Part shown: positions 1 to 64,000 of the stretch, in pieces
How the letters are laid out: the number at the start of each line of letters is the position of its first letter
Numbering within the stretch: position 1 is the stretch's first letter
Assembly: GCA_964398865.1 (NCBI GenBank)
Contig: CAYNOO010000001.1
Span: 43,661-107,660 of the forward strand
Direction of reading: 5' to 3'
Origin: an uncultured Candidatus Saccharibacteria bacterium
Lineage (GTDB): Bacteria > Patescibacteriota > Minisyncoccia > Phycocordibacterales > Phycocordibacteraceae
DNA length: 64,000 bases
Translations under genes and position numbers: made by a program
Notes under the pieces: generated by a model
What the model was told of the DNA's origin: nothing
What the model saw: only the letters and a program-made list of their open reading frames with translations
Databases searched by the model: none

Positions 1-232
1 TTTTGCAGCTGCATCCTGAGCCTGCGCGGAGGTATCAGCATCTTCAGAGATGGTGAATGAGATCGTCGCAATGTCAGGAGCGGCAGATACCTTTCCTTCC
101 CCTGTCACCGTGATGACATTCGAAGGCGGCACCGAGACAGCGTCGAAATTAACGATAGCATTCACTGCTTTGGCGCCAACAAAAATCGTTGCGACCAAAA
201 GAAAGACAGCGAATAATTTCATAACGAGACGG
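1..232 (-). CDS. SIMPL/DUF541-family secreted protein, N-terminal part; gene continues past window start
   Basis: The reverse strand reads MKLFAVFLLVATIFVGAKAVNA (signal peptide), then ITVTGEGKVSAAPDIATISFTI, which is typical of SIMPL-domain proteins. The gene is truncated at the window edge and is not in the ORF track. Confidence 0.4.
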
Positions 233-423
233 CTCTTCAAGAGACCGTGGTGGTGAGGATGGTCATGCATGTCTTTATGTTCGTCCATAGAAAATATATT
301 TAATGTTATGAACCCAGTATACCACTGGGCTCTTTTATAAAGCTTTTAATGATTGCCTCATTAAGACGGGGCTCCTCCTTCCCTCTTACGGATACAGCGA
401 CTAGCTAAAACAGTAGTGAGGCT

Positions 424-1158
424 TTAGATGCTTGCCAATTGAATGACTAGGAACAGCATTACCATTCCGGCAATGGTCATCGCCGTGGTGAGAAAGCGCG
501 GATGAGCATGGTGACTTTCCGGTATTAAATCAGAAGCTCCGATATAGAGGAAAAAACCGCTAAAGATAGCAAGAATTATAGAGAGTGAGCTCTCTGGGAG
601 AACAAAAAACATTGTAGATAAAACCCCAAACACCGGCGCTATAGCGTCTATGAGCAGAAACTTCTTTGCGAAAGCGTTGCTGCCTCCGTTTTTCAAAACC
701 ATGTTTACCGTATTGATGCCATCGGAAAAATCGTGTGCCAAGACTGCTAGTGCAACCACTGCGCCAACTGCTAAAGAAGCCTGAAACGCGATACCAATTG
801 CCACTCCATCGAGAAAACTGTGGAAAGCGAGACTGCCCGCGCCTAAGAAACCCCTATTCACGCTACTACCTCTTGCATGTCCTTCTTCCGGTTCGTCTGA
901 GTGAGAGTGTAAGAAGATAAGACGATCAAGAACGAGATAGAGAAGAAATCCTAAGGCAGATGCGCCAATAATGGTTGCGTTGGAATGAAACTGCCCACCA
1001 AGCTCGAGGGCTTCGGGCAACAAATCAAAAAAAGCAACAGCGACTACCGCGCCTGCTGAAAAGCCGAGAACAAGATGGAGCTTATCCTTGAGTTTGAGCG
1101 CAAAAACACCTCCGACAAGCGTTGAGAGAAATGCGGCGAAAGAAATCAGCAATACCAT
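424..1158 (-). CDS. zupT: ZIP family metal (zinc) transporter
   Basis: 244 aa, polytopic membrane protein. Contains the ZIP signatures HSFLDGVAIG and HDFSDG and a His-rich loop. Confidence 0.75.
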   Translation of the reverse strand: MVLLISFAAFLSTLVGGVFALKLKDKLHLVLGFSAGAVVAVAFFDLLPEALELGGQFHSNATIIGASALGFLLYLVLDRLIFLHSHSDEPEEGHARGSSVNRGFLGAGSLAFHSFLDGVAIGIAFQASLAVGAVVALAVLAHDFSDGINTVNMVLKNGGSNAFAKKFLLIDAIAPVFGVLSTMFFVLPESSLSIILAIFSGFFLYIGASDLIPESHHAHPRFLTTAMTIAGMVMLFLVIQLASI

Positions 1159-1211
1159 AGAGTTTTAGACTTCTGTAAGTGTAACGCGAAACCCCGTGTG
1201 CTGCTCAGTAA

Positions 1212-1817
1212 TCACAAAGAGGTATTCGCGTACTGAATGTTTTTACGCAAGACGGGCATCACGTGCCCTGACCCGTATTCAAAACGAGGGATTGGTATGG
1301 AAGAATGTACCTGCCACGAACGCCCTTCTTTTTTCAGAATGGTGATACTGTCGAAAACGGATTCAAAGTGGGGACGGAGGACCTTCAGTTCTCGCCAGAT
1401 TCTTCTAAATTGCCGTCGATTCAAAAAGCGCGCGACAGAGGCATGAAGTTTGTTTCCTTCAAGAGGTCCGACCGGCATCCAAGAGATATTGGTATTGAGC
1501 ATCTGAATTGCACGGCGCACTAATGCGACAACTTCCGCGCTCTTGTATACATCCATGTAAATAGTGCGGAAGCCAAAACGCCCAAATCCATCAAAGACAA
1601 GCGGTACTGCGTGCTCATGATGCGCGAACGAGCGGAGAGCACGCTCAACTTCCTTGATGCCCGGCTCATCCGTCTCGAAAGGCGGCTTGATGGTAATGTG
1701 CGGCGGAATACGGTCATGGAGAGGAGTGATGCGATGTCGTAGCGTGAGTTCACGAGTCACGCTCGCATGATAGGCTTCTGCGTCCCCCGAAAGGAGATGG
1801 GCAACGAAGTACTTCAC
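1212..1817 (-). CDS. 2H phosphoesterase superfamily protein (LigT/ThpR-like)
   Basis: Two H-x-T/S-x motifs (HASV and HITI) spaced as in LigT-like RNA 2',3'-cyclic phosphodiesterases. The longest ORF (to 1958) overlaps the upstream gene, so a GTG start near 1817 is more likely. Confidence 0.35.
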   Translation of the reverse strand: MKYFVAHLLSGDAEAYHASVTRELTLRHRITPLHDRIPPHITIKPPFETDEPGIKEVERALRSFAHHEHAVPLVFDGFGRFGFRTIYMDVYKSAEVVALVRRAIQMLNTNISWMPVGPLEGNKLHASVARFLNRRQFRRIWRELKVLRPHFESVFDSITILKKEGRSWQVHSSIPIPRFEYGSGHVMPVLRKNIQYANTSL

Positions 1818-1866
1818 TAGCCCTAGTATACCAAATGCTCTCCCGAGAAAATGCCTTGCGCGGCAA

Positions 1867-2865
1867 TTAGAATTTTTTCTTATTGAAACGAAGTGACGAA
1901 TAGTATGCCGCGACGACGAATACGAGACCGATAGTTCCGGTAATGATTTCAGGAACATGAGTAAGTAAGCTCACGAGCATACTTACTGCAAGCCCGAATA
2001 TCGCCCAGTGTGCGCCATGTTCTAAAAACACGAGCGTATCGAGAGTTCTCTTCCTTACCATGAATATAGTGAGGGAGCGCACAAAATAAGCGCCGATACC
2101 TAACCCCACTGCAATAACCGGCAACGCCGTAGTGAGTGCAAATGCACCGACGACCCCGTCGAGTGAAAACGCGGTGTCGAGAACTTCAAGATAAAAGAAT
2201 AACGCGAGACTGCCCGAGACACCGGTTTTTGCCTCGATGGAAAACGCGCTCGTTATCGCCTCCATTGCAATAAATACAATGACTCCGATAATCCCTGCCG
2301 AGAGCACCTGAATCTGTTCCGCAACAGGAACAAAAAAGGAAACAGCGACTACCGAAATAAGCGCGAGCATAATTTCAAGAGCCTCTATTCTCCCCCAAAG
2401 CGATAGGTACTTCTCGATAAAACGAATCCAGTGCCGCGTTTTGTTACTGTCTAGAAAATATTTCAACGCGACGAGCATGAGAAATACGGCGCCGAACGAA
2501 TGTATAGCAGGAGCAGCGCTCTCTAAAAGCTTTCCGTAATGGGTGGGGTCAAAAAGCGCAATGGTGCCAATAAGCCATGGTGAGATGCCCACGACGAGGG
2601 AAACGATGAGCACGGGCAGGACGATACGCGTACCAAATACTGCAATAAAAATGCCCCACGTAAGAAAACGCCGCTGCCACTTCGCATTCATCTTCGTGAG
2701 CACCTTCGCGTTTACCACCGCGTTGTCGAACGAAAGTGTCACTTCCAAGATGACGAGAAGCACGGCAGTGAATAGCGCTGCTGTTCCGAGATAGTAGTAC
2801 ACGAGCCCAAGCCCCACGACAGAGATGAGCGCCGACACTCCGAAAAATTTTGCAATCGTCTCCAT
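1867..2865 (-). CDS. TerC/DUF475-like integral membrane protein
   Basis: 332 aa, multi-pass membrane protein with paired SFDNAVV and SLDGVVG motifs typical of this family. Confidence 0.45.
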   Translation of the reverse strand: METIAKFFGVSALISVVGLGLVYYYLGTAALFTAVLLVILEVTLSFDNAVVNAKVLTKMNAKWQRRFLTWGIFIAVFGTRIVLPVLIVSLVVGISPWLIGTIALFDPTHYGKLLESAAPAIHSFGAVFLMLVALKYFLDSNKTRHWIRFIEKYLSLWGRIEALEIMLALISVVAVSFFVPVAEQIQVLSAGIIGVIVFIAMEAITSAFSIEAKTGVSGSLALFFYLEVLDTAFSLDGVVGAFALTTALPVIAVGLGIGAYFVRSLTIFMVRKRTLDTLVFLEHGAHWAIFGLAVSMLVSLLTHVPEIITGTIGLVFVVAAYYSSLRFNKKKF

Positions 2866-2893
2866 GCAATACGTCTAGAAAAAGGTTTCTCTA

Positions 2894-3910
2894 TCAGATT
2901 GCCCCCTTATCCTCAGAAAAATAAATACGGGAGCGAGAAATTCCGAAGGCTTTCAGGCGTGTGATAAGAAAATGCTTCATTTCTTTTTCTCCTTTAAATC
3001 TTTTCACTTTCCCGTCAAGCAATACCGCCCACTGCCCCACGTCCCGCATCACGTCAGTCTTATTGAACACGAGATGCGTGACGCCATTCATGCGCACTGC
3101 CTGCTCTATAAGGTTCAAGTTCATCCAGTTGCACTGTCGCGGACGACCTGTTGTTGAGCCATACTCTTCACCGACGCGGCGGAGTTCCTCAAACACCGGA
3201 TCTTTCGGTTCGAATTTCTTCGTGCCTACATAGGTTTCATACATCTTGGCAACACCCCACACGTGCCGTACTGATTGCGGTGGCAAACCGTTCAAGAGTG
3301 CGCCTGCGACGGTGCAATGGCTAGAAGTGACGAACGGATAGTCTCCCCAATCAATATCAAGTCCGAAACCTTGCGCACCCTCCCCGAGAATGACCACGTC
3401 TTTTTTATTGTAGAATTCTTCGTAGAGATCAATGAGGTAGGGTTTCAAGGCTTTTACATGCTCGGCGCGTACACCGGTGCGGGCATACTTGTCACGATAC
3501 GCGGGACCATTCCCCCTCTTTGTGGTGCCGATTGCGACATCCACTGAATCCTCGTCTCGATGCGCGGCAGTGATAACGTGCGTGTTTTTCGCAACAAAAA
3601 GCTTGCCCTTTGTCTTGATGCCGCCTGCTTCAAGCATCTTTATCTCCTTCAAAAACTGAATGGGATCGATGACACAACCAGGACCTATGATTGAACGAAC
3701 TCCCCAAAAGACGCCCGCAGGAACGTGATGGGTTATGAACTTCTTTCCTTTATGAAAAATAGTATGCCCGGCGTTACAGCCTCCGTTATACCGAAGTACA
3801 TGCGTATATTTTTTCGTCTTACACAAAAAATGAGCTACTTTGCCCTTACCTGAATCGCCGTACTGTAAATCAACAATAATATCAGTCTCCACGTTGCAAA
3901 ATGGTATCAC
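2894..3910 (-). CDS. purA: adenylosuccinate synthetase, short archaeal-type
   Basis: QYGDSGKGK P-loop, GGCNAGHT and TTGRPRQ motifs. Length of 338 aa matches short-form PurA. Confidence 0.88.
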   Translation of the reverse strand: MIPFCNVETDIIVDLQYGDSGKGKVAHFLCKTKKYTHVLRYNGGCNAGHTIFHKGKKFITHHVPAGVFWGVRSIIGPGCVIDPIQFLKEIKMLEAGGIKTKGKLFVAKNTHVITAAHRDEDSVDVAIGTTKRGNGPAYRDKYARTGVRAEHVKALKPYLIDLYEEFYNKKDVVILGEGAQGFGLDIDWGDYPFVTSSHCTVAGALLNGLPPQSVRHVWGVAKMYETYVGTKKFEPKDPVFEELRRVGEEYGSTTGRPRQCNWMNLNLIEQAVRMNGVTHLVFNKTDVMRDVGQWAVLLDGKVKRFKGEKEMKHFLITRLKAFGISRSRIYFSEDKGAI

Positions 3911-3931
3911 TCTTTGCCCGCTCGCGCGACT

Positions 3932-5020
3932 CTAGTCGAGGGTTTTCTCCAGAGTGCCCCAAGGAACAGAGACACGCTCCACTAAAAGATACGCCCGCCC
4001 GATAATGGCACCGTCTGCAGTTTCTACGGAAACTCGCCAGCGACCAGGTGCCGGGTTCTCAATGAACGAATACCCCCTGTACCCCTCATGCCTACCCCCA
4101 AGAATAGGAAACGCTACCCTATTCTTTACAACCCAATCACCAGACTCCGAGTCAAAAAACTCCCACTGATGCACAATGTCTGCTCCGAAATGTGCGGGAG
4201 CGAAAACGGATGTGTACGCATAGGCTGCCTCTCCAGAAGTGAGATGCAGCGTAGTATCGCCAAGATTGAGCAAGCGTTCAAGCAAGGTGTGCGTTTCGTC
4301 CGTGGCAGTGTAGGTATCCCCTGTTTTCGTTATCGAATGATAGAGCCCAACACTCTTAAGTGAAAGAGGGATAGGCGGTATCAAATGCGTTACATAGAGA
4401 GCAAGCAAAAGTCCTCCGACAATAAACGCACCTCCAGCGATACGACCAGTGTTCTCGGTGAACGTGTGCGGCACGATAAATGCTCCTGTAAGAAAAAAGA
4501 GAAGAAAAGTTCCGAATGATAAACCGAGACTCCAGAGAAACGTAGGGAGCCCCAAAGACCCGAATAAAATAGGAACGGCGAGCGCAAAGAAAAGCGTGAG
4601 GTTCAGAAAAAAAAGCGTCGTCTGAAAAGGTATGCGATATTTCTCCAAAGAAAATATTTCGTTTCCGACAGCGGCAAGTGCGACGAGAATGAGAAAAGGC
4701 CAGCTCGCGAAAAGCGATCCGCTTGAAAAATATAAGACTAAAAATGCAGACAGTAGGTTTCCTGCTGCGTACTGATGAACGATGGGAAGCCAGGTCTGCA
4801 CGCGCGATGTTTCCGATGATTTCGCACTCATTTGAGTTGCAAGAACAAGTATTGACCCGGCAACGATGACCAGATAGCCGGCAAGAATGATCTGACTCAG
4901 CTCAAGATTAATACTTCTGAATGTGATGATGTCAACGAGAAAGCCGAGCAGAAATGCTGCCGTAGCGAGATGACGTCGAGAACGATACAGGAAATCAAGG
5001 AAAATTTTTACTCGCGACAT
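3932..5020 (-). CDS. polytopic membrane protein with C-terminal soluble domain, function unknown
   Basis: 362 aa with about eight predicted TM helices over the first ~210 aa, followed by a ~150-aa hydrophilic domain. No catalytic motif recognised. Confidence 0.45.
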   Translation of the reverse strand: MSRVKIFLDFLYRSRRHLATAAFLLGFLVDIITFRSINLELSQIILAGYLVIVAGSILVLATQMSAKSSETSRVQTWLPIVHQYAAGNLLSAFLVLYFSSGSLFASWPFLILVALAAVGNEIFSLEKYRIPFQTTLFFLNLTLFFALAVPILFGSLGLPTFLWSLGLSFGTFLLFFLTGAFIVPHTFTENTGRIAGGAFIVGGLLLALYVTHLIPPIPLSLKSVGLYHSITKTGDTYTATDETHTLLERLLNLGDTTLHLTSGEAAYAYTSVFAPAHFGADIVHQWEFFDSESGDWVVKNRVAFPILGGRHEGYRGYSFIENPAPGRWRVSVETADGAIIGRAYLLVERVSVPWGTLEKTLD

Positions 5021-5268
5021 ATATTTCTACTAGAGAACAATAGCAGATTAGGTTCTGTAGCCGAACGTGTTTTGCGAACTTCATGGAAATCACATTCAGG
5101 CTTTGTAGTATCCCCAAGATGCACTGTAAGCATCTGCTAGGTCATACGGCTTAGTGAATGATGGCTGTAGCTGAATCTATTCCTGTATTAGTTATGGAAA
5201 AGATTCGGGGTCGCCTCGTCATCCCCAGCTTACAGACCCATCTCTTTATCTATCTAACTTCTTAACAT

Positions 5269-5964
5269 ATGGCTAAAACATTAAATGCACTTCAGCGAAA
5301 CGTGCTTGCGCTTGCAGCACTCCTCGCCCTTTCACTCATCGGCATACTATTCTTGCTTCCGGGTCAAGCGCACGCGGCATTCCTCGGCGGACAGTTGAGT
5401 CCTGGAGACAGCAATGCTGACGTGACAATATTGCAGACGTACCTTGCATCGGATCCAAGCATCTATCCCGAAGGATTGGTTACAGGATTCTACGGAACTC
5501 TTACCACAGCCGCAGTTGCGCGCTACCAGTGTGCAAACGAAATTGTTTGTACCGGAGACGCGGTAACGACCGGCTATGGTCGCGTCGGACCCAAAACTCT
5601 TGCGTCTATCAACGCACGTCTGAGTGGCGGATCCGTCGGAGCTTCGAGCGTCCCGTTCATCTCCTCGGTCGGCATCAGCACTGCTAAAAATAGCGCTACC
5701 ATCTCATGGAATACAAATGAGGCTACACAGGGTAAGGTGTACTACAGCACTTCCCCAATCTCGCTCAGTGAGGAGAACGGGGTGCCAGGCAGCGTAGGCG
5801 TTAGCGGCAGCATCGCTTTGATGGACTCAGCGTTCCGCTCATCGCAGAGCGTCACCGTGTCTGGTTTGCAAGCCAATACGCTCTACTACTATGTCATCTA
5901 CAGCAATAACGCAGCAGGAGGCGTGAGTGTGACATGGCCAAAGACGTTCACTACGACACCGTAA
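5269..5964 (+). CDS. secreted protein with peptidoglycan-binding (PG_binding_1-like) and fibronectin-III-like domains
   Basis: Signal peptide, then DVTILQTYLASD...GFYGTLTTAAVARYQ (PG-binding-like). The C-terminal part, SATISWNT...GLQANTLYYYVIYS, looks like an FN3 or purple-acid-phosphatase N-terminal domain. Confidence 0.55.
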   Translation: MAKTLNALQRNVLALAALLALSLIGILFLLPGQAHAAFLGGQLSPGDSNADVTILQTYLASDPSIYPEGLVTGFYGTLTTAAVARYQCANEIVCTGDAVTTGYGRVGPKTLASINARLSGGSVGASSVPFISSVGISTAKNSATISWNTNEATQGKVYYSTSPISLSEENGVPGSVGVSGSIALMDSAFRSSQSVTVSGLQANTLYYYVIYSNNAAGGVSVTWPKTFTTTP

Positions 5965-5994
5965 GCAAAAGCTTCTTCAGAAACTAGTGAATAT

Positions 5995-6028
5995 AAACCC
6001 CCGCTCTCACGAGCGGGGGTTTATATTT
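5995..6028 (+). terminator. rho-independent terminator
   Basis: aaacccccgctc tcacga gagcgggggttt hairpin followed by a T-rich tract. Confidence 0.65.
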
Positions 6029-6123
6029 TAGATACAGGGAATTGGGGTCAAGTTCCTAAGCTGGCAATGCTGGGTGCACTGCTCGAAGACTCCAGGTACA
6101 CTTCATTTGCCGCGCAACAAAAA

Positions 6124-6147
6124 GACCGACGAGACGTCGGCTTTTCT
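6124..6147. terminator. bidirectional hairpin terminator ending the tRNA-His/element transcript
   Basis: ccgacg-aga-cgtcgg stem, with an A-run on one side and a T-run on the other. Confidence 0.5.
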
Positions 6148-6160
6148 GTTGGTCATCAAA

Positions 6161-6302
6161 TGGGTGGCTACAGGGAATCGGCGTCAGCTCACTAAACTCG
6201 CAGACTCGTTAAGTGGCTCCTGCCCGGACTCGACCTTCGATTCTTTCGCTATCGCTTCAGAATCGGCTTCGCGGTCTCCGTCTTTCGATTCCCTGTAGCC
6301 AC
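6161..6302 (-). repeat. tRNA-trailer element copy 1: direct copy of the tRNA-His 3' end, 46-nt conserved core, inverted copy of the tRNA 3' end
   Basis: 6161-6180 is identical to 6351-6370 (the tRNA-His 3' end). 6286-6302 is its perfect reverse complement. The core at 6181-6226 recurs at 10913-10958 and, reverse-complemented, at 17943-17988. Confidence 0.7.
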
Positions 6303-6350
6303 GTCAAAAATATAGTCATCAAACGCGTACGCGTTTTCTTCTTTATTTTT

Positions 6351-6424
6351 GGGTGGCTACAGGGAATCGAACCCTGATCGAGAGCTCCACAAGCTCCAGT
6401 GTTAACCGTTACACCATAGCCACC
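6351..6424 (-). tRNA. tRNA-His (GTG)
   Basis: Manual fold: 8-bp acceptor stem with G-1, anticodon loop TTGTGGA, T-loop GGTTCGATTCC. Confidence 0.8.
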
Positions 6425-6460
6425 ATGTGCGAACAAACGATAGAAAATCGCTCATTCTAG

Positions 6461-6544
6461 TGCGCAGGAGAAGACTCGAACTTCCAAGCCCTTGCGGGCG
6501 CTACCACCTCAAGGTAGTGCGTCTACCAATTTCGCCACCTGCGC
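6461..6544 (-). tRNA. tRNA-Leu (GAG)
   Basis: Manual fold: acceptor GCGCAGG/CCTGCGC, anticodon stem-loop CTACC-TTGAGGT-GGTAG, long variable arm. Confidence 0.75.
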
Positions 6545-6596
6545 AGGTGTTCGTATTCTAAGTACTTTTCAACCTTTTGCAAACAAAAAAGAGGCT

Positions 6597-7166
6597 TTAC
6601 GCCTCTTTTGCTGCCTCCTTCTCTTCGTCGGTGACTGGCTCCGAAACTTCGATAGGTGCGTTATCGTTCGCAGCCGATGCTTCAGCTGCAGCTTTTTCTG
6701 CCGCGACTACTGCTTCCGCAGCAGCGGCATCTTCAAGTGCTTTTGCCTCGGCAGCGGATGCTGCTTCAGCCGCTTCGCGATCACTACCGGTAGTCAAAGA
6801 GACAAGTGTCATCTTGCGAAGCTGACGGCGCATCTCGCGCGAGACCTTATCACGGATGTAATAGAGCTTCGCACGACGTACCTTGGAACGACGCACAATA
6901 TCAATCTTATCTATCATCGGAGAGTAGAGCGGGAATATCTTCTCGACGCCGACGCCAGAGAGGGTCGCACGAACCGTGAAGGTAGCGCCAGCTTCAGTGC
7001 CGTGCTTTCGTGCGAGCACCAAGCCTTCGAACATCTGAATACGGGTCTTGCCCTTTTCCTGGATTTTCTGATGCACGCGAACGACGTCGCCAGCCCGAAT
7101 ATCAAGCTTTTTGCGCTCTTCTACGTTTACTGAAGAAATAGTTTTGAGATCAATTGCTACTGCCAT
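6597..7166 (-). CDS. rplS: 50S ribosomal protein L19 with Ala/Glu-rich C-terminal extension
   Basis: The VRVHQKIQEKGKTRIQMFEGLVLARKH...RRAKLYYIRD core matches L19. It is followed by about 75 aa of low-complexity A/E-rich tail. The start is probably at MAVAIDLK. Confidence 0.85.
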   Translation of the reverse strand: MAVAIDLKTISSVNVEERKKLDIRAGDVVRVHQKIQEKGKTRIQMFEGLVLARKHGTEAGATFTVRATLSGVGVEKIFPLYSPMIDKIDIVRRSKVRRAKLYYIRDKVSREMRRQLRKMTLVSLTTGSDREAAEAASAAEAKALEDAAAAEAVVAAEKAAAEASAANDNAPIEVSEPVTDEEKEAAKEA

Positions 7167-7212
7167 AGTGTCGAAAAATAACACGGGGGCGCTGTTTTAG
7201 CAACGGGGCGCC

Positions 7213-7935
7213 CTATTCCAGGGCTCCTAGCTCTTTTTCAGCATGAACAAAATCCGCTGGAAGAGGTGCCTCGAAAGTCCGCCGCTCTCCGCTTGGGAGA
7301 GTAAGTGTGAGTGACAGAGCATGGAGTGCAAGACGCTCAAAGCCAAGGGCATGCCCGCGCTTAGGCGCATACAGTGAGTCGCCAACTATAGGATGCTGCA
7401 GCGCTTTGAAATGCACTCGAATCTGATGCATCCTTCCAGTCTTCGGCTTCGCTTCCACGTACGAGAATCCTCCAGCCGCTTTCAATCTAGTCCAAGCAGT
7501 CAATGCATCTCTTAAGGGTGCCTTTGCCCCTCGCTCGGCTGAGCGGCGCCTGAAGTCAGTCTTTGAGCGACCGATGGGAAGCGCAATGATTCCATTTTCT
7601 TCTTTTAACTCCCCCCACAAGAATGCCCGATATGTTTTTTGTATCTCTCGCTCTTTGAATTGTTCTTTTAAAAAGAAAAAAGCCTTTTGATTCTTAGCGA
7701 GCACGATAACCCCTGAGGTTTGCTTATCGAGCCTGTGCACGATGCCAGGTCTATCAACGACCGTGCCGTTGGTGAGCACCAAAGGCTCCCCTACTCCCTG
7801 GGCTTTCGGGACACGCGCCATAAACCAATCAGCGAGAGTTTTTTCTTCTCTCTTGCCATCCCGATGAACCGACATGCCAGCGGGTTTACAGAGCACCATG
7901 ACGTCATCATCTTCAAAAATTATTTGCGGATTCAT
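7213..7935 (-). CDS. RluA-family pseudouridine synthase
   Basis: HRLDKQTSGVIVLAK catalytic-Asp motif, 240 aa. Confidence 0.8.
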   Translation of the reverse strand: MNPQIIFEDDDVMVLCKPAGMSVHRDGKREEKTLADWFMARVPKAQGVGEPLVLTNGTVVDRPGIVHRLDKQTSGVIVLAKNQKAFFFLKEQFKEREIQKTYRAFLWGELKEENGIIALPIGRSKTDFRRRSAERGAKAPLRDALTAWTRLKAAGGFSYVEAKPKTGRMHQIRVHFKALQHPIVGDSLYAPKRGHALGFERLALHALSLTLTLPSGERRTFEAPLPADFVHAEKELGALE

Positions 7936-7987
7936 ATGAAATAGCAGGAAGCGCCTGATACGTCTCTCTACAACCTACCACTTCTCC

Positions 7988-8665
7988 TTAAACCCCGCGT
8001 CGTCTTTCTCGGGAAGCGAATTCTGCAAGGATTGCATCGAACTCAGCTTTTTCAAAAGCTGGCCACTTGGTGTCAGTAAAAAAGAGCTCGCTATAGACCG
8101 ACTGCCATGTAAGAAAATTGGATAGACGTTTATCCCCTCCTGTGCGGATAATAAGATCGGGGTCGGAGAATTCTCCACCCCAGAGAGCCTTGCGGAATGC
8201 TTGCTCGTCCACGCTCGGGATTCCCTGAGCTAAGAGCGTATTAACTCCTACAACGATTTCAGCTCTTCCTCCATAAGACAGGGCAACAATAAGCGTTCCT
8301 TTTGCGCCACTCTTTGTGCGCTCTTCCAATTCAATCATTTTTTTCTGGAGACTCGAGGGGACTCGCTCGCGCTGACCTATGAATCGTATGCGAGCGCCCT
8401 TCTCCACAAGCTCATCAACCTCCGTACCAAAAGTGTTTTCGAAAAGCTTCATCAGGTAATCAATCTCTTCGGAAGTACGATTCCAATTTTCTGTCGAGAA
8501 TGCGTAGAGAATCAATTCCTTCACACCAACTTCTTGTATCCAAGAGACAAGCTCTTTTACTTTCTCAAGACCGCGTTTATGCCCCTCAAAGCTTGGGAGC
8601 CCATGCTCCCTCGCCCAACGGCGATTGCCGTCCATGATGATTCCGATTGATTGAATGGGTTTCAT
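7988..8665 (-). CDS. uppS: undecaprenyl diphosphate synthase (isoprenyl transferase)
   Basis: IIMDGNRRWA, ILYAFSTENW and the C-terminal RLSNFLTWQS motif. Confidence 0.9.
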   Translation of the reverse strand: MKPIQSIGIIMDGNRRWAREHGLPSFEGHKRGLEKVKELVSWIQEVGVKELILYAFSTENWNRTSEEIDYLMKLFENTFGTEVDELVEKGARIRFIGQRERVPSSLQKKMIELEERTKSGAKGTLIVALSYGGRAEIVVGVNTLLAQGIPSVDEQAFRKALWGGEFSDPDLIIRTGGDKRLSNFLTWQSVYSELFFTDTKWPAFEKAEFDAILAEFASRERRRGV

Positions 8666-8727
8666 GTAACTACGGATAGAGAAACTCGCGTGCGATCGTT
8701 ATAGTTTCCGACACAATACCTCACTTG

Positions 8728-8800
8728 TGGGCGATGCAGGACTCGAACCTGCGACATCTTCAGTGTAAATGAAGCGCTCTACCAACTGAGCTAATCGCCC
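8728..8800 (-). tRNA. tRNA-Val (TAC)
   Basis: Manual fold: GGGCGAT acceptor, anticodon loop TTTACAC, encoded CCA. Confidence 0.8.
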
Positions 8801-8973
8801 ATTTTCTTATTATGCCCTCAAACCAGGGTTTGTGTAAATGAAACGACTATCCGCACCAAAAATAAACGCATCTGGTACTATAGCCTCATGATTCACAACA
8901 GCCGCAGAAAAAGTTGGTCTGGGTTTAATTAAGGTATTCTGCACGCTCGCATTCCGCGAGTATATTTTATTTA

Positions 8974-9669
8974 TTGATCTATCTTACGTACGAGTATCTA
9001 ACTGGATATATGATTCAACTCTCTGAAAAAGCATTTAGGAAACTGATGATAGCGCTTGCGGTCTATCTTGCCGCTCTATTCTCAGCAAACACGCTTGGTC
9101 TCAAGATTATGCCGTTCTTACTCGGTTCGCATCTGTCAGTCGCGGTATTTTCCTTCCCTATCGTCTTTCTTATGACCGACATCATCGGAGAAGTCTACGG
9201 CAAGAAAGTGGCTAAACTCTTCGTGCTCGCCGGATTCATCGCGACAGCGCTTTTTATTGGATATTCCTTCCTCTCTCTTGCAATGCCTTGGTCAGATGCG
9301 GGTCTCTGGGCAAAAGACGGCTACAATCAGATTTTCGGAATCTCAGTTCGCATCGCCATAGCTTCACTCGTTGCCTTCATTATCGCTGAATACCAGGACG
9401 TCATCTCTTTCTTCTTTTTCCGCAATCGGTTCGGTGAGAAACATTTCTGGCTTCGCTCCACACTCTCTAACATCTGGTCGCAGTTCTTGGATTCAGCAAT
9501 CTTCATGGTTATCGCCTTCGCAGGAATCTATGCAACCCCTACTCTAATCAGCATCATCATCACGTGGTGGCTCTATAAGGTGGCTATGGGAATTCTCTAT
9601 ACCCCCCTTTCGTATCTCGGCATGTATCTTCTTCGACACGGTGAGACAGAAAAAACCATCACTCCGTAA
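8974..9669 (+). CDS. YhhQ/DUF165 family transporter (queuosine precursor transporter-like)
   Basis: Polytopic membrane protein with FPIVFLMTDIIGEVYG, typical of YhhQ-family proteins. The true start may be internal. Confidence 0.55.
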   Translation: MIYLTYEYLTGYMIQLSEKAFRKLMIALAVYLAALFSANTLGLKIMPFLLGSHLSVAVFSFPIVFLMTDIIGEVYGKKVAKLFVLAGFIATALFIGYSFLSLAMPWSDAGLWAKDGYNQIFGISVRIAIASLVAFIIAEYQDVISFFFFRNRFGEKHFWLRSTLSNIWSQFLDSAIFMVIAFAGIYATPTLISIIITWWLYKVAMGILYTPLSYLGMYLLRHGETEKTITP

Positions 9670-10174
9670 TGCACGCTTCATAGGTTACGTCGCATCTTCG
9701 ATTGACGGACGTATTTCTCTTGCAGCAAAAAAACGCCCCGACTGGACGAGTGCGGAAGATTGGAAATTCTTCCAGAACAAACTCGCTCTATCGGACGCGG
9801 TAGTCGTAGGGCGCAATACCTACGAAGCAGCTAAAACACGCCTTCAGAAAAGAAATACATACGTGCTTTCAAGCAAGGTCAAAAACCCTGTGCGTCGAGG
9901 ACATGTTACGTTTGTGAACCCGAAGCGCACAGATATCGCCACACTCCTTAAGGGTTACAAAAACGTTGCAGTGATAGGCGGTGCGCGCGTGTACCAAGAG
10001 ATGCTCGATAAGAATTTGCTTGATGAACTCTACCTCACTATAGAGCCACTTGTGTTTGGTCGTGGAACCCCGATGTTTGCGGGTGGTTCCAAAACACGAA
10101 AATTCAAACTGGTATCAGTAAAAAAACTAAATGCGACGGGCAGCATACTTCTTCGCTATCAAGTGATACGATAA
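9641..10174 (+). CDS. RibD C-terminal domain / dihydrofolate-reductase-like reductase
   Basis: IGYVASSIDGRIS...DWKFF...VVGRNTYE...VLSS pattern of the RibD_C / DHFR-like family. Confidence 0.5.
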   Translation: MRQKKPSLRNARFIGYVASSIDGRISLAAKKRPDWTSAEDWKFFQNKLALSDAVVVGRNTYEAAKTRLQKRNTYVLSSKVKNPVRRGHVTFVNPKRTDIATLLKGYKNVAVIGGARVYQEMLDKNLLDELYLTIEPLVFGRGTPMFAGGSKTRKFKLVSVKKLNATGSILLRYQVIR

Positions 10175-10180
10175 CCGCCT

Positions 10181-10888
10181 GTGAAAATCACACCGATAAA
10201 GACACGCATCTTCAAGAATGAAGAAAATCTCTCCGAGTTCATTATCGAGCATATAAAAAAGATTCCCGATGAAGCAATACTCGTCATTGCTTCTAAAATC
10301 GTCGCCCTCTCAGAAAACCACCTTGTTCAACATTCGAACGTTGAACAAGGTGGTGAGCGGTTGATAAAAGATGAGAGCGTATGGGCAATTAAATCCGGGA
10401 ACATGTGGCTCACCGAGAAAGACGGAATGATTATGGCGAATGCCGGTATTGATGAATCAAATGCAGATGGAGGAATTATCCTATTGCCTGAAGATAGCTT
10501 CGATTCAGCGAAAGTTTTGCGACAAACGCTCAAAAAGAAATTCGGGTTGAAGCACCTTGGCATCGTAATCACCGATAGCGCACTCATGCCTCTTCGCGCG
10601 GGAGTGGTCGGCGCAGCTCTTGGTTATGCTGGTTTCAAAGGAGTTCGTGACTATCGTGGCAAGAAAGATATTTTCGGACGCACACTCAAGATGTCCCGCA
10701 CTAATATTGCAGACAGTCTCGCAACTGCAGCAACATTGGTTATGGGCGAAGGGGCAGAGCGACAACCGCTCGCCGTTATCTTGGATGCGCCAGTGGAGTT
10801 CAGTGAAAAAATCAACCGGGAAGAGACACAAATCGCAGCGAAAGATGATATCTTTTGGCCGTTGTTGAAAAGAAGAAAAAAGTCTTAA
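10181..10888 (+). CDS. CofE-like F420-0:gamma-glutamyl ligase family protein
   Basis: IASKIVALSE and MANAGIDESN motifs characteristic of the CofE/F420 ligase fold. Confidence 0.5.
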   Translation: MKITPIKTRIFKNEENLSEFIIEHIKKIPDEAILVIASKIVALSENHLVQHSNVEQGGERLIKDESVWAIKSGNMWLTEKDGMIMANAGIDESNADGGIILLPEDSFDSAKVLRQTLKKKFGLKHLGIVITDSALMPLRAGVVGAALGYAGFKGVRDYRGKKDIFGRTLKMSRTNIADSLATAATLVMGEGAERQPLAVILDAPVEFSEKINREETQIAAKDDIFWPLLKRRKKS

Positions 10889-10893
10889 GATTG

Positions 10894-11054
10894 GTGCCCC
10901 CTGCAGGAATCGGCGTCAGCTCACTAAGCTCGCGGACTCGCTAAGTGGCTCCTGCCCGACCTCGCCTCCTTCGGCAAGCTCAGGATGGCTCCGGTTTTCG
11001 ATTCCTGGCGCACGCAAAGCAGTTTGCGTGCTCAGTGTGCACTTGCTTCGCAAG
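10894..11054 (-). repeat. tRNA-trailer element copy 2 (downstream of tRNA-Arg-TCT)
   Basis: 10894-10912 duplicates the tRNA 3' end found at 11055-11073. The conserved core lies at 10913-10958. A partial inverted copy, cgattcctgg, sits at 10999-11008, followed by two perfect hairpins that abut the tRNA. Confidence 0.7.
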
Positions 11055-11126
11055 TGCCCCCTGCAGGAATCGAACCTACATCGACGGCTTAGAAGTCCGC
11101 AGCTCTATCCATTGAGCTAAGGGGGC
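11055..11126 (-). tRNA. tRNA-Arg (TCT)
   Basis: Manual fold: acceptor GCCCCCT/AGGGGGC, canonical anticodon loop CTTCTAA, T-loop GGTTCGATTCC. One A-G mismatch at 31:39. Confidence 0.75.
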
Positions 11127-11181
11127 GTGGTTGAGAGGAAATGATACCTCAGTACAAGCTTATTTTCGAGAGATGAAAACT

Positions 11182-11523
11182 CTACTGCCCCGCCAGTGGG
11201 ATTTTGGGAACGACACTGCTACTCCCGGCTGGGTCAACAATCGGCAAGAGAGGCTCCCTATCTGCCTCATAATTCGCCTTGCGTGCACGATAAGCATTGA
11301 GAACTGATTGAATCTCACCTTCAGTTATTGTTTGCGCCGGAAACGATACGGTCTCCGTGTGGACGATAAACCCTGACTGTATGCCGAAGAACAGGTACGC
11401 CGCGTAGCAGATGAAGATGATGAGCGGGATGAATAAGAACATAAGTGTAAGAAACCAATCGCGACTAGGATTCGGTCGTGCAAATGACACTAAAAAATCA
11501 GAGATTTTCTGGAAACGATTCAT
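11182..11523 (-). CDS. small membrane protein, last gene of pilM-N-O operon
   Basis: 113 aa with one TM helix. 4-bp overlap with the upstream gene. Confidence 0.35.
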   Translation of the reverse strand: MNRFQKISDFLVSFARPNPSRDWFLTLMFLFIPLIIFICYAAYLFFGIQSGFIVHTETVSFPAQTITEGEIQSVLNAYRARKANYEADREPLLPIVDPAGSSSVVPKIPLAGQ

Positions 11524-12041
11524 GGTGTTGGTGTTTTCTCCTTTATGAAGTCAACAGCAAATGTCGCAAACCACATTTTATTATCTGACGCTTCAAATGA
11601 TGCCGTTACGAGACGGGACGCTTCTGGAAGAGTTTCAATCGCAGAGGCAAAATGCGAGAGAGCCCCAAGAGAGCCTCGGGCAGAAAAAATAACACGAACG
11701 GGTTCATGGTACGTCCAGCTGGCGGGTAGCACCGAAACGGATCCAATCGTTGCTTGCACGCCCTCGCGCTTCGCAGTAGCTTCAATTGCATCAATGAGAC
11801 GAACTGAATCACTGTCGGGCACTATGAACGTCGCAAGCTCAGTGTTACTTGACGCTGTTTCAGCGATCAATACATCCGCGCGGCGCAGCGCTTGATCGCG
11901 CGCATCGCTAGAAAATGAACTTTCCTTTGCTTTCCCGATAGTCGTGACAAATCCGGAAATGCGCATACTGAGGTATACATAACAGCCAAGTGCTCCGACG
12001 AGAAGAATGAGACCAATTAAGAGCGGGGTGAATTTTTTCAT
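11520..12041 (-). CDS. PilO-like pilus assembly protein (N-terminal TM)
   Basis: 173 aa with an N-terminal TM segment. Operonic with pilM and pilN, with 4-bp overlaps. Confidence 0.4.
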   Translation of the reverse strand: MKKFTPLLIGLILLVGALGCYVYLSMRISGFVTTIGKAKESSFSSDARDQALRRADVLIAETASSNTELATFIVPDSDSVRLIDAIEATAKREGVQATIGSVSVLPASWTYHEPVRVIFSARGSLGALSHFASAIETLPEASRLVTASFEASDNKMWFATFAVDFIKEKTPTP

Positions 12042-12586
12042 AGAGCGTTCGCATCAAACGTGAACGGTATCGAAAAATCCAAATCTGTCCCATTCACCAA
12101 GTCCGATATCGGCACTACCGCTCCACTAAAAAGACTCCCGTCTTCCAGTTTTTTACCGAAGTTCACGAGGGCAACACGCGTCTTCGCTTTTCCAGAAACA
12201 GTGATGTCTCCTGTTTTGGAGCCAGTGAAAGCGAGGGAAATACTCCGGATTTGTATATCGTCCGATACTCCGGTCGTGAGGTTAGAGAGTACGAGTGCGG
12301 TGGTTTGACTGCGCTCGTATTCTTTAAGAAGTGCCAGGCGCTCTTTCAAAAGTGAAACCTGTCGAACAATCCCTGAAGATTGATAGAGTTTTACACTCTC
12401 TGCGGACGCATCCAGTGCACGAACAGCAGCCTTGGCTTCGCTTTCTGCCAGGAAATACGATGGTGTGAGAAAAGCGATACCAACAATGCACACTGCGACC
12501 AGTACGAAAACGGCGGCACTCAAAAGCCCCGTGTAATAACGAACACGAAGCTCTCTCTGTTCTTTTGCTCCGAGAAGATTCACCAT
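12038..12586 (-). CDS. pilN: PilN-like type IV pilus assembly protein
   Basis: MVNLLGAKEQRELRVRYY N-terminus followed by a TM segment, as in PilN. Confidence 0.55.
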   Translation of the reverse strand: MVNLLGAKEQRELRVRYYTGLLSAAVFVLVAVCIVGIAFLTPSYFLAESEAKAAVRALDASAESVKLYQSSGIVRQVSLLKERLALLKEYERSQTTALVLSNLTTGVSDDIQIRSISLAFTGSKTGDITVSGKAKTRVALVNFGKKLEDGSLFSGAVVPISDLVNGTDLDFSIPFTFDANAL

Positions 12587-13638
12587 GGTAGTGTGCGGCT
12601 GCCGCGAATCGCCAAACCAATCGCGGTTGAATATTCGAGCGATTTCTGAAACTCCATCGGAGGCACGTAACTATCGAGCGAAAATGCATTCGTCCATACG
12701 TTCGCGACCACCACAGGCACTCGAAGGAATGTCTCGAGGTATTCCGGGAGCCCTCTCAAGTTCGCATTGCCTCCGCATACCAATACTTTTTCTATCGGGA
12801 GTCGCGTTATCCCATCAGCAAAGGAAACATTCCAATCACTCAGATTTCTTGCAATCTCATCTTTCATAACCGAAACCGTCGTCATGAGCGCCTCTACGAC
12901 ACTCATGTTCTCTTTGCTCATAAGAAATCCTTTTTCATTCTTCATCTTTTCTGCTGCCACTTCATCGACATTAAGATTTTTCATGATGACATTCAAAAGT
13001 GCGTCTCCTCCCATGTCTAGGCTTGCCGTGAACGACACCACGCCATTATCAGCAACAGCGATGCGTGTCGTCTGCCTGCCGAGATCAACAATCATTACTA
13101 CTCGTTTCCTATCCTCTTCGTTGAGCGCTGCACGCGCAAGCGCTTGAGACTCTACCTCGAGCGATCGCAGTGTAATACCTGCGTCATAAAACAAGCTGGC
13201 ATAGGCATCGACCATGCGTTTCGCATAGGCGGTGACTGATACAATCGTACCCGCTTGGACTTGACGTGCTACTTCGAAATCAAATATTGTCTCCGCAGGC
13301 GAGAGAGGCACGTGCGCCTCAAGTCCAAATTCTATGAGAGACCGGATGTCCCGTTCGGTTCCTGGTACAAGCGTCTGGTAGAGATAGGCTTTCCGTTCTG
13401 GGATGCTTGCGGTAGCGCTGCGAATCCCATGACGGAGCCGATAAGAGCGTAAGATGTCGACGACGGCATCGCGTTTTTCTATATCGCCATCGACGATAAT
13501 GCCCTTTGGGAGTGGAGTTTCATTAAACGACTCCACGCGAAGCCCAAGTGGAGTCTCTTTCAGGAAAACATATTTGATAGAGTTTCCGGAAACATCAACG
13601 CCTGCTGCCGGCATAGTAACCACAGTTGGTGGCGGAAA
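12580..13638 (-). CDS. pilM: type IV pilus assembly protein PilM (actin-like ATPase fold)
   Basis: VDVSGNSIKYVFL...IVDLGRQTTRIAV...VLVCGGNANLRGLPEYL pattern of PilM. The true start is likely MSFRAS. Confidence 0.75.
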   Translation of the reverse strand, partial: FPPPTVVTMPAAGVDVSGNSIKYVFLKETPLGLRVESFNETPLPKGIIVDGDIEKRDAVVDILRSYRLRHGIRSATASIPERKAYLYQTLVPGTERDIRSLIEFGLEAHVPLSPAETIFDFEVARQVQAGTIVSVTAYAKRMVDAYASLFYDAGITLRSLEVESQALARAALNEEDRKRVVMIVDLGRQTTRIAVADNGVVSFTASLDMGGDALLNVIMKNLNVDEVAAEKMKNEKGFLMSKENMSVVEALMTTVSVMKDEIARNLSDWNVSFADGITRLPIEKVLVCGGNANLRGLPEYLETFLRVPVVVANVWTNAFSLDSYVPPMEFQKSLEYSTAIGLAIRGSRTLPW

Positions 13639-13726
13639 TACCGAAAGCACACTCGCGCGAAATGACATACTCTCTATTATATAGTCGTTCCCTTCTCTGT
13701 TGCTCACTATTCCCTCTTGGGCGCTC

Positions 13727-14053
13727 TCAGCGGATGCGACTTCCTGGATCAACAAATCTAGTCGGCGATAAGAGTGCGAACGTATTCCCTTCACCAACAG
13801 CAAGAAGCATTCCGTTCGAAACCTGACCGCGGATAACGCGCGGCTCCAAATTTGTTATGAAAGGAAATTGCCTGCCGATAAGATCAGCGGGCGCAACATA
13901 TTCAGCGATACCAGAAAGAATTTGGCGCGGTGTCTCTTCGCCGAAATCAACTTCCAAACGCAACAATTTATCAGTATCAGGAACATGCTCAGCGGAGAGG
14001 ATGGTACCAATCTTGATTTCAGCACGCTTGAAATCATCTAGTGAAAGAGACAT
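13727..14053 (-). CDS. tRNA-binding domain protein (CsaA/Trbp111-like)
   Basis: FKRAEIKIGTILSAEHVPDTDKLLRLEVDFGEE...RQILSGI matches the EMAP / MetRS C-terminal-like tRNA-binding fold. Confidence 0.7.
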   Translation of the reverse strand: MSLSLDDFKRAEIKIGTILSAEHVPDTDKLLRLEVDFGEETPRQILSGIAEYVAPADLIGRQFPFITNLEPRVIRGQVSNGMLLAVGEGNTFALLSPTRFVDPGSRIR

Positions 14054-14057
14054 AGAT

Positions 14058-14441
14058 TTATTTTCTGCTCCGTTCTATAAAACTATTAAGAATTATAGCT
14101 GCTGCTTTCGCATCTACAAACGTATCATCGGAATCACGCCTAGCCTCAACGGAGCTATAGAATTCTGGTTCATAAACAACTTTCATTCCGGTTGCCTGCT
14201 CCAAATCGTTCACAAATCGGCGGGCGGGCGTCATAACTGCATTATCATTGCCATCCTTATCCTTTGACTCCCCCACCACTACCTCCGTAATATTTTCGCT
14301 TCGTATGAGTTCAACTAGCGTAGGAACGAGAGTGCGGTCACTCGGGAAAACTGCTTTAGCAAAAGCGACAGAGCCGGACTCGTCGGAAACCGCAACGCCA
14401 ACGCGTTTCGTGCCATAGTCTATACCCATGAGCTTAGACAC
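14058..14441 (-). CDS. ruvX: Holliday junction resolvase-like YqgF/RuvX
   Basis: MGIDYGTKRVGVAVSD N-terminal motif. Confidence 0.85.
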   Translation of the reverse strand: MSKLMGIDYGTKRVGVAVSDESGSVAFAKAVFPSDRTLVPTLVELIRSENITEVVVGESKDKDGNDNAVMTPARRFVNDLEQATGMKVVYEPEFYSSVEARRDSDDTFVDAKAAAIILNSFIERSRK

Positions 14442-14499
14442 CGTAGTAGAGGCAGTATAGCGCGTTGCCAGTCGACAGCGAACGGGTTACGATAGTTAT

Positions 14500-14733
14500 A
14501 TGTTCGGTTTCAACGTCGTGAGCTGGAATCTCTGGATTATTCTCGCTATCCTCTGGACTCTTCCGTGGAAAGGCTATGCCCTATGGCTTGCTGCGAGGAA
14601 CAATCATCCGCGTTGGTTCATCGCGCTTCTTTTGCTCAACACTGTTGCAATTCTTGAAATAATCTATATCTTCGCAATAGGCCGCAAGGCTGCGAGAAAG
14701 GGACCGGATACCACCTCCGCCCCAAGTTCGTAG
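14500..14733 (+). CDS. small membrane protein
   Basis: 77 aa with two hydrophobic helices. Confidence 0.35.
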   Translation: MFGFNVVSWNLWIILAILWTLPWKGYALWLAARNNHPRWFIALLLLNTVAILEIIYIFAIGRKAARKGPDTTSAPSS

Positions 14734-14749
14734 ACTCCCGGAGGAGTCG

Positions 14750-14837
14750 CATAGTGGTCTAGTGCACCTGTCTTGAAAACAGGCGTGGGGTGACCCACCG
14801 AGAGTTCGAATCTCTCCTCCTCCGCAATGATTCGTAA
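14750..14837 (+). tRNA. tRNA-Ser (TGA)
   Basis: Acceptor GGAGGAG/CTCCTCC, anticodon loop CTTGAAA, long variable arm, T-loop GAGAGTTCGAATCTCTC. Confidence 0.8.
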
Positions 14838-14890
14838 AAAGCCAGCACTGCGGTTCTTTGAATATTGGTGATTATACTTACTAAACACTT

Positions 14891-15256
14891 ATGCAGAACC
14901 CGCAAAGATCCTACAACGGAATCGTCATCAAAGGCGAGAACACCGGGACGCGACTTGGTTTCCCGACAGCAAATATCCCGCTCGAAGACATGGGGGTGGA
15001 CGGCATTTACGCCGCAACGGTCACCGTGGACGACATAGTGTACGAAGCGGGTGTGTACGCAAACCAGCGTCGCAACATTCTTGAGGCGCATCTATTGGAT
15101 TTTTCGGGTGATCTTTATGGGCAATCAATCACTATTACTCTCTACGAAAAAATCAGGGAAGAAAAAGAATTTGGCTCATTTGCTAATGAAGCTGAACTTT
15201 CTCAGACAATTGCGCAAGATATCAAGCGTGTACGTGCATATTTCAGAAAATCCTGA
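14891..15256 (+). CDS. riboflavin kinase domain protein
   Basis: GIVIKGENTGTRLGFPTANI and YGQSITITLYEKIR match the RFK fold. Confidence 0.75.
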   Translation: MQNPQRSYNGIVIKGENTGTRLGFPTANIPLEDMGVDGIYAATVTVDDIVYEAGVYANQRRNILEAHLLDFSGDLYGQSITITLYEKIREEKEFGSFANEAELSQTIAQDIKRVRAYFRKS

Positions 15257-15276
15257 TAGCGCGCTATTCTTGCAGG

Positions 15277-16203
15277 ATGGATATATTTAAAAAATACGCC
15301 CCGTTTATGGTTCTGTTCGCAGCGATGCTGTGGGCAACTGACGCGCCTTTTCGCGTCCATTTGACACACGAGCTTTCAAGCAGCTTCATTGTTCTCGCTG
15401 AGCATTTTATCGCCGTTCTTTTTATTCTTCCCATATTGATTTTCAATCTTGCGGAACTCAAGAAATTGAGACTGAAAGAGTGGTTCGCGGTCCTTTTTAT
15501 CGCTATCGGCGGAAGCGCTTTGGCGTCGGTTGCGTTCACGCAGGCGTTCCATTATCTAAATCCGTCAGTGGCGATTCTGCTGCAAAAACTGCAACCATTC
15601 ATGGTCATCGGCTTGGCAGCAGTCGTTCTTAAGGAAACGCTGTCTCGTCGCTTTTGGCTCTTTGCCACTGTGTCGCTTATAGGCGCCTACCTCATCTCAT
15701 TCCCCAACTTCATTCCTCAGACATACCCGGGCGAGACATTCAACGCCAACCTAGTTGGCGTGGGTCTCGCGCTCATCGCTGCATTCTTCTGGGGCGCGTC
15801 GACCGTATTTGGAAAAGTCGTACTGAACAAGACAAACTTTAAGGTCATGACGGCACTGAGGTTTTCAGTGGCATTCGTGTTTCTTATCTTCTTGAATATG
15901 GCTCAGCATTCATTCCCAGTATGGAGTTCCATCACGTCCACTGATTACCTCTTCATATTCATCATCGGCATGACTTCGGGGGTCGTCTCTCTCTTTATCT
16001 ACTACAAAGGGTTGGAGAACACGCGCGCATCTGTCGCCACTTTGGCAGAACTGGGATTTCCTCTTGCTGCGGTCATCGTAAACTGGCTATTCTTGGATGC
16101 TGTTCTTCTGCCAATGCAAATCTTGGGTATCGCCATTCTACTCGGAGGTGTGTATGGTCTTGCAAAATATAATAGAGAAACCGAGGCGATTAGCGCCACG
16201 TGA
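15277..16203 (+). CDS. EamA/DMT superfamily transporter
   Basis: 308 aa with about ten TM segments and a duplicated EamA-like architecture. Confidence 0.7.
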   Translation: MDIFKKYAPFMVLFAAMLWATDAPFRVHLTHELSSSFIVLAEHFIAVLFILPILIFNLAELKKLRLKEWFAVLFIAIGGSALASVAFTQAFHYLNPSVAILLQKLQPFMVIGLAAVVLKETLSRRFWLFATVSLIGAYLISFPNFIPQTYPGETFNANLVGVGLALIAAFFWGASTVFGKVVLNKTNFKVMTALRFSVAFVFLIFLNMAQHSFPVWSSITSTDYLFIFIIGMTSGVVSLFIYYKGLENTRASVATLAELGFPLAAVIVNWLFLDAVLLPMQILGIAILLGGVYGLAKYNRETEAISAT

Positions 16204-16228
16204 CGAACATGAGAAGAATTTTTCTGCT

Positions 16229-16951
16229 CTAAACTCTAAAGAGCGTTTCTCCAGCTCTTCTTTCTATTTCTTGAATGGATTTGTTGCGATGAATTATCTC
16301 GTCATTACGAACTGATCTGAAAAAATCATATTGATTCTTAGAATCGCGCCCGTACCACTCCAGGTAAGCGCTATGAATTGGTTTTTTCTTAAGCTCCTCC
16401 TCATTAGCACGTAGGAAACGATCGTATTGCTCAAAAGCATGCGCTTCGAACAGGTAGTTTAATTCAAATGCGTACCGCGCATTTAACAAATACAGCCAGT
16501 ATGCTATCCAAAAATAAAGGAAGGCGAAAATCATCGGAATGACCGTATGCAAAAACACGTTTGCTTTTTGTACCTCCTTTGCAAGAGTTGAGATAACAAC
16601 AACATGCATGGTCTCGTTGTCTTTCGCTATGCGTGCAAACTTAGCAAGAGCAGAGAGGCGCATTGCCTTTTCTTCATTGCGATAGAACATCGTAAGAAAT
16701 GTGAAAGCGGCGGAATCCCATGAATGGTAGGGTACGCGAGCAATTACCTCAATTGCTCTGAACTTCAGATACGAAGGTTCTTTCCCATACACGACGTTCG
16801 CACACCCAACGAGTAGGCGCCCGAGGATGCGCGGAAGAAAGTGGGGTTTATAGTCATCATAGGGTCGTTTGTATTCTTGGAGGACTTCGGGGTCATTGAG
16901 CTTAGTGTTCAGATCCTCAAGCGCTTTATCATGATATTCCATAGGGTGCAT
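16229..16951 (-). CDS. alternative oxidase (AOX/PTOX)-like di-iron carboxylate protein
   Basis: Four iron-ligand motifs in AOX order: IEVIARVP (E), NETMHV (ExxH), LFEAHAF (E..H) and RNDEIIH (ExxH). Confidence 0.55.
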   Translation of the reverse strand: MHPMEYHDKALEDLNTKLNDPEVLQEYKRPYDDYKPHFLPRILGRLLVGCANVVYGKEPSYLKFRAIEVIARVPYHSWDSAAFTFLTMFYRNEEKAMRLSALAKFARIAKDNETMHVVVISTLAKEVQKANVFLHTVIPMIFAFLYFWIAYWLYLLNARYAFELNYLFEAHAFEQYDRFLRANEEELKKKPIHSAYLEWYGRDSKNQYDFFRSVRNDEIIHRNKSIQEIERRAGETLFRV

Positions 16952-17032
16952 TGTAAACTACTCGGCTAAAAGAAAGGCATAAACGTATACTTCTAAAAAT
17001 GGCATGATACCTCATGCGGTAGGAACGACTTT

Positions 17033-17542
17033 TTGCAAACCTTTGTTCATTACTTTAGCTCACGGGGTATACTGGGCGGAATGGAAAACCAGGTACTCGT
17101 GAGCTGGCAGGCGCGGGAATATGAATTCCGCCCTAAGGAGCGGCAATGGTATTGGACGATAGGCATCGTCGCGATTGGTGCGGCTGTTGCTGCGTTCATT
17201 TTGAGAGACTACCTCTTCTCGCTCATCGCCATCATAGGCGGTTTCGCAGTAATGTTGATTGGTTCAAAAAAACCCTCAAAGCACAATTACAGCCTCTCAG
17301 AAAAAGGACTCTCCATTGGCACCCATCTCATTCCCTACTCCTTAATGACTAGGTTTTCCATCCGTGAAGATGAACCGAGAAAACTCAGTGTAGAAACAAA
17401 AAGGTTGACCGGCACCGTTAGCGCCCCATTGGGAGACGCCGATTACCGTCAGATACGCACTGAACTCAAAAATAGAAACATAGAGGAAGTTGAGGTCTTG
17501 GACTCATTTATAGACCAAGTCGTTGGCGGCATGGGGCTTTGA
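17033..17542 (+). CDS. hypothetical membrane protein
   Basis: Two adjacent TM helices, then a hydrophilic domain. The start may be MENQVL. Confidence 0.35.
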   Translation: MQTFVHYFSSRGILGGMENQVLVSWQAREYEFRPKERQWYWTIGIVAIGAAVAAFILRDYLFSLIAIIGGFAVMLIGSKKPSKHNYSLSEKGLSIGTHLIPYSLMTRFSIREDEPRKLSVETKRLTGTVSAPLGDADYRQIRTELKNRNIEEVEVLDSFIDQVVGGMGL

Positions 17543-17749
17543 GCAACAGTCCGTGTTTTTTTGGCGTTTTGTGGTAGATTTGTGGGACTGCTTGGGGAAG
17601 TAGGCGCTCCCGTAAGCGAAGCTTTCGAGAGCGTGTCCTGAGAAAATACGCTGACGCTTTTTTGCTCAGTCGGGTCGGAACGAAAGAGTGCTTTCGTTTG
17701 CCCCTTCTTCACAAAAGCCGCGCTTTGCGCTATTTTCCTAAGAGACTAT

Positions 17750-17821
17750 GCTCCCGTCGTTCAATGGATAGGACATATCCTTGCGGAGGATACGATGTGG
17801 GTTCGATTCCTGCCGGGAGCA
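17750..17821 (+). tRNA. tRNA-Arg (GCG anticodon)
   Basis: Manual fold: acceptor GCTCCCG/CGGGAGC, anticodon arm TATCC-TTGCGGA-GGATA. Confidence 0.75.
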
Positions 17822-18007
17822 CAAGTACAAAAACAAGCTGCGCAAGCAGCTATTTTTGTTTGTGCTCCCGGAGCACGACAACTGCTTGTCGTGCGTCAGA
17901 AATCGAAAACCGGAGCCATGTCGCCTTTGCGACAGGCGAGGTCGGGCAGGAGCCACTTAGCGAGTCTTCGAGCTTAGTGAGATGCGCCGATTCCTGCCGG
18001 GAGCACA
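17822..18007 (+). repeat. tRNA-trailer element copy 3 (downstream of tRNA-Arg-GCG)
   Basis: Partial inverted copy of the tRNA 3' end at 17860-17871. Hairpin at 17872-17894. Conserved core (reverse-complement orientation) at 17943-17988. Direct 19-nt copy of the tRNA 3' end at 17989-18007. Confidence 0.7.
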
Positions 18008-18013
18008 AATACA

Positions 18014-18046
18014 AAAAACTCCAGACAATTGTCTGGAGTTTTTTGA
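18014..18046. terminator. bidirectional rho-independent terminator (tRNA-Arg/element and rpsT)
   Basis: ctccagaca-attg-tctggag stem flanked by an A6 run and a T6 run. Confidence 0.75.
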
Positions 18047-18052
18047 TTTTAA

Positions 18053-18319
18053 TTACTTGCTGGAGGATTTCTTGAGGAGCGCGGAGAGTCGAGCCTTCTT
18101 TCTTGAAGCCGTGTTTTTCTTTATAACACCGCGCTTTGCTGCTTTATCTATAACACTATAGGCTTTCGCAAGCTCGGCCATCTGTTCTTTTTTATCCTTC
18201 CCTACAAACGTTCGAGTTTGCTTAACCCCCTCTGCCATCGCACGCTTACGACGGATATTGAAAACGCGCTTCCTCAAAGATGCGCGATGTGCCTTTTTCG
18301 CTCCTTTTGTGATTGCCAT
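18053..18319 (-). CDS. rpsT: 30S ribosomal protein S20
   Basis: 88 aa, KR-rich. The IDKAAKRGVIKKNTASRKKARL segment matches S20. Confidence 0.88.
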   Translation of the reverse strand: MAITKGAKKAHRASLRKRVFNIRRKRAMAEGVKQTRTFVGKDKKEQMAELAKAYSVIDKAAKRGVIKKNTASRKKARLSALLKKSSSK

Positions 18320-18396
18320 TGAAAGGTACTTTAGCCTAAAATATCGCTCTCTGCAAATTGCGTCGCCTCTTCATCGACCAGTGTTAGAATAGCTCC

Positions 18397-18969
18397 ATGA
18401 TTGGGTCTTTGGACGGGGCAGTGCGAGGAATCATTCGAGATAGCGTCATTCTTGAAATAAATGGGGTCGGCTACCGCGTTGCGGTACCGATAGCAACTCT
18501 CACGGGCGCGAAAGAAGGAAATAAACTTTTCCTTTGGACGCACCTGGCTGTACGCGAAACTGCCCAAGATCTCTACGGATTTGAGACGCAAAATGAGCTT
18601 TCGTGGTTCGAGCTTCTTCTTACTGTTTCTGGGATCGGACCCAAATCAGCGCTTGGCATCATGAATACTGTCGATGCGAAGTCCTTGGAGCAGGCGATTG
18701 CTAGGAACGATGCGTCCATACTTTCAAAATCATTTGGTATCGGTAAAAAAACAGCAGAAAAGATAGTCCTGGAATTGAGAGAGAAAGTCGGATCCATCGA
18801 AGACAAGGGGGGGGAGAGCGGTTCCGACGGCGATGTGGTGGATGCGCTCGTAGGCTTAGGCTATTCGCTCCGTGAGGCACGAGATGCGGTGCATGCGGTA
18901 TCAAAAGAACTCGTTACGCCCGAGAGTCGACTCCGAGAAGCGATTCGCATTGCATCGCGTTCCCGTTAG
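18397..18969 (+). CDS. ruvA: Holliday junction DNA helicase RuvA
   Basis: MIGSLDG...EINGVGYRVAV... with two HhH motifs (GIGPKSA and GIGKKTA) and a C-terminal domain III. Confidence 0.9.
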   Translation: MIGSLDGAVRGIIRDSVILEINGVGYRVAVPIATLTGAKEGNKLFLWTHLAVRETAQDLYGFETQNELSWFELLLTVSGIGPKSALGIMNTVDAKSLEQAIARNDASILSKSFGIGKKTAEKIVLELREKVGSIEDKGGESGSDGDVVDALVGLGYSLREARDAVHAVSKELVTPESRLREAIRIASRSR

Positions 18970-18974
18970 AACTC

Positions 18975-20261
18975 ATGATGAACGTCCTGAAAAAAACGCT
19001 CCAGAGTATCATCCCGCCTTTCATCTTTTCTCACTTGCTGGCAAGCTATCACTTCATTCTTTCCTGGGGCGCCGCACTCATGTATGGATTTCCTTCCCGG
19101 GGACTCTTCGTTATCGGTGTGACTGGCACGAAAGGAAAATCATCCGTCTCCGAAATGATGAATGCAATTCTTGAAGAAGCTGGATATCGCACCGCACTTG
19201 CAAATACGATCCGTTTCAAAATAGACAAGAATTCGCGAAGAAATCTTTTCAAGATGACCATGCCTGGCAGAGGCTTCTTGCAAAAGTTTTTGCGAGAAGC
19301 CCGTGACGCAGATTGCACGCATGTAGTCCTTGAAATAACCTCTGAAGGTGCTCGGCAATTCAGAAATAATGGGATCGACCTCAACGCTCTTATTTTCACG
19401 AATATCGCTCCCGAACATATCGAGTCACATGGCTCGTATGACGCGTACAAGCGCGCAAAACTTGCTATCGGCATGTCTCTGGTACGCTCACCTAAACGCC
19501 CTCGCACACTAGTAGCGAACGCTGAGGATGAGGTTGGGAAAAAATTCCTTGCGCTTCCCGTGGATCGCGCACTCCCTTTCCGTCTTGAGGATGCGAAGCC
19601 GTATCAAGGTTTAGAAAATAAAATTTCCATGACCTGGAGTGATGTTACTTTTGATGTGCCATTCCCCGGAACGTTTACCATTCTAAACGCGCTCGCAGTC
19701 AGCACGCTCGCTCGTTCGCTTGGCATCAGCGCAGAAGTTGTTGGGCGGGCACTCCAACATATGCAGCCCATCTTGGGGCGAGTGGAGAGAATAGAAGCCG
19801 GTCAAAAGTTCACAGCCGTCGTGGACTATGCGCATACCACTGACTCTCTCATTGCTCTCTACGGCGCTTTCCCGCGCGCGCGAAAAATCTGCGTTCTTGG
19901 AAATACTGGCGGCGGACGGGACACCTGGAAACGCAAGGAAATGGGGGCTATTGCAGACAAGACGTGCGACACGGTGATTCTCACCAACGAAGATCCGTAC
20001 GACGAAGATCCACTGAAAATCGTTGAGGCGATGGCAGAAGGCATGGCTCGACGGCCCCTTATAATCATGGATCGCCGTGAAGCTATTCGGCGAGCACTAA
20101 AGGAAGCGCGAGCGGGAGACGCAGTCTTAATAACTGGAAAAGGAACCGACCCTTACATAATGGGTGCGCGCGGAACAAAAACCCCGTGGTCAGATGCCGA
20201 TGTCGTACGAGAAGAACTCAAAAAACTTTTGCGAGAAAAATCTTTAACTGATGAGAGGTAG
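18975..20261 (+). CDS. Mur ligase family protein (MurE-like)
   Basis: GVTGTKGKSS P-loop and a DYAHTTDSL motif. Confidence 0.65.
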   Translation: MMNVLKKTLQSIIPPFIFSHLLASYHFILSWGAALMYGFPSRGLFVIGVTGTKGKSSVSEMMNAILEEAGYRTALANTIRFKIDKNSRRNLFKMTMPGRGFLQKFLREARDADCTHVVLEITSEGARQFRNNGIDLNALIFTNIAPEHIESHGSYDAYKRAKLAIGMSLVRSPKRPRTLVANAEDEVGKKFLALPVDRALPFRLEDAKPYQGLENKISMTWSDVTFDVPFPGTFTILNALAVSTLARSLGISAEVVGRALQHMQPILGRVERIEAGQKFTAVVDYAHTTDSLIALYGAFPRARKICVLGNTGGGRDTWKRKEMGAIADKTCDTVILTNEDPYDEDPLKIVEAMAEGMARRPLIIMDRREAIRRALKEARAGDAVLITGKGTDPYIMGARGTKTPWSDADVVREELKKLLREKSLTDER

Positions 20262-20267
20262 TACTAT

Positions 20268-21254
20268 GTGATTATGGATGATCCAAAATCAGATCTTCTC
20301 ATCGTCATTCTTCTTTTAATCGCGCTTGGCATTGCGTGGGTATGGACCGGAGGACCAAGCAAACCAATGGCACACCAGGGCGGACTCTTCAGCGCACCAT
20401 GGCCTTTAGGAAAGGGCGGTAATGCATACACGGTGCCGAGCATTCCACTTGGAACAGGCGACGAATCAAATTCGGTAAACGAGGATACTAATCAGAATTC
20501 CAACAATTCGCAGACAAAAACAAGCGTGTTTGACTACTTCTTCGGATACCGCCCAGGCACAGGCTACGTGGCAGACCCGAGCCCCTCTCCCTATGCATCA
20601 TATGTACGCCTCGACAGTGGAAACGCCACGAATGCTGACCCGAAACAGGAGTATGTTTCGATTCGCGTTTCGGGTTCGCTTCAAAGCAGCATCACCATTA
20701 CCGGATGGACACTGCAAAGCAGCACCAACAGCCTCAAAGTCACCATCGGCTCCGCCGCACAGATTCCCGCCTTGGGCGACGTAAACACGAACGCGCCAAT
20801 CACGCTTGGCTCCAATAGCACTGTCTATGTCACCACAGGATTCTCGCCTAACGGAGCATCCTTCCGCACAAACGAATGCACCGGATATTTCGAACAGTTT
20901 CAAGATTTCTCCCCTACGCTCCCAATGGAGTGCCCCCGCCCGCGAGATGAAATGTTTCTTTTTCCTGAAAAGACTGCTGGAAACGCAGAGTGTGAAAATT
21001 TCATCAACTCACTCCGTCAGTGCACACTCACCGTTACAGAAATCCCCGGCAAAATTGGTTCATCATGTCAGGACTTCATTCTGAATAATCTTTCATACAA
21101 CGGGTGCATCTTGAAACATAAGAATGATCCGAATTTCTATCGAGACGAGTGGCGAGTCTTTCTAAATCGCAATCAGGAACTTTGGAGTAACAGCCACGAC
21201 CGAATACTTCTCCTTGATGAGAACGGAAAATTAGTTTCTGCAGTGTCGTATTAG
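20268..21254 (+). CDS. membrane-anchored protein with lamin-tail-domain-like fold and Cys-rich C-terminus
   Basis: N-terminal TM segment. EYVSIRVSGSLQSSITITGWTLQS resembles the LTD signature. Multiple Cys residues in the C-terminal third. Confidence 0.4.
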   Translation: MIMDDPKSDLLIVILLLIALGIAWVWTGGPSKPMAHQGGLFSAPWPLGKGGNAYTVPSIPLGTGDESNSVNEDTNQNSNNSQTKTSVFDYFFGYRPGTGYVADPSPSPYASYVRLDSGNATNADPKQEYVSIRVSGSLQSSITITGWTLQSSTNSLKVTIGSAAQIPALGDVNTNAPITLGSNSTVYVTTGFSPNGASFRTNECTGYFEQFQDFSPTLPMECPRPRDEMFLFPEKTAGNAECENFINSLRQCTLTVTEIPGKIGSSCQDFILNNLSYNGCILKHKNDPNFYRDEWRVFLNRNQELWSNSHDRILLLDENGKLVSAVSY

Positions 21255-21255
21255 A

Positions 21256-21498
21256 CTAGCGGGATTTTTTCTTTAGCTCCCATCCGCGCGGGTCAATATC
21301 AACACGCTTGTCCCCTTTCCCTTTTTCTTTCGGCGTAACAGTCATTAGACCTTTGTAAGGGTGAACCTCAGCAATATAATCGAAGGCACTATCGGGGTGA
21401 ACAACGGTTTTCCCGGTCCTGATTTCCTTAGAGTTCAGATAACCAATGCGTTCAGACCTTTGCCCCCCAAGATGGTCTCGTTTGTATTCCTCTCCCAT
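21256..21498 (-). CDS. small hypothetical protein
   Basis: 80-aa ORF, tightly packed between neighbouring genes. No family recognised. Confidence 0.3.
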   Translation of the reverse strand: MGEEYKRDHLGGQRSERIGYLNSKEIRTGKTVVHPDSAFDYIAEVHPYKGLMTVTPKEKGKGDKRVDIDPRGWELKKKSR

Positions 21499-21524
21499 AG
21501 TCGAGCGATAGTATCCTGCTGAAC

Positions 21525-22022
21525 CTAGCCCGTCAATGATTCAGCTGCCTTGAAAAGAATGATGCCGGCAGCGACAGAAACGTTAAGTGACTCTTTCTCG
21601 CCTCGCATAGGAATTTCCACAACCTCATCACACTGCTTCAGCAGCAGAGGTGACACGCCCAAAACCTCATTCCCGAAGATGACGGCAATGGGAAACTTCG
21701 GTCGCCATTTTGCGTAAGAGATTGCGCGAGGAGATTGCTCCGCCGCCACAATGTCTACTTTACTTTTCTTCAGTTTTTTTATGAGAGCGCTGATATTTTT
21801 ACAGGATTCCCAGGCAACCGAAAGCTCTGCGCCGAGCGCGGTTTTTGCTATTTTCCCGTCAGTGCGCCCGAATCGGTCAAGCGGGGTTGGCGTATAGCCG
21901 GTGAGATAGATTTTGCCTACTCCTGCTGCATCAGCCGTACGAAATATGGCACCCACGTTTTGGGCACTCCGAATGTTATGAAGAATAATAGAAATGGGAG
22001 CGGGCACTTGATTCACAGGCAT
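21525..22022 (-). CDS. SpoU/TrmH-class RNA 2'-O-methyltransferase
   Basis: HNIRSAQNVGAIFRTADAAG...IFGNEVLGV...EIPM matches the SPOUT fold. Confidence 0.75.
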   Translation of the reverse strand: MPVNQVPAPISIILHNIRSAQNVGAIFRTADAAGVGKIYLTGYTPTPLDRFGRTDGKIAKTALGAELSVAWESCKNISALIKKLKKSKVDIVAAEQSPRAISYAKWRPKFPIAVIFGNEVLGVSPLLLKQCDEVVEIPMRGEKESLNVSVAAGIILFKAAESLTG

Positions 22023-22033
22023 ACCGTAACATT

Positions 22034-22417
22034 TTGGGAGCGGTTCCTCTACGTGATACCATTTGGCGAATGGAGAGCCTCTTCCCTTCCCTTTTTACTT
22101 TTAGTTTCTTTGCGCCACTGATACTCCGCGTTGCACTCGCGTTTGTATTTTTTGAAGCAGCCAGAGGCACTTGGAAAGGAGAGAAGAAAGGAAAACTAGC
22201 TTCCTTCACCTCAGGCATTTTAGGTATTGCACTTATGCTCGGGGTATTCACCCAGCTCGCCGCAATTTTAGGAATCGCAAAAATCATCGTGCTTACTTTC
22301 CAGAAGCACGTCCCATCGATATTCCACAAGCGCGCATTCGCACTTCTTGTCGTTGCAATTCTAATTTCCCTGATACTCACTGGTCCCGGCGCAATTGCGA
22401 TTGATTTACCATATTAG
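22034..22417 (+). CDS. DoxX-like membrane protein
   Basis: Small protein of 3-4 TM helices with an LRVALAFVFFEAA-type N-terminus. Confidence 0.45.
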   Translation: MGAVPLRDTIWRMESLFPSLFTFSFFAPLILRVALAFVFFEAARGTWKGEKKGKLASFTSGILGIALMLGVFTQLAAILGIAKIIVLTFQKHVPSIFHKRAFALLVVAILISLILTGPGAIAIDLPY

Positions 22418-22587
22418 TCCGCGCTGGACGAAGTTAGAACCTGTTTGACTTACGCTAACAAACGTAAGTTAGTCCGACATAACTGAGACTAGAGGTTGGA
22501 ACGGTTTTGGCAGTGAACTTTGACGGCTCAGACCCATTCAAGCGAAGTTTGATTCGGGGACTACCTGAATGGTAGTGTGGAAGAACT

Positions 22588-23532
22588 ATGGCAGCCGCAT
22601 TCTCCAGGGAAACACCCTCTGCGCCCAGTTTGACCGGAATGGAAGATTGGAAATGGCAAGAAAGAGACGTCGACCGCTGGTCTCGGGAACAAACGATCAA
22701 GCGCTCCTATCGGGATGAAGTCGTTGGCAAGATCTTAGAGCTCGGCGGGAAATTCGAACTTCATCAATACGGGGCGCTCTCTCAGGATCCGAAGCGCTAC
22801 CCCCTCTATCTTTTAAAATCCCCGAATTTTTCTCCCGCTAAAAAAACGGTCTTGATCACGGGTGGCGTACACGGTTATGAAACCAGTGGCGTTCATGGCG
22901 CGCTCGGATTCCTCGAGGGCGCGGCTTCCCAGTTTGACGGAAAATTTAATTTTGTGTGTGCGCCTTGCATCAGTCCGTGGGCTTACGAGACGGTTAATCG
23001 TTGGAATGCGCGCGCGTTCGACCCGAACCGTTGGTTTCGTGACGGGAGCCCGGTGGAGGAATGCCGGCTTTTCTTGAACGCGATGAAAGAGGTTCGACCC
23101 TTCGCGCATTTTGATCTGCACGAAACGACCGATACAGACAATACCGTTTTCCGACCGGCGAAAGCCGAGCGGGATGGAAAGGCCGAGGAGTGGTCGGAGA
23201 TTCCCGATGGATTTTACGTTGTCGGCGATACCGAGAATCCACAGGCGGATTTTCAGAAAGCTATTATCGAGTCGGTAAGCAAGGTAACTCACATCGCTAA
23301 AGCTGATGAGAATGGGAACATTATCGGAGCCCCGCTCGAGCAAGAGGGAGTGATCAACTATGATGTGAAGAAGCTCATGTTGTGTGCTGGCTTTTCAGAC
23401 GCCGCATATACTATGACCACAGAAGTCTATCCCGATAGCTCCCGGGCTACCGACGAAATCTGCATCAATGCTCAGGTCGCCGCTGTCGCGGGTGGCTTGA
23501 AATATCTTTTGAGCCGGGAAGAAGCCGGTTGA
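22588..23532 (+). CDS. M14 zinc carboxypeptidase-like / succinylglutamate desuccinylase-aspartoacylase family
   Basis: ITGGVHGYETSG and FDLHET zinc-binding motifs. Confidence 0.6.
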   Translation: MAAAFSRETPSAPSLTGMEDWKWQERDVDRWSREQTIKRSYRDEVVGKILELGGKFELHQYGALSQDPKRYPLYLLKSPNFSPAKKTVLITGGVHGYETSGVHGALGFLEGAASQFDGKFNFVCAPCISPWAYETVNRWNARAFDPNRWFRDGSPVEECRLFLNAMKEVRPFAHFDLHETTDTDNTVFRPAKAERDGKAEEWSEIPDGFYVVGDTENPQADFQKAIIESVSKVTHIAKADENGNIIGAPLEQEGVINYDVKKLMLCAGFSDAAYTMTTEVYPDSSRATDEICINAQVAAVAGGLKYLLSREEAG

Positions 23533-23559
23533 TGCGTCCGCGCTTAAGGAAAGAATCAG

Positions 23560-23632
23560 TCCGCCCGCCTGGGCTCGAACCAGGGACCCACTCCTTAAAA
23601 GGGAGTTGCTCTACCAACTGAGCTACGGGCGG
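23560..23632 (-). tRNA. tRNA-Lys (TTT)
   Basis: Manual fold: anticodon arm ACTCC-CTTTTAA-GGAGT, T-arm CCTGG-TTCGAGC-CCAGG. Confidence 0.75.
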
Positions 23633-23892
23633 TAGTGAGAAGGAAAGTGTCTGCGAAGCAGTGTTTTTGAAACGGAGAGACAGAGGAAAGCTTTGCTTTC
23701 ATTCTGGCTCGACGAAACAAAAACAAGAGCGTCAGCGAACTTTCTTCGAGTGACCCGTCCGAAATAAAAGCTTTGCTTTTGTTACGGGCGCGGATTCGTT
23801 TTTTCCTCTCTTGGTCTTCCGCGCATGAGCTTTATGCTCTTGGGCAGATTCGTGGATTATGCTCTAAAATCGTGAGTTTTTCCAGTCAGACA

Positions 23893-24582
23893 TCACTTCT
23901 TCAACAAAAACGCCTCCAGCAAATCCCCCAAGTTCCCTCCTCCAAGCCGGGATTGATGCACCATGCGAACTAATTCGCGCGATATCTCTTCACAGCCCGC
24001 CTCTCCTAAACGAGCCCCCGCTTTCTTTGTTTTTGAATAAACGAAGGGCTTTAAGCCTGCCTCGCTGGCTGTTTTTGCTTTCGATGCAAGAACCATCGCG
24101 CGCGCCTGCCACATAAGGATCCCGTGAATCTCTTGGGGCTCTGAACCAGAATCAATAAGACGTCGATAGGTTATCCAAGAGTCTTTCCTGTTCCCCGCAG
24201 CAAATGAATCGGTAAGAGCGAAAGCACTTAAGGTCGGCGTTGTGGTTTTTTCTTGTACCTCAAAGTTTTCTAGTGTCGCACCCTTTGGAATGCCTTTCTG
24301 AATGGGCACAGATAAAATCGGTTCAATGACGATTACCAGCGCATCGCCCTCAAGTAAATCTTCCGCGCGCTCGGTAAGTAAGATTTTTCCGTCCGGATCC
24401 TCAAGCGGTCGGTCGAGAAGGAGTGCAACTTTGGGAGCAAAGAGCCCGCGCGAACTCAAGTACCCGAGCACACCCGTGAACGCTTCCCCGCTTTCGCCAA
24501 AACGCACGAGCTCAGCTCCTTCCGCGATCTTCATCGCGCGCGCTTTCGCCTTGACCGTATCCCCCGTGAGTATGTAGAGCAT
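23893..24582 (-). CDS. DNA polymerase III delta subunit-like (HolA N-terminal-like)
   Basis: Starts MLYILTGD, like HolA MIYLLYGED. Sits directly downstream of polA. Shorter than canonical HolA. Confidence 0.35.
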   Translation of the reverse strand: MLYILTGDTVKAKARAMKIAEGAELVRFGESGEAFTGVLGYLSSRGLFAPKVALLLDRPLEDPDGKILLTERAEDLLEGDALVIVIEPILSVPIQKGIPKGATLENFEVQEKTTTPTLSAFALTDSFAAGNRKDSWITYRRLIDSGSEPQEIHGILMWQARAMVLASKAKTASEAGLKPFVYSKTKKAGARLGEAGCEEISRELVRMVHQSRLGGGNLGDLLEAFLLKK

Positions 24583-24584
24583 TG

Positions 24585-27026
24585 CTATTGTTTTAAAGGC
24601 TTCATTTCTCCCCAATTGAACCCGATGGAGGAGGAGGAAAGGATGGGGACGTCTTTTGTCATATCCCTCGGCACTATTGACTGCATGTGCCCAAGAATTT
24701 TTGGAGCGAGCTCTTCTACTTTTTCTTTTCGTATTTCGAAAATAAGCTCATCGTGTACTTGAAGTATGAGGTACGCCTCTCCTTTATATTGTTCCCGCAA
24801 AAGAGTATTAATCTCGACCATGGCGAGCTTGATGATGTCGGCTTGCGTCCCCTGCATCGGCGCATTTAGCGCCTGCCGCTCTGCCTCAGAGCGGACGAAG
24901 GGCAGCTTTGAGCGAAGCCCCGGGAAAAAACGTTTCCTGCCGAAGAGCGTTTTCGTATAGCCAAGCCTGGACGCATCCGCTTTTACTTTAGTGAGGTACG
25001 CAGCAAGCCCTGCAAAGTTTGCAAAGTAATCTGTGAGGTACGCCTGCGCCTCGGCGCGGTCAACTTTTTGTCCTCCGGTATCGAGATTCATCTTGAGGGC
25101 ATTCACGCCCATGCCATAGAGGATGCCAAAGTTAATGACTTTTGCCCTGCGGCGCATCTCCGCATCAACTTTCTCGGGCGATACTTTAAAAACGGCTGCG
25201 GCAACAGCTGCGTGCACGTCTTCTCCGCGCTTAAAAATCTCAATAAGCTTTTCGTCCCCCGAAAGAAGCGCCGCGATGCGCAATTCTATTTGCGAATAGT
25301 CGAATGCCGCGAGCACAAAGCCTGGGGTAGCGACAAACGCATTACGGATACGCCGACCAAGCTCAGTCTTAATAGGAATATTCTGCAACCCCGGATCCTT
25401 TGAAGCCATGCGACCAGTTGCGGCGCCCGTCTGAATAAATGTGGTATGTAAACGGCTCTCCTTGTCCAAGAGAGGCGGAATCGCGTCGATGTACGTACCT
25501 AATAGTTTGGAGAGACTGCGGTAGGCGAGGATATCCTTGATGATAGGATGCGCATCTTTAAGCTTTACTAATTCAGATTCTTTAGTTGAGAGCTGTCCGG
25601 TTGCTGTCTTTTTTTGACGCTTACCCTCTATGCCGATACCGAGCTTAGTAAAAAGTATATCCCCTAATTGCTTAGGCGAGCTTATATTAAATTCTGTGCC
25701 CGCGTGAGCATGTATTTTTTTCTCGAGTTTCGCAAGCTCTTTCGTATATTCATGGGACAGGTCTTTTAAGTACGGCGCGTCGATCAGCACGCCGCGCTTA
25801 TTCATAGCTTCGATTACTGGAATAAGTGGTTTCTCAATATTTTCGAAGACCTCTAGCAATTCTTCCTTTCGTATCTTGACACTCAGCTTTTCATGCGCCT
25901 CCGGAAGGGTTTTCGACTTCGTGTTCGCAAGTACATCGTCAAGTGTCGGGTTTGTCAGGTCTGACTGCGTGAGCCAGAGCATCACACACGCTTCCGCAAA
26001 AATCTGCTTCTCGGCTGGCAACACTGTTTCTATCGCGGACAATGATTGCTGCCGCGGCGCATCGCCTTCTTCATTCTTTTCTGCCTTTGCGACTTTGGCT
26101 GGCTTTCCCAGAAGTGCGCTCATTCTCGGCACGAGAGAGCGAAACCCGAGGTCTGTGAAAAGAGCCGTGGCGTGCGCACTATCGAGCGTATCAACAAACG
26201 GTTTAGTGGGCTCCTTGAAATCAATCGGTGCGTCTATTCGAATGGTCGCAAGTACTTTTGAAAATTCCGCCTCGTCTTCATGCTCTCGAACAAGAGCGAC
26301 ATTCCGCTCTGAAAAACCAGCTTCTTTCCATTTCTCAGGAGTCCATTTCTTGCTGTGTATTGCCTTATACACTCCCTCCATTGAATCGAATGTTTGCAGG
26401 AGCTTCGTTGCCGTCTTCTCTCCGACACCAGGAATTCCGATGATGTTGTCTGACGGGTCCCCCGCGAATCCTTTGTAGTCAGGAATCCTCTCCGGCAAGA
26501 AACCGTAGCGCGCGAGCACTGCTTTCTCGTCATAAAGAATAGTGTCCTGGATTCCGCGCCGGAGCGTAAAGACTTTTACGCGCTCGTCATCGACTAATTG
26601 CAACGTATCCATGTCTCCTGACGCGATGATGACATCGAATTTCTTTTTTGCACTCGTCGCAATGGTGCCAATCACATCATCAGCCTCGAATCCTGGTACC
26701 TCGTAGATAGGGATGCCGAAAGCTGAAAGCACGTCGCGTGACCGCGTTATCTGTACCACGAGAGAACTATCAAGTTCCGGGCGTTTTGCCTTGTACTCTT
26801 TGTACACTTCGTGCCGGTGCGTAGGTCCGGGAAGGTCATAGGCTGCGACAACGTGGTCGGGTTTTAAATCCTTAATTATCTTGATGAGCATCGCGGCAAG
26901 ACCATAGACGGCATTGACGGGTTCCCCTGAAGGAGATGAGAGTTCAGGCAGCGCATGATATGCACGATGTATGATCGCGTGCGTATCAAGAAGGATGAGT
27001 GTTTCTTTTTTCTTATTCGCGCTCAT
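24585..27026 (-). CDS. polA: DNA polymerase I
   Basis: N-terminal 5'-3' exonuclease domain. Polymerase motifs RRRAKVINFGILYGMG and QVHDELIFE. Confidence 0.9.
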   Translation of the reverse strand: MSANKKKETLILLDTHAIIHRAYHALPELSSPSGEPVNAVYGLAAMLIKIIKDLKPDHVVAAYDLPGPTHRHEVYKEYKAKRPELDSSLVVQITRSRDVLSAFGIPIYEVPGFEADDVIGTIATSAKKKFDVIIASGDMDTLQLVDDERVKVFTLRRGIQDTILYDEKAVLARYGFLPERIPDYKGFAGDPSDNIIGIPGVGEKTATKLLQTFDSMEGVYKAIHSKKWTPEKWKEAGFSERNVALVREHEDEAEFSKVLATIRIDAPIDFKEPTKPFVDTLDSAHATALFTDLGFRSLVPRMSALLGKPAKVAKAEKNEEGDAPRQQSLSAIETVLPAEKQIFAEACVMLWLTQSDLTNPTLDDVLANTKSKTLPEAHEKLSVKIRKEELLEVFENIEKPLIPVIEAMNKRGVLIDAPYLKDLSHEYTKELAKLEKKIHAHAGTEFNISSPKQLGDILFTKLGIGIEGKRQKKTATGQLSTKESELVKLKDAHPIIKDILAYRSLSKLLGTYIDAIPPLLDKESRLHTTFIQTGAATGRMASKDPGLQNIPIKTELGRRIRNAFVATPGFVLAAFDYSQIELRIAALLSGDEKLIEIFKRGEDVHAAVAAAVFKVSPEKVDAEMRRRAKVINFGILYGMGVNALKMNLDTGGQKVDRAEAQAYLTDYFANFAGLAAYLTKVKADASRLGYTKTLFGRKRFFPGLRSKLPFVRSEAERQALNAPMQGTQADIIKLAMVEINTLLREQYKGEAYLILQVHDELIFEIRKEKVEELAPKILGHMQSIVPRDMTKDVPILSSSSIGFNWGEMKPLKQ

Positions 27027-27451
27027 GTTTTTTCTTCAATATCCCTAACAGTGTCGCCAACGACCGTAAACTGCAAACCACGTGCCTCTTTCGGCACCCC
27101 TCCAGGAATCCGGTCAGGCCATTCAATTAAGATAAGGTTTGCTGGATTTTCCAGATAGCTGTTCCATCCGACCGTATCTCTATCCATTTTCTCCAAACGA
27201 TACGCGTCAATGTGAACGAGGCGTTCAAACACTGGGTGCGTGATTGGATATGCTTGCGCTACAACAAATGTTGGGCTCGTTACGCTTCTTTGTACACCAA
27301 GGACTTTCGCGACTTCTTGTACGAACGCGGTCTTACCGGCGCCAAGCTCCCCCGAAAGTCCAATAACATGAGCTTTCTCGCTTCGCCGTTTCGGAAGACT
27401 TTCCACGAAATGCCCTGCAAATTCTCTTAGGTCATCTCGAGAAACTTTCAT
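27023..27451 (-). CDS. tsaE: tRNA t6A biosynthesis ATPase TsaE (YjeE)
   Basis: GLSGELGAGKTAFV P-loop, SPTF motif, 142 aa. Confidence 0.8.
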   Translation of the reverse strand: MKVSRDDLREFAGHFVESLPKRRSEKAHVIGLSGELGAGKTAFVQEVAKVLGVQRSVTSPTFVVAQAYPITHPVFERLVHIDAYRLEKMDRDTVGWNSYLENPANLILIEWPDRIPGGVPKEARGLQFTVVGDTVRDIEEKT

Positions 27452-27531
27452 CTAACAATCTTACTATAGGTACCCATCTTCCCCGCCCAGAGCTCCAATT
27501 TTGGGTCGGTCAAAGCTAAATAAGGTACTAT

Positions 27532-29211
27532 TTGCCTATGGCACAAACTGATGACACTGATATAAAACTCGGAGAACTGCAACGAAGAGAGGAGGAGGAG
27601 CTCGCGCTCATGCTCTCACACCGGTATAAAATTCGGTACATAGACTTGACGCGCGTTTCCATAAACACGGACGCACTTCGTCTTATTGAAGAGCCGGTAG
27701 CTCGCCTCGCCGAAGTGGCGGCGTTCGAGATAGTAGGAAAGAAACTGACGCTTGCGGTACGCTCCCCGCAGCACCCTAAGCTCCCTGCACTCTTGGAGGA
27801 CTTAGGAAAACTAGGATACGACATTGAGGAAGTGATGGTGTCGCGAGTATCGTTGGACAGAGCATGGGAACACTACAAAGATCTATCGTTTGCGGTTGAA
27901 TCGAAGCAAGGGGTGCTCGATGTTTCGCCGGAAGAATTGAAAAAGGCTATCGGGAGTATTCATACCATAGAAGACATCCAAAAATCGGTTGCGAGCGTTA
28001 CCGAGATGAAACGTGCATATCGTATTTCAAAAATCTTGGAAGTAGTGCTCGCCGGTGCATTTGCTGTGGATGCATCGGACATTCACATTGAACCCGAGCA
28101 GACACAAGTGCGCCTGCGCTATCGACTTGATGGTGTGCTGCATGATGTCATCAATTTCGATACGGACACTTCAAACCTTCTCTTGTCTCGCCTGAAACTT
28201 CTCTCGGGTCTCAAGCTGAACCTGAAGAGTCGCCCACAAGATGGACGATTCAGCCTCGTCATGGACAATAAAGAGATAGAAATACGAACCTCGGTGATCC
28301 CTGGCGCATACGGAGAAACGGTCGTGATGCGTCTTCTGAACCCAGAAACTATTTCGGTACCCTTTGAGGCCTTGGGTATGGAGCCAAAATTACGCGCACT
28401 CGTCGAGCGTGAAATCGGAAATCCGAATGGCATGCTCTTAAACACTGGTCCGACAGGCAGCGGAAAGACGACCACGCTTTACGCATGCATGAAAAAGATT
28501 AACTCTTCTGAAATAAAAATTATTACGATTGAAGACCCTGTCGAATATCACGTCGCCGGACTCGTTCAAACGCAGGTGGATGAAAAAAATTACACGTTCC
28601 TCCAGGGGCTCCGCTCAGCGCTCCGCCAGGATCCAGATGTCATCATGATTGGCGAAATCCGCGACGAAGAAGTCGCGAAAACCGCGATTGACGCCGCCTT
28701 AACTGGACACTTTGTTTTCTCGACGTTGCACACGAATGACGCGGCCGGCTCGTTCCCCCGTCTTGTCGATCTCGGCGTTGATCCGAAAGTATTTGGTTCG
28801 GCAATAAACATCGCTATGGCACAACGATTAGTGCGCGTGCTCTGTAAAGTTTGCAAAAAACAAGTTCCGCTTGAGGGTAAGGACAAGGAACGGGTCGAAA
28901 CTGTGCTCGCTGGCTTGCGTGATAAAAGTGCCATTCCTGCCGACGTATCAAAAGTATTCGAGCCAGTGGGTTGTTCTGCTTGTAACAATACTGGCTTCAA
29001 AGGTCGTATTGGAGTATTTGAAGCAGTGGTCATTGATACGGAAATGGACACGCTCCTACGCACCTCCCCTTCAGAACATGAGATACAACAACTTCAGCGA
29101 ACCAAAGAGATACTCACTATGGTTGAGGATGGAGTTATGAAGGTCTTAAACGGCGTTACTTCCCTTACGGAACTCAATCGCGTCGTCTTGATAGAGGAAA
29201 CCCTCAAATAG
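27532..29211 (+). CDS. pilB: type IV pilus assembly ATPase PilB (GspE family)
   Basis: GPTGSGKTTTLYA Walker A, IGEIRD, His box, and a C-terminal Cys tetrad (CKVC...CSAC). Confidence 0.85.
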   Translation: MPMAQTDDTDIKLGELQRREEEELALMLSHRYKIRYIDLTRVSINTDALRLIEEPVARLAEVAAFEIVGKKLTLAVRSPQHPKLPALLEDLGKLGYDIEEVMVSRVSLDRAWEHYKDLSFAVESKQGVLDVSPEELKKAIGSIHTIEDIQKSVASVTEMKRAYRISKILEVVLAGAFAVDASDIHIEPEQTQVRLRYRLDGVLHDVINFDTDTSNLLLSRLKLLSGLKLNLKSRPQDGRFSLVMDNKEIEIRTSVIPGAYGETVVMRLLNPETISVPFEALGMEPKLRALVEREIGNPNGMLLNTGPTGSGKTTTLYACMKKINSSEIKIITIEDPVEYHVAGLVQTQVDEKNYTFLQGLRSALRQDPDVIMIGEIRDEEVAKTAIDAALTGHFVFSTLHTNDAAGSFPRLVDLGVDPKVFGSAINIAMAQRLVRVLCKVCKKQVPLEGKDKERVETVLAGLRDKSAIPADVSKVFEPVGCSACNNTGFKGRIGVFEAVVIDTEMDTLLRTSPSEHEIQQLQRTKEILTMVEDGVMKVLNGVTSLTELNRVVLIEETLK

Positions 29212-29424
29212 ACCTCTGCCCCAACAAATAAAAAACCGCACCCCTCTAAACAACGCTTTGCGAATGGTGGAACAGATGATGAGGAGATCGCCAGAGGATG
29301 ACCGAAGTCATTTTTCCAGCGAATCCTTACAGTGATGCCACGGCGTTGCTTAGATGAGCACGGCTTCTTATACAAGAAAACCCCTTTCGGGGCTATAATA
29401 TAATGCTAGCATAGGCTTTTAAGT

Positions 29425-30456
29425 ATGTCAAGGGCGCGCACAACCAATTTGGATTCGGACGATATCGCACCAAAAGAAGCGGGTGAGCGTGTTTTAGACC
29501 AAACACTTCGCCCAGAAGCCTGGGAAGAATATGTGGGGCAAGAGAACGTGAAAGAAAATCTCCGTGTGCTCATAGCGGCTGCAAGAGAGCGCAATCACGC
29601 GCCGGAACACACGCTTCTCTATGGACCGCCGGGTCTCGGTAAGACCACACTTGCGCATCTGATGGCGAAAGAGCTTGGTGCCAACATGCGCGCAACCGCA
29701 GGTCCCGTCATCGAGCGAGTGGGCGACCTTGCGGCGATTCTCACGAACCTAGAGCCAGGGGACGTTTTGTTCATTGACGAAATACACCGCTTGAATAAAA
29801 CCATCGAAGAAGTTTTATATCCTGCGATGGAGGCTGGAAAGCTCGACATAATTATCGGTAAAGGTCCCTCAGCGCGAACCATAGAACTTGCGCTCCCCTC
29901 GTTCACACTCGTGGGCGCTACCACCAGAATCGGTCTCATCTCGGCGCCCTTGCGTTCTCGATTCTCTGGGGGCGTGTTTCAACTTGATTTTTATTCTGAA
30001 AAAGAAATAGAAAGAATTCTTGCTCGCTCCGCACAAATTCTCGGCATTGAGGCAGATACGGACGCGCTTCAAGAAATCGCGAAACGTTCCCGAAAAACTC
30101 CGCGCACCGCAAACTATCTCTTGAAGCGCTCTCGCGACGTCGCGCAACTTGATCGCACGTCGCTGTCCAAAGTTGCCGCAGAAAAAGCGCTCGCCATGAT
30201 CGGCATTGATACTGCGGGTCTGACACCTTCTGACAGACGCATCCTTGAAGCACTCATCGGAAAATTCGGAGGGGGTCCCGTAGGCGTAAAGACCCTTGCT
30301 GCTGCTGCTGCTGAGGATGAGCAAACAATAGAAGATGTGTATGAACCTTATCTCATGCAAGAAGGCTTCTTGGAGCGTACGCCGCGAGGGCGTATTGTTA
30401 CCGCACGTGCACGCGAGCATTTAGGAAAACAAGGTGCGCAAAAAAAACTAATATGA
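29425..30456 (+). CDS. ruvB: Holliday junction branch migration helicase RuvB
   Basis: [13 protein letters not shown] Walker A, DEIHRL Walker B, RuvB C-terminal winged helix. Confidence 0.95.
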
Positions 30457-30785
30457 CATTACTCTCGGACACATTGAAAAAATGGGTAACGAAACAGGAA
30501 TCAATAATCTGGCAAGCCCAAAAGAAGGAGCGGGGGGATGCTTCACATCTGCTTGCCTATACCGCCAAGCTTGGCGAAGAAGTTGGGGAACTTGCAGAGC
30601 AGGTGCTTGCACGTTTCGGCTACCAGCGAAAATCGAAAGTTATGGCTCAGGGGGATGAGGAGCTTGCCGATGAGTGCGCGGATGTCATCATTGTCTCACT
30701 ATTTCTTGCTGAAGCAGCTGGAGTTGATATAGAAAAAGCCTTGGCACGAAAGATGGAAAAACTTGAGGTACGAAATAAGGAATAA
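30453..30785 (+). CDS. MazG-like nucleotide pyrophosphohydrolase domain protein
   Basis: EEVGELAE...ELADECADV all-alpha NTP-PPase motif pair. Confidence 0.55.
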
Positions 30786-30803
30786 TAAAGAGCGCTTTCG
30801 TTC

Positions 30804-31298
30804 ATGTCTTCGCTGAAACCTGTAGTGATCGCTGTCGACCCAGGCTACGATCGAGTCGGTATTGCAGTGATGGAAGCGAGCGAGCTCATTCATTCAGAGT
30901 GCTTCACTCCACCCAAAGGTTCTTTTCCTGAAAGACTCGGAGCAGTATTTCAGCGAGTAAGTGATGTTATAAAAAAATACGCACCTGGTGCACTCGCTAT
31001 AGAAACTCTTTTTTTCACTAAAAATCAAAAGACGGCTATACATGTGGCGGAAGCGCGAGGAGTCATAACGCTTGCAGGAGTGGAGGCGGGCATCCCGATC
31101 TTTGAGTACTCCCCGCAAGAAGTGAAGATAGCAGTCACAGGCTCAGGAAACGCAAACAAGAAGGGTGTCATCAGGATGGTGGATATGCTCGTGCCTATGG
31201 CTACAAAAATGCGACACGATGATGAATACGATGCGATAGCACTCGCGATAGCACATCAATCGAGCGCTAAGTTCAGGCAGGCTCGAAAAAACAAATAG
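30804..31298 (+). CDS. ruvC: crossover junction endodeoxyribonuclease RuvC
   Basis: IAVDPGYDRVGIAV catalytic-Asp N-terminus and a C-terminal DEYDAIALAIAH motif. Confidence 0.9.
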   Translation: MSSLKPVVIAVDPGYDRVGIAVMEASELIHSECFTPPKGSFPERLGAVFQRVSDVIKKYAPGALAIETLFFTKNQKTAIHVAEARGVITLAGVEAGIPIFEYSPQEVKIAVTGSGNANKKGVIRMVDMLVPMATKMRHDDEYDAIALAIAHQSSAKFRQARKNK

Positions 31299-31398
31299 AA
31301 TCGGGGGCTTTGGCGTTTTCCCCTCTCTTACTTGTGCGATGCCTTGCCAAGAAATAACGTTTTGGTACAAATAGGGCGTTAGAAAATATAAACTCTCA

Positions 31399-31530
31399 TG
31401 CCTAAAGACCTGAAAAAGAAAGGATTCGAAGAAGAGGAAGAGGATGCGCTTCTGACTCCTCCTAGCGCAGAAGATCTTGTGGACGAAGAAGAGGAAGATC
31501 TTTTCGGAGACGAAGATGATATGCTCTGAC
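31399..31530 (+). CDS. small highly acidic protein (43 aa), hypothetical
   Basis: ATG ORF reading MPKDLKKKGFEEEEEDALLTPPSAEDLVDEEEEDLFGDEDDML, followed immediately by a strong terminator. Below the ORF-track size cutoff. Confidence 0.3.
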
Positions 31531-31540
31531 GAAAAAATAA

Positions 31541-31572
31541 AACCCGATCCAGTGTCGGGTTTTATTTTTTCT
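31541..31572. terminator. bidirectional rho-independent terminator (small ORF / tyrS convergent)
   Basis: aaaacccgatccagtgtcgggtttt hairpin with T-runs on both strands. Confidence 0.7.
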
Positions 31573-32764
31573 GTATAGAAAGAAAACGATGCTTTCCTAT
31601 ACGGAGCACGACGCCATTTTCGGGTTGAAAGTTAGCGTCAGTAATTTTTGTATCGCTTCCCGCGATACGCACAGCGCCATCAGCTATCAGGCGGCGCCAT
31701 TCTGTCTTAGAGGCAATTACGTTATTACGGATGAGCAGCTCAATAAATGCCTCCCCGGGCATGATGCTATATGTCGGTACCTCCGTAGGAACTTCTCCTT
31801 TTGAAAAAGCGGAAACGAAATGCTCCCCGGCTTTCTTACTTAAAGATTCCCCATGGTACATTTGCACGATTTCAGTAGCAAGCGCAAATTTTGCATCACG
31901 AGGACCCTTTGTAAGAATATCTGTAACCATAGGTAGTGGTACGCGTGTGCAGTGTATGAAATATGTCTCGATGAGAGAGTCGGGGATGCTCATAACTTTC
32001 CCAAACATGTCTGCAGGTGCATCGTTGAGGTTTACCGTGTTGCCCCAGCTCGAACTCATCTTGCGTCCGTCAGTTCCCAAAATGAGCTCGCCCATCACAA
32101 TGTGTTGTGGTCGCTGCCCAGCTTTACTTTGTAGCACGCGACCGGCAAGCAAGTTAAAGCGCTGGTCCGTACCTCCAAGCTCTACATCAGCTTCTACAGC
32201 AACGCTGTCATATCCTTGCATGAGGGGATACAGAACTTCGCGCAGAGATACTCTCTTCCCTTCGTCCAGACGTCGCTTAATATTGTCGCGTGCGATGAAG
32301 TCAGCTACAGAAAATGCGTCGGCCTGATCACCAATCGCTGCATAATCCAATTTCAAAAGCCATTCAGAATTACGCCGTACTTCTAGTAGGCTTTTATCAA
32401 GTATCTTTTCCGCTTGGGAAACGTACGCGGCAAGATTTTTCTCAACCTCTTTGCGTGAAAGCATGGGGCGCTCGCTCTCCTTATCCGACGTGTCCCCGAC
32501 TACGCCGGTAGCATCCCCGATGATAAACACAACCATGTGCCCCAAGTTTTGAAAGTCCCGAAGTTTTAAGAGGGGTACTGCGCGCCCAATGTGAAGATTG
32601 GGGCTTGTCGGGTCAATACCAAGTTTGATGCGTAAACGCTTTCCAGATAAAAGGAGTTTTCGAAGCGACTCACTTCCAGGAATGACCTCAACAACACTCC
32701 TGGTCAAAAGGGTTTCAATTTTCTGAAGATCAGTACTTACCGGAGCCTTGCTTCTGAAAAACAT
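31562..32764 (-). CDS. tyrS: tyrosyl-tRNA synthetase
   Basis: Class I HIGH-like PTSPNLHIGR motif, KMSSS (KMSKS) motif, C-terminal S4 domain. Confidence 0.9.
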   Translation of the reverse strand: MFFRSKAPVSTDLQKIETLLTRSVVEVIPGSESLRKLLLSGKRLRIKLGIDPTSPNLHIGRAVPLLKLRDFQNLGHMVVFIIGDATGVVGDTSDKESERPMLSRKEVEKNLAAYVSQAEKILDKSLLEVRRNSEWLLKLDYAAIGDQADAFSVADFIARDNIKRRLDEGKRVSLREVLYPLMQGYDSVAVEADVELGGTDQRFNLLAGRVLQSKAGQRPQHIVMGELILGTDGRKMSSSWGNTVNLNDAPADMFGKVMSIPDSLIETYFIHCTRVPLPMVTDILTKGPRDAKFALATEIVQMYHGESLSKKAGEHFVSAFSKGEVPTEVPTYSIMPGEAFIELLIRNNVIASKTEWRRLIADGAVRIAGSDTKITDANFQPENGVVLRIGKHRFLSIQKK

Positions 32765-32850
32765 ATAATAAACTTTACCACGGAGCTATGAATGAGGGTT
32801 TCCGCTCTTATACCTAGCATCGGGGGTCTTCCCTTGCTACGATTCACTGT

Positions 32851-35034
32851 ATGCGCAAGCGGAGTTTTATCCGTAAACACAAGAGGGCAATTCTTCTTAT
32901 TGCCGGTTCGATAATCCTTTTCACCGTTGGCGCTCTTTCCATATGGGCAGCATCTTTGAAGATTCCTGACATCAAATCTTTAGAAACCCGAAAAGTTGAG
33001 CAGTCAACAAAAATCTATGACCGCACTGGCACCGTTCTCCTGGATGACCTGAGCGAGAACATGTCACGTACTGTTGTGTCGGACGATGAGATATCCTCCT
33101 ACATAAAGCAAGCGACTGTAGCTATAGAGGACTCGGAGTTTTACCATCATGCCGGCGTGCGCCCACTGGCGTTTTTGCGGGCAACTATCGTCAACGTACT
33201 TTCCCTCGGCTTTGAGCAAGGAGGCTCAACCATCACCCAGCAAGTCGTCAAAAATTCAATCCTCACCACCGACAAAACCATCGCGCGAAAGATAAAGGAA
33301 TGGATTCTGGCAATAAAACTTGAGCAAGTACTCACAAAGGAGCAAATTCTTGACCTCTACCTCAACGGGAATCCCTATGGCGGGGTCATTTACGGCGTTG
33401 AGGAAGCGAGTGAGCAATTTTTTAGCAAACACGCAAAGGATGTGTCCTTGGCTGAAGCGGCGTACCTCGCGGCACTGCCGCAAGCGCCCACATACTACTC
33501 ACCCTATGGCAACCATCGAGACGCGCTTGATTCGCGAAAAAATCTAGTGCTGTCACGCATGAAAGAACTCGGCTTCATAACTGAAGAGGCGTATAATGCG
33601 GCAAAAGCAGAAAACGTGTCCTTCGCCCCGCAGGCGCGAGGAGGTATACGGGCTCCGCATTTCGTCTTTTACGTACGAAGCCTTTTGGAACAAGAATTCG
33701 GCACAAGCGCCTTAGAGCAGTCAGGCTGGAGAATCATCACCACGCTCGATGCTGACCTTGAATCAAAAGCAGAGGAGGTAGTGAAAAGAAATGCGCTTGA
33801 GAATGAAAAAGATTTTAATGCTGAAAACGCAAGCATTGTCGCCATTGACCCAAAGACGGGAGACATCCTTACGATGGCAGGCTCTAGAGATTACTTTGAT
33901 AAGGAGATAAACGGAGCCTACAACATCGCTCTCGCGAAACGTCAGCCGGGTTCCTCTTTCAAGCCATTCGTATATGCAGCCGCATTCCTCAAGGGCTACA
34001 CGCCAAACACCATTCTTTTTGATGTCGCGACGCAGTTCTCGACAGCGTGCCCCGCGACAAGCCTAAGCGACACACCACCATGTTATGCGCCAGAAAATTT
34101 TGATAACAAATTTCTAGGACCCATGACTATACGGGATGCGCTTGCGCAGTCACGAAACATCCCCGCAGTGAAGGCGCTCTATCTTGTGGGAATCAATAAT
34201 GCGCTAACGCTCGCGCGCTCAATGGGCATCAGCACCCTCGGGAATGCAGCTCAGTACGGTCTTACTTTGGTCTTGGGCGGTGGGGAAGTGACGCCGCTTG
34301 ATATGACAAGCGGGTATGGCGTCTTTGCAAATGAGGGCATACGAAACCCGTATCGAGCAATACTTCGCATTGAAGATAAGAACGGAAATCAAGTAAAAGT
34401 GTACCCCCTATCGCCCGAGCGGGTGCTTGATGCAAACGTCGCACTGAATATCTCTGACATTCTCTCTGATAATGTAGCGCGTACCCCTGAGTTCGGGTCA
34501 GATTCGGCACTGAACTTTCCGGGTCGGCATGTGGCCGCAAAAACTGGTACGACTAATGATTATCGGGATGCTTGGATATTAGGCTACACACCAGACATCG
34601 CTGTCGGGGCATGGGCTGGAAATAACGACAACACGCCTATGGTAAAGAAAATCGCTGGCTTCATCGTTGCCCCTCTCTGGCATGAGTTCATGGAATACGC
34701 ACTCACCAAGTTCCCTAATACCCCCTTCCCTGAAGCGCGTAGTTTAGAGAGCACAAATGATAAACCAGTGCTCCGTGGCATCTGGCAAGGAGGTGATGCA
34801 GTGACTGTAGATGCCCAAACGGGTGCTCCGGTACCACCTGGCTTCAGTGGTCCCACCAAAAGTCGCATAACGGTATCCGCACACTCAATACTCTACTGGC
34901 TCAATAAAGACGACCCGCGAGGAGCGCAACCAAACAATCCAAATGACGATCCCCAGTTTGTGCGGTGGGATTGGGGGGTGCGTGCATGGGCAGCACAACA
35001 CGGCGTCGTAGACGGAACTACAATCATTCAGTAA
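32851..35034 (+). CDS. mrcA: class A penicillin-binding protein (glycosyltransferase + transpeptidase)
   Basis: GT51 motifs EDSEFYHHAGV and GGSTITQQ. Transpeptidase motifs SSFKPF (SxxK), SRN and KTGTTND. Confidence 0.85.
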   Translation: MRKRSFIRKHKRAILLIAGSIILFTVGALSIWAASLKIPDIKSLETRKVEQSTKIYDRTGTVLLDDLSENMSRTVVSDDEISSYIKQATVAIEDSEFYHHAGVRPLAFLRATIVNVLSLGFEQGGSTITQQVVKNSILTTDKTIARKIKEWILAIKLEQVLTKEQILDLYLNGNPYGGVIYGVEEASEQFFSKHAKDVSLAEAAYLAALPQAPTYYSPYGNHRDALDSRKNLVLSRMKELGFITEEAYNAAKAENVSFAPQARGGIRAPHFVFYVRSLLEQEFGTSALEQSGWRIITTLDADLESKAEEVVKRNALENEKDFNAENASIVAIDPKTGDILTMAGSRDYFDKEINGAYNIALAKRQPGSSFKPFVYAAAFLKGYTPNTILFDVATQFSTACPATSLSDTPPCYAPENFDNKFLGPMTIRDALAQSRNIPAVKALYLVGINNALTLARSMGISTLGNAAQYGLTLVLGGGEVTPLDMTSGYGVFANEGIRNPYRAILRIEDKNGNQVKVYPLSPERVLDANVALNISDILSDNVARTPEFGSDSALNFPGRHVAAKTGTTNDYRDAWILGYTPDIAVGAWAGNNDNTPMVKKIAGFIVAPLWHEFMEYALTKFPNTPFPEARSLESTNDKPVLRGIWQGGDAVTVDAQTGAPVPPGFSGPTKSRITVSAHSILYWLNKDDPRGAQPNNPNDDPQFVRWDWGVRAWAAQHGVVDGTTIIQ

Positions 35035-35098
35035 AACAAGTGGGCACAAAGCAGTTTACAGATAGAAAAACCGCCAACTGCTTTCTGCCAACTATCTT

Positions 35099-35362
35099 TT
35101 AACGGATATCGCGAACAGCGTTCCGCGCTTTCGGCATCTCTTGAAAAAGCTCCGCAAGAATAGCACCCCTCGCAATCTGAATCGCGCTTTTCGCTATAGA
35201 AGAACAGCGTACGAACGCTACATTATTTGAAATCGAGATATCTTCTTTCTTTATTGGCACCTTTGCAGCAAAAGAGATTGCCGCAGCCGTTGCGCGACGA
35301 AGGGCATCATCCGGCGGGGTGAGGTTCTGGAAACGAGCGAGAAAGTCACTGACGAGTTTCAT
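35099..35362 (-). CDS. DUF721/DciA-like protein
   Basis: 87 aa, immediately downstream of dnaN. The ISNNVAFVRCSSIAKSAIQIARGAILAEL pattern resembles DUF721. Confidence 0.35.
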   Translation of the reverse strand: MKLVSDFLARFQNLTPPDDALRRATAAAISFAAKVPIKKEDISISNNVAFVRCSSIAKSAIQIARGAILAELFQEMPKARNAVRDIR

Positions 35363-35390
35363 AATTTACTTAATAGATTCATGAATCTAT

Positions 35391-36491
35391 TCAGCGATTC
35401 ATTGGCATCACAAGGTAGGTGAAGCCTTTTCCGGTGCCATCAGTCATAACCATTGGCTTACCAGCCCCTGCTACAGAAAACGTGATGCTGTCGCCAGCAA
35501 CCACCGAAAGGGCGTCGACTATATATTTTGCATTAAAATTTATGTCTATATCCTCCCCTTTAAGAACCGCGGGGAAGTGATCTACTGTTTCCCCAACAGA
35601 AGCATTGACTGCTCTAACGGTAAAAGTCGCCTCAGACGGCTTAAGGGAAATATGTACCTGATTAAAGGAATCAGTAAATATAGAGACCTTGCGAAAGGCA
35701 CGGGTAGCGTCCTCCTTGAGACAGGTCGCCTCCACAACATAATCACGAGGGATGATGGCGTGATAGTCAGGGAATGACCCGTCGATAGTTCGTGAAGTTA
35801 TATGACCGGAATCAGATATGAATGAGCACTGATTATCCCCCACCCGTACCTCAACCTCAGTCCCTGATTCAATGGCCCGCAATATATCAGCGACATTACG
35901 TGCCGGTATTAATACCGAACCAAAAGAACTCTTTGTCTTTAGTGGTATTTTCACCTCAGCAAGACGGAAAGAATCGGTCGCAACTGCGATCAACTCCCCC
36001 TTCTCCAAACTAAGAGAGATACTTGAAAGCTCTGGCTTAACACTAGAAGTTGATGCTGAGAATGAAACCGCTCTGAGTGCGGTAATAAACTCACGAGTTG
36101 GTAGTACCGCAGACACCCCCTCCCCCTCTTTTACGTACGGTAGTGTCGGGAACTCAGAATTATCTACAAGAGTAATAGAGGTAGTACCTCGATCTCCGTC
36201 AATAATAAGATTATTCCCTGACGTTTTGAGTATTAACTTTTGGTCCGTCAATGCCGACACCGTCTGTGAGAGTACTTGTGCTGGAATGGCTATAACACCA
36301 TCTTGGATTGTTTTTGCTTTTAATACGACCTCGACACTTAAATCTAAATTGGTGGCACGAAGTACTGCCCGACCTCCTTCAACAACAATCAAAACGCACC
36401 CAAAAACCGGCAGTGAAAGACTTTTATTACTCACCTTAGCTGCAACATTCACCGCCTTCTCTAAGTTTTCTCTCAATATCTCCATTTTCAT
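35391..36491 (-). CDS. dnaN: DNA polymerase III beta sliding clamp
   Basis: 366 aa. N-terminus MKMEILRENLEKAVNVAAKVS... and three-domain clamp length. Confidence 0.9.
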   Translation of the reverse strand: MKMEILRENLEKAVNVAAKVSNKSLSLPVFGCVLIVVEGGRAVLRATNLDLSVEVVLKAKTIQDGVIAIPAQVLSQTVSALTDQKLILKTSGNNLIIDGDRGTTSITLVDNSEFPTLPYVKEGEGVSAVLPTREFITALRAVSFSASTSSVKPELSSISLSLEKGELIAVATDSFRLAEVKIPLKTKSSFGSVLIPARNVADILRAIESGTEVEVRVGDNQCSFISDSGHITSRTIDGSFPDYHAIIPRDYVVEATCLKEDATRAFRKVSIFTDSFNQVHISLKPSEATFTVRAVNASVGETVDHFPAVLKGEDIDINFNAKYIVDALSVVAGDSITFSVAGAGKPMVMTDGTGKGFTYLVMPMNR

Positions 36492-36723
36492 ATTTTCTTT
36501 AGTTTAAGAAGATATTCTTATTCTAATACACTGTGGACGGAGGGGGTAGCTTAAAAAGCTTTCATTTAAGCTGTATTTTATAAGTGTTTTAAAGAAAAGC
36601 TGTTTATAGCGCCACACTATTGTGTGTATAGTAACTGTTTGTATATAAGAATATTTTTTTTGAATTATTTTCCACACTTTTTCCAACAGCATTTCCAATG
36701 AGTTATTCATATCCTTTTCAACA
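36492..36723. promoter_or_regulatory. putative oriC / DnaA-box cluster in AT-rich dnaN-dnaA intergenic region
   Basis: AT-rich 230 bp with TTTTCCACA (36667-36675), TGTGGAC (36532-36538) and related TGTGTATA motifs. Confidence 0.4.
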
Positions 36724-38070
36724 TTATTTCAACATACCCCGTATCTCCTCGATCTGTGTTTTCAAATCACCATCACTCAGTATTCCTCCGCGGACTTTTT
36801 CACACGCATGTATGACGGTGGTGTGATCTCTTCCCCCGAACACAGTTCCAATAGCCGGGTATGAAAGGTGGAAGTCCTCGCGCAAGATGTACATCATTAT
36901 TTGTCTTGGGCGAACAACCTCACGACGACGAGTTTTTGCATACATACTCGCTTCGTCAATATTATAGAACTCAGCAATCCGTGAAATCACATGTTTTACT
37001 GACACTACCCGTTTAGGGCGCGCCGTTGTCTTTATGAGGTCTTTTATCTGCTCTTCCGAAAGCGTTCCTTTTAGTTGTATCTGACAAAGAATCGTATTCA
37101 ACATCCCCTCTATCTCGCGAATATTTCCTGGAACCGCCATAGAAAGATTTTCAATGGTAATGTCCGACAAGGTTAGATTCATCGATTGCGCCTTCGTCTT
37201 GATAATAGCCATACGCGACTCGTGGTCAGGTTCGTTTATGGCAACCGCCATACCAGCGACGAAACGAGATTTCAAGCGCTCGGTGATGTCTGGGATGAGG
37301 TTTGGGTGCCGATCAGAGGAGCAGACAATCTGTTTGTTGGCGTCGTGGAGTGTATTGAAGAGATGAAAAAATTCCTCTTGGATAGTTCCTTTTTTAGAGA
37401 AAAATTGTATGTCGTCGATAATAAGCACATCATACGAGCGGTATTTTTCTTTGAATGATGGAATACTGCGGTTGTTGATGGCATTCATGAACTCAAATCC
37501 AAATCTTTCAGCGGTAAGATAAAAAACTTTCTTCGAGGGGTAGGTTTTTTTTATCTGATTCCCCACCGCTTGGGTGAGGTGAGTTTTCCCTCGACCAGTT
37601 TCGCCGTATACGAAGAGTGGATTGTAGGCGATGCCGGGATTTTTAACTACCACTTGCCCCGCGGTGAACGCGAGCTCATTAAAAGGTCCTACGACGAAGG
37701 TATCGAACGTATAGCGTGGGTTCAGGTTGTCGGAACGATTGATGTAATAGTCGGAAAGCGGTAGCTCTGATTCAGGTCGTGTTTCAACTACAACTTTCTC
37801 AGGCGTTCTTTTAGGGCTTTCTTTCGAAACGATGTATTCAACGCCACGAAGTGTATCTACGAAGCCGCGGATGGTTTTTAAGACAAGCTTGCCAAAACGT
37901 TCAGAAATCCACTCTTTCGTTAATTGATTGGGAACGCCTACAAAAACGACCCCGTCTTCTATGCGCACGATATGGGTTTCCCCGAACCACATCTTGAAAC
38001 TCGCTGGGGATATTGAAAGCTCTATGTTAGTTAGTGTATTTTCCCAGAGTTGCTTCGTGTCGAGTTCCAT
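36724..38070 (-). CDS. dnaA: chromosomal replication initiator DnaA
   Basis: AAA+ GETGRGKTHL Walker A, DDIQFF Walker B, C-terminal DNA-binding domain VSRIAEFYNIDEASMYAKTRRREVVRPRQIMMY. Confidence 0.9.
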   Translation of the reverse strand: MELDTKQLWENTLTNIELSISPASFKMWFGETHIVRIEDGVVFVGVPNQLTKEWISERFGKLVLKTIRGFVDTLRGVEYIVSKESPKRTPEKVVVETRPESELPLSDYYINRSDNLNPRYTFDTFVVGPFNELAFTAGQVVVKNPGIAYNPLFVYGETGRGKTHLTQAVGNQIKKTYPSKKVFYLTAERFGFEFMNAINNRSIPSFKEKYRSYDVLIIDDIQFFSKKGTIQEEFFHLFNTLHDANKQIVCSSDRHPNLIPDITERLKSRFVAGMAVAINEPDHESRMAIIKTKAQSMNLTLSDITIENLSMAVPGNIREIEGMLNTILCQIQLKGTLSEEQIKDLIKTTARPKRVVSVKHVISRIAEFYNIDEASMYAKTRRREVVRPRQIMMYILREDFHLSYPAIGTVFGGRDHTTVIHACEKVRGGILSDGDLKTQIEEIRGMLK

Positions 38071-38173
38071 GTAAGTTCGGTCATTATACCCGTGTGGAGA
38101 AAACAGCAAACTTGCGGAAAAGACTCCTCCGTGTTAATAAACTGTGAGATACTTGTGTATAACATTTCACACG

Positions 38174-38308
38174 CATGAAAAGAACATACCAGCCGAAAAA
38201 AAGAAAGCGTAAGACAACACACGGATTTCTAGTCCGAACAGCCACTACTGCCGGTAGGAAGGTTTTGAAAAAACGACGTCGTAAAGGACGCGCAAAGCTT
38301 ACGGTTTA
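38174..38308 (+). CDS. rpmH: 50S ribosomal protein L34
   Basis: [44 protein letters not shown], 44 aa. Not in the ORF track because it is under 60 aa. Confidence 0.85.
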
Positions 38309-38396
38309 GTGAGTAGGGGCTAGTGATTAGGGTTTAGAAAAACTCTTGAAATGCTCCCCTAAACGCTAAACACTGGCCCCTAACCACTGATTCACC

Positions 38397-38708
38397 ATGC
38401 TTGCAAAAGAAGAACGCGTTTCGCGTCTTGATTTCGCAAAACGCCCCACAGCGGTAGTTCGTTTTATATACGGCTCTATAAAAGGTTTTTCTGGCACTCC
38501 GAGTGGCGCGGTCGTCATTTCGAAGAAAACCTGCCCTACAGCGCCAGAAAGAAATAAGATACGACGAAGAATATACAGCATCATTCGTCCCCTCATTCGC
38601 TCCGGCGCACTCACTAAGCCAGTGATTGTCTATCCTAACAAAGCAGCTACGATAGCCCGGTTTCAAGATCTAAAACAAGAACTTGAAAAATGCTTAGCGA
38701 AAACGTGA
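38397..38708 (+). CDS. rnpA: RNase P protein component
   Basis: 103-aa basic protein with GAVVISKK...RNKIRRRI motifs, in the conserved rpmH-rnpA-yidC order. Confidence 0.8.
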   Translation: MLAKEERVSRLDFAKRPTAVVRFIYGSIKGFSGTPSGAVVISKKTCPTAPERNKIRRRIYSIIRPLIRSGALTKPVIVYPNKAATIARFQDLKQELEKCLAKT

Positions 38709-38765
38709 TCGATTTCCCTTAAACGCCAATCACTAGCCCATAGCCCCCCACTCGCGCTAGAATGC

Positions 38766-39509
38766 GTGGAAATGGCATCTTTTTTTCACACAGCAATCTA
38801 CCAGCCAATCTATAACGCGCTCGCCTTCATCATCGGCGTTGTTCCCGGAGGAGATGTGGGTATTGCTATCGTCATAATCACGCTTCTCGTTCGTCTCGTA
38901 CTCTTCCCTCTCTCGCTTAGTGCAATAAAGACTCAGATTTCGATGCGCGCTATCGATCCGGAACTGAAAACTCTTCGAGAAAAACTGAAAGATAACAAAG
39001 AGGAACTTGCTCGCCAAACCATGGCGCTTTTCAAAGAAAACAACATTAATCCATTTGCGAGCTTTCTGTTGATATTGGTGCAGCTGCCTATAATCATCGG
39101 ACTTTACCTAGTGCTCCAGCATGAAAGCAAGATAGTAGCATTTGACCCGAGCGTGCTCTATTCTTTCGTTCACGCCCCGGAGCAAGCATCACTCCTTTTC
39201 CTGGGGTTTGTTGATCTCACGGGGAAAAGCATTGTGCTTGCGGGCATCGTAGCGATTACGCAATTTATCTATGCACGGCTCATGACTCCTCCAACAGCAG
39301 GCAGCTCCTCGAAATCCAAGCAACCACCCTCTTTCCAAGATGACTTGGCAAAGAGCATGAATCTTCAAATGCGATACGTCTTCCCTCTCGTTATCGGGGT
39401 AGTCGCCTACGCCGCCTCTTCAGCGATCGCACTCTACTTCCTTATAGGCAATCTTTTCAGCATCGGACAAGAGTTAGCAATACGACGCATGCATCATGGA
39501 AAAAGATAA
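38766..39509 (+). CDS. yidC: membrane protein insertase YidC (short form)
   Basis: Conserved TM core PIYNALAFII...ITLLVRLVLFPLS...NINPFASFLLILVQLPIIIGLY. Confidence 0.8.
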   Translation: MEMASFFHTAIYQPIYNALAFIIGVVPGGDVGIAIVIITLLVRLVLFPLSLSAIKTQISMRAIDPELKTLREKLKDNKEELARQTMALFKENNINPFASFLLILVQLPIIIGLYLVLQHESKIVAFDPSVLYSFVHAPEQASLLFLGFVDLTGKSIVLAGIVAITQFIYARLMTPPTAGSSSKSKQPPSFQDDLAKSMNLQMRYVFPLVIGVVAYAASSAIALYFLIGNLFSIGQELAIRRMHHGKR

Positions 39510-39972
39510 AGTCATTGGCACAATCAAAGAATTGATTAGCAAAATGGGTCTCGCACTCAAGGATGTCCAGGTATCTGAAGTCGCCGGGCATACACTCTTC
39601 ACGCTTCTCTCTGAAGATTCAGGCGCTCTTATTGGAGCCGGAGGAGATACGCTTCACGCCTTGAACCATATAGTGAAAAAATCGCTCGAAGACTATGCGG
39701 AGGGAGATGAGCCGTTTCGCTTCGTCATTGACGTCAATGGGTACCATCTGAAGCACATCAAGATGCTTGAAGCGCAGGCGCACATGCTTGCTGAGCGCGC
39801 TCGCACGTTCAAATACGACATCGACATGAGTCCGATGAGCCCATATGACCGAATGATCGTGCACGCATCGCTTCAAGGATCACCAGAGGTGAAAACAGAA
39901 TCAGAGGGCGAAGGAAAACTTCGCCACATCGTCATTCGCTACAAAGGAGAAGGTACTTCTACGCAAGCGTAA
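39496..39972 (+). CDS. jag: Jag/KhpB RNA-binding protein (KH + R3H)
   Basis: N-terminal Jag domain, KH-like GAGGDTLHALNHIV, C-terminal R3H MIVHASLQ. Overlaps yidC by 14 bp. Confidence 0.75.
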   Translation: MEKDKVIGTIKELISKMGLALKDVQVSEVAGHTLFTLLSEDSGALIGAGGDTLHALNHIVKKSLEDYAEGDEPFRFVIDVNGYHLKHIKMLEAQAHMLAERARTFKYDIDMSPMSPYDRMIVHASLQGSPEVKTESEGEGKLRHIVIRYKGEGTSTQA

Positions 39973-39980
39973 TTCCCCAT

Positions 39981-41195
39981 TTATTCATCGCGAGTTAAGT
40001 CGAGCGACCATAAGGTCAGGTCGTTCTTGTTGATGAATATCGCATAGCGTTGGTCTGGAGAGATGCTCACACTGGTTACATCAATTGGAATGCCGGCTAT
40101 TTCTTGGAAGTTCCCCAGCGAATGCGCAGTGCCTTCAAATGGACGGATAAGCCAGGCTGAATCATTCAGGCGAATTTTCCCCAGCATCCAATCGTCTGGA
40201 AGTGATGCGGTTGCATCTATAGAGTCTGATATTCCACAGAAAACAGTAGGATTAGCTTCTGAAACCCACGCGCATTTGGTAGCGAGTGTTTGAAGTGGTG
40301 CGAGGTAATTTTGCCCTGTTTGGATGTCGAGCATTGCCAAGACGGCACGATTGCCGGCTCCACTGCTGTAGAGCACGTAGCGCCCCGTTGGGCTCGGCAT
40401 CGAAAGAAGCCCCGGAATTTCACCGAGCACCTTTATCAAACTTCCATCAGCTTTGATTTCATATAAAAATCCAGGGATCCCTGATGATGGGGCGCTTTCT
40501 ATGAAAAAATGCGTGCCACCCGCAAGCGGCACCCATGAACGGATTGGAGAGAGTAGTATAGTTCGCGGCTTGTCGCCATTAGGTTGTGCAAGCTCAATCT
40601 GCGATCCTCCAGCTACTTCAGTTACGGTGAGCAGAGTGAGCCCACTTGACGCGACCGCAACGCGTGCGAACCCTTTCAATGGTGACGTATTCAGCGATTG
40701 TTGAGAGGTTGTCGCATTCAAGACTGCAAATGCATTCGAGATGGTTTGAGAGTCTGGCAGCGTACGCAAGATTAAGCTCGAATCATTTATTACGACGAGA
40801 TCTTGTATCAGAGGAATCGTAGTATTGGATAGGCGCGTTTCCGCGTATGAATCAACTGGCGTTTCAAAGATGTGACCCGTCGTTCTTTCCATAAAACGGA
40901 TACGTGAAGAAGTTGTTGTAGCGGGAGATGCAAACCATGCTCCCGCCGTGGGACGGTTACTCACTTGACGGAGTCGCGCGGTCACCTTTTGTGCTGTCTC
41001 TGCACCCGTTTCCCCAGGAGTTTGATTGTTGTTGGAAGGGGTGCGGCTACCAAAAGGGAAAAAAGCACTGAAAAAATCTTTTGATAGTACGTCCCCGTTA
41101 CCAGGTGTTTTTTGAGAAACGAAAAAAAAGTATCCAGCAGCGAGCAGCGCGACTATTAGAAGCGCCAGTCCAGAAATTATGAGTGTGCGCCGCAT
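39981..41195 (-). CDS. membrane-anchored hypothetical protein, possible beta-propeller
   Basis: One N-terminal TM segment (MRRTLIISGLALLIVALLAAG), then about 380 aa of extracytoplasmic domain. Confidence 0.4.
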   Translation of the reverse strand: MRRTLIISGLALLIVALLAAGYFFFVSQKTPGNGDVLSKDFFSAFFPFGSRTPSNNNQTPGETGAETAQKVTARLRQVSNRPTAGAWFASPATTTSSRIRFMERTTGHIFETPVDSYAETRLSNTTIPLIQDLVVINDSSLILRTLPDSQTISNAFAVLNATTSQQSLNTSPLKGFARVAVASSGLTLLTVTEVAGGSQIELAQPNGDKPRTILLSPIRSWVPLAGGTHFFIESAPSSGIPGFLYEIKADGSLIKVLGEIPGLLSMPSPTGRYVLYSSGAGNRAVLAMLDIQTGQNYLAPLQTLATKCAWVSEANPTVFCGISDSIDATASLPDDWMLGKIRLNDSAWLIRPFEGTAHSLGNFQEIAGIPIDVTSVSISPDQRYAIFINKNDLTLWSLDLTRDE

Positions 41196-41199
41196 AATT

Positions 41200-41850
41200 T
41201 TAATGAGAAGCAGTCGATGCTGGGCAGCTTTGAACAGCCTCCCCAATCCCGGCACACCCGTTTGTTCCGGGCGCTAAAAACTTATTATCAATTCGGCACG
41301 TCAAAGTACATCCTGCTTTTAAAGTTCCCGTGTACGGCAATAAGTCAGTACCGCTCGGTAGCGTATTAGCGCCTGCAGCACCCAGACCTCCTGTGGCAAT
41401 ACTACTACCCAAAGGGACTGTTACGTTTGAACCGCTTCCCCCCAAGGCACTTAAGTCATCAGTGAGTGCCTTTAGATTGAGTATATTTGGATTAATGACG
41501 TTCAGTATGATATATGACAATAAAAGCAAAATGAGTCCGAACGCTGCGCCTTGGATGCCTTCCACGGCACTCTGCTTTTTCCCAATGACGTCAGAGGTCA
41601 TGTATTTCAAACCTTCGAACGTGATCATCACGACCCCAAGAATAGCCGCAATGCCAATGGAGAGCGTGAATACTGCATTTAGGTAGTCAGTAAGCGAGGT
41701 GCTTGCATTAACCGCGCTGCCAGTAGGAAGTGGTATGGAAACAATCGGCTGAAATTGAAATTGCCCAGGAGCGTCCGCAGCATGGGCAAGATGCGCCCCA
41801 CCGACGATGCTGGCAGTAAGTAAGATCAGAATGATGAGAGCTCGGCGCAT
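41200..41850 (-). CDS. VirB2/TrbC-like pilin candidate with Gly/Cys-rich C-terminal extension
   Basis: Signal peptide followed by two hydrophobic helices, the VirB2/TrbC topology. Sits next to a VirB4 gene. Confidence 0.3.
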   Translation of the reverse strand: MRRALIILILLTASIVGGAHLAHAADAPGQFQFQPIVSIPLPTGSAVNASTSLTDYLNAVFTLSIGIAAILGVVMITFEGLKYMTSDVIGKKQSAVEGIQGAAFGLILLLLSYIILNVINPNILNLKALTDDLSALGGSGSNVTVPLGSSIATGGLGAAGANTLPSGTDLLPYTGTLKAGCTLTCRIDNKFLAPGTNGCAGIGEAVQSCPASTASH

Positions 41851-41851
41851 A

Positions 41852-42823
41852 TCAAAATGTAAGTTGGAATGAAGCATCGGCATGCTCTAAGAATTTTTTT
41901 GCACTTTCAAACGAAACACTCACTGCGTGTGTACCGCTTCCGCCTCCGACTTTCCTGAACGTAGCCGCACGAGGTTTCAGAGGGTCCACCGCAAAGGGTA
42001 TGGTATCAAGATTCCACGTAAACGACACATCATTCAGATCACTTGCGAACATCGGATACGCAATGAATGAGACTTCTTCGTCTACAAACGGAAACAGCCC
42101 CGTGAGCGCTCGGTCAAAACGCATTCCAAGAAGAGGCGCGTTTTCGTAAATGATGACGGAAGGAGTCTGCGGTTCTATGCGCACGGAGTTTTCTGCAACA
42201 ATAGTACCGTCTCGCGTGCCCGCGACAACAGAGACATTGAATGCTGTCGCAAAACGCGGTGGTGTCATAGTTATGCTCGACTTTCCATACCCAGATTGTT
42301 TTTGTGTATACACACCATCTATTTTCCACGAATACACGAGAGAGTTCGCGGAAACTTCGTTGCCATTTGTAGTAAGGTGTGGAATCGCCATAATTCTGAC
42401 CGTGCTTTGCCCGCTCGGAAGAGGGCGCCCTATATATAAAGGTGGTGTATACGTAACCCCTTCCCAAACTATATCGACTGATGCTGGGCGGATGATTGCG
42501 ACAGCATCCCCTCTCGGGACACCGTTTTCAATCGCAACGACACGAATTGTTTGTGCAGCCCCCAAGGTCCCTGCAGTAATCGAAATCGACGTGTGATCGA
42601 CCCCTTGGTCAACGGTGGCGCCATTTACCAACCACATATAGGCAGTGGTGCCTGTCTCTTGTGCCGGGTCTGAGACGGTGAGCGTTACCGTGTTGCCGGG
42701 CACAGGATGTTCAGGGCTCACGCCTATTTCCAATACGGATCCAAAACTAGGTAAAAGTGCAGCCGCTGCAAAAGACGGTGCAATCAAGAGAGCACATACG
42801 ACAATAATCGCTTTCTGGAGCAT
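41852..42823 (-). CDS. secreted hypothetical protein of T4SS-like cluster
   Basis: Signal peptide, then 323 aa, beta-rich, no TM segment. Confidence 0.4.
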   Translation of the reverse strand: MLQKAIIVVCALLIAPSFAAAALLPSFGSVLEIGVSPEHPVPGNTVTLTVSDPAQETGTTAYMWLVNGATVDQGVDHTSISITAGTLGAAQTIRVVAIENGVPRGDAVAIIRPASVDIVWEGVTYTPPLYIGRPLPSGQSTVRIMAIPHLTTNGNEVSANSLVYSWKIDGVYTQKQSGYGKSSITMTPPRFATAFNVSVVAGTRDGTIVAENSVRIEPQTPSVIIYENAPLLGMRFDRALTGLFPFVDEEVSFIAYPMFASDLNDVSFTWNLDTIPFAVDPLKPRAATFRKVGGGSGTHAVSVSFESAKKFLEHADASFQLTF

Positions 42824-42917
42824 AGTACAAGGCTCATTATACGGGCGAGGATGCGGTTTCGAGCTCCCACTTTAGATTCTAGGGGAAATCACCCTTATGT
42901 AGAGACTTCGACCTATT

Positions 42918-44726
42918 CTATTCCGCTCCCTCTTTTTTCTCGCGAGCTATAGCCAAGAGTTGCGAAGGGTCAGAGGTAATTATCTGATCCTCAGTGTAGG
43001 AGGCGATGATTTTTATAGCTACGTGCTTAAGACCTGCAAAAAAGATGCCCTCCCCTACGTCTGACTCAAGGAGTAGATATTTTTCCTCTTCGGTCAAATT
43101 GAATGTTTTTTGTACGGCTTCTATGGATGTGGGCGACTGCTTTAAAAGAATCTGAATGGAGGAGTTTGTGAGCATTGGCAAGCCATAGGGGGATTTCAGG
43201 AAGTCCTCAACGTCCTGCGTGATGGTAGCGAGCCCGAGATAGTATTTTCTTCCACGCTTCGCCATGCCGTAGAGGAATGCAGCAGTGTCTTCCGACTTCA
43301 TCATCCACCACGCTTCGTCGATCACGAGAAGACGTTTGCGCAGATCTTTCCTGACCGCATTCCATATGAAGTGCGTGATGATGTACATGGCGATGGTCTT
43401 GAGCTCGTCCTCCATGTTACGAACCGAGAACGCTACGAACTTTTTGTTGATGTCGACGTTTGTTGGGCGATTGATGAAACCCGACCATGTGCCTTTGGTG
43501 TACTTTGTTATTCGCTGCACCAAAGACTCGCTTCCCTCCATGCCGGCAAGCACGAGTTCGAAGTCAGACAAAAGAGGCGGCTCCATGTTACTGAAATCAT
43601 TTGCCCCCGTTATGTCTTTCAGTGCGTATGTTTCAGTGATAGCCCTGTCTACGATGGCATCTTCCTCAGGAGTAAGACCACCGAGCATCAAGCGAAATAA
43701 TCCGACGAGGTTGATGATGTTTGAGCGAAGTATGTCAGCGGGCGATTCATCCTCGCGTGGCACCGGCAGGTCGAAAGGATTGATGCGGTTTTCTGATGAG
43801 AGCGATATGTTGAAGAATCTACCACCAACCGCGTTTGCCAGGTACTCGTATTCGCTTTCAGGATCTATAACAATGACTTCTGTGTCGAACATCAGTGACC
43901 GTAAGATTTCGAGCTTCGTGCCATATGATTTTCCGGAACCTGATTTTGCAAAAGTTACTGAGTTATAGTTTTCCAAAGAAAACCTATCAAAGAGAATGAG
44001 AGATGAGTTGTGTCTGTTGATGCCATAGAGAATCCCCTTGTCGCTCGTCAGGTCGAACGATATGAACGGGAAGAAGCTTGAGAGCGGAGCAGAATTCATT
44101 TTTGAGTTAACCGCGAGCTGGTCATCCCCTATCGGTATGACACTCTTGAATCCTTGCTCTTGCTGGAAGAGTGCTGGCTTTATATAGACGAGCTTAGCGT
44201 CCAGGATTGAACGCATTTCCGCCTCCGTCTTATCGAGCTCATCCTGGTTTGTTCCATAAATAGATATATAGAGCCCCACATCAAACACACGCTCTTGTGC
44301 TTGCTGGAGCTGGTTTCTGAGTTGCTCGATGTCTTGGTATGCCGTATCGAGCATCGGGTCGCGCACCATGCCTTTTTCTTGGCGCGTCATGATTTGGCTC
44401 TGCACCTCTGCGACTTTTTTCTGGAACTTCCGCAGGATTGCTGCTGTGTCGACAGGATGAATGAAAATAGAGATGTCCAACACTCTGTCGCGGTTGATGA
44501 TGGGAGCGAACCACGTTCCCGATAAGAAACGTGGGTATGAAATTACATAAAAGGTGCGGACGAGCTTATCACCCAAGTTCATCTCGCGCGGTGTTATTTT
44601 CAACGCTGAGGGCGCAATAATGTCTGCAAAATCAAGCTTCGCCGCTTCGTAAATGTCTTTCGGCAGGAACGGCGTTAGCTCCTGCTTCTTTTTTTCTCCA
44701 CCAGTTAGAAAATCAAGTATTGCCAT
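42918..44726 (-). CDS. virB4: VirB4/TrbE-family type IV secretion ATPase
   Basis: Walker A FAKSGSGKSY, Walker B LLVIDEAWWMM (the DEAW motif typical of VirB4/TraC), VirB4-type N-terminal domain. Confidence 0.8.
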   Translation of the reverse strand: MAILDFLTGGEKKKQELTPFLPKDIYEAAKLDFADIIAPSALKITPREMNLGDKLVRTFYVISYPRFLSGTWFAPIINRDRVLDISIFIHPVDTAAILRKFQKKVAEVQSQIMTRQEKGMVRDPMLDTAYQDIEQLRNQLQQAQERVFDVGLYISIYGTNQDELDKTEAEMRSILDAKLVYIKPALFQQEQGFKSVIPIGDDQLAVNSKMNSAPLSSFFPFISFDLTSDKGILYGINRHNSSLILFDRFSLENYNSVTFAKSGSGKSYGTKLEILRSLMFDTEVIVIDPESEYEYLANAVGGRFFNISLSSENRINPFDLPVPREDESPADILRSNIINLVGLFRLMLGGLTPEEDAIVDRAITETYALKDITGANDFSNMEPPLLSDFELVLAGMEGSESLVQRITKYTKGTWSGFINRPTNVDINKKFVAFSVRNMEDELKTIAMYIITHFIWNAVRKDLRKRLLVIDEAWWMMKSEDTAAFLYGMAKRGRKYYLGLATITQDVEDFLKSPYGLPMLTNSSIQILLKQSPTSIEAVQKTFNLTEEEKYLLLESDVGEGIFFAGLKHVAIKIIASYTEDQIITSDPSQLLAIAREKKEGAE

Positions 44727-44728
44727 AA

Positions 44729-45400
44729 TTATTCAACAGGAGCGGGTTGTTCCATAACGATAGGTTTTTCTAATTCTCCTGGATTGAACTCTCTGTAGAG
44801 AAGCTCTATCACTTCTTCGGTGCCAAGAGGAACCGTCCGTACACCAGTGCGAGCGAGTCCTTGCTCCACTGTTCCCATTCTTTGTTCTAGTTGGGTGCGA
44901 TGTTCTTCGAAACCAATAGTGCTTTCGTCGCGCGACGAGAGATTTGTTTTTCCGAAAATTTTGTTCTGCACCGCTTTCTTTACATCCAGCATCGGCGGCG
45001 AGTACGGAATAACGATGAAAAAATGCTTGCTCATAATATTTGCGCGTTCGATGAACGTCTTTATAAATTCTATATATTCACGCACCTGTATTTTCATTAG
45101 CTCTTCTGTCTGCGCCTTTAGACGTTCATCGAGAAGCGCGATGTAGGGTCGTATATCCAATTTTCTGGACTGCACGAAAAACTGAACGCTAAAATCTAGT
45201 GAATTCATAAAACTCTGGAACTGGGCGAGGATAGCATTCTGCTCGTCCTCGGATTTGAGTGCAAAGTTGATGGATGATGCAAGCATTACCCCTACGAGCG
45301 TGCCGCTTTTCATCACCATCACTCCCCCACGGACTTCTTTCACTGGAACGAAATCCTGCGCCGCCTTTGTTTTTTTTGTCTTCTCATCTCCTCCAGCCAT
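44729..45400 (-). CDS. hypothetical protein with VirB4 N-terminal-domain-like region
   Basis: 223 aa. KEVRGGVMVMKSGTLVGVMLASSINFALKSEDEQNAILAQFQSFMNSL...VQFFVQSRKLD mirrors the pattern at the N-terminus of VirB4 proteins. No NTPase motifs. Confidence 0.3.
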   Translation of the reverse strand: MAGGDEKTKKTKAAQDFVPVKEVRGGVMVMKSGTLVGVMLASSINFALKSEDEQNAILAQFQSFMNSLDFSVQFFVQSRKLDIRPYIALLDERLKAQTEELMKIQVREYIEFIKTFIERANIMSKHFFIVIPYSPPMLDVKKAVQNKIFGKTNLSSRDESTIGFEEHRTQLEQRMGTVEQGLARTGVRTVPLGTEEVIELLYREFNPGELEKPIVMEQPAPVE

Positions 45401-45414
45401 AGATATAGGTTTTA

Positions 45415-45424
45415 GGTGTCAGGT
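45415..45424. repeat. left inverted repeat (aggtgtcagg) flanking the four-helix-bundle gene
   Basis: Perfect reverse complement of 45800-45809. Confidence 0.6.
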
Positions 45425-45790
45425 CCCAGCTTTCAGGGAAGAAAGTAATTTTGAAAGCATCATTCTTATCTCAAGAATTAAACGCCCTGCTTCATTATAG
45501 TCTGCTTTCTGAGCGTAGAAGAGATCCTCGGCAATGATTAACTGGGTATCTAGTTCCGCTAAAGATCCAAGTGCAAAATATAGGAATTGAATAAAATCTT
45601 TCTTGCTTCGTCTACCTCTACCTTCTGCGATATTTGAGGGCACAGAAACCGCGGCTCTTTGCATTTGTGATGCAAGACCATACCATTCTTCCGGAGGAAA
45701 TTTTTTTGATATTCTGTAAATATGTGAAACTAGGGTAATGCTTTTTTGCCAAACAATCAGATCTTTATATGACTTTATGTTCCTATCCAT
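45419..45790 (-). CDS. four-helix-bundle protein (Avd / 23S rRNA intervening-sequence protein family)
   Basis: YKDLIVWQKS...FPPEEWYGLASQMQRAAVSVPSNIAEGRGRRSKKDFIQFLYFALGSLAELDTQL is the hallmark of the PF05635-type four-helix-bundle family. Confidence 0.7.
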   Translation of the reverse strand: MDRNIKSYKDLIVWQKSITLVSHIYRISKKFPPEEWYGLASQMQRAAVSVPSNIAEGRGRRSKKDFIQFLYFALGSLAELDTQLIIAEDLFYAQKADYNEAGRLILEIRMMLSKLLSSLKAGT

Positions 45791-45799
45791 CTTCTTCAA

Positions 45800-45809
45800 C
45801 CTGACACCT
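45800..45809. repeat. right inverted repeat (cctgacacct) flanking the four-helix-bundle gene
   Basis: Perfect reverse complement of 45415-45424. Additional partial repeats (ctttcagg at 45430-45437 and cctgaaag at 45807-45814). Confidence 0.6.
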
Positions 45810-45828
45810 GAAAGCGGAAACCTGAAAC

Positions 45829-46266
45829 CTATTGTTGCTTTTTATCCGAATACACACTCTCTTTGATGTCTAAACTCCACGCTAAGTCTTTTATTTTGTT
45901 TGCTGTTGCTGACGGGACGTACTTTGCCGGATCTTCAGCTTGCGTTTGCCCAGGGAGCATAATTTCTTCAGGGAGCACGGTTTTTGATTGTTTCTTTTCC
46001 CAGATGTAGAGTTTGGTGCGAAAAAGATACTGAAAGCCGGACTCAAGGGCGTTAACAAGCGGTCGATCGTTAATTTTATAGAACGCAAGAGCTGCGCCTA
46101 AAAGTGCGACAGGTCCGCCAATAAGTACCGCAATCCAGTGTGGTGCTATAAGCCATAAAGCAACCAAAAACCCGCCTCCTCCAACCAAGTACACGAATTG
46201 CACTGCAGTGAGAGGACCAAAAATTTTATCTTCAACCTCGACAAATTGCGGTACTTGAAATTGCAT
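45829..46266 (-). CDS. PrgI-family (VirB3-like) T4SS membrane protein
   Basis: MQFQVPQFVEVEDKIFGPLTAVQFVYL N-terminus followed by two TM helices, as in PrgI/VirB3-like proteins of Gram-positive T4SSs. Confidence 0.45.
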   Translation of the reverse strand: MQFQVPQFVEVEDKIFGPLTAVQFVYLVGGGGFLVALWLIAPHWIAVLIGGPVALLGAALAFYKINDRPLVNALESGFQYLFRTKLYIWEKKQSKTVLPEEIMLPGQTQAEDPAKYVPSATANKIKDLAWSLDIKESVYSDKKQQ

Positions 46267-46268
46267 AG

Positions 46269-47060
46269 TTATTCAACAGGTTCTCGATAGGGATCAACCC
46301 CTCCTTTATATGCGGGTTTTGAAGGCGGGGGTGTTGTAGATAGTTGTTTTGACTCGACCTCTGCCGTTTCAGGCTGGATTTCTACGGTAGGGTTGGAAGT
46401 AGTTTGTGTTTGAGATGGTACACCGAGTTTTTGCTCCACTATGCTCGGGATAGTCTGATCTCCTAGGACAGTAGAATCGGATGCTTCCTCTATGTCCACG
46501 TCGTCTTCGTCGGTTTCTGGGATAATCGGGTCCTTTTTCGCTTGTTCCAATGCGAATGCCAACTCCTTCTTGTTTTCCTCGTCCCTCTTTGCGGCTTCCG
46601 CTCGATCCTTTTCGTATTCTGCCAACAATCTCGGATCATCATCTGGCATATTTTCTATCTCTTTGCGTCTTACCTCCTCGGCGCGCTCTTCTTCCGAGAG
46701 TTCCGGCTCCGAGGGCTTTTCGGTCCATACGCTCGGCTCGGGTATATTTTCCTTGACGCGACGAGACGCTTCCTTGAAGACACGATCATTGATATCGGCA
46801 ACGAGTTCCCGCGCCCCCTGATTGGATAGTTCATGCATCGCTTGGTGCAAGTTTGTTTCGAGCGCAGACTCGCTTTCAAGACCCAACAAAGTCAGGTTTG
46901 CGATCTCGGTGAAGAGAAGCAGTTGTCGTAAGTTCAGAGCATGTTTTTTCTGTATGCCGATATAGATATTCGTCAGCGACGTGGAACCTAAAAAATCATA
47001 AAGCGGCTTCGGCAACTTCTTTTTTGCTTCCTCTCTTTCTCCCTGCGTGTGCGATTTCAT
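46269..47060 (-). CDS. acidic hypothetical protein of T4SS-like cluster
   Basis: 263 aa, highly charged and disordered central/C-terminal region. No family recognised. Confidence 0.4.
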   Translation of the reverse strand: MKSHTQGEREEAKKKLPKPLYDFLGSTSLTNIYIGIQKKHALNLRQLLLFTEIANLTLLGLESESALETNLHQAMHELSNQGARELVADINDRVFKEASRRVKENIPEPSVWTEKPSEPELSEEERAEEVRRKEIENMPDDDPRLLAEYEKDRAEAAKRDEENKKELAFALEQAKKDPIIPETDEDDVDIEEASDSTVLGDQTIPSIVEQKLGVPSQTQTTSNPTVEIQPETAEVESKQLSTTPPPSKPAYKGGVDPYREPVE

Positions 47061-47074
47061 ATGCTATTTCTGAT

Positions 47075-50000
47075 TTAAACTGGATTTTCCCATGACCTTA
47101 CCATGCGCGCTATGTCCCCTGTCAGTTTCCCGCGCCTATCAAGCTCTTTGAAGCCGGCGATTATGCTTCGTCTCATATCAGCGTTGCTGCCGTACCTCTC
47201 GAGTATTTTCAATACTGTTGAAGGTCTTTTTATTCCCGGGAGTGCCAGCGTGATGATTCTTGGCGGCAGCGTCACTATCTGATCGTCAGTCCAATCGCTC
47301 ATATATGACTCGGCTTTTCGTATCTGCTCTTCTGAGTAAGGGACGTTTCGGTCAAAACTGTTGAAGTAATCTTCAGGAGAGAGAGTAGGTTCGGGAGCCG
47401 CTTGCGTTGGGGCCGCTTGCGTCGTCACGGTGGGGGCTTCGGCTACAGGGGCTTCATCTGTGGGGGCGACTGAATAGTCATTGCTGCTGCTGCCCGGGTC
47501 AATCGGAACACCGCCTCTATTTCGTTCTGCCGCTTCCGCCTCTGCAATATCTGCCGCCTGCCTCTCGGTGAAGGTGGTATCCGTATCCACACCACCGTCT
47601 TCAAACGGTTCCGGTGCGGAGAAATCTGAGGGCGGGACGAACCCAGGAACGTTTACTGGCTCTGGGGCGCTTGGTGTCGGTCCCCGTGGACCGCCGCCGC
47701 CTGGTGTGAAGGTCGGACCCCCTCCGCCCCCGGGACCTCTCCCTGTAGGTGGTTCAGGGGTTTCTCCGCCGAAGCTTGCGGTGATTGCCTCTTCCGAGAA
47801 GACTTCAGGTAATGGGGCTTTGTTCATCGCCTGACGCCACAAGTTAATGCGTCGGATACGCTCGGGGGTTGGCCAACCGAAAATGCTTTTCATATGTTCA
47901 TTGCCAGCGTAGTTGGCGATCATCGAATCATCTCCGCGAGTAAGGAGTTGGGCAAAGAATTCCTGCCTCTCGGCGATGTCTTGTCCCTCGAGCGATTGCA
48001 GCTGATCGGCGTCGACGCCGATCGGGGTGTTCGTCGACCACCATGTTCGGTTGTTGAATATCGCCTTGATTTCGCGCGGATTTTTTCCTCGGTAGTAACC
48101 GCGGGTAGCTTCCTCGGTTTGGACGAATCTGTGTATCGCGAAGTTCGCAGGGTCTTGGAGAAACGCTTCTCTTGTTGCGGGGTCATCTAGCGTACCGTTT
48201 CGCTGAGCCTCAAGGTATCTGTTTTTCGCCTCCGTCATCACCTGTAATCTCTTTGCATCCCGCAGCTCCTCTCTCTTTATGCCTTTCGCTTCGTATTCTC
48301 GGTACTCCGCTTCGTTGATGTTCGCAATCCTCCTATCCACTTCGCTTTGGAGGGGATTAAAACCCTCCTTCTGTGCGGCTATCACCATTTTGGCGTAGCG
48401 CTGATTACTTTCCGCGAGTCTCAAGTCACTTTGGCTTACGGAATTCGGATCAAACCTCGCTTTATTTATTAGTCTCTGCGTTTTACCGTTTTCGTTAAGT
48501 GTTTCTTCCGCCCACTTCACGGCTCTTTCTGCTCCGTGATAGTTGACTGTGCCATCCTCATATGGGAGGTGGTCTCTACTTTGCAAGCCAAACAACATAT
48601 AAGCACCTGCTTGCTGGTCGCGCACCCTATCGAGCGGTCTTCTTTTTTCAGAGCCGAAGTCACGCTGCTCTGTCGTTGGAAGAAGTTTTTTATCTTTGAT
48701 GTCTGCGAATACACTGCTCGAGAATACTTGAGGAAATACCGCTAGCTTACGCAGATCTTGGAATCTTTCTCCGGTCGACTCATCAAAGACAGCATCTGAA
48801 AGCAAGAGATCTTGCATCTCGTCACTCGTCGGGATGTTTTTCTTTTGGTCGTTGAATAGGGCGAGCGTGTTTGCACCATATACTTCTCCCCCCTCCAAGA
48901 ATTCACCACTATCCACGTTTCTTTGGATATTTCTGACATTTTGAGCCCACACACCGTAACGAGACTTGATCATCGCGTTCTTTATGTCGCGTCTGATTTT
49001 GGGATCCTTTCTAACTTCCAACCATTGGCTGTTAGGAAGGATTTTAGCAAGCTTGATTATTGATTTCGGATCTTTGTCGTATTCTCGTTCCCAGAATCCA
49101 GAGGAAATGCTTGCATAGATTGCTTCTGCATCGGTACGACTCTTTCTGTAAGAATTTTTACCATCCAGTTTTGCAGCGTCCATCCTTTCGTGGTATGCCC
49201 ATTTGTCTTCCCCTGCGCCCTCATCAGGGTTAGCATTCTCGAGGTCCGTTAGTCGCCCTCTTTCTTTAGCGGTAAGCGTGCCAGCAAGCCCTTTTGCTTT
49301 GAGGTCGTCTAGCTCGCCTTTGAATAGATGTTTCCTGCCAAGTTCCCCCCGCGACTCTTGCCTGTCCCAGAACTCACTCCATGTCTCAAGACGACCTTCT
49401 CTGTTGACCTTCCCTTCAGTGTTTAACTTCTCAAGATTCTGCAATTCAGCTTTCTCGTGCGCCAGGAGAGCCCCACTTTTCGCTTTGGTGCGTAGTTCCT
49501 CTAATCGGTCCTGACCAATCCTCAGTCGTTCGTTTCCGGCCGCGTATTCGGCGGAAAATGCGTTTTCCATGCGATCCATTTTTCCAAGAGCGCCACCTTC
49601 TCGCTTGCGTTCATCCAACTCTTCCATCTTTTTTTTCTCATCTACCGTAAGTTTTTTCCCAAGTTCCGCGAGTCGCGCAACTTCTCTCGCGGTGAGAGTC
49701 TTTGGGTCTTTTTTCCGAAGTTCATCTAGTTCGTTTTGTTCCGCAGCCGTAAGGATTCCTGCCCCCGCTTTCTTCTTAAGCGCTTTGTACAGCTTCTTTT
49801 CGTCGCGCGTCCAGGTTCCGTTTAGTTCCGCTCTTTGTTTCTCATCTTTTTCCACTTCGCCCAATTCGACTTCACGAGCTTTTCGTTTCTCCTTTACGGA
49901 ACCGTAATCATCGAAACCAAAGAACTTCTGACCTTTTGCTTGGGCCAGCCGTTCTTGCGCCCATCTGTCGCCCGCCCGCAACATTGCTCCTAAAACAGGG

Positions 50001-51379
50001 GTCTTGTTTTGGTCAAAACGATTTCGCGCTGCCCATTCTCTGTATCGAGGGGCCAACCAGTCCGCGGTGCCTCCTATAGCCTGCCGTGCTGCAATCGCCC
50101 CAGTGAATTTCAATCCTGTCGTATACGCTTTCGGCATCCAGCCTGTGAGTTGGTTGGATGCCTTGTATATGTCGGCGAACTGTTTTGCTCGCTCACTCAA
50201 GTCTTTTGCTACTTTAAGCGACTGCAACATGAATATTGCGGCGACAATGAAGGTAAGCATCAATCCGATGATACTTTCGGCGCTCGCTGTTGCGCTAAAG
50301 ATTGCGTCTTTTGAGCTTCGTATGATGGTGAAAGAAAAACCCACAAGAAGAAAATAGACAGGGGCAAAAAATGCCTGGCTGAAAAGCGCCTCCCACCACT
50401 CTTTTGCATACTTGCTTGTGGTGGGAAGCATAAAAGCGACTATGCCAACAGGCGACGTAATAAGAACCAAGATAAGCGCAACAAATCGACCAACTAAAAG
50501 AGAGATTGCAGATAAGAAGATGAAAATGGTGACTAATTCAAATATCAAAAGCAGAATGTCGAACACCAGTTTGTTCAACATTCCGTCATTGCTTACCACC
50601 TTCACCCCTTCTGAGGTCGCGCTGATTGATGTCCAGTTGTTCATCAGAGTGCCTTCGTTGTCTCGGAGTCCTTGGATGTTTACGAGTCCCATGAAGGTGC
50701 TCGCGAGGTTACATTTATTGTTATCCGCGCAATCTTTATCTGCTGAAATGACACTCTGGTAGATTTTGGTAGCGAGAAAATTGGAAGAATCTATGACTGC
50801 GCCAGCGAAGAAGTAGCTGAAATTTACTAAAATTGCACCAATAATGAGCTTCGCCAGTACGTTCTTAGCGTTTACATTCTTGAGGTGAAGAATGGTGCCG
50901 ATGGCTATAGCAACGAGCCCACCGATGATGGCGATGTTCGCAAGGTCGCGCATTATTCCCCAAGCGGTGCGAACTCCTTGCGCTGATGAGGATGTCACGT
51001 AGCGTCCCATTTGCACGACCATTTGGTCTATCACAAAGTTGAAAAATGAACCCAAGATCGCTAGGAAAAAAGTGACTATGCGGATTAGTATTTCAAAGAT
51101 AAACGCAATGACATTCAGAATGGTGTTTCCTAGTGCTCCGAGAACTGCATCTATTGCCATGCTCCCGATTTGTCCTTGGTTCTCGTTGTATGTCTGCGCT
51201 GCCTCTGCGTTCGCTGCCGCCATCTCTGGGGCCACTGTTGCAAGACCGCCTGGTGATCCTTGGTCCCCCCCAGTATTATCAAGAGCAAAAGCCGCTCCCG
51301 TAGGTACCATTACCCCCGCGAGTGCAACGAGTATAGAGAGGATAACGAAAACTTTTCTCATGCTTAATATTGCTGACAC
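47075..51379 (-). CDS. giant VirB6-like polytopic membrane protein with ~1000-aa hydrophilic extension
   Basis: 1434 aa. Signal peptide, then about 430 aa with multiple TM helices (VirB6/TrbL/ConG-like). A charged repeat-containing domain follows (LTAAEQNELDELRKKD, LTAREVARLAELGKK and LTAKERGRLTDLEN repeats). Near the C-terminus there is a Gly/Pro-rich stretch. Confidence 0.5.
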   Translation of the reverse strand: MSAILSMRKVFVILSILVALAGVMVPTGAAFALDNTGGDQGSPGGLATVAPEMAAANAEAAQTYNENQGQIGSMAIDAVLGALGNTILNVIAFIFEILIRIVTFFLAILGSFFNFVIDQMVVQMGRYVTSSSAQGVRTAWGIMRDLANIAIIGGLVAIAIGTILHLKNVNAKNVLAKLIIGAILVNFSYFFAGAVIDSSNFLATKIYQSVISADKDCADNNKCNLASTFMGLVNIQGLRDNEGTLMNNWTSISATSEGVKVVSNDGMLNKLVFDILLLIFELVTIFIFLSAISLLVGRFVALILVLITSPVGIVAFMLPTTSKYAKEWWEALFSQAFFAPVYFLLVGFSFTIIRSSKDAIFSATASAESIIGLMLTFIVAAIFMLQSLKVAKDLSERAKQFADIYKASNQLTGWMPKAYTTGLKFTGAIAARQAIGGTADWLAPRYREWAARNRFDQNKTPVLGAMLRAGDRWAQERLAQAKGQKFFGFDDYGSVKEKRKAREVELGEVEKDEKQRAELNGTWTRDEKKLYKALKKKAGAGILTAAEQNELDELRKKDPKTLTAREVARLAELGKKLTVDEKKKMEELDERKREGGALGKMDRMENAFSAEYAAGNERLRIGQDRLEELRTKAKSGALLAHEKAELQNLEKLNTEGKVNREGRLETWSEFWDRQESRGELGRKHLFKGELDDLKAKGLAGTLTAKERGRLTDLENANPDEGAGEDKWAYHERMDAAKLDGKNSYRKSRTDAEAIYASISSGFWEREYDKDPKSIIKLAKILPNSQWLEVRKDPKIRRDIKNAMIKSRYGVWAQNVRNIQRNVDSGEFLEGGEVYGANTLALFNDQKKNIPTSDEMQDLLLSDAVFDESTGERFQDLRKLAVFPQVFSSSVFADIKDKKLLPTTEQRDFGSEKRRPLDRVRDQQAGAYMLFGLQSRDHLPYEDGTVNYHGAERAVKWAEETLNENGKTQRLINKARFDPNSVSQSDLRLAESNQRYAKMVIAAQKEGFNPLQSEVDRRIANINEAEYREYEAKGIKREELRDAKRLQVMTEAKNRYLEAQRNGTLDDPATREAFLQDPANFAIHRFVQTEEATRGYYRGKNPREIKAIFNNRTWWSTNTPIGVDADQLQSLEGQDIAERQEFFAQLLTRGDDSMIANYAGNEHMKSIFGWPTPERIRRINLWRQAMNKAPLPEVFSEEAITASFGGETPEPPTGRGPGGGGGPTFTPGGGGPRGPTPSAPEPVNVPGFVPPSDFSAPEPFEDGGVDTDTTFTERQAADIAEAEAAERNRGGVPIDPGSSSNDYSVAPTDEAPVAEAPTVTTQAAPTQAAPEPTLSPEDYFNSFDRNVPYSEEQIRKAESYMSDWTDDQIVTLPPRIITLALPGIKRPSTVLKILERYGSNADMRRSIIAGFKELDRRGKLTGDIARMVRSWENPV

Positions 51380-53304
51380 TGAATGAGCGCTGTATTCGCT
51401 TCCGTTGTCATTCCATCAAGAAGTGTTTTTGACGCGTCACGATCGTTATCGAGCGCGGCAAGGTCAGATTGGGTGTGGATTGTGCCGTATGCGCCAAATT
51501 CGCTATATGCTTGAGCAAGAGAATTTATTTCGGCAGATGTAGCTGCGTTTTCGATTTGAGTCTGTAGCGATTCAAGAGATGCAGATGTTGTTTGTGAATT
51601 ATCGAATGCGATTGATTGCAAGGCTATTTGGGGTGCGATGACAGTTTGTACTGTCGAAGACGCCTGATTGAACTGTATCGTTGCCCCCGCGACATCGATA
51701 CCAACTCCCCCTCCTTGCCCAATGAGGGTTTGGTAGCAAGCTTGCACCGCGGAGTAAGCGCTTTTTGTGCTTTCCAGATTGAAGAGCATAGCGGCAAGAG
51801 TGACTTGGTATGCATATTCAATTTCAAGAGCATCGTTCACACTGTTGCGAAGGGTAGTTTGTGCTTGCGAAATGAGCGCACCCTGACTATTCCCCGCCAC
51901 GCTATCCAAGTACGAACCTTGCCCGGTCGAACTCTTTTGAGAAAGTCCACTCAAACCTTTAAGGCTCGTGAACGCTTGCTGCGCAAGTTGCGCGAAGAGC
52001 GAATCAACCAAGTCTCCAATCTCACTTGCACGTGCCTGCTGTTCATACCCAGCTCTGACTCCTGTTTGGAGCGTGTCATTTGCAACAGTTGCAGGTCCGA
52101 CGATTCTGTATCGTACGCACTGCTGAAGCGGTTTCCCTGATCCGCCCGGATCAAGACACTCTATTTTTGGTAGAATGCCCTCAGCCTGCTGGTTGAGTTG
52201 TTGTTGTTCAGTGAGTCTACTTGCTATACTCGTGCGCTCTTGCCCTGTTGCTGCTAATGAAGCTCCTACTGGCGTGCATTGTGGGTGATACACCAACGTG
52301 TTCATGAGCATCGCGAAGCCTCCTTTAGAAAAATCCTTTAAGAACTCATCCGTTCCTTGCACCGGGCATCTCAGCGAGGATTGTGTGTCGGCTTGATATT
52401 GATCATTAACTTGACGCTGCACTCCGGGTAAGAGCTTGGGGTCAAGCCCGCTGTTAGGGAGAACGTTCTTTATAAAATCCATGTGTATTGCATCACTCAA
52501 TATCGCGTTGTCGTTCGCGAGATTTTGGGAATAGATTGGAAGACCGCCGTTTCCCGTATTTGAATCGGCAATGACGGTTTTGGAGAAGTCCGCAGCAAAT
52601 GCATGACTCGTTTGTCGAACTAAAACATTTTGAACGCAGGTAACGTCAAGCTGTGTATCCTGATCAGTTTGTATCTTTTGCGTGTTTCCTTGAATTCTTT
52701 GTGAAGTGCTTCGCACCTGAGCATCATTAACCGGCACTTCGCTCCCACCGAGCGCGCCAGTCACCACCCCTAAAGGACCGCCCGTAACGCTCCCAAGAGT
52801 ACTACCCAAGTTACCTCCGAGGAGGTTTCCAAGAGACCCGCTGATGTTTCCGCCGCCGAGCAAGTTGCCGGCTATATTTCCCAAGCTGGAGCCGTTGAGG
52901 ATGCTGCCAATGTTTCCGTTGCCGCTAAGTAAGCTAGAAATAATCTGACCCGCCTGACTTCCTCCGGTGATGGTGCCAATGACCCCGCTTATATTCCCTC
53001 CTTGGATACTACTTAAAAGAGAACTGATATTGAATCCTTGAGGAAGCTGTCCGAACATGCTTGAACCGATACCTCCGAGCGATCCTCGCGCATCTGATTT
53101 ACAGCCTGCAACCTCTCCACTCTTGGTGCCGCTCGTAAGATCAGAGAGTGGGGTTACCGTATCCAAATTTAAAGTTTCTTGAGGGAGAGGTGTGATTGGT
53201 CCTAAGTCATCAAAAGGAAGAGCTGTGATGACATCATCAGCATGTGTTACTGCTGGCAACGTAGTTACGAGAATCAGGGCGAAGATTAAGAAAATGTTTT
53301 TCAT
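51364..53304 (-). CDS. secreted Gly/Ser/Asn-rich repeat protein (possible surface/adhesin component of T4SS-like cluster)
   Basis: Signal peptide. GNISG / LLGGN / LGS short repeats over residues ~90-200. No TM segment. Confidence 0.4.
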   Translation of the reverse strand: MKNIFLIFALILVTTLPAVTHADDVITALPFDDLGPITPLPQETLNLDTVTPLSDLTSGTKSGEVAGCKSDARGSLGGIGSSMFGQLPQGFNISSLLSSIQGGNISGVIGTITGGSQAGQIISSLLSGNGNIGSILNGSSLGNIAGNLLGGGNISGSLGNLLGGNLGSTLGSVTGGPLGVVTGALGGSEVPVNDAQVRSTSQRIQGNTQKIQTDQDTQLDVTCVQNVLVRQTSHAFAADFSKTVIADSNTGNGGLPIYSQNLANDNAILSDAIHMDFIKNVLPNSGLDPKLLPGVQRQVNDQYQADTQSSLRCPVQGTDEFLKDFSKGGFAMLMNTLVYHPQCTPVGASLAATGQERTSIASRLTEQQQLNQQAEGILPKIECLDPGGSGKPLQQCVRYRIVGPATVANDTLQTGVRAGYEQQARASEIGDLVDSLFAQLAQQAFTSLKGLSGLSQKSSTGQGSYLDSVAGNSQGALISQAQTTLRNSVNDALEIEYAYQVTLAAMLFNLESTKSAYSAVQACYQTLIGQGGGVGIDVAGATIQFNQASSTVQTVIAPQIALQSIAFDNSQTTSASLESLQTQIENAATSAEINSLAQAYSEFGAYGTIHTQSDLAALDNDRDASKTLLDGMTTEANTALIQCQQY

Positions 53305-54056
53305 GTTTTCTTTTGAAGTGTTGTGATGCTTGCCAAGAGAACCTCCATGCTGTTTGTAACGTAACTTTGTGCTTTGTTGAATGTGTCCACGTCAGAGAGA
53401 GCTACTATGGGGTCACCTTTCCAGCGCGCCATGTTCTCAACTGCTTTTGCTAACGCACCGACACTCTTCACTGCCTCTAAGTGTTGTGGTGCGAGTTTTG
53501 CGGGCACTTCCATTACTAAAAGCGACGCGGCAATTTTTTTGTACAAGTCAGCAGTTTTTTGAAGTTCAGGCGTTCCGTTCGCGTTGTTATTTATGACGCT
53601 CTCGGTGAAGAGTGTGACTTCATATTTTTTTACTGTGCTTGCTTGGCTTACGATGACCGTTAAGAGCTTCACGTACGTATCCAATGATGTTTCATCGTTC
53701 ACATTCAAATCATTGAGTGTGATTATCGGCACTATTGCGGGATTTGAAACATGTTTTTTTGTTAGCTCAGCAAGCATGGCGTCCCTTTCCGCTGCAGTGA
53801 ATGTGCCACTTTGAGTCAGGTCAATATAGTTATTGTAGAGATCTAGAGAAAGCGCCTCCGTGACATTGTCAGAGGGAGAACCAGGAGCAGAGCTTGAAAC
53901 TTCACGCCAATCTTTGAGTGTTACTCCGCTCGGTAGCGAGTTTCCTTTGGGCTGATTTTGGAAATAATAGAAAGAGGCAGCTCCTATTACGACAAGCGCA
54001 AATATCACTGCGAAAAAAGACCCCCCCCATTTATTTCGGGCTTCCATTCTGCTCAT
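53301..54056 (-). CDS. membrane-anchored protein (VirB8-like position), hypothetical
   Basis: N-terminal TM segment (FFAVIFALVVIGAASFYYF), then about 220 aa periplasmic domain. First gene of the minus-strand cluster. Confidence 0.35.
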   Translation of the reverse strand: MSRMEARNKWGGSFFAVIFALVVIGAASFYYFQNQPKGNSLPSGVTLKDWREVSSSAPGSPSDNVTEALSLDLYNNYIDLTQSGTFTAAERDAMLAELTKKHVSNPAIVPIITLNDLNVNDETSLDTYVKLLTVIVSQASTVKKYEVTLFTESVINNNANGTPELQKTADLYKKIAASLLVMEVPAKLAPQHLEAVKSVGALAKAVENMARWKGDPIVALSDVDTFNKAQSYVTNSMEVLLASITTLQKKT

Positions 54057-54127
54057 AAGTATAACCTTACATATAAAGGACATAGTCCTTTATATGTCTT
54101 TATGGGGATTAGCGGAGATACTATTTA

Positions 54128-54162
54128 AAATAAAAAAACACCTGTGATTTTAAACAGGTGCT
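54128..54162 (-). terminator. rho-independent terminator (minus strand)
   Basis: cacctgtttaaaatcacaggtg hairpin followed by a T-run on the minus strand. Confidence 0.65.
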
Positions 54163-54194
54163 TTCCCTAGCCGAATCAAATTTATTAGGAGTTT

Positions 54195-54383
54195 TTAGTG
54201 TCTACGTCCGAATGTTTTGTTCCAGACCCCCTTTCCTACCATCCATACTACTAAAGCGTCCAGCGCAAGACCGAGAGCCTCTCTGTTTTCTTGAAGAAGT
54301 TTCCCGGCGCTTTCAGTAACTTCACCTGTCCCCCCAACGAATGCCGGACCCAAGGAGCCCGCAGCCTCTATTAATTGCATCAT
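54195..54383 (-). CDS. small hypothetical protein
   Basis: 62-aa ORF with its own downstream terminator. Confidence 0.3.
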   Translation of the reverse strand: MMQLIEAAGSLGPAFVGGTGEVTESAGKLLQENREALGLALDALVVWMVGKGVWNKTFGRRH

Positions 54384-54509
54384 ATGATTTCTAAGTAATT
54401 TTTATTAAATAACTCATTCCCAGCGCTCTATATGGCTAGCGTGAAGATTACGTGAGAATATTCACACCCTACCTCATAAAATACAAAAGTCAAGTTTTCG
54501 CCTCTTTTC

Positions 54510-54719
54510 TTAGCGCAAAGGAGCGTCTTGTCGTAAAAAAGCCTTATAATCAGGCATTTTTTCCTTAGCGGAGAAATGCGGAGCGGATTCTTGGTTCGCT
54601 TCAGGGTTTGAGGAGGCATATCCTAAAAATGCAGCTGCAGCCAGTGCTCCAAGCCCTATTAAAGTTGCTTTACGGGGATTTTTTACTACGTGGTTCCAAC
54701 AATTTTCTATTCCACTCAT
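54510..54719 (-). CDS. small membrane protein
   Basis: 69 aa with a single TM segment (LIGLGALAAAAFLGYA). Confidence 0.3.
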   Translation of the reverse strand: MSGIENCWNHVVKNPRKATLIGLGALAAAAFLGYASSNPEANQESAPHFSAKEKMPDYKAFLRQDAPLR

Positions 54720-54796
54720 ATTTATTGAAAGGAGTATACCCTAAAAACAAAAAATAGTGACAAAATAAAGCATACTCTAATACGGCGAGCTATAGT

Positions 54797-55657
54797 GTGG
54801 GAATGTTGAAGCGTTTATTCTCTCTTGCCTTCGTCATTTTTCTCTTCTCCCCTATTGCAGCGTTTGCTATAGGCGGTCCGTTCGGCGGACCTATGCTCAG
54901 TCCCCCGACGCCATGTATTGACCCTCCTGGTTCTTATATGTTTACGCTCGGTCCCCCTTCCGCTGGGGTATATAAATACATCCCCGGGGTTTCGGTCACA
55001 TACTTATTTGGTCCTCCCAAGACTGTTGGTCAGTTGTTGTTGGGAAATTTTATGCCAGGAATATGTACAAAACCGGGAACACCGCCTGTCCCTGTTCCGG
55101 TGTTTGTTATTACAGCTGAGGGCTCAAGCGGTCCCGCTAAGCCCGTAACGCCGCCAAAGCCCGCACCCGCAAGAACGGAGTGCGTCGATGGCGCCTTCAA
55201 TCTTTCAAGTAGTGCGGGTAAGGCACAAGGAGAAGCAAATATCCGACAGATTTTTTCCGAATCTGGAATCCCAGTGAATAAAGGTGCGTGTGGACTTAAT
55301 AAAACTTTTCAGAGCACTGCGGGAGGTTGTACTGACGTAAGTGGATTGCAGTGCCAGGCAGTTTCATATTTGCAATCGCTCCAAACTCTTTGTGGTAAAA
55401 ATTCTCTGCTTATCACCGGTGGCAGCGAAGCAGGGCACGGTAGCCATATCGTCGGCAACAAAGTGGACCTTTCGTCTGGGGGAGCGAGTTTCAATAATCA
55501 ACTTTCACAATGTATTAAAAGCAATTTTACGTTTGATCCTTCACGAGGTGTTTGGGTAGATAGAAAGACAGGCTCTACGTTCCTTGCTGAAGGTGCAGGA
55601 CAAACTAGAAATACGACAGGGGTTCACTGGCACGTGTGTATAGGCAGAGGTTGCTAA
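54797..55657 (+). CDS. secreted protein with C-terminal LAS-type (M15-like) zinc peptidase motifs, candidate cell-wall hydrolase
   Basis: Signal peptide, Pro-rich linker, then SHIVGNKVD (H-x6-D) and HWH (H-x-H) motifs. Confidence 0.45.
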   Translation: MGMLKRLFSLAFVIFLFSPIAAFAIGGPFGGPMLSPPTPCIDPPGSYMFTLGPPSAGVYKYIPGVSVTYLFGPPKTVGQLLLGNFMPGICTKPGTPPVPVPVFVITAEGSSGPAKPVTPPKPAPARTECVDGAFNLSSSAGKAQGEANIRQIFSESGIPVNKGACGLNKTFQSTAGGCTDVSGLQCQAVSYLQSLQTLCGKNSLLITGGSEAGHGSHIVGNKVDLSSGGASFNNQLSQCIKSNFTFDPSRGVWVDRKTGSTFLAEGAGQTRNTTGVHWHVCIGRGC

Positions 55658-56451
55658 TGGAGTTCTTTCGCAATGGTGAGCCACGTCTCTAGACTCACGT
55701 CTTCGGCGCGAACACGCGCATCGAGCGCAAGATTTTCCCACGCGCCTTCTACTTGAGTTGCAGGGAATTTCTTTTTCAAATTTCCTAAAAGCGTTTTTCT
55801 TTTCTGACCGAATCCGATTTTTAGAATTTCAAAGAATTTTTCTTCAGATATCTTTTTAAAATTCTTTCCATTAATTTCGGTGATAGCAAGAATTGCTGAA
55901 TCAACCGATGGAGGTGGGTTAAAACTTCCTCTCGAAACTGTTTTTACGTATTTAGGAATGCCGTATGCTTTCACCGAAAGTGACAAAATGCTTTCTTTCT
56001 TACTTCGTGCAATTCTTTCTGCAACTTCTTTTTGTATTAGAAACGCGAGTGAGACGGGTTTATTTTTTGCAGTGAGGCATGAGCGAATGAGTTCTCCGGT
56101 TATGTAGTACGGAATATTTGCGGCGACTTTGTACGCGCCTTTCGGAAATAGTTTGTCGGGAGTTAGTTCTCTCGCATCTCCCTCATGAATCACTAATCGT
56201 GCGTCTCGGATCTCCTCCGCGAATCTCTCACAGAGAACAGCAACCATCGCCCGATCTTTTTCAACAGTAGTCACCGTTGCCCCAAGCGCGAGAATCTCCC
56301 TCGTGAGCATTCCTTTCCCTGGACCAATTTCTAACACCTTGTCTCCGGCTTTGATACCTGCGGCGCTCGCCACAGCGCTCGCTATCCCTATGTTCGTGAG
56401 CAAGTGCTGACCAAGCTTTGCCCCCCGAGGTTTTTTTCTGTTGTTCTTCAT
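55654..56451 (-). CDS. rsmA: 16S rRNA (adenine1518/1519-N6)-dimethyltransferase
   Basis: LGQHLLTN start and VLEIGPGKGMLT SAM-binding motif. Confidence 0.88.
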   Translation of the reverse strand: MKNNRKKPRGAKLGQHLLTNIGIASAVASAAGIKAGDKVLEIGPGKGMLTREILALGATVTTVEKDRAMVAVLCERFAEEIRDARLVIHEGDARELTPDKLFPKGAYKVAANIPYYITGELIRSCLTAKNKPVSLAFLIQKEVAERIARSKKESILSLSVKAYGIPKYVKTVSRGSFNPPPSVDSAILAITEINGKNFKKISEEKFFEILKIGFGQKRKTLLGNLKKKFPATQVEGAWENLALDARVRAEDVSLETWLTIAKELH

Positions 56452-56511
56452 ATTTTTATATTACTTCCACGTCTCACAATGCTCTGAAATATTCCGACTA
56501 TAACTTTTAGA

Positions 56512-56551
56512 GCTCCAGAGACTATACGATTAATCGTATAGTCTCTGGAGC
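56512..56551. repeat. perfect 40-bp palindrome between uvrD and rsmA
   Basis: gctccagagactatacgattaatcgtatagtctctggagc is its own reverse complement. Confidence 0.7.
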
Positions 56552-56569
56552 AATTACCGTGGTGATGAT

Positions 56570-58504
56570 TTAGGATATGGTATTCATTTCTTCGCTATTC
56601 CAGAAAGGGAACGTTATCACGGTTCGAAGTTCCGGATCTAGTTCAGTGATAAAAACTGAAGCCGTATTTTCAGAACGTGTTCCGAATATCCTGCGCGTAT
56701 AGGCGAAGAGTGCATAGACTTGTTTTTTCGCGCGAGTGAGCGCTACGTAGAAAAGCCTCCTTTCTTCCTCAGTGTCTACATCGTCGGATCCATCACGTTC
56801 ATGTGGGAATAAACCTTCTTCTAGTCCTGCGATGAACACAGTGTCGAACTCTAATCCTTTCGCGGCATGAACTGTCATAAGCTTCACTCCTGCTTTTGGT
56901 TTTTCTAATTCATCTTGGTCTGATTGCAGCGCAGCTTCTTCTATCAATCGCTCGATGCCTGCGCCCGACGGAAGCCCATCATATTTCGTCGCAACAGTGA
57001 CGAGCTCTTTCAGGTTTTCTAGCCGCTCGGCATCTTCAGGACTGCCAGTTTTATACAAGCGCCACATCCCGCTCTCGGTTAGTGCGAAGTGTACTGCTTC
57101 TGACGCGCTCTTCTCTTCAATAGCTTTTAATATGCGCGCGAGAGTTTGGCGAAAGAGATGTACTTTTTCTTTTGCTGCCGCAGGCAGCCCCTCTTCCTGA
57201 TTGTTAATAATCTTAGCGAGCGTCACTTTACCGATGCCTCGCGTTGGGGTAGAAATGGCGCGCGTTATGTCAGCGGCAGAGTCTGGATTCAGTGCTGCGC
57301 GGAGATACGCAAGTGTATCTTTTACTTCTTTGCGCTCAAAAAAGCGTACCCCCAAAACTTGATAGGGTACTGCAGCTTTCAGAAATGCTTCCTCCAAGAC
57401 TCGTGATTGAAAATTCGCACGATACAAGACTGCAATATCTTCCGCAAGCAATCCTCTTTCTATAAGTAACTTGGATTCTCCTGCGATGAATGCTGCTTCA
57501 TGGTTTTCGTCCGGGAAACCCGCTACGCGTATGTTTTCTCCGTCATCGTTTTTCGTATACAGTTCTTTTTCTCGGCGGTTTGTATTCTTTGCAATAGCAT
57601 CGTTCGCTGCAGAGAGAATAGTTTTCGTAGAGCGGTAATTTTCTGTAAGCAGAAGCACTTCAGCGTCCGGGAACGCGGTTTCAAAATTCATGATGTGTTC
57701 GATGGATGCGCCCCGCCAGCTGTAAATGTTCTGATCAACGTCTCCTACTGCGGCAATGTTTCCGTGACGCGCCGCAAGAATCTTTACAATTTCGTACTGC
57801 ACGCGGTTAGTATCCTGATATTCGTCAACGTGTATGTAGTCCCATGCGTTCTGAAAATGTTCGCGAGCAGGCGCGTGGTTCGTGAGCAGTGAGTGGGCTG
57901 TAAGGAGTATGTCGTCAAAATCTAGAGCCTTCTCTTTTTTCAGGATTGCTTCGTAGCGTCCCCACACCTCGCCTACTGCCTCATCAATGTAAGAGGAAGC
58001 GTGCTCCGCCTGGAATTCACGCTGACCTATCGCCTCTCCTTTTTTCCGGCTCATGATAGAAATCACACGACGCGGTTCGAGCTGTTTTGGGTCAAAGCCG
58101 GCTGCCGTTATGGCTTCTCTCATGGCGCGCGTAGAGTCGGCGCGGTCATAGATGGTAAAGCGGGCTGGTAGCCCCACTGCCCCATGGAATGCTTTTATGA
58201 TTTCTAAAGAAAGACGATGAAACGTCCCAATGAAAGGGTCGTGCCGCGGGCGGTCATAAGGGGAAAGAGAGAAATCCGTATCTATGATCCGGCTCACGCG
58301 CTCCTTCATTTCTTTCGCTGCCTTATTTGTGAACGTGACCGCAAGAATCCTCTCTGGCGCTACCCCTGAACGGATGATTTCCGCTATACGGTGGACGATA
58401 ACTCTGGTTTTTCCTGCTCCAGCGCCTGCAAGTATAAGGAGCGGTCCCTTCAGATGAGTTACTGCCTTCTTTTGGGTTTCATTTAGATGTGCAAGGTGAT
58501 CCAC
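56570..58504 (-). CDS. uvrD: ATP-dependent DNA helicase UvrD/PcrA
   Basis: LNETQKKAV...LILAGAGAGKTRVIVHRIA Walker A, DEYQDTN motif, SF1 helicase length. Confidence 0.9.
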   Translation of the reverse strand: MDHLAHLNETQKKAVTHLKGPLLILAGAGAGKTRVIVHRIAEIIRSGVAPERILAVTFTNKAAKEMKERVSRIIDTDFSLSPYDRPRHDPFIGTFHRLSLEIIKAFHGAVGLPARFTIYDRADSTRAMREAITAAGFDPKQLEPRRVISIMSRKKGEAIGQREFQAEHASSYIDEAVGEVWGRYEAILKKEKALDFDDILLTAHSLLTNHAPAREHFQNAWDYIHVDEYQDTNRVQYEIVKILAARHGNIAAVGDVDQNIYSWRGASIEHIMNFETAFPDAEVLLLTENYRSTKTILSAANDAIAKNTNRREKELYTKNDDGENIRVAGFPDENHEAAFIAGESKLLIERGLLAEDIAVLYRANFQSRVLEEAFLKAAVPYQVLGVRFFERKEVKDTLAYLRAALNPDSAADITRAISTPTRGIGKVTLAKIINNQEEGLPAAAKEKVHLFRQTLARILKAIEEKSASEAVHFALTESGMWRLYKTGSPEDAERLENLKELVTVATKYDGLPSGAGIERLIEEAALQSDQDELEKPKAGVKLMTVHAAKGLEFDTVFIAGLEEGLFPHERDGSDDVDTEEERRLFYVALTRAKKQVYALFAYTRRIFGTRSENTASVFITELDPELRTVITFPFWNSEEMNTIS

Positions 58505-58862
58505 AGGGTTTCACTATAGCAGCCCGGATATTCCCCCGATTCTTTTTAAGAAATTTTTTGTAAAAATGTCAATTTTTATGCTCTTTTTGGTTGTCCCCCT
58601 CATGATTTTTTAATGGTTGACGTAGATTTTCACTTGGGTATAGTGGACATACTACCGTAAGCGTCAGTCTCTTATATTGGCTTAACAGAGCCATTTCTCC
58701 TGAGACGTCCGTCCGGCTAACCCTGAGTGGGGAATAATTATAGAAACAAAACACGATAGCGCCCGCGAGCCAGCCCATGCAGGTTCCCGAGTTACACAAA
58801 GTAAGTATAGTTCGGTTTTTATTGCCGTCCTCATAGTCTTTTCATGCCTCAGTATCTTTAAA

Positions 58863-59840
58863 GTGGCGCACGCTGTTTCTCTATCTGATTTTTTCGGAGC
58901 GTTTACCTCCACTGCTGAAGACACGGCTTCAACATTGAGTTTTTCTGTTTCCAAGACTCCGGCACTCAAGAACGCCGTAAATTCTGACCCAAATCCGGCC
59001 AAGGGCGGTGGCGACATAACCATAGTTGGCGGCGTTGCGCTCGCAGCTGAAAGTGGTCCTGAAGGGACACTTGCCGATATACAGGATAAAAAGCCTGCAT
59101 CAAATCAGATTTCCATATATGTGGTCCGTGTCGGAGATTCCCTCTCTGAGATTGCCAAGATGTTTAATGTTTCAAATAACACCATTCTCTGGGCCAACAA
59201 CCTGACAAGCTTTAAGAGCGTACATCCGGGCGATACCCTCGTCATACTCCCTGTTACCGGTATAGAGCATGTCGTTTTGAAGGGTGAAACACTTGCCGGT
59301 ATCGTCAAAAAGTATAAAGGCGACATGCAGGATGTGCTTAATTTCAACAATCTTTCTTCAGGAGCGGCTCTGGTTGTTGGAGATACGATCGTCATTCCAG
59401 ACGGTGTTGATGCACCATTGATTACTACATCTTCGGTCAAGACCTCTTCAACGGCGACTGAGAAGCTTATAAGTAGCGCGGGCGGACCTGTTATTTCAGG
59501 GTATTATTTACGCCCTATCATTGGGGGTAAAAAGACCCAAGGACTCCATGGTTACAACGGGGTTGATCTTGGAACACCTGTAGGCACTCCAGTCATGGCA
59601 TCATGCCCCGGTACCGTGATGGTGAGTCGCGATTCTGGATGGAACGGAGGGTATGGCGAGTACATCGTGATTCAATGTTCTAATGGTACGCAGACAGTGT
59701 ACGGGCATCTTTCAAAGACGAGTGTATCGGCAGGTGCATCAGTGGTACAGGGGCAAGTCATAGCACTCTCTGGTAACACCGGTCGTTCCACAGGTCCACA
59801 TCTTCACTTTGAAATTCGCGGAGCGGCGAATCCTTTCTAA
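58863..59840 (+). CDS. LysM-LysM-M23 peptidoglycan DD-metalloendopeptidase
   Basis: Two LysM repeats (YVVRVGDSLSEIAKMF and HVVLKGETLAGIVKKY). C-terminal M23 region HGYNGVDLG...GNTGRSTGPHLHFEIR. Confidence 0.85.
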   Translation: MAHAVSLSDFFGAFTSTAEDTASTLSFSVSKTPALKNAVNSDPNPAKGGGDITIVGGVALAAESGPEGTLADIQDKKPASNQISIYVVRVGDSLSEIAKMFNVSNNTILWANNLTSFKSVHPGDTLVILPVTGIEHVVLKGETLAGIVKKYKGDMQDVLNFNNLSSGAALVVGDTIVIPDGVDAPLITTSSVKTSSTATEKLISSAGGPVISGYYLRPIIGGKKTQGLHGYNGVDLGTPVGTPVMASCPGTVMVSRDSGWNGGYGEYIVIQCSNGTQTVYGHLSKTSVSAGASVVQGQVIALSGNTGRSTGPHLHFEIRGAANPF

Positions 59841-59852
59841 TACTTCTTGAAA

Positions 59853-60614
59853 TCAAGCAACGCGCTTAGCGTTGTCGAAGTATTCTTCCTCGTTCTCGTC
59901 CTGATTGGGCAACTCTGGTGATTCAGACGCCGCCGGGGCGTTATCGTTTGCAGGTTGTTGTTTGAATACTGGTTGTCGGGGTTTATACTCCGGCTTTTTT
60001 TCTAGAGAATTTCGTGGAGCAGGAGCAATGCCGTCGACTGGCTTGTCTTCTTTAGGAGTATTTTGGTTTGGTGCATCTTTCAAGGGGCTTTGTGAACGAG
60101 GCTCTTTCTCTCCGGCAGATCGCTCGGAGCGTTCTTCTTTCCCGCTCATTTTTCCCGACCCGCCCTGCTCGTTTCCTTGCCCCTCAGGTTGTTCAGTTTC
60201 ATTGTTGTTTTGTCCACGTGCATTTTTTCTGCGAAGCGCCCTAAACGCAACGTCCTGCGCCCGCTCCGCTTTAGATTCCGCACCTTCTTCTCCTTCCAAT
60301 GGATCAGTTCCCGCTTTGTTTATTCGGTACGAGAACCATATGAACAGAGTGCAAGAAGGGGAAAAGGATAATCCAGGCACCGCTTCGAGAGCAGCATTGA
60401 CGAGTGTGGTCGCGAGCATCTTATCTGTCTTGTAGCCATTTAGCCACCACATACCACGGCAATAGCATATGAAGACTGTACCTGCGAGCGGAAGCCAGCA
60501 AAGGACGAAGTCGACGATTATCGCTACTTTTAGGTACGCGTCATATGAGTCTTTCGGGATGCGTTTTTTCCCTCCGAAAAAAGAGAAAAGATTGTTTTTT
60601 GTTTCTCCTGCCAC
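59853..60614 (-). CDS. membrane protein with disordered charged C-terminal tail
   Basis: 253 aa. Two TM helices near the N-terminus, then low-complexity E/K/Q-rich sequence. Confidence 0.4.
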   Translation of the reverse strand: MAGETKNNLFSFFGGKKRIPKDSYDAYLKVAIIVDFVLCWLPLAGTVFICYCRGMWWLNGYKTDKMLATTLVNAALEAVPGLSFSPSCTLFIWFSYRINKAGTDPLEGEEGAESKAERAQDVAFRALRRKNARGQNNNETEQPEGQGNEQGGSGKMSGKEERSERSAGEKEPRSQSPLKDAPNQNTPKEDKPVDGIAPAPRNSLEKKPEYKPRQPVFKQQPANDNAPAASESPELPNQDENEEEYFDNAKRVA

Positions 60615-60638
60615 AGTGGCATTGTAGCGCGTCTAGTT

Positions 60639-62141
60639 TTACCCGTTTCGGAGAATACGCGGGCGGTATTGCAGTGCTTCGAGCACGTGGGCTGAGCCTA
60701 CTGATTCGTCTCCTGCAATGTCTGCAATGGTACGCGCAAGCCTGAGCACGCGATGGTATGAGCGTGGCGAAAGCTTCAGTGTACCTGCGGCGCTGGCGAG
60801 AACTTTCGTTGCCTCGTCAGTGATGCCAATAGCGCTTCCCAACATTTTTGATGAGAGCTCGCTGTTCGTGTGCGCCGACAATTTTAATGCCTGAGCTCGC
60901 GCCCGCTGTTTTTCCCGAGCATCCATGATGCGTTTCTGTACTGCTAGAGAAGTTTCGCCCGCTCCTTTCGCGCGAAGCTTTTCATGAGGAACATGTGGCA
61001 CTTCTATCCAAATATCTATACGATCGATGATTGCACCCGAGAGTTTTTTCTTGAAGTGTTGTATGTCTCTTGGGTCTGCATTGTCGCCAGGCGGATTCAT
61101 CGCAGCCACTAACATGATGTTTGCTGGGAATGTGGTAGAGCCAGCCGCTCTCGAGATAGTAATCGCCCGATTCTCTAGAGGTTCCCTCAGGGCTTCAAGT
61201 GCACGCCGGTCAAACTCAGGAAATTCATCCAAGAAAAGCACACCTCGATGCGCAAGCGTCACTTCTCCTGGTCGCAAGGAGTTACCGCCGCCAACTAGTG
61301 CAACGTATGAGGAGGTGTGATGCGGGGCGCGTATAGGGGCTGAAACAAGTAAGGTTTCTTTTAAAGTGCCTGCGACGGAGTGAATTGCCGTTACTTCTAC
61401 TGCTTCATCAAAAGAAAGCGGCGGGAGAATTCCAGCAAGCGCGTTTGCAAGCATTGTTTTTCCTGTGCCGGGGGGTCCTACAAACGCAACGTTGTGGCGC
61501 CCTGCAGCAGCAATCTCTAACCCACGCTTCGCAGTTTCCTGTCCTTTGATATCAGATAAATCCACCGCAGGAGCTACACTGACTATTTTGCTGTTCACCT
61601 GACTCGCGGTTGCTGGCAGAAGTTTTTTGCCCGTGACATGTGCAATGACTTCTTTAAGCGAGGCTGCCCCGAGGACTGACACGCCCGTTACTAACGCCGC
61701 TTCTGCGGCATTCTCTTCCGGCACAATTATATTTTTGAATCCGTATTCGCGTGCCGCAAGACCCGCAGGCAAGGCACCCTTGATGGGACGGAGCGTTCCG
61801 TCGAGCGCGAGCTCCCCTAGGAAAACAGTGTCGTTCGCGTCGAATTTTATTTCCTCGGCAGAAAGCAAGTATGCAAGTGCCATAGGAAGATCAAAGACGG
61901 TTCCTTCTTTTTTCAGGTCAGCTGGTGCGAGTGAGATTATTACTTTATGGTTTTTGCTTTTGGGTGACGGGTATCCAGTGTGCTTGATTGCAGCAGAAAT
62001 TCTGTCCCGTGCTTCTTCGACCGCTTTCCCGGCGAGTCCCACCACTGCAAACGAATACAGACCTCGCGAAAGGTCTGTCTCGATGGTTACGCGATTTGAT
62101 GTAGGGAATCCTGGCTGAACGCTATACACGCGCGCAAACAT
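60639..62141 (-). CDS. comM: Mg-chelatase-like AAA+ protein ComM/YifB
   Basis: N-terminal Lon-like domain and AAA+ motif VAFVGPPGTGKTMLA. Confidence 0.85.
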   Translation of the reverse strand: MFARVYSVQPGFPTSNRVTIETDLSRGLYSFAVVGLAGKAVEEARDRISAAIKHTGYPSPKSKNHKVIISLAPADLKKEGTVFDLPMALAYLLSAEEIKFDANDTVFLGELALDGTLRPIKGALPAGLAAREYGFKNIIVPEENAAEAALVTGVSVLGAASLKEVIAHVTGKKLLPATASQVNSKIVSVAPAVDLSDIKGQETAKRGLEIAAAGRHNVAFVGPPGTGKTMLANALAGILPPLSFDEAVEVTAIHSVAGTLKETLLVSAPIRAPHHTSSYVALVGGGNSLRPGEVTLAHRGVLFLDEFPEFDRRALEALREPLENRAITISRAAGSTTFPANIMLVAAMNPPGDNADPRDIQHFKKKLSGAIIDRIDIWIEVPHVPHEKLRAKGAGETSLAVQKRIMDAREKQRARAQALKLSAHTNSELSSKMLGSAIGITDEATKVLASAAGTLKLSPRSYHRVLRLARTIADIAGDESVGSAHVLEALQYRPRILRNG

Positions 62142-62208
62142 GATTGTGCAAGTATATCAATGCTTCATCGGCATCGAGTTCGGTCATGCACAGATTGTTT
62201 AGGCAGGA

Positions 62209-62586
62209 TTATCCGACTGTTTCGCGCATGTGCTTCTTGCATGTGGGCGCTGCAGGGTTTGCTTCAAGCCTATCCATCTCGATCGCTTCACCGGAAATCT
62301 CACAGGTGCCGTATGTACCCTCCGTTATCTTTGCGAGTGCATTCATTACTTGATTTAAGCGACCCTCAAGTTCGTTCAAGGCAGCGTTGTTGTCCTGCAT
62401 GTCCTCGATGACATCAGCATTATCGTTTCTGTCTGCACCAAACTCATCCCCCGCAGGCTTTGAAGGAACCCAATCTGATGAATTTGAAGGGTTTCTGCTA
62501 CCGAGCTCCGAGAGCTCGATTTCCAAGAGCGCCTTTTCTTCCTCAAGCAATTTCTTGAACTTTACGATGTCGTTTTGTGTGAGCAT
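62209..62586 (-). CDS. DksA/TraR-family C4 zinc-finger protein
   Basis: Coiled-coil N-terminus and a C-terminal CEISGEAIEMDRLEANPAAPTC C4 finger. Confidence 0.65.
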   Translation of the reverse strand: MLTQNDIVKFKKLLEEEKALLEIELSELGSRNPSNSSDWVPSKPAGDEFGADRNDNADVIEDMQDNNAALNELEGRLNQVMNALAKITEGTYGTCEISGEAIEMDRLEANPAAPTCKKHMRETVG

Positions 62587-62654
62587 TCGGGCATCCTAGC
62601 ATGCGGAACCTATAGCTTCCAGGTTCAAGGTAGCAACTAGAAAACATCCCGAGC

Positions 62655-63959
62655 TTACTCGCTCTTCTGAAGCGAAAGACGGGTTATTACTTCACGGAGT
62701 GTACTCTCGTTGGTTGTAATGATGATGAGGTCAGGGCGAAGAAATGCATACATAATGTGCCACGCTGGCTGGCTTTCTCGGATATCAATATTCTGGACAG
62801 TGCGGTCAGTGAAGGTGAGCGGGGGTGGTGTGGATGCGATGCTTGCTGGAGCGAGCGCTGAGGGCTTGAAGAAGTCACCCAAACCTTCGTCCATGCGCGT
62901 CTCCCATGAGAGCATCGCTTGAAATGCATGGTCGTACGCTGCAACGCTAATGAGAAGAAATGGCTGATTGTGGTCAAATGCGTGTATGCCAACCATCGTA
63001 CCTGTTGTATTTCGCACAAGCGCATCGGGTGCTCCTAGGAGCGTCAGAATGTCTGCCGTACTAAGCGGTATGCTGTTTTCGGTTACGACGAAACTTTCGA
63101 CTTCGCCGAGGTTGAGTACCGCAGAATCTTTTACTTTTGCGAGGGTCGTTGGGAGAGGCTCTTCAGGAGAATGTTCTACCGTAATTGAATGATTTGCCGG
63201 AATGAGAGAGCGTAACGGCGCCGCTATATCGTCAGGCTTATTCAAAAAGAATGCGATGCCAACGCTTCCGATGCCAATCAGTATGAAAAGAATAGCTCCG
63301 CCCAAGAAGAGTCGCATACGATTTGCGCGTCGGCGTACTGCAGCTTCATCTTCGTAAGGTCCCTCTGCCATTGTTCGCTTCTGCTCAGCGCCCACGATTG
63401 AGGTAAGCGTGGTGTTTCGTTTTCTGATTTCTGCGCTTATGTCATTAGCATAGGTGCGCACTCTTGGGAGACCGTCTTCCGACTCCACACTTTGCTTCAG
63501 AGATTTTATTTCTGGCGGCAGCGTTTTTTCTCTTACCGGTTCAGCCTCAAGACCCATTTCGCGATTACTCCGTTCAAGCGGATTGAGTGGAGGCAGGGAT
63601 TGTACGGCGGTATTTTCTTTTTGTTCTGTGCTTTCTATCGTTTTTGTTTTTGTCGCTTCAACAACAGCGTTCCCCGAATAAAGCGAACTTACCGCCTTCG
63701 CCAACGCATCTACCGTCTTGAATTTTGCTCCACTAGCTGGAGGAACGGCAGTTTTTTTTGTGACCTCCTCTGGGGCATCAAGCAGAACCGGTGCGACTAC
63801 CGGCATTAATTTTTCATGTTCCGCAGTCGAAACATCAACACCTTTTGGTAGTGCGTTTGTACTCGACTCTTTTGCGAGTTCACTATTACCAGCGATGTCC
63901 CCCGCCTTGTCCGTCTCGTCCGCCATTTCGTCTATCATTGTACCCTCCCCTCGGAGCAT
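62655..63959 (-). CDS. hypothetical membrane-anchored protein
   Basis: 434 aa. Disordered N-terminal part, one TM segment (LFLGGAILFILIGIGSVGIAFFL), then a C-terminal globular domain. Confidence 0.4.
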   Translation of the reverse strand: MLRGEGTMIDEMADETDKAGDIAGNSELAKESSTNALPKGVDVSTAEHEKLMPVVAPVLLDAPEEVTKKTAVPPASGAKFKTVDALAKAVSSLYSGNAVVEATKTKTIESTEQKENTAVQSLPPLNPLERSNREMGLEAEPVREKTLPPEIKSLKQSVESEDGLPRVRTYANDISAEIRKRNTTLTSIVGAEQKRTMAEGPYEDEAAVRRRANRMRLFLGGAILFILIGIGSVGIAFFLNKPDDIAAPLRSLIPANHSITVEHSPEEPLPTTLAKVKDSAVLNLGEVESFVVTENSIPLSTADILTLLGAPDALVRNTTGTMVGIHAFDHNQPFLLISVAAYDHAFQAMLSWETRMDEGLGDFFKPSALAPASIASTPPPLTFTDRTVQNIDIRESQPAWHIMYAFLRPDLIIITTNESTLREVITRLSLQKSE

Positions 63960-64000
63960 CCCCGCTTGGGTTTCCCTCCGCAGGTTTCAAACCTTTTCGC

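What the first reader, a model, noticed from the sequence alone, without database searches (positions are those of the whole stretch)
17822..18046. Copy 3 of the tRNA-trailer element, on the plus strand in the same tRNA-then-element-then-terminator arrangement
Seen directly: this copy is downstream of a plus-strand tRNA. The core appears reverse-complemented at 17943-17988 and is followed by a direct 19-nt copy of the tRNA 3' end (17989-18007). A bidirectional terminator then follows (18014-18046). The constant orientation of the core relative to the tRNA, on both strands, argues for a functional unit coupled to the tRNA rather than random repeats.
Basis: seen in the sequence. Interest (0 to 1): 0.6.

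Follow-up and report, generated by a model that had tools for sequence, protein, structure and literature searches.

The report
Small structured insertion element behind tRNA genes
The segment is one copy of an undescribed, gene-less insertion element about 185 bases long, found in ultra-small (CPR) bacteria, that lands behind tRNA and tmRNA genes, duplicates the tRNA's 3' end so the gene stays intact, and carries a strongly conserved folded core whose closing stem is built from copies of its own target.

Summary
tRNA-Arg(GCG) lies at 17750-17822. After it come a terminator-like hairpin, an inverted copy of the tRNA 3' segment split by a 9-bp hairpin (P1), a conserved ~95-nt three-way-junction core, a 30-nt direct repeat of the tRNA 3' end plus trailer (17804-17833 = 17988-18017, 29/30), and the terminator (18012-18045).

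Two homologous copies follow tRNA-His and tRNA-Arg(TCT). About 25 more copies occur in CPR/Patescibacteria contigs, behind at least 12 tRNA species and one tmRNA. None was found in viral, phage, plasmid or Rfam libraries or in a limited literature search.

Compensatory changes support four helices, and the tRNA-sense strand is the one that folds. A close relative (S20 95% identical, tRNA 73/73) lacks exactly 184 nt, bounded by the repeat, so this is an insertion/deletion polymorphism and the tRNA does not need it.

No protein gene recurs beside independent copies, and a retron link was tested and rejected.

Best reading (confidence about 0.45): a non-autonomous, tRNA/tmRNA-targeting mobile element that works in single-stranded folded form. 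The movement mechanism is unknown, because both the direct and the inverted target copies change with each host gene.

The parts
17708..17736 (+). Promoter-like site upstream of the tRNA. It is the only one on this strand in 17550-18150.
17750..17822 (+). tRNA-Arg(GCG), intact.
   Evidence: 73/73 identical to the tRNA in L032
17804..17833 (+). Direct repeat copy 1: tRNA nt 56-73 plus about 12 nt of trailer.
   Evidence: (D11)
17836..17851 (+). Hairpin 1, terminator-like on both strands (T run to about 17861). It is part of the 184-nt insert.
17852..17871 (+). Inverted copy, part 1: complement of the trailer A-tract and of the acceptor 3' strand (GTGCTCCCGG).
   Evidence: searches (I19; 10-nt exact complement, 0/300 shuffles), sequence
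17873..17894 (+). P1: 9-bp hairpin with a CUGC loop, inserted in the inverted copy at the T-stem/acceptor boundary.
17897..17905 (+). Inverted copy, part 2, which is the 5' strand of the closing helix P0. It is the complement of tRNA nt 56-64.
17909..17942 (+). P2: a 3-bp base helix, a G.A/A.G internal loop and a variable hairpin.
   Evidence: columns 18-20 with 76-78, and 24-35 with 67-73
17943..17987 (+). Junction CGGGCAGG, then the conserved hairpin P3 (17951-17983; bulged A, U.U, tandem G.A), then junction GCGC.
17988..18017 (+). Direct repeat copy 2. Positions 17988-17996 form the 3' strand of P0. Together with the terminator that follows, it is orthologous to the trailer of the empty site.
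   Evidence: (D11)
18012..18045 (.). Bidirectional intrinsic-terminator-like hairpin shared with the convergent rpsT gene (18053-18319, minus strand).
10894..11053 (-). Copy 2 of the element, behind tRNA-Arg(TCT) at 11054-11126. The direct repeat is 19 nt (11072-11054 = 10912-10894).
   Evidence: (120.5 bits)
6161..6350 (-). Copy 1 of the element, behind tRNA-His at 6351-6423. It has a 20-nt direct repeat and a contiguous 17-nt inverted copy. A sense-strand terminator follows at 6141-6125.
   Evidence: D6, I10; 104.3 bits
6033..6100 (-). Degenerate fourth copy, in tandem after copy 1.
   Evidence: (D10); not detected by the model

Best explanation
Positions 17823-18017 hold one copy of a family of small (about 130-190 nt) insertion elements without any open reading frame. 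The family is specific to CPR/Patescibacteria and sits directly 3' of tRNA and tmRNA genes.

In the orientation of the tRNA, each copy has these parts in order:
- often, a hairpin that looks like an intrinsic terminator;
- a reverse-complement copy of the host gene's 3' segment, split in one subtype by an inherited 9-bp hairpin, P1;
- a conserved core of about 95 nt that folds as a three-way junction (P2, and P3 with tandem G.A pairs);
- a direct copy of host nt 56-73.

Shown:
- It is a discrete insertion/deletion unit bounded by a duplication of the tRNA segment from the T-loop to the 3' end, so the tRNA stays intact. This is the same geometry as attL/attR of islands that integrate into tRNA genes.
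- The tRNA-sense strand folds so that the inverted copy pairs with the downstream direct copy (helix P0) and closes the junction. Compensatory changes maintain the helices.

Inferred:
- The folded single strand is most simply the read-through transcript from the tRNA promoter. A single-stranded DNA form is not excluded.
- This folded strand is the cis-acting part of a non-autonomous mobile element that is moved in trans.
- The stem made of the target copy and its complement mimics the duplex of the tRNA gene's 3' segment, much as the folded attachment sites of CTX phage or of integron cassettes do. Recombination with the T-loop region of a tRNA or tmRNA gene would then give the observed order: target copy, hairpin, inverted copy, core, target copy.

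Not explained: the enzyme involved, and how both arms are rewritten for each new host gene.
For: Insertion polymorphism:
- L032 (S20 95% identical, tRNA 73/73 identical, orthologous terminator) lacks exactly 184 nt and has one copy of the 30-nt repeat.
- L033 also lacks the element at tRNA-Arg(GCG).
- L035 has a copy at tRNA-Lys, a site that is empty in the window and in L033.

Structure:
- 93.5% of cells are paired against 80.5% in shuffles and about 30% in slide controls.
- 15 of 30 pairs show changes on both sides. One example is column pair 19:77, seen as CG, AU, GC and UA; another is the P3 pair seen as GC in 15 sequences and AU in 7.
- P1 is 100% paired, with 8 of 9 pairs compensatory.
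- The orthologues L021 and L003 differ by a compensatory G-C to A-U change in P3.

Strand:
- G.U pairs number 16 against 8 A.C.
- The sense strand folds better in 19 of 22 copies.
- Conserved tandem G.A motifs are present.

Hosts:
- His, Arg (four anticodons), Glu (two), Pro, Ser (two), Gly, Asp, Lys and a tmRNA.
- The direct repeat is 15-30 nt, starts at C56 and usually ends within 2 nt of the tRNA end.

Behaviour of an insertion element:
- Tandem, convergent, orphan and degenerate copies occur.
- Different core types occupy the same tRNA in related genomes.
- The P3 sequence is identical in Saccharibacteria and Parcubacteria MAGs, yet P3 is replaceable in variants. This argues for horizontal spread.

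No protein family recurs next to independent copies, and no integrase, transposase or reverse transcriptase was found among the 30 larger window ORFs scanned.
Against: - No recombinase, nuclease or reverse transcriptase could be linked to the element.
- No free or circular form has been observed.
- A precise deletion between the direct repeats would also produce an 'empty' site, so the direction of the polymorphism rests on parsimony (two relatives lack it).
- Classical site-specific integration cannot explain how one core family carries the 3' end of at least 12 different tRNAs, nor how the inverted copy is re-specified on both sides of P1.
- The element at tRNA-Arg(TCT) is present in four syntenic genomes, which suggests long persistence rather than pure selfish turnover.
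- The direct copy stays identical to the tRNA where the acceptor-strand complement has decayed. This hints at a function the model does not provide.
Confidence: 0.45

Rival explanations
1. It is a host (or domesticated) non-coding RNA gene family. The core would be transcribed with the tRNA. Its tRNA-derived 3' end, paired to the inverted copy, would form an acceptor/T-stem-like minihelix that lets RNase P, RNase Z and the CCA-adding enzyme cut out and stabilise the RNA. The core (P2/P3) would bind a conserved cellular partner.
For: - Selection on structure, including a compensatory change between orthologues.
- Promoter-like sites lie only upstream of the tRNAs, and for copy 1 the first sense-strand terminator comes after the element.
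- In several copies P1 sits exactly at the T-stem/acceptor boundary of a 10 + 9 bp helix, which resembles tRNA architecture.
- The direct copy ends at the tRNA 3' end and remains identical to it.
- The element persists at tRNA-Arg(TCT) in four syntenic genomes.
Against: - The element is dispensable: a close relative lacks it.
- Its distribution over tRNAs and genomes is patchy.
- The acceptor-strand complement is clear in only 7 of 19 copies.
- The inverted copy is a plain complement: A lies opposite U70 of the tmRNA, so tRNA identity elements are not mimicked.
- About 60% of copies have a U-tract hairpin between the tRNA and the core.
Confidence: 0.25
2. It is a guide-RNA-like module. A conserved scaffold would be followed by an 18-20-nt 3' segment taken from the flanking target, as in TnpB right-end RNA. 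A nuclease or recombinase encoded elsewhere would use it to find tRNA genes, for homing or for regulation.
For: - The architecture is scaffold, then a variable target-identical 3' segment, then a terminator.
- Several unrelated scaffolds (S2, S4, S5) share this architecture.
- The 3' segment is conserved even where it has no intramolecular partner.
Against: - The first 9 nt of the would-be guide are paired in P0, with covariation.
- No TnpB, IscB or Cas gene was found among the 30 larger window ORFs scanned, and no protein family recurs at independent loci.
- The element has no Rfam match, including the HEARO and IS605-orfB motifs.
- Self-targeting of essential tRNA genes would be harmful.
Confidence: 0.1
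3. It is an intervening sequence in the T-loop. In read-through transcripts the tRNA 5' part would pair with the distal 3' copy, and everything between would be removed (or tolerated) as an intron-like insert.
For: - The minimum-free-energy fold of 17750-18050 pairs the tRNA 5' acceptor strand with the distal copy, and the proximal copy with the inverted copy.
- L003 has lost the proximal 3' end, leaving only this arrangement.
- The distal copy stays identical to the tRNA.
Against: - In 18 of 19 cases the tRNA is intact upstream and needs no splicing.
- There is no Rfam match to group I or group II introns.
- No bacterial enzyme is known that would splice at this site.
- L003 is a single MAG and may be a dead gene or an assembly error.
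Confidence: 0.07
4. It is a decayed scar of large prophages or islands that once integrated at these tRNAs (leftover att sites), or chance and terminator-related repeats.
For: - tRNA and tmRNA 3' ends are classic integration sites.
- Direct repeats of the 3' segment and tandem arrays are typical of them.
- L035 carries a real island with a serine recombinase at tRNA-Arg(GCG).
Against: - The size is uniform and small.
- The core is conserved, with covariation, across about 30 copies and many tRNAs.
- The indel against L032 is a clean 184 nt.
- Chance is excluded.
Confidence: 0.03

Closest known systems
Genomic islands and prophages that integrate into the T-loop region of tRNA and tmRNA genes using tyrosine integrases. 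The sublocation classes are from my own knowledge (Williams 2002). One example, ssrA islands of Dehalococcoides, is PMC3146451 (abstract seen).
   Same: - The targets are tRNA and tmRNA genes.
- The insert is flanked by a direct repeat running from the T-loop to the gene's 3' end, so the gene is restored.
- Tandem accretion occurs behind one gene.
- Presence and absence vary between relatives.
   Different: - The size is 130-190 nt instead of kilobases.
- There is no integrase or any other gene.
- One core family is found behind at least 12 different tRNAs.
- The element contains an inverted copy of the att segment and a conserved structured core.
Elements that integrate as folded single-stranded DNA: CTX phage and other Xer-exploiting elements, and integron attC sites (own knowledge).
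   Same: - Two inverted copies of the attachment sequence can fold into a duplex site.
- The integrated order is site, loop, inverted site, then the element, then site.
- Structure is conserved rather than sequence in the stems.
- Protruding features (here P1) sit in the stem.
   Different: - The target is a tRNA segment, not dif or attI.
- The arms change with the host gene.
- No Xer or IntI involvement was shown.
- The single-stranded DNA form is not shown; the folded strand may be RNA.
MITEs and REPIN-type non-autonomous elements.
   Same: Small size, no ORF, multiple copies, terminal inverted repeats, and mobilisation presumably in trans.
   Different: - The inverted repeats are derived from the target rather than being constant transposase-binding ends.
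- The duplication is 15-30 bp and is tied to the tRNA 3' end, rather than a fixed 2-10 bp.
- Target specificity for tRNA and tmRNA genes is strict.
Right-end/omega RNAs of TnpB and IscB (IS200/IS605 family).
   Same: A structured scaffold is followed immediately by a segment that is simply the flanking target DNA.
   Different: - No TnpB or IscB gene and no IS ends.
- The target segment is duplicated and is partly paired within the element.
- No Rfam match.
Mobile tRNA introns at non-canonical positions, including the T-loop, in Thermoproteales archaea (own knowledge).
   Same: Related short inserts are spread over many tRNA genes, with sequences complementary to the neighbouring exon.
   Different: - The host is a bacterium.
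- The tRNA is not interrupted, except in L003.
- No bulge-helix-bulge motif was seen by eye in L003.
- The inserts are much longer and carry a conserved core.

Membership tests
tRNA/tmRNA-integrating island or prophage (integrase-mediated) | The insert is flanked by a direct repeat of the 3' segment of a tRNA or tmRNA gene. | tested here: met
   30-nt repeat; 15-30 nt in 16 copies; tmRNA host.
tRNA/tmRNA-integrating island or prophage (integrase-mediated) | An integrase gene lies inside the element, next to the tRNA. | tested here: not met
   The insert is 184 nt with no ORF. No integrase was found among the 30 larger window ORFs scanned. No protein family recurs as a neighbour of independent copies.
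tRNA/tmRNA-integrating island or prophage (integrase-mediated) | One element lineage uses one attachment gene. | tested here: not met
   The same core sits behind at least 12 tRNA species and a tmRNA.
MITE | Constant terminal inverted repeats that match a transposase's ends. | tested here: not met
   The inverted arms equal the host tRNA segment and differ from copy to copy (helix 1).
MITE | A short target-site duplication of fixed length. | tested here: not met
   The duplication is 15-30 nt and ends at the tRNA 3' end.
Folded-ssDNA integrating elements (CTX-type, attC) | Inverted copies of the att sequence that can form a duplex site. | tested here: met
   A 28-bp palindrome spans 17813-17871. 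P0 shows covariation.
Folded-ssDNA integrating elements (CTX-type, attC) | The active form is single-stranded DNA, and recombination is carried out by Xer or IntI. | not testable with these tools
   The only hint is a 9-fold, strand-biased enrichment of GCGAAGC, the sequence of a DNA mini-hairpin.
Any Rfam 15 RNA family (ribozymes, introns, omega RNAs, tRNA-like RNAs) | A covariance-model match. | tested here: not met
   No match to the element at the gathering threshold or at E<=5. The same holds for the variant scaffolds.
Retron non-coding RNA (msr-msd) | Lies next to a retron reverse transcriptase. | tested here: not met
   One S-like copy lies 3' of a type VII retron RT in L035. Three loci with homologous RTs have none, even with filters off. 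No RT was found among the 30 larger window ORFs scanned.
TnpB/IscB guide RNA | Encoded at the end of an IS element that carries tnpB or iscB, with an unpaired guide. | tested here: not met
   No such gene was found. Guide positions 1-9 are paired in P0.
tRNA intron | Interrupts the mature tRNA sequence. | tested here: not met
   The tRNA is intact at 17750-17822. The only exception is L003.
Structured non-coding RNA under selection (generic) | Helices supported by compensatory changes on one strand. | tested here: met

The most novel reading that the evidence does not exclude
This would be a new class of ORF-less mobile element that builds its own closing stem from its target. It would travel as a folded, rod-like single strand (RNA or ssDNA) of about 150-190 nt. 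Its stem would be a copy of the host tRNA or tmRNA 3' segment paired to its complement. Both arms would be rewritten by copying from each new target, which is a target-templated insertion mechanism with no described precedent. A related reading is that the conserved scaffold plus the tRNA-derived tail acts as a guide RNA for an unknown trans-acting enzyme.
Probability: 0.3. Interest if true: 0.9.

Novelty: categorically new. Interest (0 to 1): 0.78.

Why it matters
If confirmed, this is a previously unseen way for a tiny piece of nucleic acid without genes to colonise essential tRNA and tmRNA genes without harming them. It occurs in bacteria with minimal genomes and few known mobile elements.

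- It would add a structured RNA or DNA family to the CPR repertoire.
- It gives a concrete case in which target-derived direct and inverted repeats must be generated or maintained by an unknown mechanism.
- It could reveal a new recombinase, RNA-processing route or RNA-guided activity.
- Practically, these elements confuse tRNA annotation (split or duplicated 3' ends, as in L003). They also mark strain-level polymorphisms in CPR populations.

Tried and rejected
- **Rfam.** Scans at the gathering threshold (whole window) and at E<=5 (5900-18200), plus scans of three variant loci, gave only tRNA and tmRNA and meaningless hairpin hits.
- **Hammerhead, group II domain V, kink-turn, RNase P CR-I.** I considered each by eye. 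The motifs do not fit, and the critical bases vary or are paired.
- **Retron or reverse-transcriptase link.** An S-like copy lies just 3' of a type VII retron RT in L035. Three loci with RT homologues carry nothing similar, so this is a coincidence within an island hot spot.
- **Phage or plasmid origin.** No blastn match in 50,697 phage records or 72,556 plasmid records. There were 0 exact hits in IMG/VR, and two gapped-pattern hits there are chance (15.9 bits, and no model match).
- **Associated protein.** Clustering of 523 ORFs within 4 kb of the copies gave only syntenic housekeeping genes.
- **Own promoter.** No promoter-like site lies between the tRNA and the element in the three window copies or in L017.
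- **Inverted copy as a duplicate of the tRNA 5' strands** (a degenerate second tRNA). Rejected: it is the Watson-Crick complement of the 3' strand at positions where the tRNA or tmRNA has G.U pairs.
- **Literature.** Six searches, one of them for the core sequence itself, found no description.
- **Source contig.** The window's own source contig is not on record.

Full report
**What is at the coordinates**

ARAGORN and Rfam place an intact tRNA-Arg(GCG) at 17750-17822 on the plus strand. Reading on from the tRNA, the following features appear in order.
- The last 18 nt of the tRNA, from T-loop C56 to the discriminator, plus about 12 nt of trailer, occupy 17804-17833. This stretch recurs at 17988-18017 with 29 of 30 bases identical (D11).
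- A 6-bp GCAA hairpin with T runs on both strands lies at 17836-17851. The scan scores it as terminator-like.
- ATTTTTGTTTGTGCTCCCGG at 17852-17871 is the complement of the trailer A-tract and of the acceptor 3' strand.
- A 9-bp hairpin, P1, lies at 17873-17894.
- CAGAAATCG at 17897-17905 is the complement of tRNA nt 56-64.
- A core of about 80 nt follows.
- The second copy of the 30-mer follows the core.
- A 15-bp bidirectional terminator lies at 18012-18045. It is shared with the convergent rpsT gene.

The core is 94% and 84% complementary to segments at 10917-10967 and 6185-6239. These lie in the same position behind the minus-strand tRNA-Arg(TCT) and tRNA-His genes. A 23-mer from the core occurs three times against none expected.

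**The organism**

The window is a chromosomal stretch of a CPR (Patescibacteria) bacterium.
- It carries rpsT, polA, dnaA/dnaN, Mur ligases, PilM, a type IV pilus ATPase and a T4SS-like cluster.
- The closest S20 homologues carry Patescibacteria, Kaiserbacteria and Paceibacteria labels.
- No integrase, transposase, TnpB/IscB/Cas protein or reverse transcriptase was found among the 30 larger window ORFs I scanned.

**A family, not three repeats**

An exact 22-mer from the core hits three GTDB genomes: a Patescibacteria MAG, a Saccharibacteria MAG and a Parcubacteria MAG. A 19-mer hits 26 metagenome loci. Of these, 21 carry the element, some of them as duplicate contigs; the other five (L007, L018, L019, L024 and the degenerate L006/L008 pair apart) are chance hits, mostly in coding sequence. 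The 19-mer has no hit in IMG/VR.

A covariance model built from 22 distinct copies scores them at 97-128 bits. It also finds weaker variants.

Every typical copy has the same anatomy and lies in the same orientation behind a tRNA. The hosts are His, Arg (TCT, GCG, CCT, CCG), Glu (CTC, TTC), Pro, Ser (GGA, CGA), Gly, Asp and Lys. In L001, two tandem copies follow a tmRNA gene (Rfam tmRNA, 105.8 bits).

Of 56 tRNAs in the loci fetched up to that point, 19 have a downstream direct copy of their own 3' end. The repeat is 15-30 nt, begins at C56 and usually stops within 2 nt of the tRNA end. Copy 3 in the window is the longest.

Other, unrelated scaffolds share the same architecture of inverted target copy, scaffold and direct target copy. 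Examples are L028 230-376 and the tandem second element at L035 1930-2100. The S1 core studied here is therefore one member of a wider class.

**Structure**

On the 22-sequence alignment I defined these elements:
- P0: the inverted copy paired with target nt 56-64;
- a junction AAA;
- P2: a 3-bp base, a G.A/A.G internal loop and a variable hairpin;
- a junction CGGGCAGG;
- P3: AGC/GCU, a bulged A, CACU/AGUG, a U.U mismatch, AGC/GCU, a tandem G.A and a variable loop;
- a junction G(A)CGC.

The pair counts support this fold.
- 93.5% of cells are paired, against 80.5% in shuffles and 28-39% when partners are slid.
- 15 of 30 pairs have changes on both sides.
- Column pair 19:77 occurs as CG, AU, GC and UA with no mismatch.
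- One P3 pair is G-C in 15 sequences and A-U in 7.

P1 is present in one subtype behind at least 10 different tRNAs. It is always 9 bp with a 4-nt loop, is 100% paired and has 8 compensatory pairs. The caveat is that I cut those hairpin segments out by hand.

The orthologous copies in L021 and L003 differ by a compensatory G-C to A-U change in P3.

The folding strand is the tRNA-sense strand. G.U pairs outnumber A.C by 16 to 8. The sense strand has the lower folding energy in 19 of 22 copies. The conserved tandem G.A motifs would be C.U on the other strand.

No Rfam family matches.

**It is an insertion/deletion unit**

L032 comes from a relative whose S20 is 95% identical. It has the same gene order, a tRNA-Arg(GCG) identical at 73 of 73 positions and the orthologous terminator. 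It has a single copy of the 30-mer and nothing between. The alignment shows one clean 184-nt gap.

The sequence after the distal repeat in the window is the one that matches the trailer of the empty site. Hairpin 1, the inverted copy, P1 and the core therefore make up the insert.

A second relative, L033 (S20 89% identical), also lacks the element at this tRNA. It carries a variant element at tRNA-Arg(TCT). L035 carries one at tRNA-Lys, a site that is empty in the window and in L033.

At tRNA-Arg(TCT) four syntenic genomes all carry an element, but with different modules: the window has the type with P1, L021 and L003 lack P1, and L033 has a different P3. tRNA-His genes with identical sequence in the window and in L029 carry different subtypes.

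Tandem, convergent, orphan and degenerate copies occur in L001, L016, L023 and at window 6033-6100.

The upper part of P3 is replaceable in variants. Its identity across Saccharibacteria and Parcubacteria copies therefore points to horizontal spread rather than absolute constraint.

**The inverted copy**

The inverted copy is a true complement of the target, not a copy of the tRNA's 5' strands.
- Opposite U70 of the tmRNA, where the gene has the G3.U70 pair (5' end GGGGGUG), the element has A.
- In copies 2 and 3, the G.U pairs of the T stem are replaced by Watson-Crick partners.

In copy 3, which appears to be the youngest, the complement covers the whole 30-nt repeat, trailer included. Across the family, the acceptor-strand part is clearly recognisable in only 7 of 19 copies. 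The P0 part covaries with the host tRNA everywhere (helix 1).

The direct distal copy, by contrast, is identical to the tRNA in 14 of 16 measured copies.

I read this as follows. A full inverted copy is produced at insertion. Only its P0 part is then maintained. The distal direct copy is kept by a constraint I cannot name.

**Transcription**

In all three window copies the only promoter-like sites on the right strand lie upstream of the tRNA or tRNA operon.
- For copy 1, the first sense-strand terminator follows the element.
- Copy 2 has none.
- Copy 3 has the internal hairpin with a T run.

Read-through transcription from the tRNA promoter is thus the simplest source of a single-stranded form. 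It is untested.

The minimum-free-energy fold of the whole unit (z = -9.3) pairs the proximal target copy with the inverted copy, and the tRNA 5' strand with the distal copy. L003, which has lost the proximal copy, is locked in that arrangement. This keeps an intron-like reading alive at low probability.

**Explanation chosen**

The geometry is that of an element integrated by recombination within the tRNA or tmRNA 3' segment. The duplication starts in the T-loop and ends at the gene's 3' end. The gene is kept intact. Tandem accretion occurs, and tmRNA is also a target.

The internal inverted copy of the attachment segment recalls elements that integrate as folded single strands, such as CTX phage and integron cassettes. 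In those, two inverted half-sites fold into the duplex that is recombined, and the integrated order is site, loop, inverted site, cargo, site.

I therefore favour a non-autonomous mobile element whose conserved core and target-derived stem act in cis in a single-stranded form and which is moved in trans (confidence about 0.45).

The main rival is a host or domesticated RNA that is cut out by tRNA-processing enzymes thanks to its tRNA-like end (about 0.25). The two readings are not exclusive.

Guide-RNA, intron and scar readings are less likely, for the reasons given under each rival.

The central open problem is that no known mechanism explains how one inherited core, with P1 embedded in the inverted arm, comes to carry both arms specific for at least a dozen different host genes.

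**What did not work**

The items below are listed with their call numbers under Tried and rejected.
- A retron link was tested and rejected.
- No protein family recurs near independent copies.
- No phage, plasmid or viral match was found.
- The literature searches found no description.
- GCGAAGC, which as DNA forms a very stable mini-hairpin (my own knowledge), is 9-fold enriched on the sense strand of the elements. This is a weak hint that the folded form could be DNA.

Noticed in passing
window 6033-6100 (-): A degenerate fourth copy of the element lies in tandem after copy 1. It ends in CAATTCCCTGTA, a decayed copy of the tRNA-His 3' segment, and has its own terminator at about 5990-6025. 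The covariance model does not detect it.
   Followed up: partly
L003 2590-2775: This is the orthologue of the tRNA-Arg(TCT) locus. The proximal tRNA 3' end and the hairpin (57 nt) are deleted, so tRNA nt 1-58 are fused to the element and the only 3' end lies about 130 nt away. ARAGORN calls no tRNA here. It may be a dead gene, a MAG error, or evidence that the element can be tolerated or removed at the RNA level.
   Followed up: partly
L028 230-376 (-); L035 1930-2100 (+) and about 10940-11040 (-): Unrelated scaffolds (S2, S5) have the same architecture of inverted tRNA copy, scaffold and direct tRNA copy. They sit behind tRNA-Arg(GCG) and in tandem behind tRNA-Lys. None has an Rfam match.
   Followed up: partly
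L001 1090-1485 and 1500-1890: A tmRNA gene (Rfam, 105.8 bits; missed by ARAGORN) is followed by two tandem element copies. Each ends in a copy of the tmRNA 3' segment. The first copy is interrupted by an insertion and a run of N.
   Followed up: yes
L035 10800-18650: An island next to tRNA-Arg(GCG) carries a type VII retron (RT at 11349-12287 plus DUF3800 proteins) and a 554-aa large serine recombinase. An S-like element copy lies just 3' of the RT. Three homologous RT loci have no such copy, so the adjacency is judged coincidental.
   Followed up: yes
L004 8820-8998 and L011 12134-12281: In this variant copy behind tRNA-Arg(CCT), the flanking 49-nt repeat is the hairpin plus the start of the scaffold, instead of the tRNA 3' segment. 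It looks like 1.3 units of a tandem or circularly permuted element.
   Followed up: no
All element copies (4.6 kb pooled): GCGAAGC occurs 7 times on the sense strand, which is 9 times the background rate, and twice on the antisense strand. It mostly sits at hairpin tips. As DNA this heptamer forms an unusually stable mini-hairpin (my own knowledge).
   Followed up: partly
window 35391-38109 and 42918-53304: dnaN and dnaA lie at 35391-38109, so the window probably includes the replication origin region. A T4SS-like cluster lies at 42918-53304, with a TraG/VirB4-type ATPase and a 1434-aa TrbL/VirB6-domain protein.
   Followed up: no
L033 10368-10440 versus window 17750-17822: The tRNA-Arg(GCG) gene lies in the opposite orientation relative to rpsT in L033, compared with the window and L032. 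This is a small local inversion of the tRNA gene between close relatives.
   Followed up: no

What the first reader, a model, noticed from the sequence alone, without database searches (positions are those of the whole stretch)
41200..55657. Gram-positive-style minimal type IV secretion-like cluster lacking coupling protein and relaxase
Seen directly, on the minus strand in order: a membrane-anchored protein, a secreted Gly-rich repeat protein, a 1434-aa VirB6-like protein, an acidic protein, a PrgI/VirB3-like protein, the four-helix-bundle cassette, a 223-aa protein with a VirB4-N-terminal-like region, a VirB4 ATPase, a secreted protein and a VirB2/TrbC-like candidate. A LAS-type peptidase gene is divergently oriented. 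No VirD4/TraG-like ATPase, relaxase, oriT-like nick site or integrase is in or near the cluster. Chromosomal housekeeping genes (jag, rsmA, uvrD) flank it. Inference: this is a chromosomally fixed T4SS-like apparatus, as proposed for episymbiotic small-genome bacteria (DNA uptake or host interaction), rather than a conjugative element.
Basis: partly seen in the sequence, partly recalled or inferred. Interest (0 to 1): 0.65.

Follow-up and report, generated by a model that had tools for sequence, protein, structure and literature searches.

The report
Patescibacterial chromosomal type IV secretion cluster
This is a real but already described kind of machine: the origin-proximal, relaxase-less type IV secretion system that ultra-small Patescibacteria keep in their chromosome, probably to interact with the host cells they live on.

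Summary
On the minus strand at 39981-54083 lies one co-oriented block. It contains a VirB4 ATPase split into a TrsD-like N-terminal gene and a 602-aa ATPase gene, PrgI/VirB3, an extended VirB6/TrbL protein and a VirB2-like pilin. It also holds five unannotated envelope or acidic proteins and one inserted four-helix-bundle gene. No coupling protein, relaxase, integrase, nearby tRNA gene or flanking repeat occurs anywhere in the 64-kb window. The cluster sits about 3 kb from dnaA/dnaN, and it keeps that position in 41 of 42 related Paceibacteria loci.

Three refinements came out of the work:
- A 406-424-aa anchored protein at 39981-41255 also belongs to the cluster, being present in 42 of 42 loci.
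- VirB4 evolves more slowly than DnaA, while the exposed proteins evolve about 20 times faster.
- The divergent 286-aa gene carries a C-terminal domain that, in most homologues elsewhere, is fused to the T4SS pilin. Pilin-position genes in related loci carry VanY, M15, NlpC/P60 or CHAP domains.

The "LAS peptidase" call rests on motifs and one weak Pfam hit, with no fold confirmation.

The parts
39981..41255 (-). It is a 406-424-aa bitopic protein with an N-terminal TM segment and a probable beta-propeller ectodomain. The likely true start gives 406 aa, ending near 41201.
   Evidence: Positional orthologue in 42 of 42 full-flank loci. One TM-like segment at residues 15-50. The family profile gives a weak TolB propeller hit, E=0.05, and one family member hits DUF5050. 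The window protein itself has no Pfam hit.
41200..41883 (-). VirB2-like T4SS pilin: signal peptide, two TM helices, and an 85-aa Gly/Cys-rich C-terminal tail with no enzyme domain.
   Evidence: PF18895 T4SS_pilin at 6.6e-7, 29.8 bits, above the 26.6 cutoff. TM pattern. Present in 40 of 42 loci. 61 of 69 pilin-position proteins hit PF18895.
41852..42823 (-). 323-aa secreted protein, probably three Ig/PKD-like beta-sandwich domains. Universal accessory component.
   Evidence: Present in 42 of 42 loci. N-terminal signal-like segment. The family profile hits the Ig-like Hoc protein at 1.3e-3 and an Ig-type antigen receptor at 2.5e-3. Members hit Ig_3, PKD_3, PKD_6 and BiPBP_C.
42918..44726 (-). 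VirB4 ATPase (602 aa) lacking its first ~170 residues. Walker A is AKSGSGKS and Walker B is LLVIDEAW; both are intact.
   Evidence: NCBIfam CD1110 VirB4 family, 1e-110, 371 bits against a 325 cutoff. Pfam P-loop_TraG 1e-21. PDB 4ag5 VirB4 C-terminal domain, 7e-44. Motifs read from the sequence. Median 76% identity across 42 loci. dN is 0.012 against the closest relative.
44729..45400 (-). TrsD-like protein (223 aa). It is the detached N-terminal region of VirB4, translationally juxtaposed to the ATPase gene.
   Evidence: NCBIfam TrsD/TraD 4.5e-9, and positions 2-118 of the CD1110 VirB4 model. TAA stop followed by TT-ATG. Homologues carry PF26593 TraC-like. Present in 42 of 42 loci.
45419..45799 (-). 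Four-helix-bundle (23S rRNA IVS protein / Avd-like) gene. It is a variable insertion and not part of the machine.
   Evidence: PF05635 1.5e-39. Absent at this position in the closest relative L083, where the PrgI-TrsD gap is 75 bp. Present in only 5 of 42 full-flank loci, or 11 of 82 overall, always co-oriented and most often close to PrgI. Single copy in the window.
45829..46266 (-). PrgI/VirB3-like two-TM protein (145 aa).
   Evidence: PF12666 PrgI 4.2e-8, 34 bits against a 27 cutoff. Present in 42 of 42 loci.
46269..47060 (-). 263-aa cytoplasmic protein of unknown role. It has a ~110-aa N-terminal domain followed by an acidic, Pro/Glu-rich tail.
   Evidence: pI 4.7; the tail has pI 4.3 and 18% Glu. 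No Pfam, NCBIfam or PDB hit. Positional homologues in 41 of 42 loci by iterated profile search.
47075..51379 (-). Extended VirB6/TrbL-like polytopic membrane protein (about 1430 aa). It has a signal-like segment and about 7 TM segments in residues 1-400, followed by a ~1000-aa hydrophilic extension. That extension has a Lys/Glu-rich region, a Pro/Gly-rich linker and a C-terminal domain.
   Evidence: PF04610 TrbL 1.1e-7, 32.2 bits against a 25.9 cutoff, at residues 171-385. TM map and composition. Homologues in 41 of 42 loci with a median length of 773 aa, so the extension is lineage-specific. The extension has no Pfam or PDB hit.
51364..53304 (-). 646-aa secreted protein. It has a disordered Gly-rich N-terminal third and a long helical-bundle C-terminal domain, and it evolves fast. 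Candidate surface or tip component.
   Evidence: Signal-like segment, 11% Gly, pI 4.5. In the AF2 model, residues 1-236 are low-confidence and residues 475-645 form helices at pLDDT 83-93. Foldseek against the PDB gave no significant hit and no VirB5. Identity is 75% in the genome whose VirB4 is 99% identical, and 44-57% in genomes at 96-98%. Found in 41 of 42 loci by profile.
53301..54083 (-). 238-260-aa bitopic protein: an N-terminal TM anchor and a mostly helical ectodomain. Not VirB8-like by any test run here.
   Evidence: One TM-like segment at 18-42. Found in 37 of 42 loci by profile. The profile search against the PDB found nothing relevant. Eleven of the 100 pooled accessory-family members hit TSP3_bac repeats; the tool does not say which family they belong to, and assigning them to the tm260 family is my inference.
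54195..54383 (-). Small 62-aa ORF upstream of the cluster, followed by a terminator-like hairpin. It is conserved only in the closest relative. Membership in the system is uncertain.
   Evidence: 82% amino-acid identity to a called 62-aa gene in L083, although synonymous sites between the two genomes are saturated. Hairpin at 54167-54132. No Pfam hit.
54797..55657 (+). Divergent 286-aa secreted two-domain protein. The N-terminal domain (residues 1-125) is a stand-alone small gene upstream of many related clusters. The C-terminal domain (residues 140-286) is a putative Zn hydrolase of M15/LAS type. Elsewhere that domain is mostly fused to the T4SS pilin.
   Evidence: N-domain: 23 hits in the related loci, nearly all divergent from the cluster; about 17 are stand-alone ~100-145-aa genes, and the rest are domains of larger proteins. 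C-domain: fused to the pilin in 7 loci. Of 113 representative homologues, 61 carry PF18895 and 9 carry TrbC. The S-H-x2-G-x3-D and H-W-H motifs contain invariant H214, D224 and H277. Family member L047 combines T4SS_pilin with Peptidase_M15_4, E=2.6e-3, below the cutoff. The window protein has no Pfam, PDB or Foldseek hit.

Best explanation
**What it is (near certain).** This is the chromosomal, vertically inherited type IV secretion system typical of Patescibacteria. It is derived from the monoderm (MPF-FATA) conjugation machinery and lies about 3 kb from dnaA in a Paceibacteria (Kaiserbacteria-like) genome.

**How it is built (shown by homology).** A single motor, VirB4, is split into a TrsD-like piece and a 602-aa ATPase. 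The motor docks on a membrane platform of PrgI/VirB3 and an extended VirB6. A VirB2-like pilin supplies a surface filament or conduit.

**Additional conserved parts.**
- An Ig-like secreted protein.
- A propeller-like anchored protein.
- A helical anchored protein.
- A Gly-rich helical secreted protein.
- An acidic cytoplasmic protein.
- A wall-active enzyme domain. Here it is on the divergent 286-aa gene; in related genomes it is fused to the pilin.

**What it does (inferred).** It is not a conjugation apparatus, because it has no coupling protein, relaxase or origin of transfer. I think it most likely forms a contact-dependent conduit to the host cell. The hydrolase module would open peptidoglycan. 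VirB4 would drive assembly of the pilin and the movement of macromolecules. The direction is more likely import of host material (nucleic acids or other polymers) than export. The substrate and the direction are not shown by any result here.
For: **Component identities.**

**A genuine, conserved VirB4 split.**

**Organism and spread.** More than 8000 VirB4 homologues were found, and the top 120 are 83-99% identical. Every hit that carries a source name is labelled Patescibacteria, Paceibacteria or Kaiserbacteria. Among 600 pattern matches in reference genomes, 587 stretches encode a relative.

**Fixed position next to the origin.** dnaA, dnaN and yidC lie within 10 kb in 41 of 42 loci. Gene order is identical in L083, L001 and L002.

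**All accessory genes are positional orthologues.** They occur in at least 37 of 42 loci.

**No mobility genes or features.**

**Constraint pattern against the closest relative.**

| Protein | dN |
|---|---|
| VirB4 | 0.012 |
| DnaA | 0.028 |
| DnaN | 0.089 |
| Pilin, p323, p424 | 0.24-0.26 |

At greater distance, VirB4 keeps 76% median identity while DnaA keeps 52% and DnaN 37%.

**Wall-enzyme link.**
- The C-terminal domain of the 286-aa protein is mostly a pilin fusion elsewhere.
- Pilin-position genes in related clusters carry Peptidase_M15_3 (8.5e-16), VanY (4.4e-11), NlpC/P60 (4.7e-7) and a weak CHAP hit.
- In L053 and L082 the enzyme domain lies C-terminal to a T4SS_pilin domain in the same polypeptide.

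**Literature.**
- The same architecture, lack of relaxase and proximity to dnaA are described in PMC12102498.
- The T4SS and its pilin genes are essential for epibiotic growth, while comEC is dispensable, in PMC10633639 and PMC12857230.
- Tubular structures that the authors suggest may be T4SS pili were seen at a parasite-host interface, together with uptake of host RNA, in a 2026 preprint.
Against: - Nothing here shows the substrate or the direction of transport.
- Only 64 kb of the genome is visible. PMC12102498 reports VirD4-like genes far from virB4 in many Patescibacteria genomes, so a distant coupling protein cannot be excluded.
- No VirB8-like component was found. The channel model is therefore incomplete.
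- A pilin with a long C-terminal tail, or with a fused enzyme, may not polymerise into a pilus at all.
- The hydrolase assignment for the window's own 286-aa protein is motif-level only. Foldseek found no LAS or M15 structure.
Confidence: 0.6

Rival explanations
1. Effector-export machine. The system injects or releases proteins (toxins, hydrolases, host-manipulating factors) into or onto the host bacterium. This would resemble the coupling-protein-less Ptl and Brucella VirB systems, or bacteria-killing T4SSs.
For: Wang et al. suggest that the lack of coupling protein and relaxase means the system 'may instead export proteins'. Several fast-evolving secreted proteins are encoded in the cluster. 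T4CP-less protein exporters exist (PMC12857230).
Against: The secreted cluster proteins have Sec-type signals, and this is a monoderm cell. Sec alone would release them, so a T4SS is not needed for that step. No effector-like toxin or immunity pair, and no recognisable secretion signal, is present in the window. These organisms have extreme auxotrophy, which argues that acquisition is the function under strongest selection.
Confidence: 0.22
2. Pilus-only organelle. VirB4 acts solely as a pilin dislocase or assembly motor for an adhesive filament that holds the epibiont on its host, with no translocation through the machine.
For: There is a VirB2-like pilin and no coupling protein. Ig-like and propeller-like surface proteins suit adhesion. 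The exposed parts are variable.
Against: The same window also encodes type IV pilus genes, PilM and a PilB-type ATPase, which already supply adhesion in Saccharibacteria. An extended VirB6 channel protein and PrgI are universally retained. Many pilin homologues carry bulky enzyme domains, which fits a wall-processing role better than a simple fibre.
Confidence: 0.1
3. Decaying integrative conjugative element. The cluster is the remnant transfer module of an ICE that has lost its relaxase, coupling protein and integrase.
For: VirB4 belongs to the CD1110 family of conjugative-transposon ATPases, and the TrsD/PrgI set is typical of Gram-positive conjugative elements. A variable four-helix-bundle cassette has been inserted into the operon.
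Against: The cluster occupies the same origin-proximal position with the same gene order in 41 of 42 related genomes. All reading frames are intact. VirB4 has a lower dN than DnaA. There is no compositional step, no tRNA gene, no repeats and no recombinase.
Confidence: 0.03

Closest known systems
Patescibacteria-clade T4SS (Quiñonero-Coronel et al. 2025, PMC12102498; Southlakia epibionticum SEML1_0006-0019, Wang et al. 2023, PMC10633639)
   Same: The component set is the same: VirB4, an adjacent TrsD, PrgI/VirB3, VirB6 and a VirB2-like pilin. There is no relaxase and no nearby T4CP. The location is chromosomal, next to dnaA/dnaN/rnpA/rpmH/ksgA, as reported for Paceibacteria.
   Different: This locus has a single pilin rather than the pilin arrays of Saccharimonadia. 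Its VirB6 is unusually long (about 1430 aa against a median of 773). A four-helix-bundle gene is inserted between PrgI and TrsD. The wall-enzyme domain is detached from the pilin onto a divergent gene. The text searches I ran on the papers found no mention of the five conserved unannotated partners or of the pilin-enzyme fusions.
MPF-FATA conjugative systems of Gram-positive plasmids and ICEs (pGO1/pSK41 TrsD-TrsE, pCF10 PrgI/PrgJ/PrgH/PrgK, CTn2 CD1110)
   Same: VirB4 scores above the CD1110 family cutoff. A separate TrsD-type N-terminal protein is present, as in pGO1. PrgI is present. The architecture is monoderm, with no VirB7/9/10 core. A membrane-tethered peptidoglycan hydrolase is a module of the system.
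   Different: There is no relaxase, no T4CP and no recognisable VirB8-like protein (PrgL, TraM or TcpC type). A VirB2-like pilin is present, which those systems lack. The locus is not on a mobile element.
T4CP-less uptake systems: Helicobacter ComB and the archaeal Ced system
   Same: They work with a VirB4-type ATPase, a VirB6-like channel protein and small pilin-like proteins, without a coupling protein or relaxase. They move DNA inwards.
   Different: There is no family-level membership. CedB scores 30.9 bits against a cutoff of 700, and CedD 16.8 against 600. ComB is a diderm system with a VirB7-10 core. In Southlakia, transformation depends on comEC and type IV pili, not on the T4SS.
Extended VirB6 proteins (e.g. 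Rickettsiales; reviewed in PMC12857230)
   Same: A polytopic VirB6 core is followed by a large hydrophilic C-terminal region of unknown role.
   Different: The extension has no detectable sequence similarity to anything. It is lineage-specific within Paceibacteria.

Membership tests
Patescibacteria-clade chromosomal T4SS | VirB4 of MPF-FATA type whose nearest relatives are patescibacterial | tested here: met
   CD1110 family, 371 bits against a 325 cutoff. PDB 4ag5, 7e-44. The top 120 of more than 8000 hits are 83-99% identical, and every hit that carries a source name is labelled Patescibacteria, Paceibacteria or Kaiserbacteria. No formal phylogeny was built.
Patescibacteria-clade chromosomal T4SS | TrsD-like gene adjacent to virB4 | tested here: met
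   NCBIfam TrsD/TraD 4.5e-9. The gene lies immediately upstream, with a TAA stop followed by TT-ATG.
Patescibacteria-clade chromosomal T4SS | PrgI/VirB3, VirB6 and a VirB2-like pilin near virB4 | tested here: met
   All three score above their Pfam gathering scores.
Patescibacteria-clade chromosomal T4SS | No relaxase and no coupling protein in the neighbourhood | tested here: met
   There is no such domain in any scanned ORF of the 64-kb window. The rest of the genome is not visible.
Patescibacteria-clade chromosomal T4SS | Conserved chromosomal position near dnaA, dnaN, rnpA, rpmH and ksgA (Paceibacteria pattern) | tested here: met
   dnaA lies at 36724-38109 and rsmA at 55654-56451. The same context occurs in 41 of 42 loci.
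Patescibacteria-clade chromosomal T4SS | Required for epibiotic growth | not testable with these tools
   Shown only for Southlakia, by Tn-seq.
Conjugative element (ICE or plasmid transfer module) | Relaxase plus oriT | tested here: not met
   No relaxase domain is present in the window. oriT was not searched for separately.
Conjugative element (ICE or plasmid transfer module) | VirD4/TcpA-type coupling protein | tested here: not met
   None is present in the window. The rest of the genome is untested.
Conjugative element (ICE or plasmid transfer module) | Integrase, att repeats, tRNA target, atypical composition | tested here: not met
VirB8-like (PrgL/TraM/TcpC, NTF2-like) component | Bitopic protein with an NTF2-like ectodomain | tested here: not met
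   There was no Pfam VirB8 or PrgL hit. Family profiles of the three bitopic or secreted candidates found no VirB8, TraM or TcpC structure in the PDB. No structure model was made for them.
VirB5-like pilus-tip protein (for the 646-aa protein) | Helical-bundle fold matching TraC/VirB5 | tested here: not met
   The AF2 model has a confident helical bundle at residues 475-645. Foldseek against the PDB gave only generic helical matches, with E at least 0.5.
LAS / peptidase M15 (for the C-terminal domain of the 286-aa protein) | H-x6-D and H-x-H zinc-binding motifs | tested here: met
   The window protein has S216-H217-x2-G220-x3-D224 and H277-W-H279. H214, D224 and H277 are invariant, and H217 and E265 are conserved in at least 90% of 113 homologues.
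LAS / peptidase M15 (for the C-terminal domain of the 286-aa protein) | Significant match to an M15-family profile | tested here: inconclusive
   The window protein has no hit. One family member (L047) hits Peptidase_M15_4 at 7e-4 to 2.6e-3, 18.7 bits against a 25 cutoff. None of the 113 representatives hits at E of 0.01 or better.
LAS / peptidase M15 (for the C-terminal domain of the 286-aa protein) | Hedgehog/DD-peptidase fold | tested here: inconclusive
ComB/Ced DNA-uptake T4SS | Family-level homology of the ATPase or channel protein | tested here: not met
   CedB scores 30.9 bits against a 700 cutoff, and CedD 16.8 against 600.

The most novel reading that the evidence does not exclude
The cluster may be the epibiont's feeding organelle. 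In this reading, VirB4 drives a conduit whose pilin carries or recruits a peptidoglycan-cleaving module. That module is fused to the pilin in many Paceibacteria and split onto the divergent 286-aa gene here. It would breach the host wall so that host nucleic acids or other polymers can be imported. This would explain two observations. VirB4 is more conserved than DnaA, and every exposed part evolves about 20 times faster. The pilin-enzyme fusions would then be the missing VirB1 equivalent of these systems.
Probability: 0.25. Interest if true: 0.8.

Novelty: new member of a known kind. Interest (0 to 1): 0.3.

Why it matters
The system itself is established in the literature, so this locus adds one more example rather than a new biological kind.

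Its value lies in three details that could guide experiments on a machine whose function is still unknown:
1. A defined conserved set of 11 genes for Paceibacteria, five of them unannotated.
2. A strong asymmetry in evolutionary rate. The motor is more constrained than DnaA, and the surface parts change fast. This is what one expects of an essential host-contact device.
3. Domain-fusion evidence that wall-active enzymes (M15/VanY, NlpC/P60 and CHAP on individually confirmed proteins; YkuD and SLT from a pooled scan only) are physically tied to the VirB2-like 'pilin'. This suggests where the missing VirB1 function resides. It also raises the question of whether these 'pilins' form a pilus at all.

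Tried and rejected
**Look-ups that returned nothing**
- Exact-sequence look-ups of window proteins, and of the 100%-identical P0121, in the gene-position index found no record. I therefore could not walk beyond the window or see the rest of the 127,744-bp source contig.

**286-aa protein**
- A PDB sequence search, a family-profile search against the PDB, Foldseek against the PDB and tblastn against phage genomes looking for M15 endolysins all returned nothing.

**VirB5 hypothesis for the 646-aa protein**
- The model has a confident helical bundle, but Foldseek gave only generic coiled or helical matches. The hypothesis is rejected as unsupported.

**VirB8 hypothesis**
- It was tested on the 260-, 323- and 424-aa proteins by profile-against-PDB searches. 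None matched.

**VirB6 extension and small ORFs**
- No Pfam or PDB hits.

**Other negative searches**
- The 710-bp upstream spacer has no Rfam family.
- There are no tandem repeats in the cluster.
- The intergenic DNA is too diverged to define the boundaries of the four-helix-bundle insertion.

**dN/dS**
- Synonymous sites are saturated even against the closest relative. I therefore compare only dN values and make no claim of positive selection.

Full report

Yes. ORF listing and translation show ten co-oriented minus-strand genes between 41200 and 54083 and a divergent plus-strand gene at 54797-55657, as described.

Four proteins match their Pfam family above the curated threshold:
- T4SS_pilin, 29.8 bits against 26.6, in the 227-aa protein.
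- PrgI, 34 against 27, in the 145-aa protein.
- TrbL/VirB6, 32.2 against 25.9, at residues 171-385 of the 1434-aa protein.
- P-loop_TraG/AAA_10 in the 602-aa protein.

NCBIfam places the 602-aa protein in the CD1110 VirB4 family (1e-110, 371 bits against a 325 cutoff), aligned to model positions 177-733. The 223-aa protein matches TrsD/TraD (4.5e-9) and positions 2-118 of the same VirB4 model. The two genes are separated by TAA followed by TT-ATG. The split is therefore genuine and not a frameshift or a recoded stop.

VirB4 matches the solved VirB4 C-terminal domain 4ag5 at 7e-44. Its Walker A (AKSGSGKS) and Walker B (LLVIDEAW) motifs are intact in the sequence. The 126-aa gene is a 23S_rRNA_IVP four-helix-bundle protein (1.5e-39). 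A simple hydropathy and composition analysis confirms the 'anchored', 'secreted Gly-rich' and 'acidic' labels.

**2. Surroundings**

The window is ordinary chromosome from a very small genome. The genes identified are:
- dnaN (35391-36491), dnaA (36724-38109), yidC and jag (38766-39972).
- The cluster itself.
- rsmA (55654-56451), uvrD, an M23/LysM peptidase and comM.
- Further away: PilM, a PilB-type ATPase, PolA, RuvABC, PBP1, tRNA genes and biosynthetic genes.

None of the ORFs scanned (all of at least 300 aa and most of 150-300 aa) has a VirD4/TraG, relaxase or recombinase domain. G+C content does not change across the cluster. The nearest tRNA gene is 17 kb away. The only direct repeats are short chance-level pairs.

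**3. Whose genome, and is the locus fixed?**

The VirB4 search returned more than 8000 homologues. The best 120 are 83-99% identical and all about 600 aa long. Every hit that carries a source name is labelled Patescibacteria, Paceibacteria or Kaiserbacteria. A scan of one genome per species gave 587 relatives, of which 80 loci were retrieved.

Three relatives, with 99%, 96% and 86% VirB4 identity, show the same gene order. In each, the cluster is followed by jag-yidC-rnpA(-rpmH)-dnaA-dnaN. In 42 loci with full 10-kb flanks, dnaA, dnaN and yidC are present in 41.

Iterated profile searches over the ORFs of these loci show that every cluster gene has a positional homologue in at least 37 of 42 loci. 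This includes the unannotated 260-, 646-, 263- and 323-aa proteins.

The four-helix-bundle gene is the exception. It occurs in 5 of 42 full-flank loci (11 of 82 overall) and is absent from the closest relative at this site. It is always co-oriented and most often lies close to PrgI. It is a recent insertion and not a component of the machine.

**4. Already known**

Quiñonero-Coronel et al. 2025 (PMC12102498) describe this system across Patescibacteria:
- A monophyletic VirB4 clade related to MPF-FATA.
- TrsD as the most frequent partner.
- PrgI/VirB3, VirB6 and VirB2-like pilins.
- Almost no relaxases, and T4CP homologues rarely near virB4.
- In Paceibacteria, proximity to dnaA, dnaN, rnpA, ksgA and rpmH.

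Wang et al. 2023 (PMC10633639) showed by Tn-seq that the equivalent locus in Southlakia (genes 0006-0019, also beside the origin) is essential for epibiotic growth. A 2025 review restates this. A 2026 preprint reports tubular structures, which its authors suggest may be T4SS pili, at a parasite-host interface, together with uptake of host RNA.

**5. What this analysis adds**

*(a) Evolutionary rates.* Against the closest relative, synonymous sites are saturated, so only dN is comparable.

| Protein | dN |
|---|---|
| VirB4 | 0.012 |
| DnaA | 0.028 |
| TrsD | 0.031 |
| PrgI | 0.082 |
| DnaN | 0.089 |
| VirB6 | 0.110 |
| Acidic protein | 0.156 |
| Gly-rich protein | 0.165 |
| Anchored 260-aa protein | 0.176 |
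| Pilin, Ig-like, propeller-like | 0.24-0.26 |

Across 42 loci, VirB4 keeps 76% median identity, against 52% for DnaA and 37% for DnaN. The Gly-rich protein is only 75% identical in the genome whose VirB4 is 99% identical, and 44-57% identical in genomes at 96-98%. The pattern is an extremely constrained cytoplasmic motor with rapidly changing exposed parts.

*(b) Accessory folds, all weakly supported.*
- The 323-aa protein looks like Ig/PKD-type repeats.
- The 406-424-aa protein looks like an anchored beta-propeller.
- The 646-aa protein has a disordered Gly-rich third and a confident helical bundle at residues 475-645. It has no significant structural neighbour and no VirB5 match.
- No VirB8-like candidate emerged.

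*(c) The divergent 286-aa gene.* It has two domains.
- The N-terminal domain gives 23 hits in the related loci, nearly all divergent from the cluster. About 17 are stand-alone genes of about 100-145 aa, and the rest are domains of larger proteins.
- The C-terminal domain (residues 140-286) has conserved S-H-x2-G-x3-D and H-W-H motifs.
- In seven retrieved loci this C-terminal domain is fused to the C-terminus of the pilin.
- An exhaustive search found 211 cluster representatives. Of 113 scanned, 61 carry T4SS_pilin and 9 carry TrbC/VirB2.
- Independently, the pilin-position genes of related clusters carry recognised wall-active domains: Peptidase_M15_3 (8.5e-16), VanY (4.4e-11), NlpC/P60 (4.7e-7) and a weak CHAP hit.
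- A pooled scan adds YkuD (6e-12) and a weak SLT hit, but the proteins behind those two were not examined individually.
- Explicit coordinates place the enzyme C-terminal to the pilin domain in L053 and L082.
- This is strong guilt-by-fusion evidence that the 286-aa gene belongs to the system and supplies its wall-processing module.

The specific LAS/M15 label for the window protein remains motif-level:
- The protein has no Pfam or PDB hit of its own.
- One family member hits Peptidase_M15_4 below the cutoff.
- Foldseek found no match for a moderate-confidence model.
- My text searches of the key paper and of the library found no mention of pilin-enzyme fusions. Absence from those searches does not prove novelty.

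**6. Mechanism**

*Shown by homology:* a monoderm-type T4SS core consisting of split VirB4, VirB3-like, VirB6-like and VirB2-like proteins, with no conjugative DNA-processing genes in 64 kb.

*Inferred:*
- The machine makes a host-contact conduit or pilus.
- The hydrolase module opens peptidoglycan, either the cell's own for assembly or the host's.
- VirB4 powers pilin extraction and the movement of substrate.

I favour import of host macromolecules for four reasons:
- Other coupling-protein-less VirB4 systems, ComB and Ced, are importers.
- A monoderm cell does not need a T4SS to release Sec substrates.
- These organisms cannot make nucleotides.
- The motor is conserved like a core housekeeping gene.

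Effector export and adhesion-only readings remain open. An ICE remnant is effectively excluded.

**7. Verdict**

This is a correct and well-described finding of a known system, so it is a new member of a known kind. Interest is modest at 0.3. The score is above the floor only because of the fusion evidence linking wall enzymes to the T4SS pilin and because of the striking rate asymmetry.

Noticed in passing
window 45419-45799 (-); L001 7987-8379 and 8921-9301; L042, L043, L045, L047 and others: A 23S-rRNA-IVS-type four-helix-bundle gene has been inserted repeatedly inside the T4SS operon. It is always co-oriented and most often lies close to PrgI, and it occurs in 11 of 82 loci. The closest relative, L083, lacks it at this site. 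The window has only this one copy. Upstream of it lies a short run of CAGGT-like repeats.
   Followed up: partly
window 44724-44740 and 46264-46280: The same 17-nt string (minus strand CCTGTTGAATAAYTATG, reading '...PVE-stop-TT-ATG') forms both the TrsD/VirB4 junction and the acidic-protein/PrgI junction. It may be a shared translational-coupling signal, or it may be coincidence.
   Followed up: no
window 54018-54796: The spacer of about 710 bp between the cluster and the divergent gene is not empty. About 550 bp of it are 78% identical in DNA to L083, which is as conserved as the coding genes. It holds a 62-aa ORF (54195-54383) that is 82% identical in protein, followed by a terminator-like hairpin at 54167-54132. 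It also holds a weaker small ORF with a TM segment (54510-54719). In L001 the spacer is only 85 bp. There is no Rfam or Pfam match.
   Followed up: partly
window 12580-13803, 27532-29211 and 60639-62141: The window also carries type IV pilus genes (PilM and a PilB/T2SSE ATPase) and comM. This genome segment therefore encodes both envelope machines that have been implicated in the epibiotic lifestyle and in competence.
   Followed up: no
window 16229-16951 (-): A 240-aa ORF matches the alternative oxidase family (PF01786, 9e-11). This is unexpected in a lineage that is said to lack a respiratory chain.
   Followed up: no
window 47075-51379 (-), residues about 500-720: The Lys/Glu-rich part of the VirB6 extension contains several loosely repeated motifs of the form G-x-LTA-x-E-x3-L-x2-L. 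The whole extension of about 1000 aa is absent from most related VirB6 homologues, whose median length is 773 aa.
   Followed up: partly
window 56512-56551: A perfect 20+20-nt palindrome lies between uvrD and rsmA. It is probably a terminator.
   Followed up: no
window 58863-59840 (+): An M23 peptidase with LysM domains lies three genes beyond the cluster. PMC12102498 counts such proteins among VirB1-like hits near virB4 in Paceibacteria. It is present within 10 kb in only 7 of 42 related loci.
   Followed up: partly

What the first reader, a model, noticed from the sequence alone, without database searches (positions are those of the whole stretch)
45404..45829. Avd/23S-IVS-family four-helix-bundle gene as a compact inverted-repeat-flanked cassette inside the T4SS-like operon
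Seen directly: the 124-aa four-helix-bundle ORF (45419-45790) is bracketed by a perfect 10-bp inverted repeat (aggtgtcagg at 45415-45424 and cctgacacct at 45800-45809) plus further partial repeats (ctttcagg and cctgaaag). The left repeat overlaps the stop codon. Established knowledge: this protein family is named for ORFs carried in 23S rRNA intervening sequences, which are flanked by inverted repeats and excised by RNase III. Avd of diversity-generating retroelements belongs to the same family. Inference: here the cassette sits between a PrgI-like gene and a VirB4-associated gene. That suggests an IVS-like mobile or processed cassette that has colonised an mRNA rather than rRNA, or a stem that serves as an operon-internal RNase III site. 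No reverse transcriptase or template/variable repeat pair is present, so a complete DGR is unlikely.
Basis: partly seen in the sequence, partly recalled or inferred. Interest (0 to 1): 0.6.

Follow-up and report, generated by a model that had tools for sequence, protein, structure and literature searches.

The report
Hairpin-flanked IVS-type gene cassette in operon
A small four-helix-bundle gene wrapped in inverted arrays of 7-base repeats, the module known from intervening sequences of 23S rRNA, sits here exactly between two genes of a secretion operon, and comparison with about 190 related loci indicates it belongs to a widespread, evolutionarily mobile cassette family that mostly lives between protein-coding genes.

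Summary
A 123-aa PF05635/TIGR02436 gene (45419-45790, minus strand) is bracketed by inverted repeats. These are not just a 10-mer. Each arm is four tandem heptamers (5' arm GGTTTCA GGTTTCC GCTTTCA GGTGTCA), giving a roughly 23-bp terminal stem that fills both intergenic spacers.

In 77 related Patescibacteria species with the same operon, 61 have an empty PrgI|TraC-like slot. Others carry unrelated cassette lineages, or ORF-less hairpins built from the same kind of repeats, in this slot and two neighbouring ones.

Across 91 non-redundant family members, 79% have matching inverted flanks, against 3% of other ORFs. The repeat period is 7 or 8. The unit sequence differs from cassette to cassette, but complementarity is kept. 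None of 80 metagenomic relatives lies in rRNA.

The anatomy matches the Coxiella 23S IVS: a 28-bp stem, tandem heptamers before the ATG, and RNase III cleavage.

Best reading: a promoterless, evolutionarily mobile IVS-type cassette whose arms close it off as a stem-loop in the operon transcript. RNase III processing and the mobility mechanism remain inferred. A wobble-pair strand test gave no RNA-specific signal.

I found no description of this cassette architecture outside rRNA in the searched literature.

The parts
45419..45790 (-). IVP gene: 123-aa four-helix-bundle protein (23S rRNA intervening-sequence protein family), ATG 45790, TGA 45419-45421
   Evidence: PF05635 E=1.4e-39. TIGR02436 and NF008911 match above their cutoffs. 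PDB 2GSC E=1.6e-25. dN/dS against orthologs is 0.05-0.28.
45800..45832 (-). 5' arm (mRNA sense). Four tandem heptamers: GGTTTCA (45829-45823), GGTTTCC (45822-45816), GCTTTCA (45815-45809), GGTGTCA (45808-45802), then GG. The outer end overlaps the PrgI-like stop codon TAG (45829-45831). The inner end lies 9 nt before the IVP ATG.
   Evidence: Inverted repeats I1/I2/I4. TRF finds period 7, 4.7 copies at 45798-45830. Lag-7 autocorrelation is 0.58.
45405..45437 (-). 3' arm. The reverse-complement heptamer array (CTGAAAG CTGGGAC CTGACAC CTAAAAC CTAT) covers the last 5-6 codons and the TGA stop of the IVP gene. It ends 4 nt before the ATG of the TraC-like gene (45398-45400).
   Evidence: pairs with the 5' arm in both the MFE and the centroid fold. 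(17-bp conserved long-range stem with 3 compensatory pairs in 5 orthologs).
45791..45799 (-). Purine-rich spacer UUGAAGAAG immediately 5' of the AUG, a possible weak Shine-Dalgarno sequence. In the predicted fold it pairs with CUUUCUUC near the 3' end of the ORF (about 45437-45447), extending the stem over the start site.
   Evidence: MFE structure. This extension is not conserved in the same form in orthologs.
45829..46266 (-). Upstream operon gene, PrgI-like (145 aa). Its stop codon abuts the base of the stem.
   Evidence: PF12666 E=4.2e-08.
44729..45400 (-). Downstream operon gene, TraC-like / VirB4 N-terminal-domain-like (223 aa). Its start codon lies 4 nt from the base of the stem.
   Evidence: PF26593 TraC-like in orthologs. 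NF041427 TrsD and NF045975 partial matches.
42918..44726 (-). VirB4-type ATPase (602 aa). The TraC|VirB4 junction (44726-44729) is an empty slot here. In L002/L003 it is occupied by another IVP cassette.
   Evidence: PF19044 E=1e-21..

Best explanation
The feature is one member of a widespread class of compact, promoterless cassettes. Each consists of a PF05635/TIGR02436 four-helix-bundle gene flanked by two inverted arrays of 3-5 tandem heptamers (sometimes octamers). This is the same module that forms the ORF-bearing intervening sequences of 23S rRNA.

Here the cassette has been inserted exactly into the few-nucleotide spacer between the stop codon of the PrgI-like gene and the start codon of the TraC-like (VirB4-N) gene. 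It is transcribed as part of that operon.

Shown:
- It is an insertion relative to most related species.
- Cassettes of this type have entered this and neighbouring spacers repeatedly.
- They leave ORF-less hairpin derivatives.
- The protein is under purifying selection.
- Arm complementarity is maintained while arm sequence changes completely between lineages.

Inferred:
- In the operon transcript the arms pair into a roughly 23-28-bp stem that closes the 430-nt insert off as a stem-loop.
- This brings the PrgI stop and the TraC start back to within a few nucleotides of each other, so that translational coupling and operon function survive.
- The stem partly occludes the cassette's own start site.
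- It creates a long dsRNA that RNase III probably cuts, as it does in the rRNA-borne elements.

How the cassette moves is unknown.
For: Anatomy in the window.

Synteny:
- The closest relatives L001, L002/3 and L004 carry a 76-80% identical IVP in the same slot with near-identical arms.
- 61 of 77 related species have a PrgI|TraC spacer of 60 nt or less.
- L002/L003 carry three cassettes in three spacers of the operon, each with its own arm sequence.

Discordant phylogeny:
- L005 and L165 have TraC and PrgI dN of 0.05-0.07 to the window. L005's TraC-like protein is 92% identical to the window's.
- Yet their slot-B IVP is only 55-56% identical to the window's IVP. L005's nearest relative outside that pair is the slot-A cassette of L021 (62%).
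- At least four cassette lineages occupy slot B.

ORF-less derivatives:
- ORF-less heptamer hairpins occur in slots B and C.
- Two copies in L069 are 86/96 identical.

Family-wide statistics:
- Flank inverted-repeat score is 12 or more in 79% of 91 cassettes, against 3% of 946 other ORFs and 8.5% of mismatched partners. Mann-Whitney p=7e-42.
- Mean duplex energy is -37.0 against about -21 kcal/mol for control genes.
- The best period is 7 in 57/91 and 8 in 21/91 of 5' arms.
- The same pattern appears in a cyanobacterium, Chloracidobacterium and viral contigs.

No promoter-like or terminator-like site flanks the cassette. All IVP genes in the operon loci are co-oriented with the operon.

Purifying selection on the protein: dN/dS 0.05-0.28.

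Published anatomy of the Coxiella 23S IVS (PMC4990558): an S23p ORF of this family, a 28-bp terminal stem, 3-4 tandem heptamers just 5' of the ATG, and RNase III cutting mid-stem.
Against: - No direct evidence for RNA-level function. Mismatches in the arms that would be G:U in the sense transcript (65) are no more frequent than those that would be G:U in the antisense (82), p=0.19.
- Sense and antisense duplex energies are equal.
- The whole-transcript fold is not more stable than shuffles (z=-0.85). Only the terminal stem stands out.
- In some relatives on viral contigs, a promoter-like TAnnTTTG motif lies between the 5' arm and the ATG. The cassette's own mRNA would then lack the 5' arm.
- Neighbour co-orientation in the metagenome set (82-84%) is no higher than baseline (79%).
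- No target-site duplication, no excised form, and no recognisable recombinase were found, so mobility rests on comparative inference only.
- Only one copy exists in the 64-kb window.
Confidence: 0.6

Rival explanations
1. The arms act on DNA, not RNA. They are terminal inverted repeats, or hairpin/cruciform-forming ends, of a transposon-like element. It would be moved by the IVP protein itself or by a host or trans-acting enzyme. The RNA stem would be a by-product.
For: - There is no sense-strand G:U bias in the arms.
- ORF-less derivatives behave like MITEs, with two 90% identical copies in two spacers of one operon.
- The 3' arm of the L056 slot-C remnant is 31/34 identical to that of the slot-B cassette in the same genome.
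- Within the window lineage the 5' arm is 33/33 identical between the window and L001, although dS in the ORF is about 1.
- Some cassettes appear to have an internal promoter inside the arms.
- Published hypotheses of a transposition origin or ORF-mediated mobility exist (PMC4990558).
Against: - No target-site duplication is visible at filled versus empty junctions.
- The arm sequence differs completely between lineages while the most conserved protein motifs are invariant.
- The protein is a small helical bundle with no match to any transposase or recombinase family.
- The cassette is single-copy in this window.
- In rRNA the homologous stem is demonstrably an RNA substrate.
Confidence: 0.25
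2. It is an ordinary, vertically inherited accessory gene of the T4SS-like operon, with a regulatory hairpin (for mRNA stability or translational control). It is not a mobile cassette.
For: - The gene is conserved at the same slot in L001, L004 and L002/L003, with dN/dS below 0.3.
- It is co-oriented and tightly packed with the operon genes.
Against: - It is absent from 61 of 77 related species at this slot.
- Different, distantly related IVP lineages occupy the same slot in close host relatives.
- Identical architecture occurs in unrelated operons: histidine kinase | response regulator, and SNF2 | MmeI-like R-M.
- ORF-less remnants exist.
Confidence: 0.08
3. It is a remnant of a diversity-generating retroelement: an orphan Avd.
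For: Weak similarity to bAvd (PF22296, 23 bits; NF033474, 27 bits).
Against: - Both scores are far below their cutoffs (40 and 80).
- The neighbours on both sides are T4SS-like genes, in the window and in all relatives.
- No template/variable repeat pair was found in the repeat scan of 45300-45900.
Confidence: 0.02
4. The inverted repeat is a chance match.
For: The 10-mer alone is not enriched in the window.
Against: The extended arms, their exact placement, their conservation in orthologs and the family-wide statistics all argue against chance.
Confidence: 0.01

Closest known systems
ORF-bearing intervening sequences of 23S rRNA (Coxiella burnetii helix-45 IVS with S23p; Leptospira IVS)
   Same: Same protein family in the loop. 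Terminal inverted repeats form a stem of about 23-28 bp. There are 3-4 tandem heptamers immediately 5' of the ATG. The size is about 430-445 nt, and the Shine-Dalgarno sequence is weak or occluded (PMC4990558; window).
   Different: The host RNA is a polycistronic mRNA, in the spacer between two T4SS-like genes, not 23S rRNA. RNase III excision is not demonstrated here. The protein here is under purifying selection, whereas the Coxiella ORF is reported as decaying.
ORF-less 23S rRNA IVSs (Salmonella/Yersinia/Campylobacter type)
   Same: These are short extended stem-loops without an ORF. The ORF-less heptamer hairpins in L018, L042, L059, L063, L069 and L081 (slot B) and in L056, L061, L064 and L069 (slot C) look like the operon counterpart.
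   Different: They are located in mRNA spacers. Homology to rRNA IVSs was not tested.
MITEs / small non-autonomous inverted-repeat elements
   Same: They have inverted termini, ORF-less derivatives, and duplicated copies within a genome (L069).
   Different: No target-site duplication was seen. The arms are tandem heptamer arrays that differ between elements. There is no partner transposase. The copy number is low.
Cyanobacterial STRR heptanucleotide repeats and Beggiatoaceae TAACTGA intergenic direct repeats
   Same: Both are tandem 7-nt units in short intergenic spacers, often ending just upstream of a start codon (PMC4679880). The arm units in cyanobacterial cassettes (GTGGTTA, GTGGGGA) resemble STRR-type units; this resemblance is from my own recall and was not tested.
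   Different: Those repeats are described as direct arrays of one genome-wide unit. They have not been linked to an enclosed four-helix-bundle gene or to an inverted partner array.
DGR accessory protein Avd
   Same: Same superfamily fold (four-helix bundle; pentamer in 2GSC and bAvd by published structures).
   Different: The score is below the Avd family cutoffs. There is no RT and no TR/VR.

Membership tests
PF05635 / TIGR02436 four-helix-bundle (23S rRNA IVS protein) family | Profile match above the curated cutoff over the full length | tested here: met
   PF05635 135 bits (cutoff 33.8), residues 9-113 against profile 1-105/106. TIGR02436 127.8 bits (cutoff 24). NF008911 142.8 bits (cutoff 137).
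PF05635 / TIGR02436 four-helix-bundle (23S rRNA IVS protein) family | Four-helix-bundle fold forming a homopentamer | not tested
   Sequence homology only, to the solved pentameric structure 2GSC (E=1.6e-25, 5 chains). No structure was predicted.
23S rRNA intervening sequence (IVS) element | Inserted within a 23S rRNA helix (helix 9, 25 or 45) | tested here: not met
   The cassette lies between two protein-coding genes. Rfam finds only 7 tRNAs in the window. 0 of 80 metagenomic relatives are in rRNA.
23S rRNA intervening sequence (IVS) element | Complementary termini forming a long stem (about 20-30 bp) that encloses the element | tested here: met
   Arms of 25 nt at 84% and 33 nt at 76% complementarity. 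A 23-bp stem appears in both the MFE and the centroid fold. Duplex energy is -41.8 kcal/mol, z=-5.8.
23S rRNA intervening sequence (IVS) element | Tandem heptameric repeats 5' of the ORF start (as in Coxiella) | tested here: met
   Four heptamers at 45802-45829. TRF finds period 7, 4.7 copies. Compare PMC4990558.
23S rRNA intervening sequence (IVS) element | Excision from the host RNA by RNase III | not testable with these tools
   Requires RNA-seq, RACE or an in vitro cleavage assay.
DGR Avd | Match to the Avd equivalog model above the cutoff | tested here: not met
   NF033474 27.2 bits against a cutoff of 80. PF22296 23.1 bits against 40.
DGR Avd | Adjacent reverse transcriptase and template/variable repeat pair | tested here: not met
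   The flanking genes are PrgI-like and TraC-like/VirB4, here and in relatives. The repeat scan of 45300-45900 shows only the arms. The whole window was not scanned for RT domains.
TIR transposon / MITE | Target-site duplication flanking the inverted termini | tested here: inconclusive
   Filled versus empty junctions show insertion between the stop codon and the ATG with no evident duplication. However, the closest empty sites are about 25% diverged.
TIR transposon / MITE | Multiple near-identical copies in a genome | tested here: inconclusive
   There is a single copy in the 64-kb window. The three cassettes in L002 are only 30-57% identical to the window's IVP, and each has a different arm sequence. 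An ORF-less derivative is present twice in L069 at 86/96 identity.
Integron gene cassette | A single 3' attC site and association with an integron integrase | tested here: not met
   The repeats bracket the ORF on both sides and pair with each other across it. No integrase lies in the operon.

The most novel reading that the evidence does not exclude
PF05635 'four-helix-bundle' genes with their inverted heptamer arrays constitute a previously unrecognised, very widespread class of mobile element that carries no recognisable transposase. In this reading the pentameric IVP protein specifically recognises its own 4-5 tandem heptamers and promotes copying of the cassette into the tiny spacers of tightly packed operons and into rRNA helices. 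By analogy with its relative Avd, it might do so by recruiting a reverse transcriptase to the stem-closed RNA. The stem insulates the host transcript from the insert. This would explain the origin of rRNA IVSs. It might also account for the unexplained heptanucleotide repeat families of cyanobacteria and Beggiatoaceae.
Probability: 0.15. Interest if true: 0.9.

Novelty: new variant of a known kind. Interest (0 to 1): 0.72.

Why it matters
The family has thousands of members annotated only as 'four helix bundle protein' or, wrongly, as 'S23 ribosomal protein'. The origin and mobility of rRNA intervening sequences have been open questions since the early 1990s.

If the gene-plus-inverted-heptamer module is a general cassette that mainly lives between protein-coding genes, three things follow:
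- rRNA IVSs become a special case of a broader element.
- The family gets a testable functional context, either protein-arm recognition or RNA stem processing.
- Annotators gain a simple signature for recognising insertions, and their ORF-less scars, inside operons.

It also offers a natural example of how a 430-nt insert can sit in a spacer of a few nucleotides (2-20 nt in the empty junctions examined) without destroying the operon.

Tried and rejected
- **RNA versus DNA strand test.** I counted G:U-compatible mismatches and compared sense with antisense duplex energies. There was no asymmetry, so the test is uninformative. Register ambiguity in tandem arms makes most mismatches transversions.
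- **Whole-cassette fold z-score.** Not significant. Only the terminal stem is informative.
- **Orientation bias relative to neighbours in the metagenome set.** Not above the baseline.
- **Promoter and terminator scan.** Nothing flanks the cassette.
- **Other copies of the gene or arms in the window.** None found.
- **rRNA-borne relatives for direct comparison.** None among 80 loci.
- **PADLOC and INPHARED phages.** No hits.
- **Nostoc PCC 7120 plasmid copies.** The 3' heptamers are present, but the 5' side is disrupted by IS elements, so this is not a clean example.
- **Literature searches.** No paper in the searched library describes these cassettes outside rRNA. Subscription-only papers such as Ralph & McClelland 1993 could not be read.
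- **A corrected reading.** I first read the arm difference between L005 and the window as compensatory change. One search shows L005 carries a different cassette lineage, so I withdrew that reading.
Full report
**1. What is in the window**

The region lies in a minus-strand gene string:
- a 1434-aa protein (47075-51379)
- a 263-aa protein (46269-47060)
- a PrgI-like protein (45829-46266; PF12666)
- the gene in question (45419-45790)
- a 223-aa TraC-like/TrsD-like protein that resembles the N-terminal domain of VirB4 (44729-45400)
- a VirB4-type ATPase (42918-44726; PF19044)

The gene encodes 123 aa. It matches PF05635 (E=1.4e-39), TIGR02436 and NF008911 above their cutoffs. It falls far below the cutoffs of the DGR Avd models. 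Its closest solved homolog is the pentameric Xanthomonas protein 2GSC.

No promoter-like or terminator-like site flanks the gene. It is therefore presumably co-transcribed with the operon.

**2. The repeat**

Alone it is not significant. The real structure is larger.

Read on the mRNA strand, the 33 nt between the PrgI stop codon and the IVP start are four tandem heptamers (GGTTTCA GGTTTCC GCTTTCA GGTGTCA) plus GG. TRF finds period 7 and 4.7 copies.

The last codons of the IVP gene, its TGA and the following 14 nt form the reverse-complement array (CTGAAAG CTGGGAC CTGACAC CTAAAAC CTAT).

The outer end of the 5' arm overlaps the PrgI TAG. The outer end of the 3' arm lies 4 nt from the TraC-like ATG.

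Several alternative pairing registers exist: 25 nt at 84%, 33 nt at 76%, and 15 nt at 93%.

The 445-nt transcript folds with a 23-bp terminal stem in both the MFE and the centroid structure. An extension covers the purine-rich stretch and the AUG of the IVP gene.

Duplex energy of the flanks is -41.8 kcal/mol, z=-5.8.

**3. Relatives with the same operon**

The closest IVP proteins (76-81% identity by the measures: L001, L002/L003, L004) lie in the same PrgI|TraC slot and carry the same kind of arms. RNAalifold on five cassettes occupying this slot recovers a 17-bp long-range stem with three compensatory pairs. One of the five, L005, belongs to a different cassette lineage.

L002/L003 carry three IVP genes in three successive spacers of the operon. 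Each has a different arm sequence.

A scan of one genome per species returned 80 Patescibacteria loci with the operon. Occupancy of the three spacers is as follows.

| Slot | Empty (spacer 60 nt or less) | IVP cassette | ORF-less heptamer hairpin | Other content |
|---|---|---|---|---|
| B (PrgI\|TraC), 77 evaluable | 61 | 3 | 6 | 7 |
| A (upstream of PrgI) | not counted | 13 species, intact or fragmentary | not counted | not counted |
| C (TraC\|VirB4), 83 evaluable | 66 (under 60 nt) | L002/L003 only | 6 | remainder |

All IVP genes are co-oriented with the operon.

**4. Evidence that these are insertions with turnover**

The IVP tree conflicts with the host genes. L005 and L165 are among the closest hosts, with TraC and PrgI dN of 0.05-0.07 to the window. 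Their slot-B IVP is nevertheless only 55-56% identical to the window's. L005's nearest relative outside that pair is the slot-A cassette of another species, L021, at 62%.

L027_B and L056_B are 29% and 15% identical to the window protein. L056_B is closest to the slot-A cassette of L081. At least four cassette lineages have therefore occupied slot B.

In L069, the ORF-less elements in slots B and C are 86/96 identical, loop included. In L056, the slot-C remnant shares 31/34 nt with the 3' arm of the slot-B cassette.

Filled and empty junctions show that the insert lies between the stop codon and the ATG. No target duplication is visible, but the nearest empty sites are too diverged to be sure.

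IVP dN/dS is 0.05-0.28 where dS is measurable, so the protein is maintained by selection.

**5. The architecture is family-wide**

A metagenome scan with an IVP alignment gave 80 diverse loci. Together with the operon cassettes this makes 91 non-redundant cassettes.

| Measure | IVP cassettes | Control |
|---|---|---|
| Median flank inverted-repeat score | 17.5 | 7 (946 other ORFs of 150 aa or more; also 7 for 400 mismatched 5'/3' partners) |
| Fraction with score 12 or more | 79% | 3% (other ORFs), 8.5% (mismatched partners) |
| Mean duplex energy, kcal/mol (19 operon cassettes) | -37.0 | -19.8 to -21.8 (PrgI, TraC, VirB4, p323) |
| Lag-7 autocorrelation of arms (5' / 3') | 0.47 / 0.44 | 0.29 (shuffled) |
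| All three reading frames closed by stops within 40 nt (5' / 3') | 46% / 37% | 18% / 11% (shuffled) |

The difference in inverted-repeat score has Mann-Whitney p=7e-42.

The best period is 7 in 57 and 8 in 21 of 91 5' arms.

The unit sequence differs almost everywhere (GGTCAGT, GCTAGTG, GTGACGA, TTAGCTT, GGGACAA and others). The 3' flank is nevertheless the reverse complement of the 5' flank.

The 5' arm ends a median of 8 nt before the ATG. Half of the 3' arms begin inside the ORF. Spacers to the neighbouring genes have medians of 52 and 36 nt, which is essentially just the arms.

Contexts are unrelated to each other: histidine kinase | sigma-54 response regulator in Chloracidobacterium, SNF2 | MmeI-like enzyme in a cyanobacterium, and others.

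None of the 80 metagenome loci contains rRNA.

Cassettes with arms also occur on predicted viral contigs, where 69% have a score of 12 or more. IVP-gene homologs also occur on cyanobacterial plasmids. The two plasmid copies inspected keep the 3' heptamers but show no matching 5' arm (inverted-repeat score 8), the upstream side carrying IS/transposase genes. None was found in INPHARED phages.

**6. Comparison with what is known**

The Coxiella 23S IVS is a 428-nt element in helix 45 that encodes a protein of this family. Its termini form a 28-bp stem. Three to four tandem heptamers (GACAGAT) precede the ATG. RNase III cuts mid-stem and removes the Shine-Dalgarno sequence. Its origin and mobility are unresolved (PMC4990558).

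The window cassette shares every anatomical feature except the defining one, location in 23S rRNA. It is therefore not an rRNA IVS. It is the same kind of module in an mRNA.

Intergenic heptamer direct repeats of unknown function are described in Beggiatoaceae and cyanobacteria, but they have not been linked to this gene family (PMC4679880). My searches found no paper describing the cassette architecture outside rRNA. The library lacks many subscription papers, so prior description cannot be excluded.

**7. Mechanism**

Shown: the cassette is an insertion, it has recurred, the protein is selected, and arm complementarity is maintained under complete sequence turnover.

Inferred: in the operon transcript the arms pair and loop out the 430-nt insert. 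This returns the PrgI stop and the TraC start to within a few nucleotides of each other. In empty loci they are 0-30 nt apart. A ribosome terminating at the PrgI stop would melt the base of the stem and expose the TraC start, which would preserve coupling.

The long dsRNA is a plausible RNase III substrate, as in rRNA.

The evidence does not discriminate RNA-level from DNA-level function of the arms. There is no G:U strand bias. ORF-less copies spread like MITEs. Some cassettes seem to carry a promoter inside the arms.

The fact that arms stay internally repetitive while changing sequence implies homogenisation by slippage or template switching, or a requirement for periodicity. I cannot explain that requirement. 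One speculative fit is recognition of 4-5 repeats by a pentameric protein.

**8. Verdict**

The thing is a new variant of a known kind: an IVS-type cassette in operon spacers, with evidence that this is the common habitat of the family.

Interest is fairly high. It gives a concrete, testable context to a very large uncharacterised family and to the old question of where rRNA intervening sequences come from.

Noticed in passing
L059:4861-4968, L018:4760-4986, L042:1973-2084, L063:3286-3431, L069:4866-4986, L081:4823-4977 (PrgI|TraC spacers): These are ORF-less hairpins of about 100-230 nt whose two arms are inverted arrays of tandem 7-8-nt units. An example is CAGAGAC x3 against CTGTTNN x4 in L059. 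They look like ORF-deleted derivatives of IVP cassettes and are the operon counterpart of ORF-less rRNA IVSs.
   Followed up: partly
L069:4864-4991 and L069:5628-5737: Two ORF-less mini-elements sit in two different spacers of the same operon. They are 86/96 identical, including the loop and the bases up to the downstream ATG. This indicates duplicative spread of a non-autonomous derivative.
   Followed up: yes
L005:2523-4107: The spacer upstream of PrgI holds a 1.5-kb insert with two paralogous small ORFs (183 and 149 aa). It also contains a duplicated copy of the 3' end of the upstream gene plus a 5'-arm-like heptamer array (about 3300-3343). It ends in a 3' arm homologous to the ORF-less remnant in L001 (2540-2690). 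This may be different cargo sitting between IVS-type arms.
   Followed up: no
L185, L187, L188, L192, L193, L196 (viral contigs), 20-45 nt upstream of the IVP ATG: A TAnnTTTG motif (tatctttgcg, taactttgtg, taattttgcg) lies between the 5' arm and the start codon. From my own knowledge this resembles the Bacteroidota -7 promoter element. These cassettes may therefore carry their own promoter inside the arms.
   Followed up: no
window 44729-45400 and 42918-44726: VirB4 appears split into a separate N-terminal-domain-like gene (223 aa; TraC-like, TrsD-like) and an ATPase gene (602 aa). They are separated by 2 nt. In L002/L003 an IVP cassette sits in exactly this junction.
   Followed up: partly
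family-wide (91 cassettes); window 45800-45832 and 45405-45437: The period is 7 or 8, not a multiple of 3, and many units contain TAG, TAA or TGA. As a result the arms close all three reading frames far more often than shuffled arms do (46% against 18% at the 5' arm; 37% against 11% at the 3' arm). Whether this is selected or a by-product is unknown.
   Followed up: partly
L026:4756-4989: A long, nearly perfect inverted repeat (about 45-nt arms, not heptamer-based) occupies the PrgI|TraC spacer. It is a different kind of hairpin insert in the same slot.
   Followed up: no
L003:245-1070: A nucleotidyltransferase/HepT-like (MNT-HEPN type) gene pair lies just upstream of the operon segment that carries three IVP cassettes.
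   Followed up: no
L204 and L205 (Nostoc sp. PCC 7120 plasmids gamma and alpha): Identical IVP proteins (WP_010994075.1) occur on two plasmids, with CTTCTGC/CCTCTGC heptamers after the stop codon. IS/transposase genes lie upstream on both: an ISL3 transposase ends 78 nt before the ATG on gamma, and a transposase gene lies about 550 nt upstream on alpha. Plasmid hits of this family are concentrated in Nostoc, Calothrix and Anabaena. From my own recall, not from any paper read here, these are the genera in which STRR heptamer repeats were first described.
   Followed up: partly
window 6351-23632: Seven tRNA genes (His, Leu, Val, Arg x2, Ser, Lys) are scattered singly. There is no rRNA in the window.
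   Followed up: no
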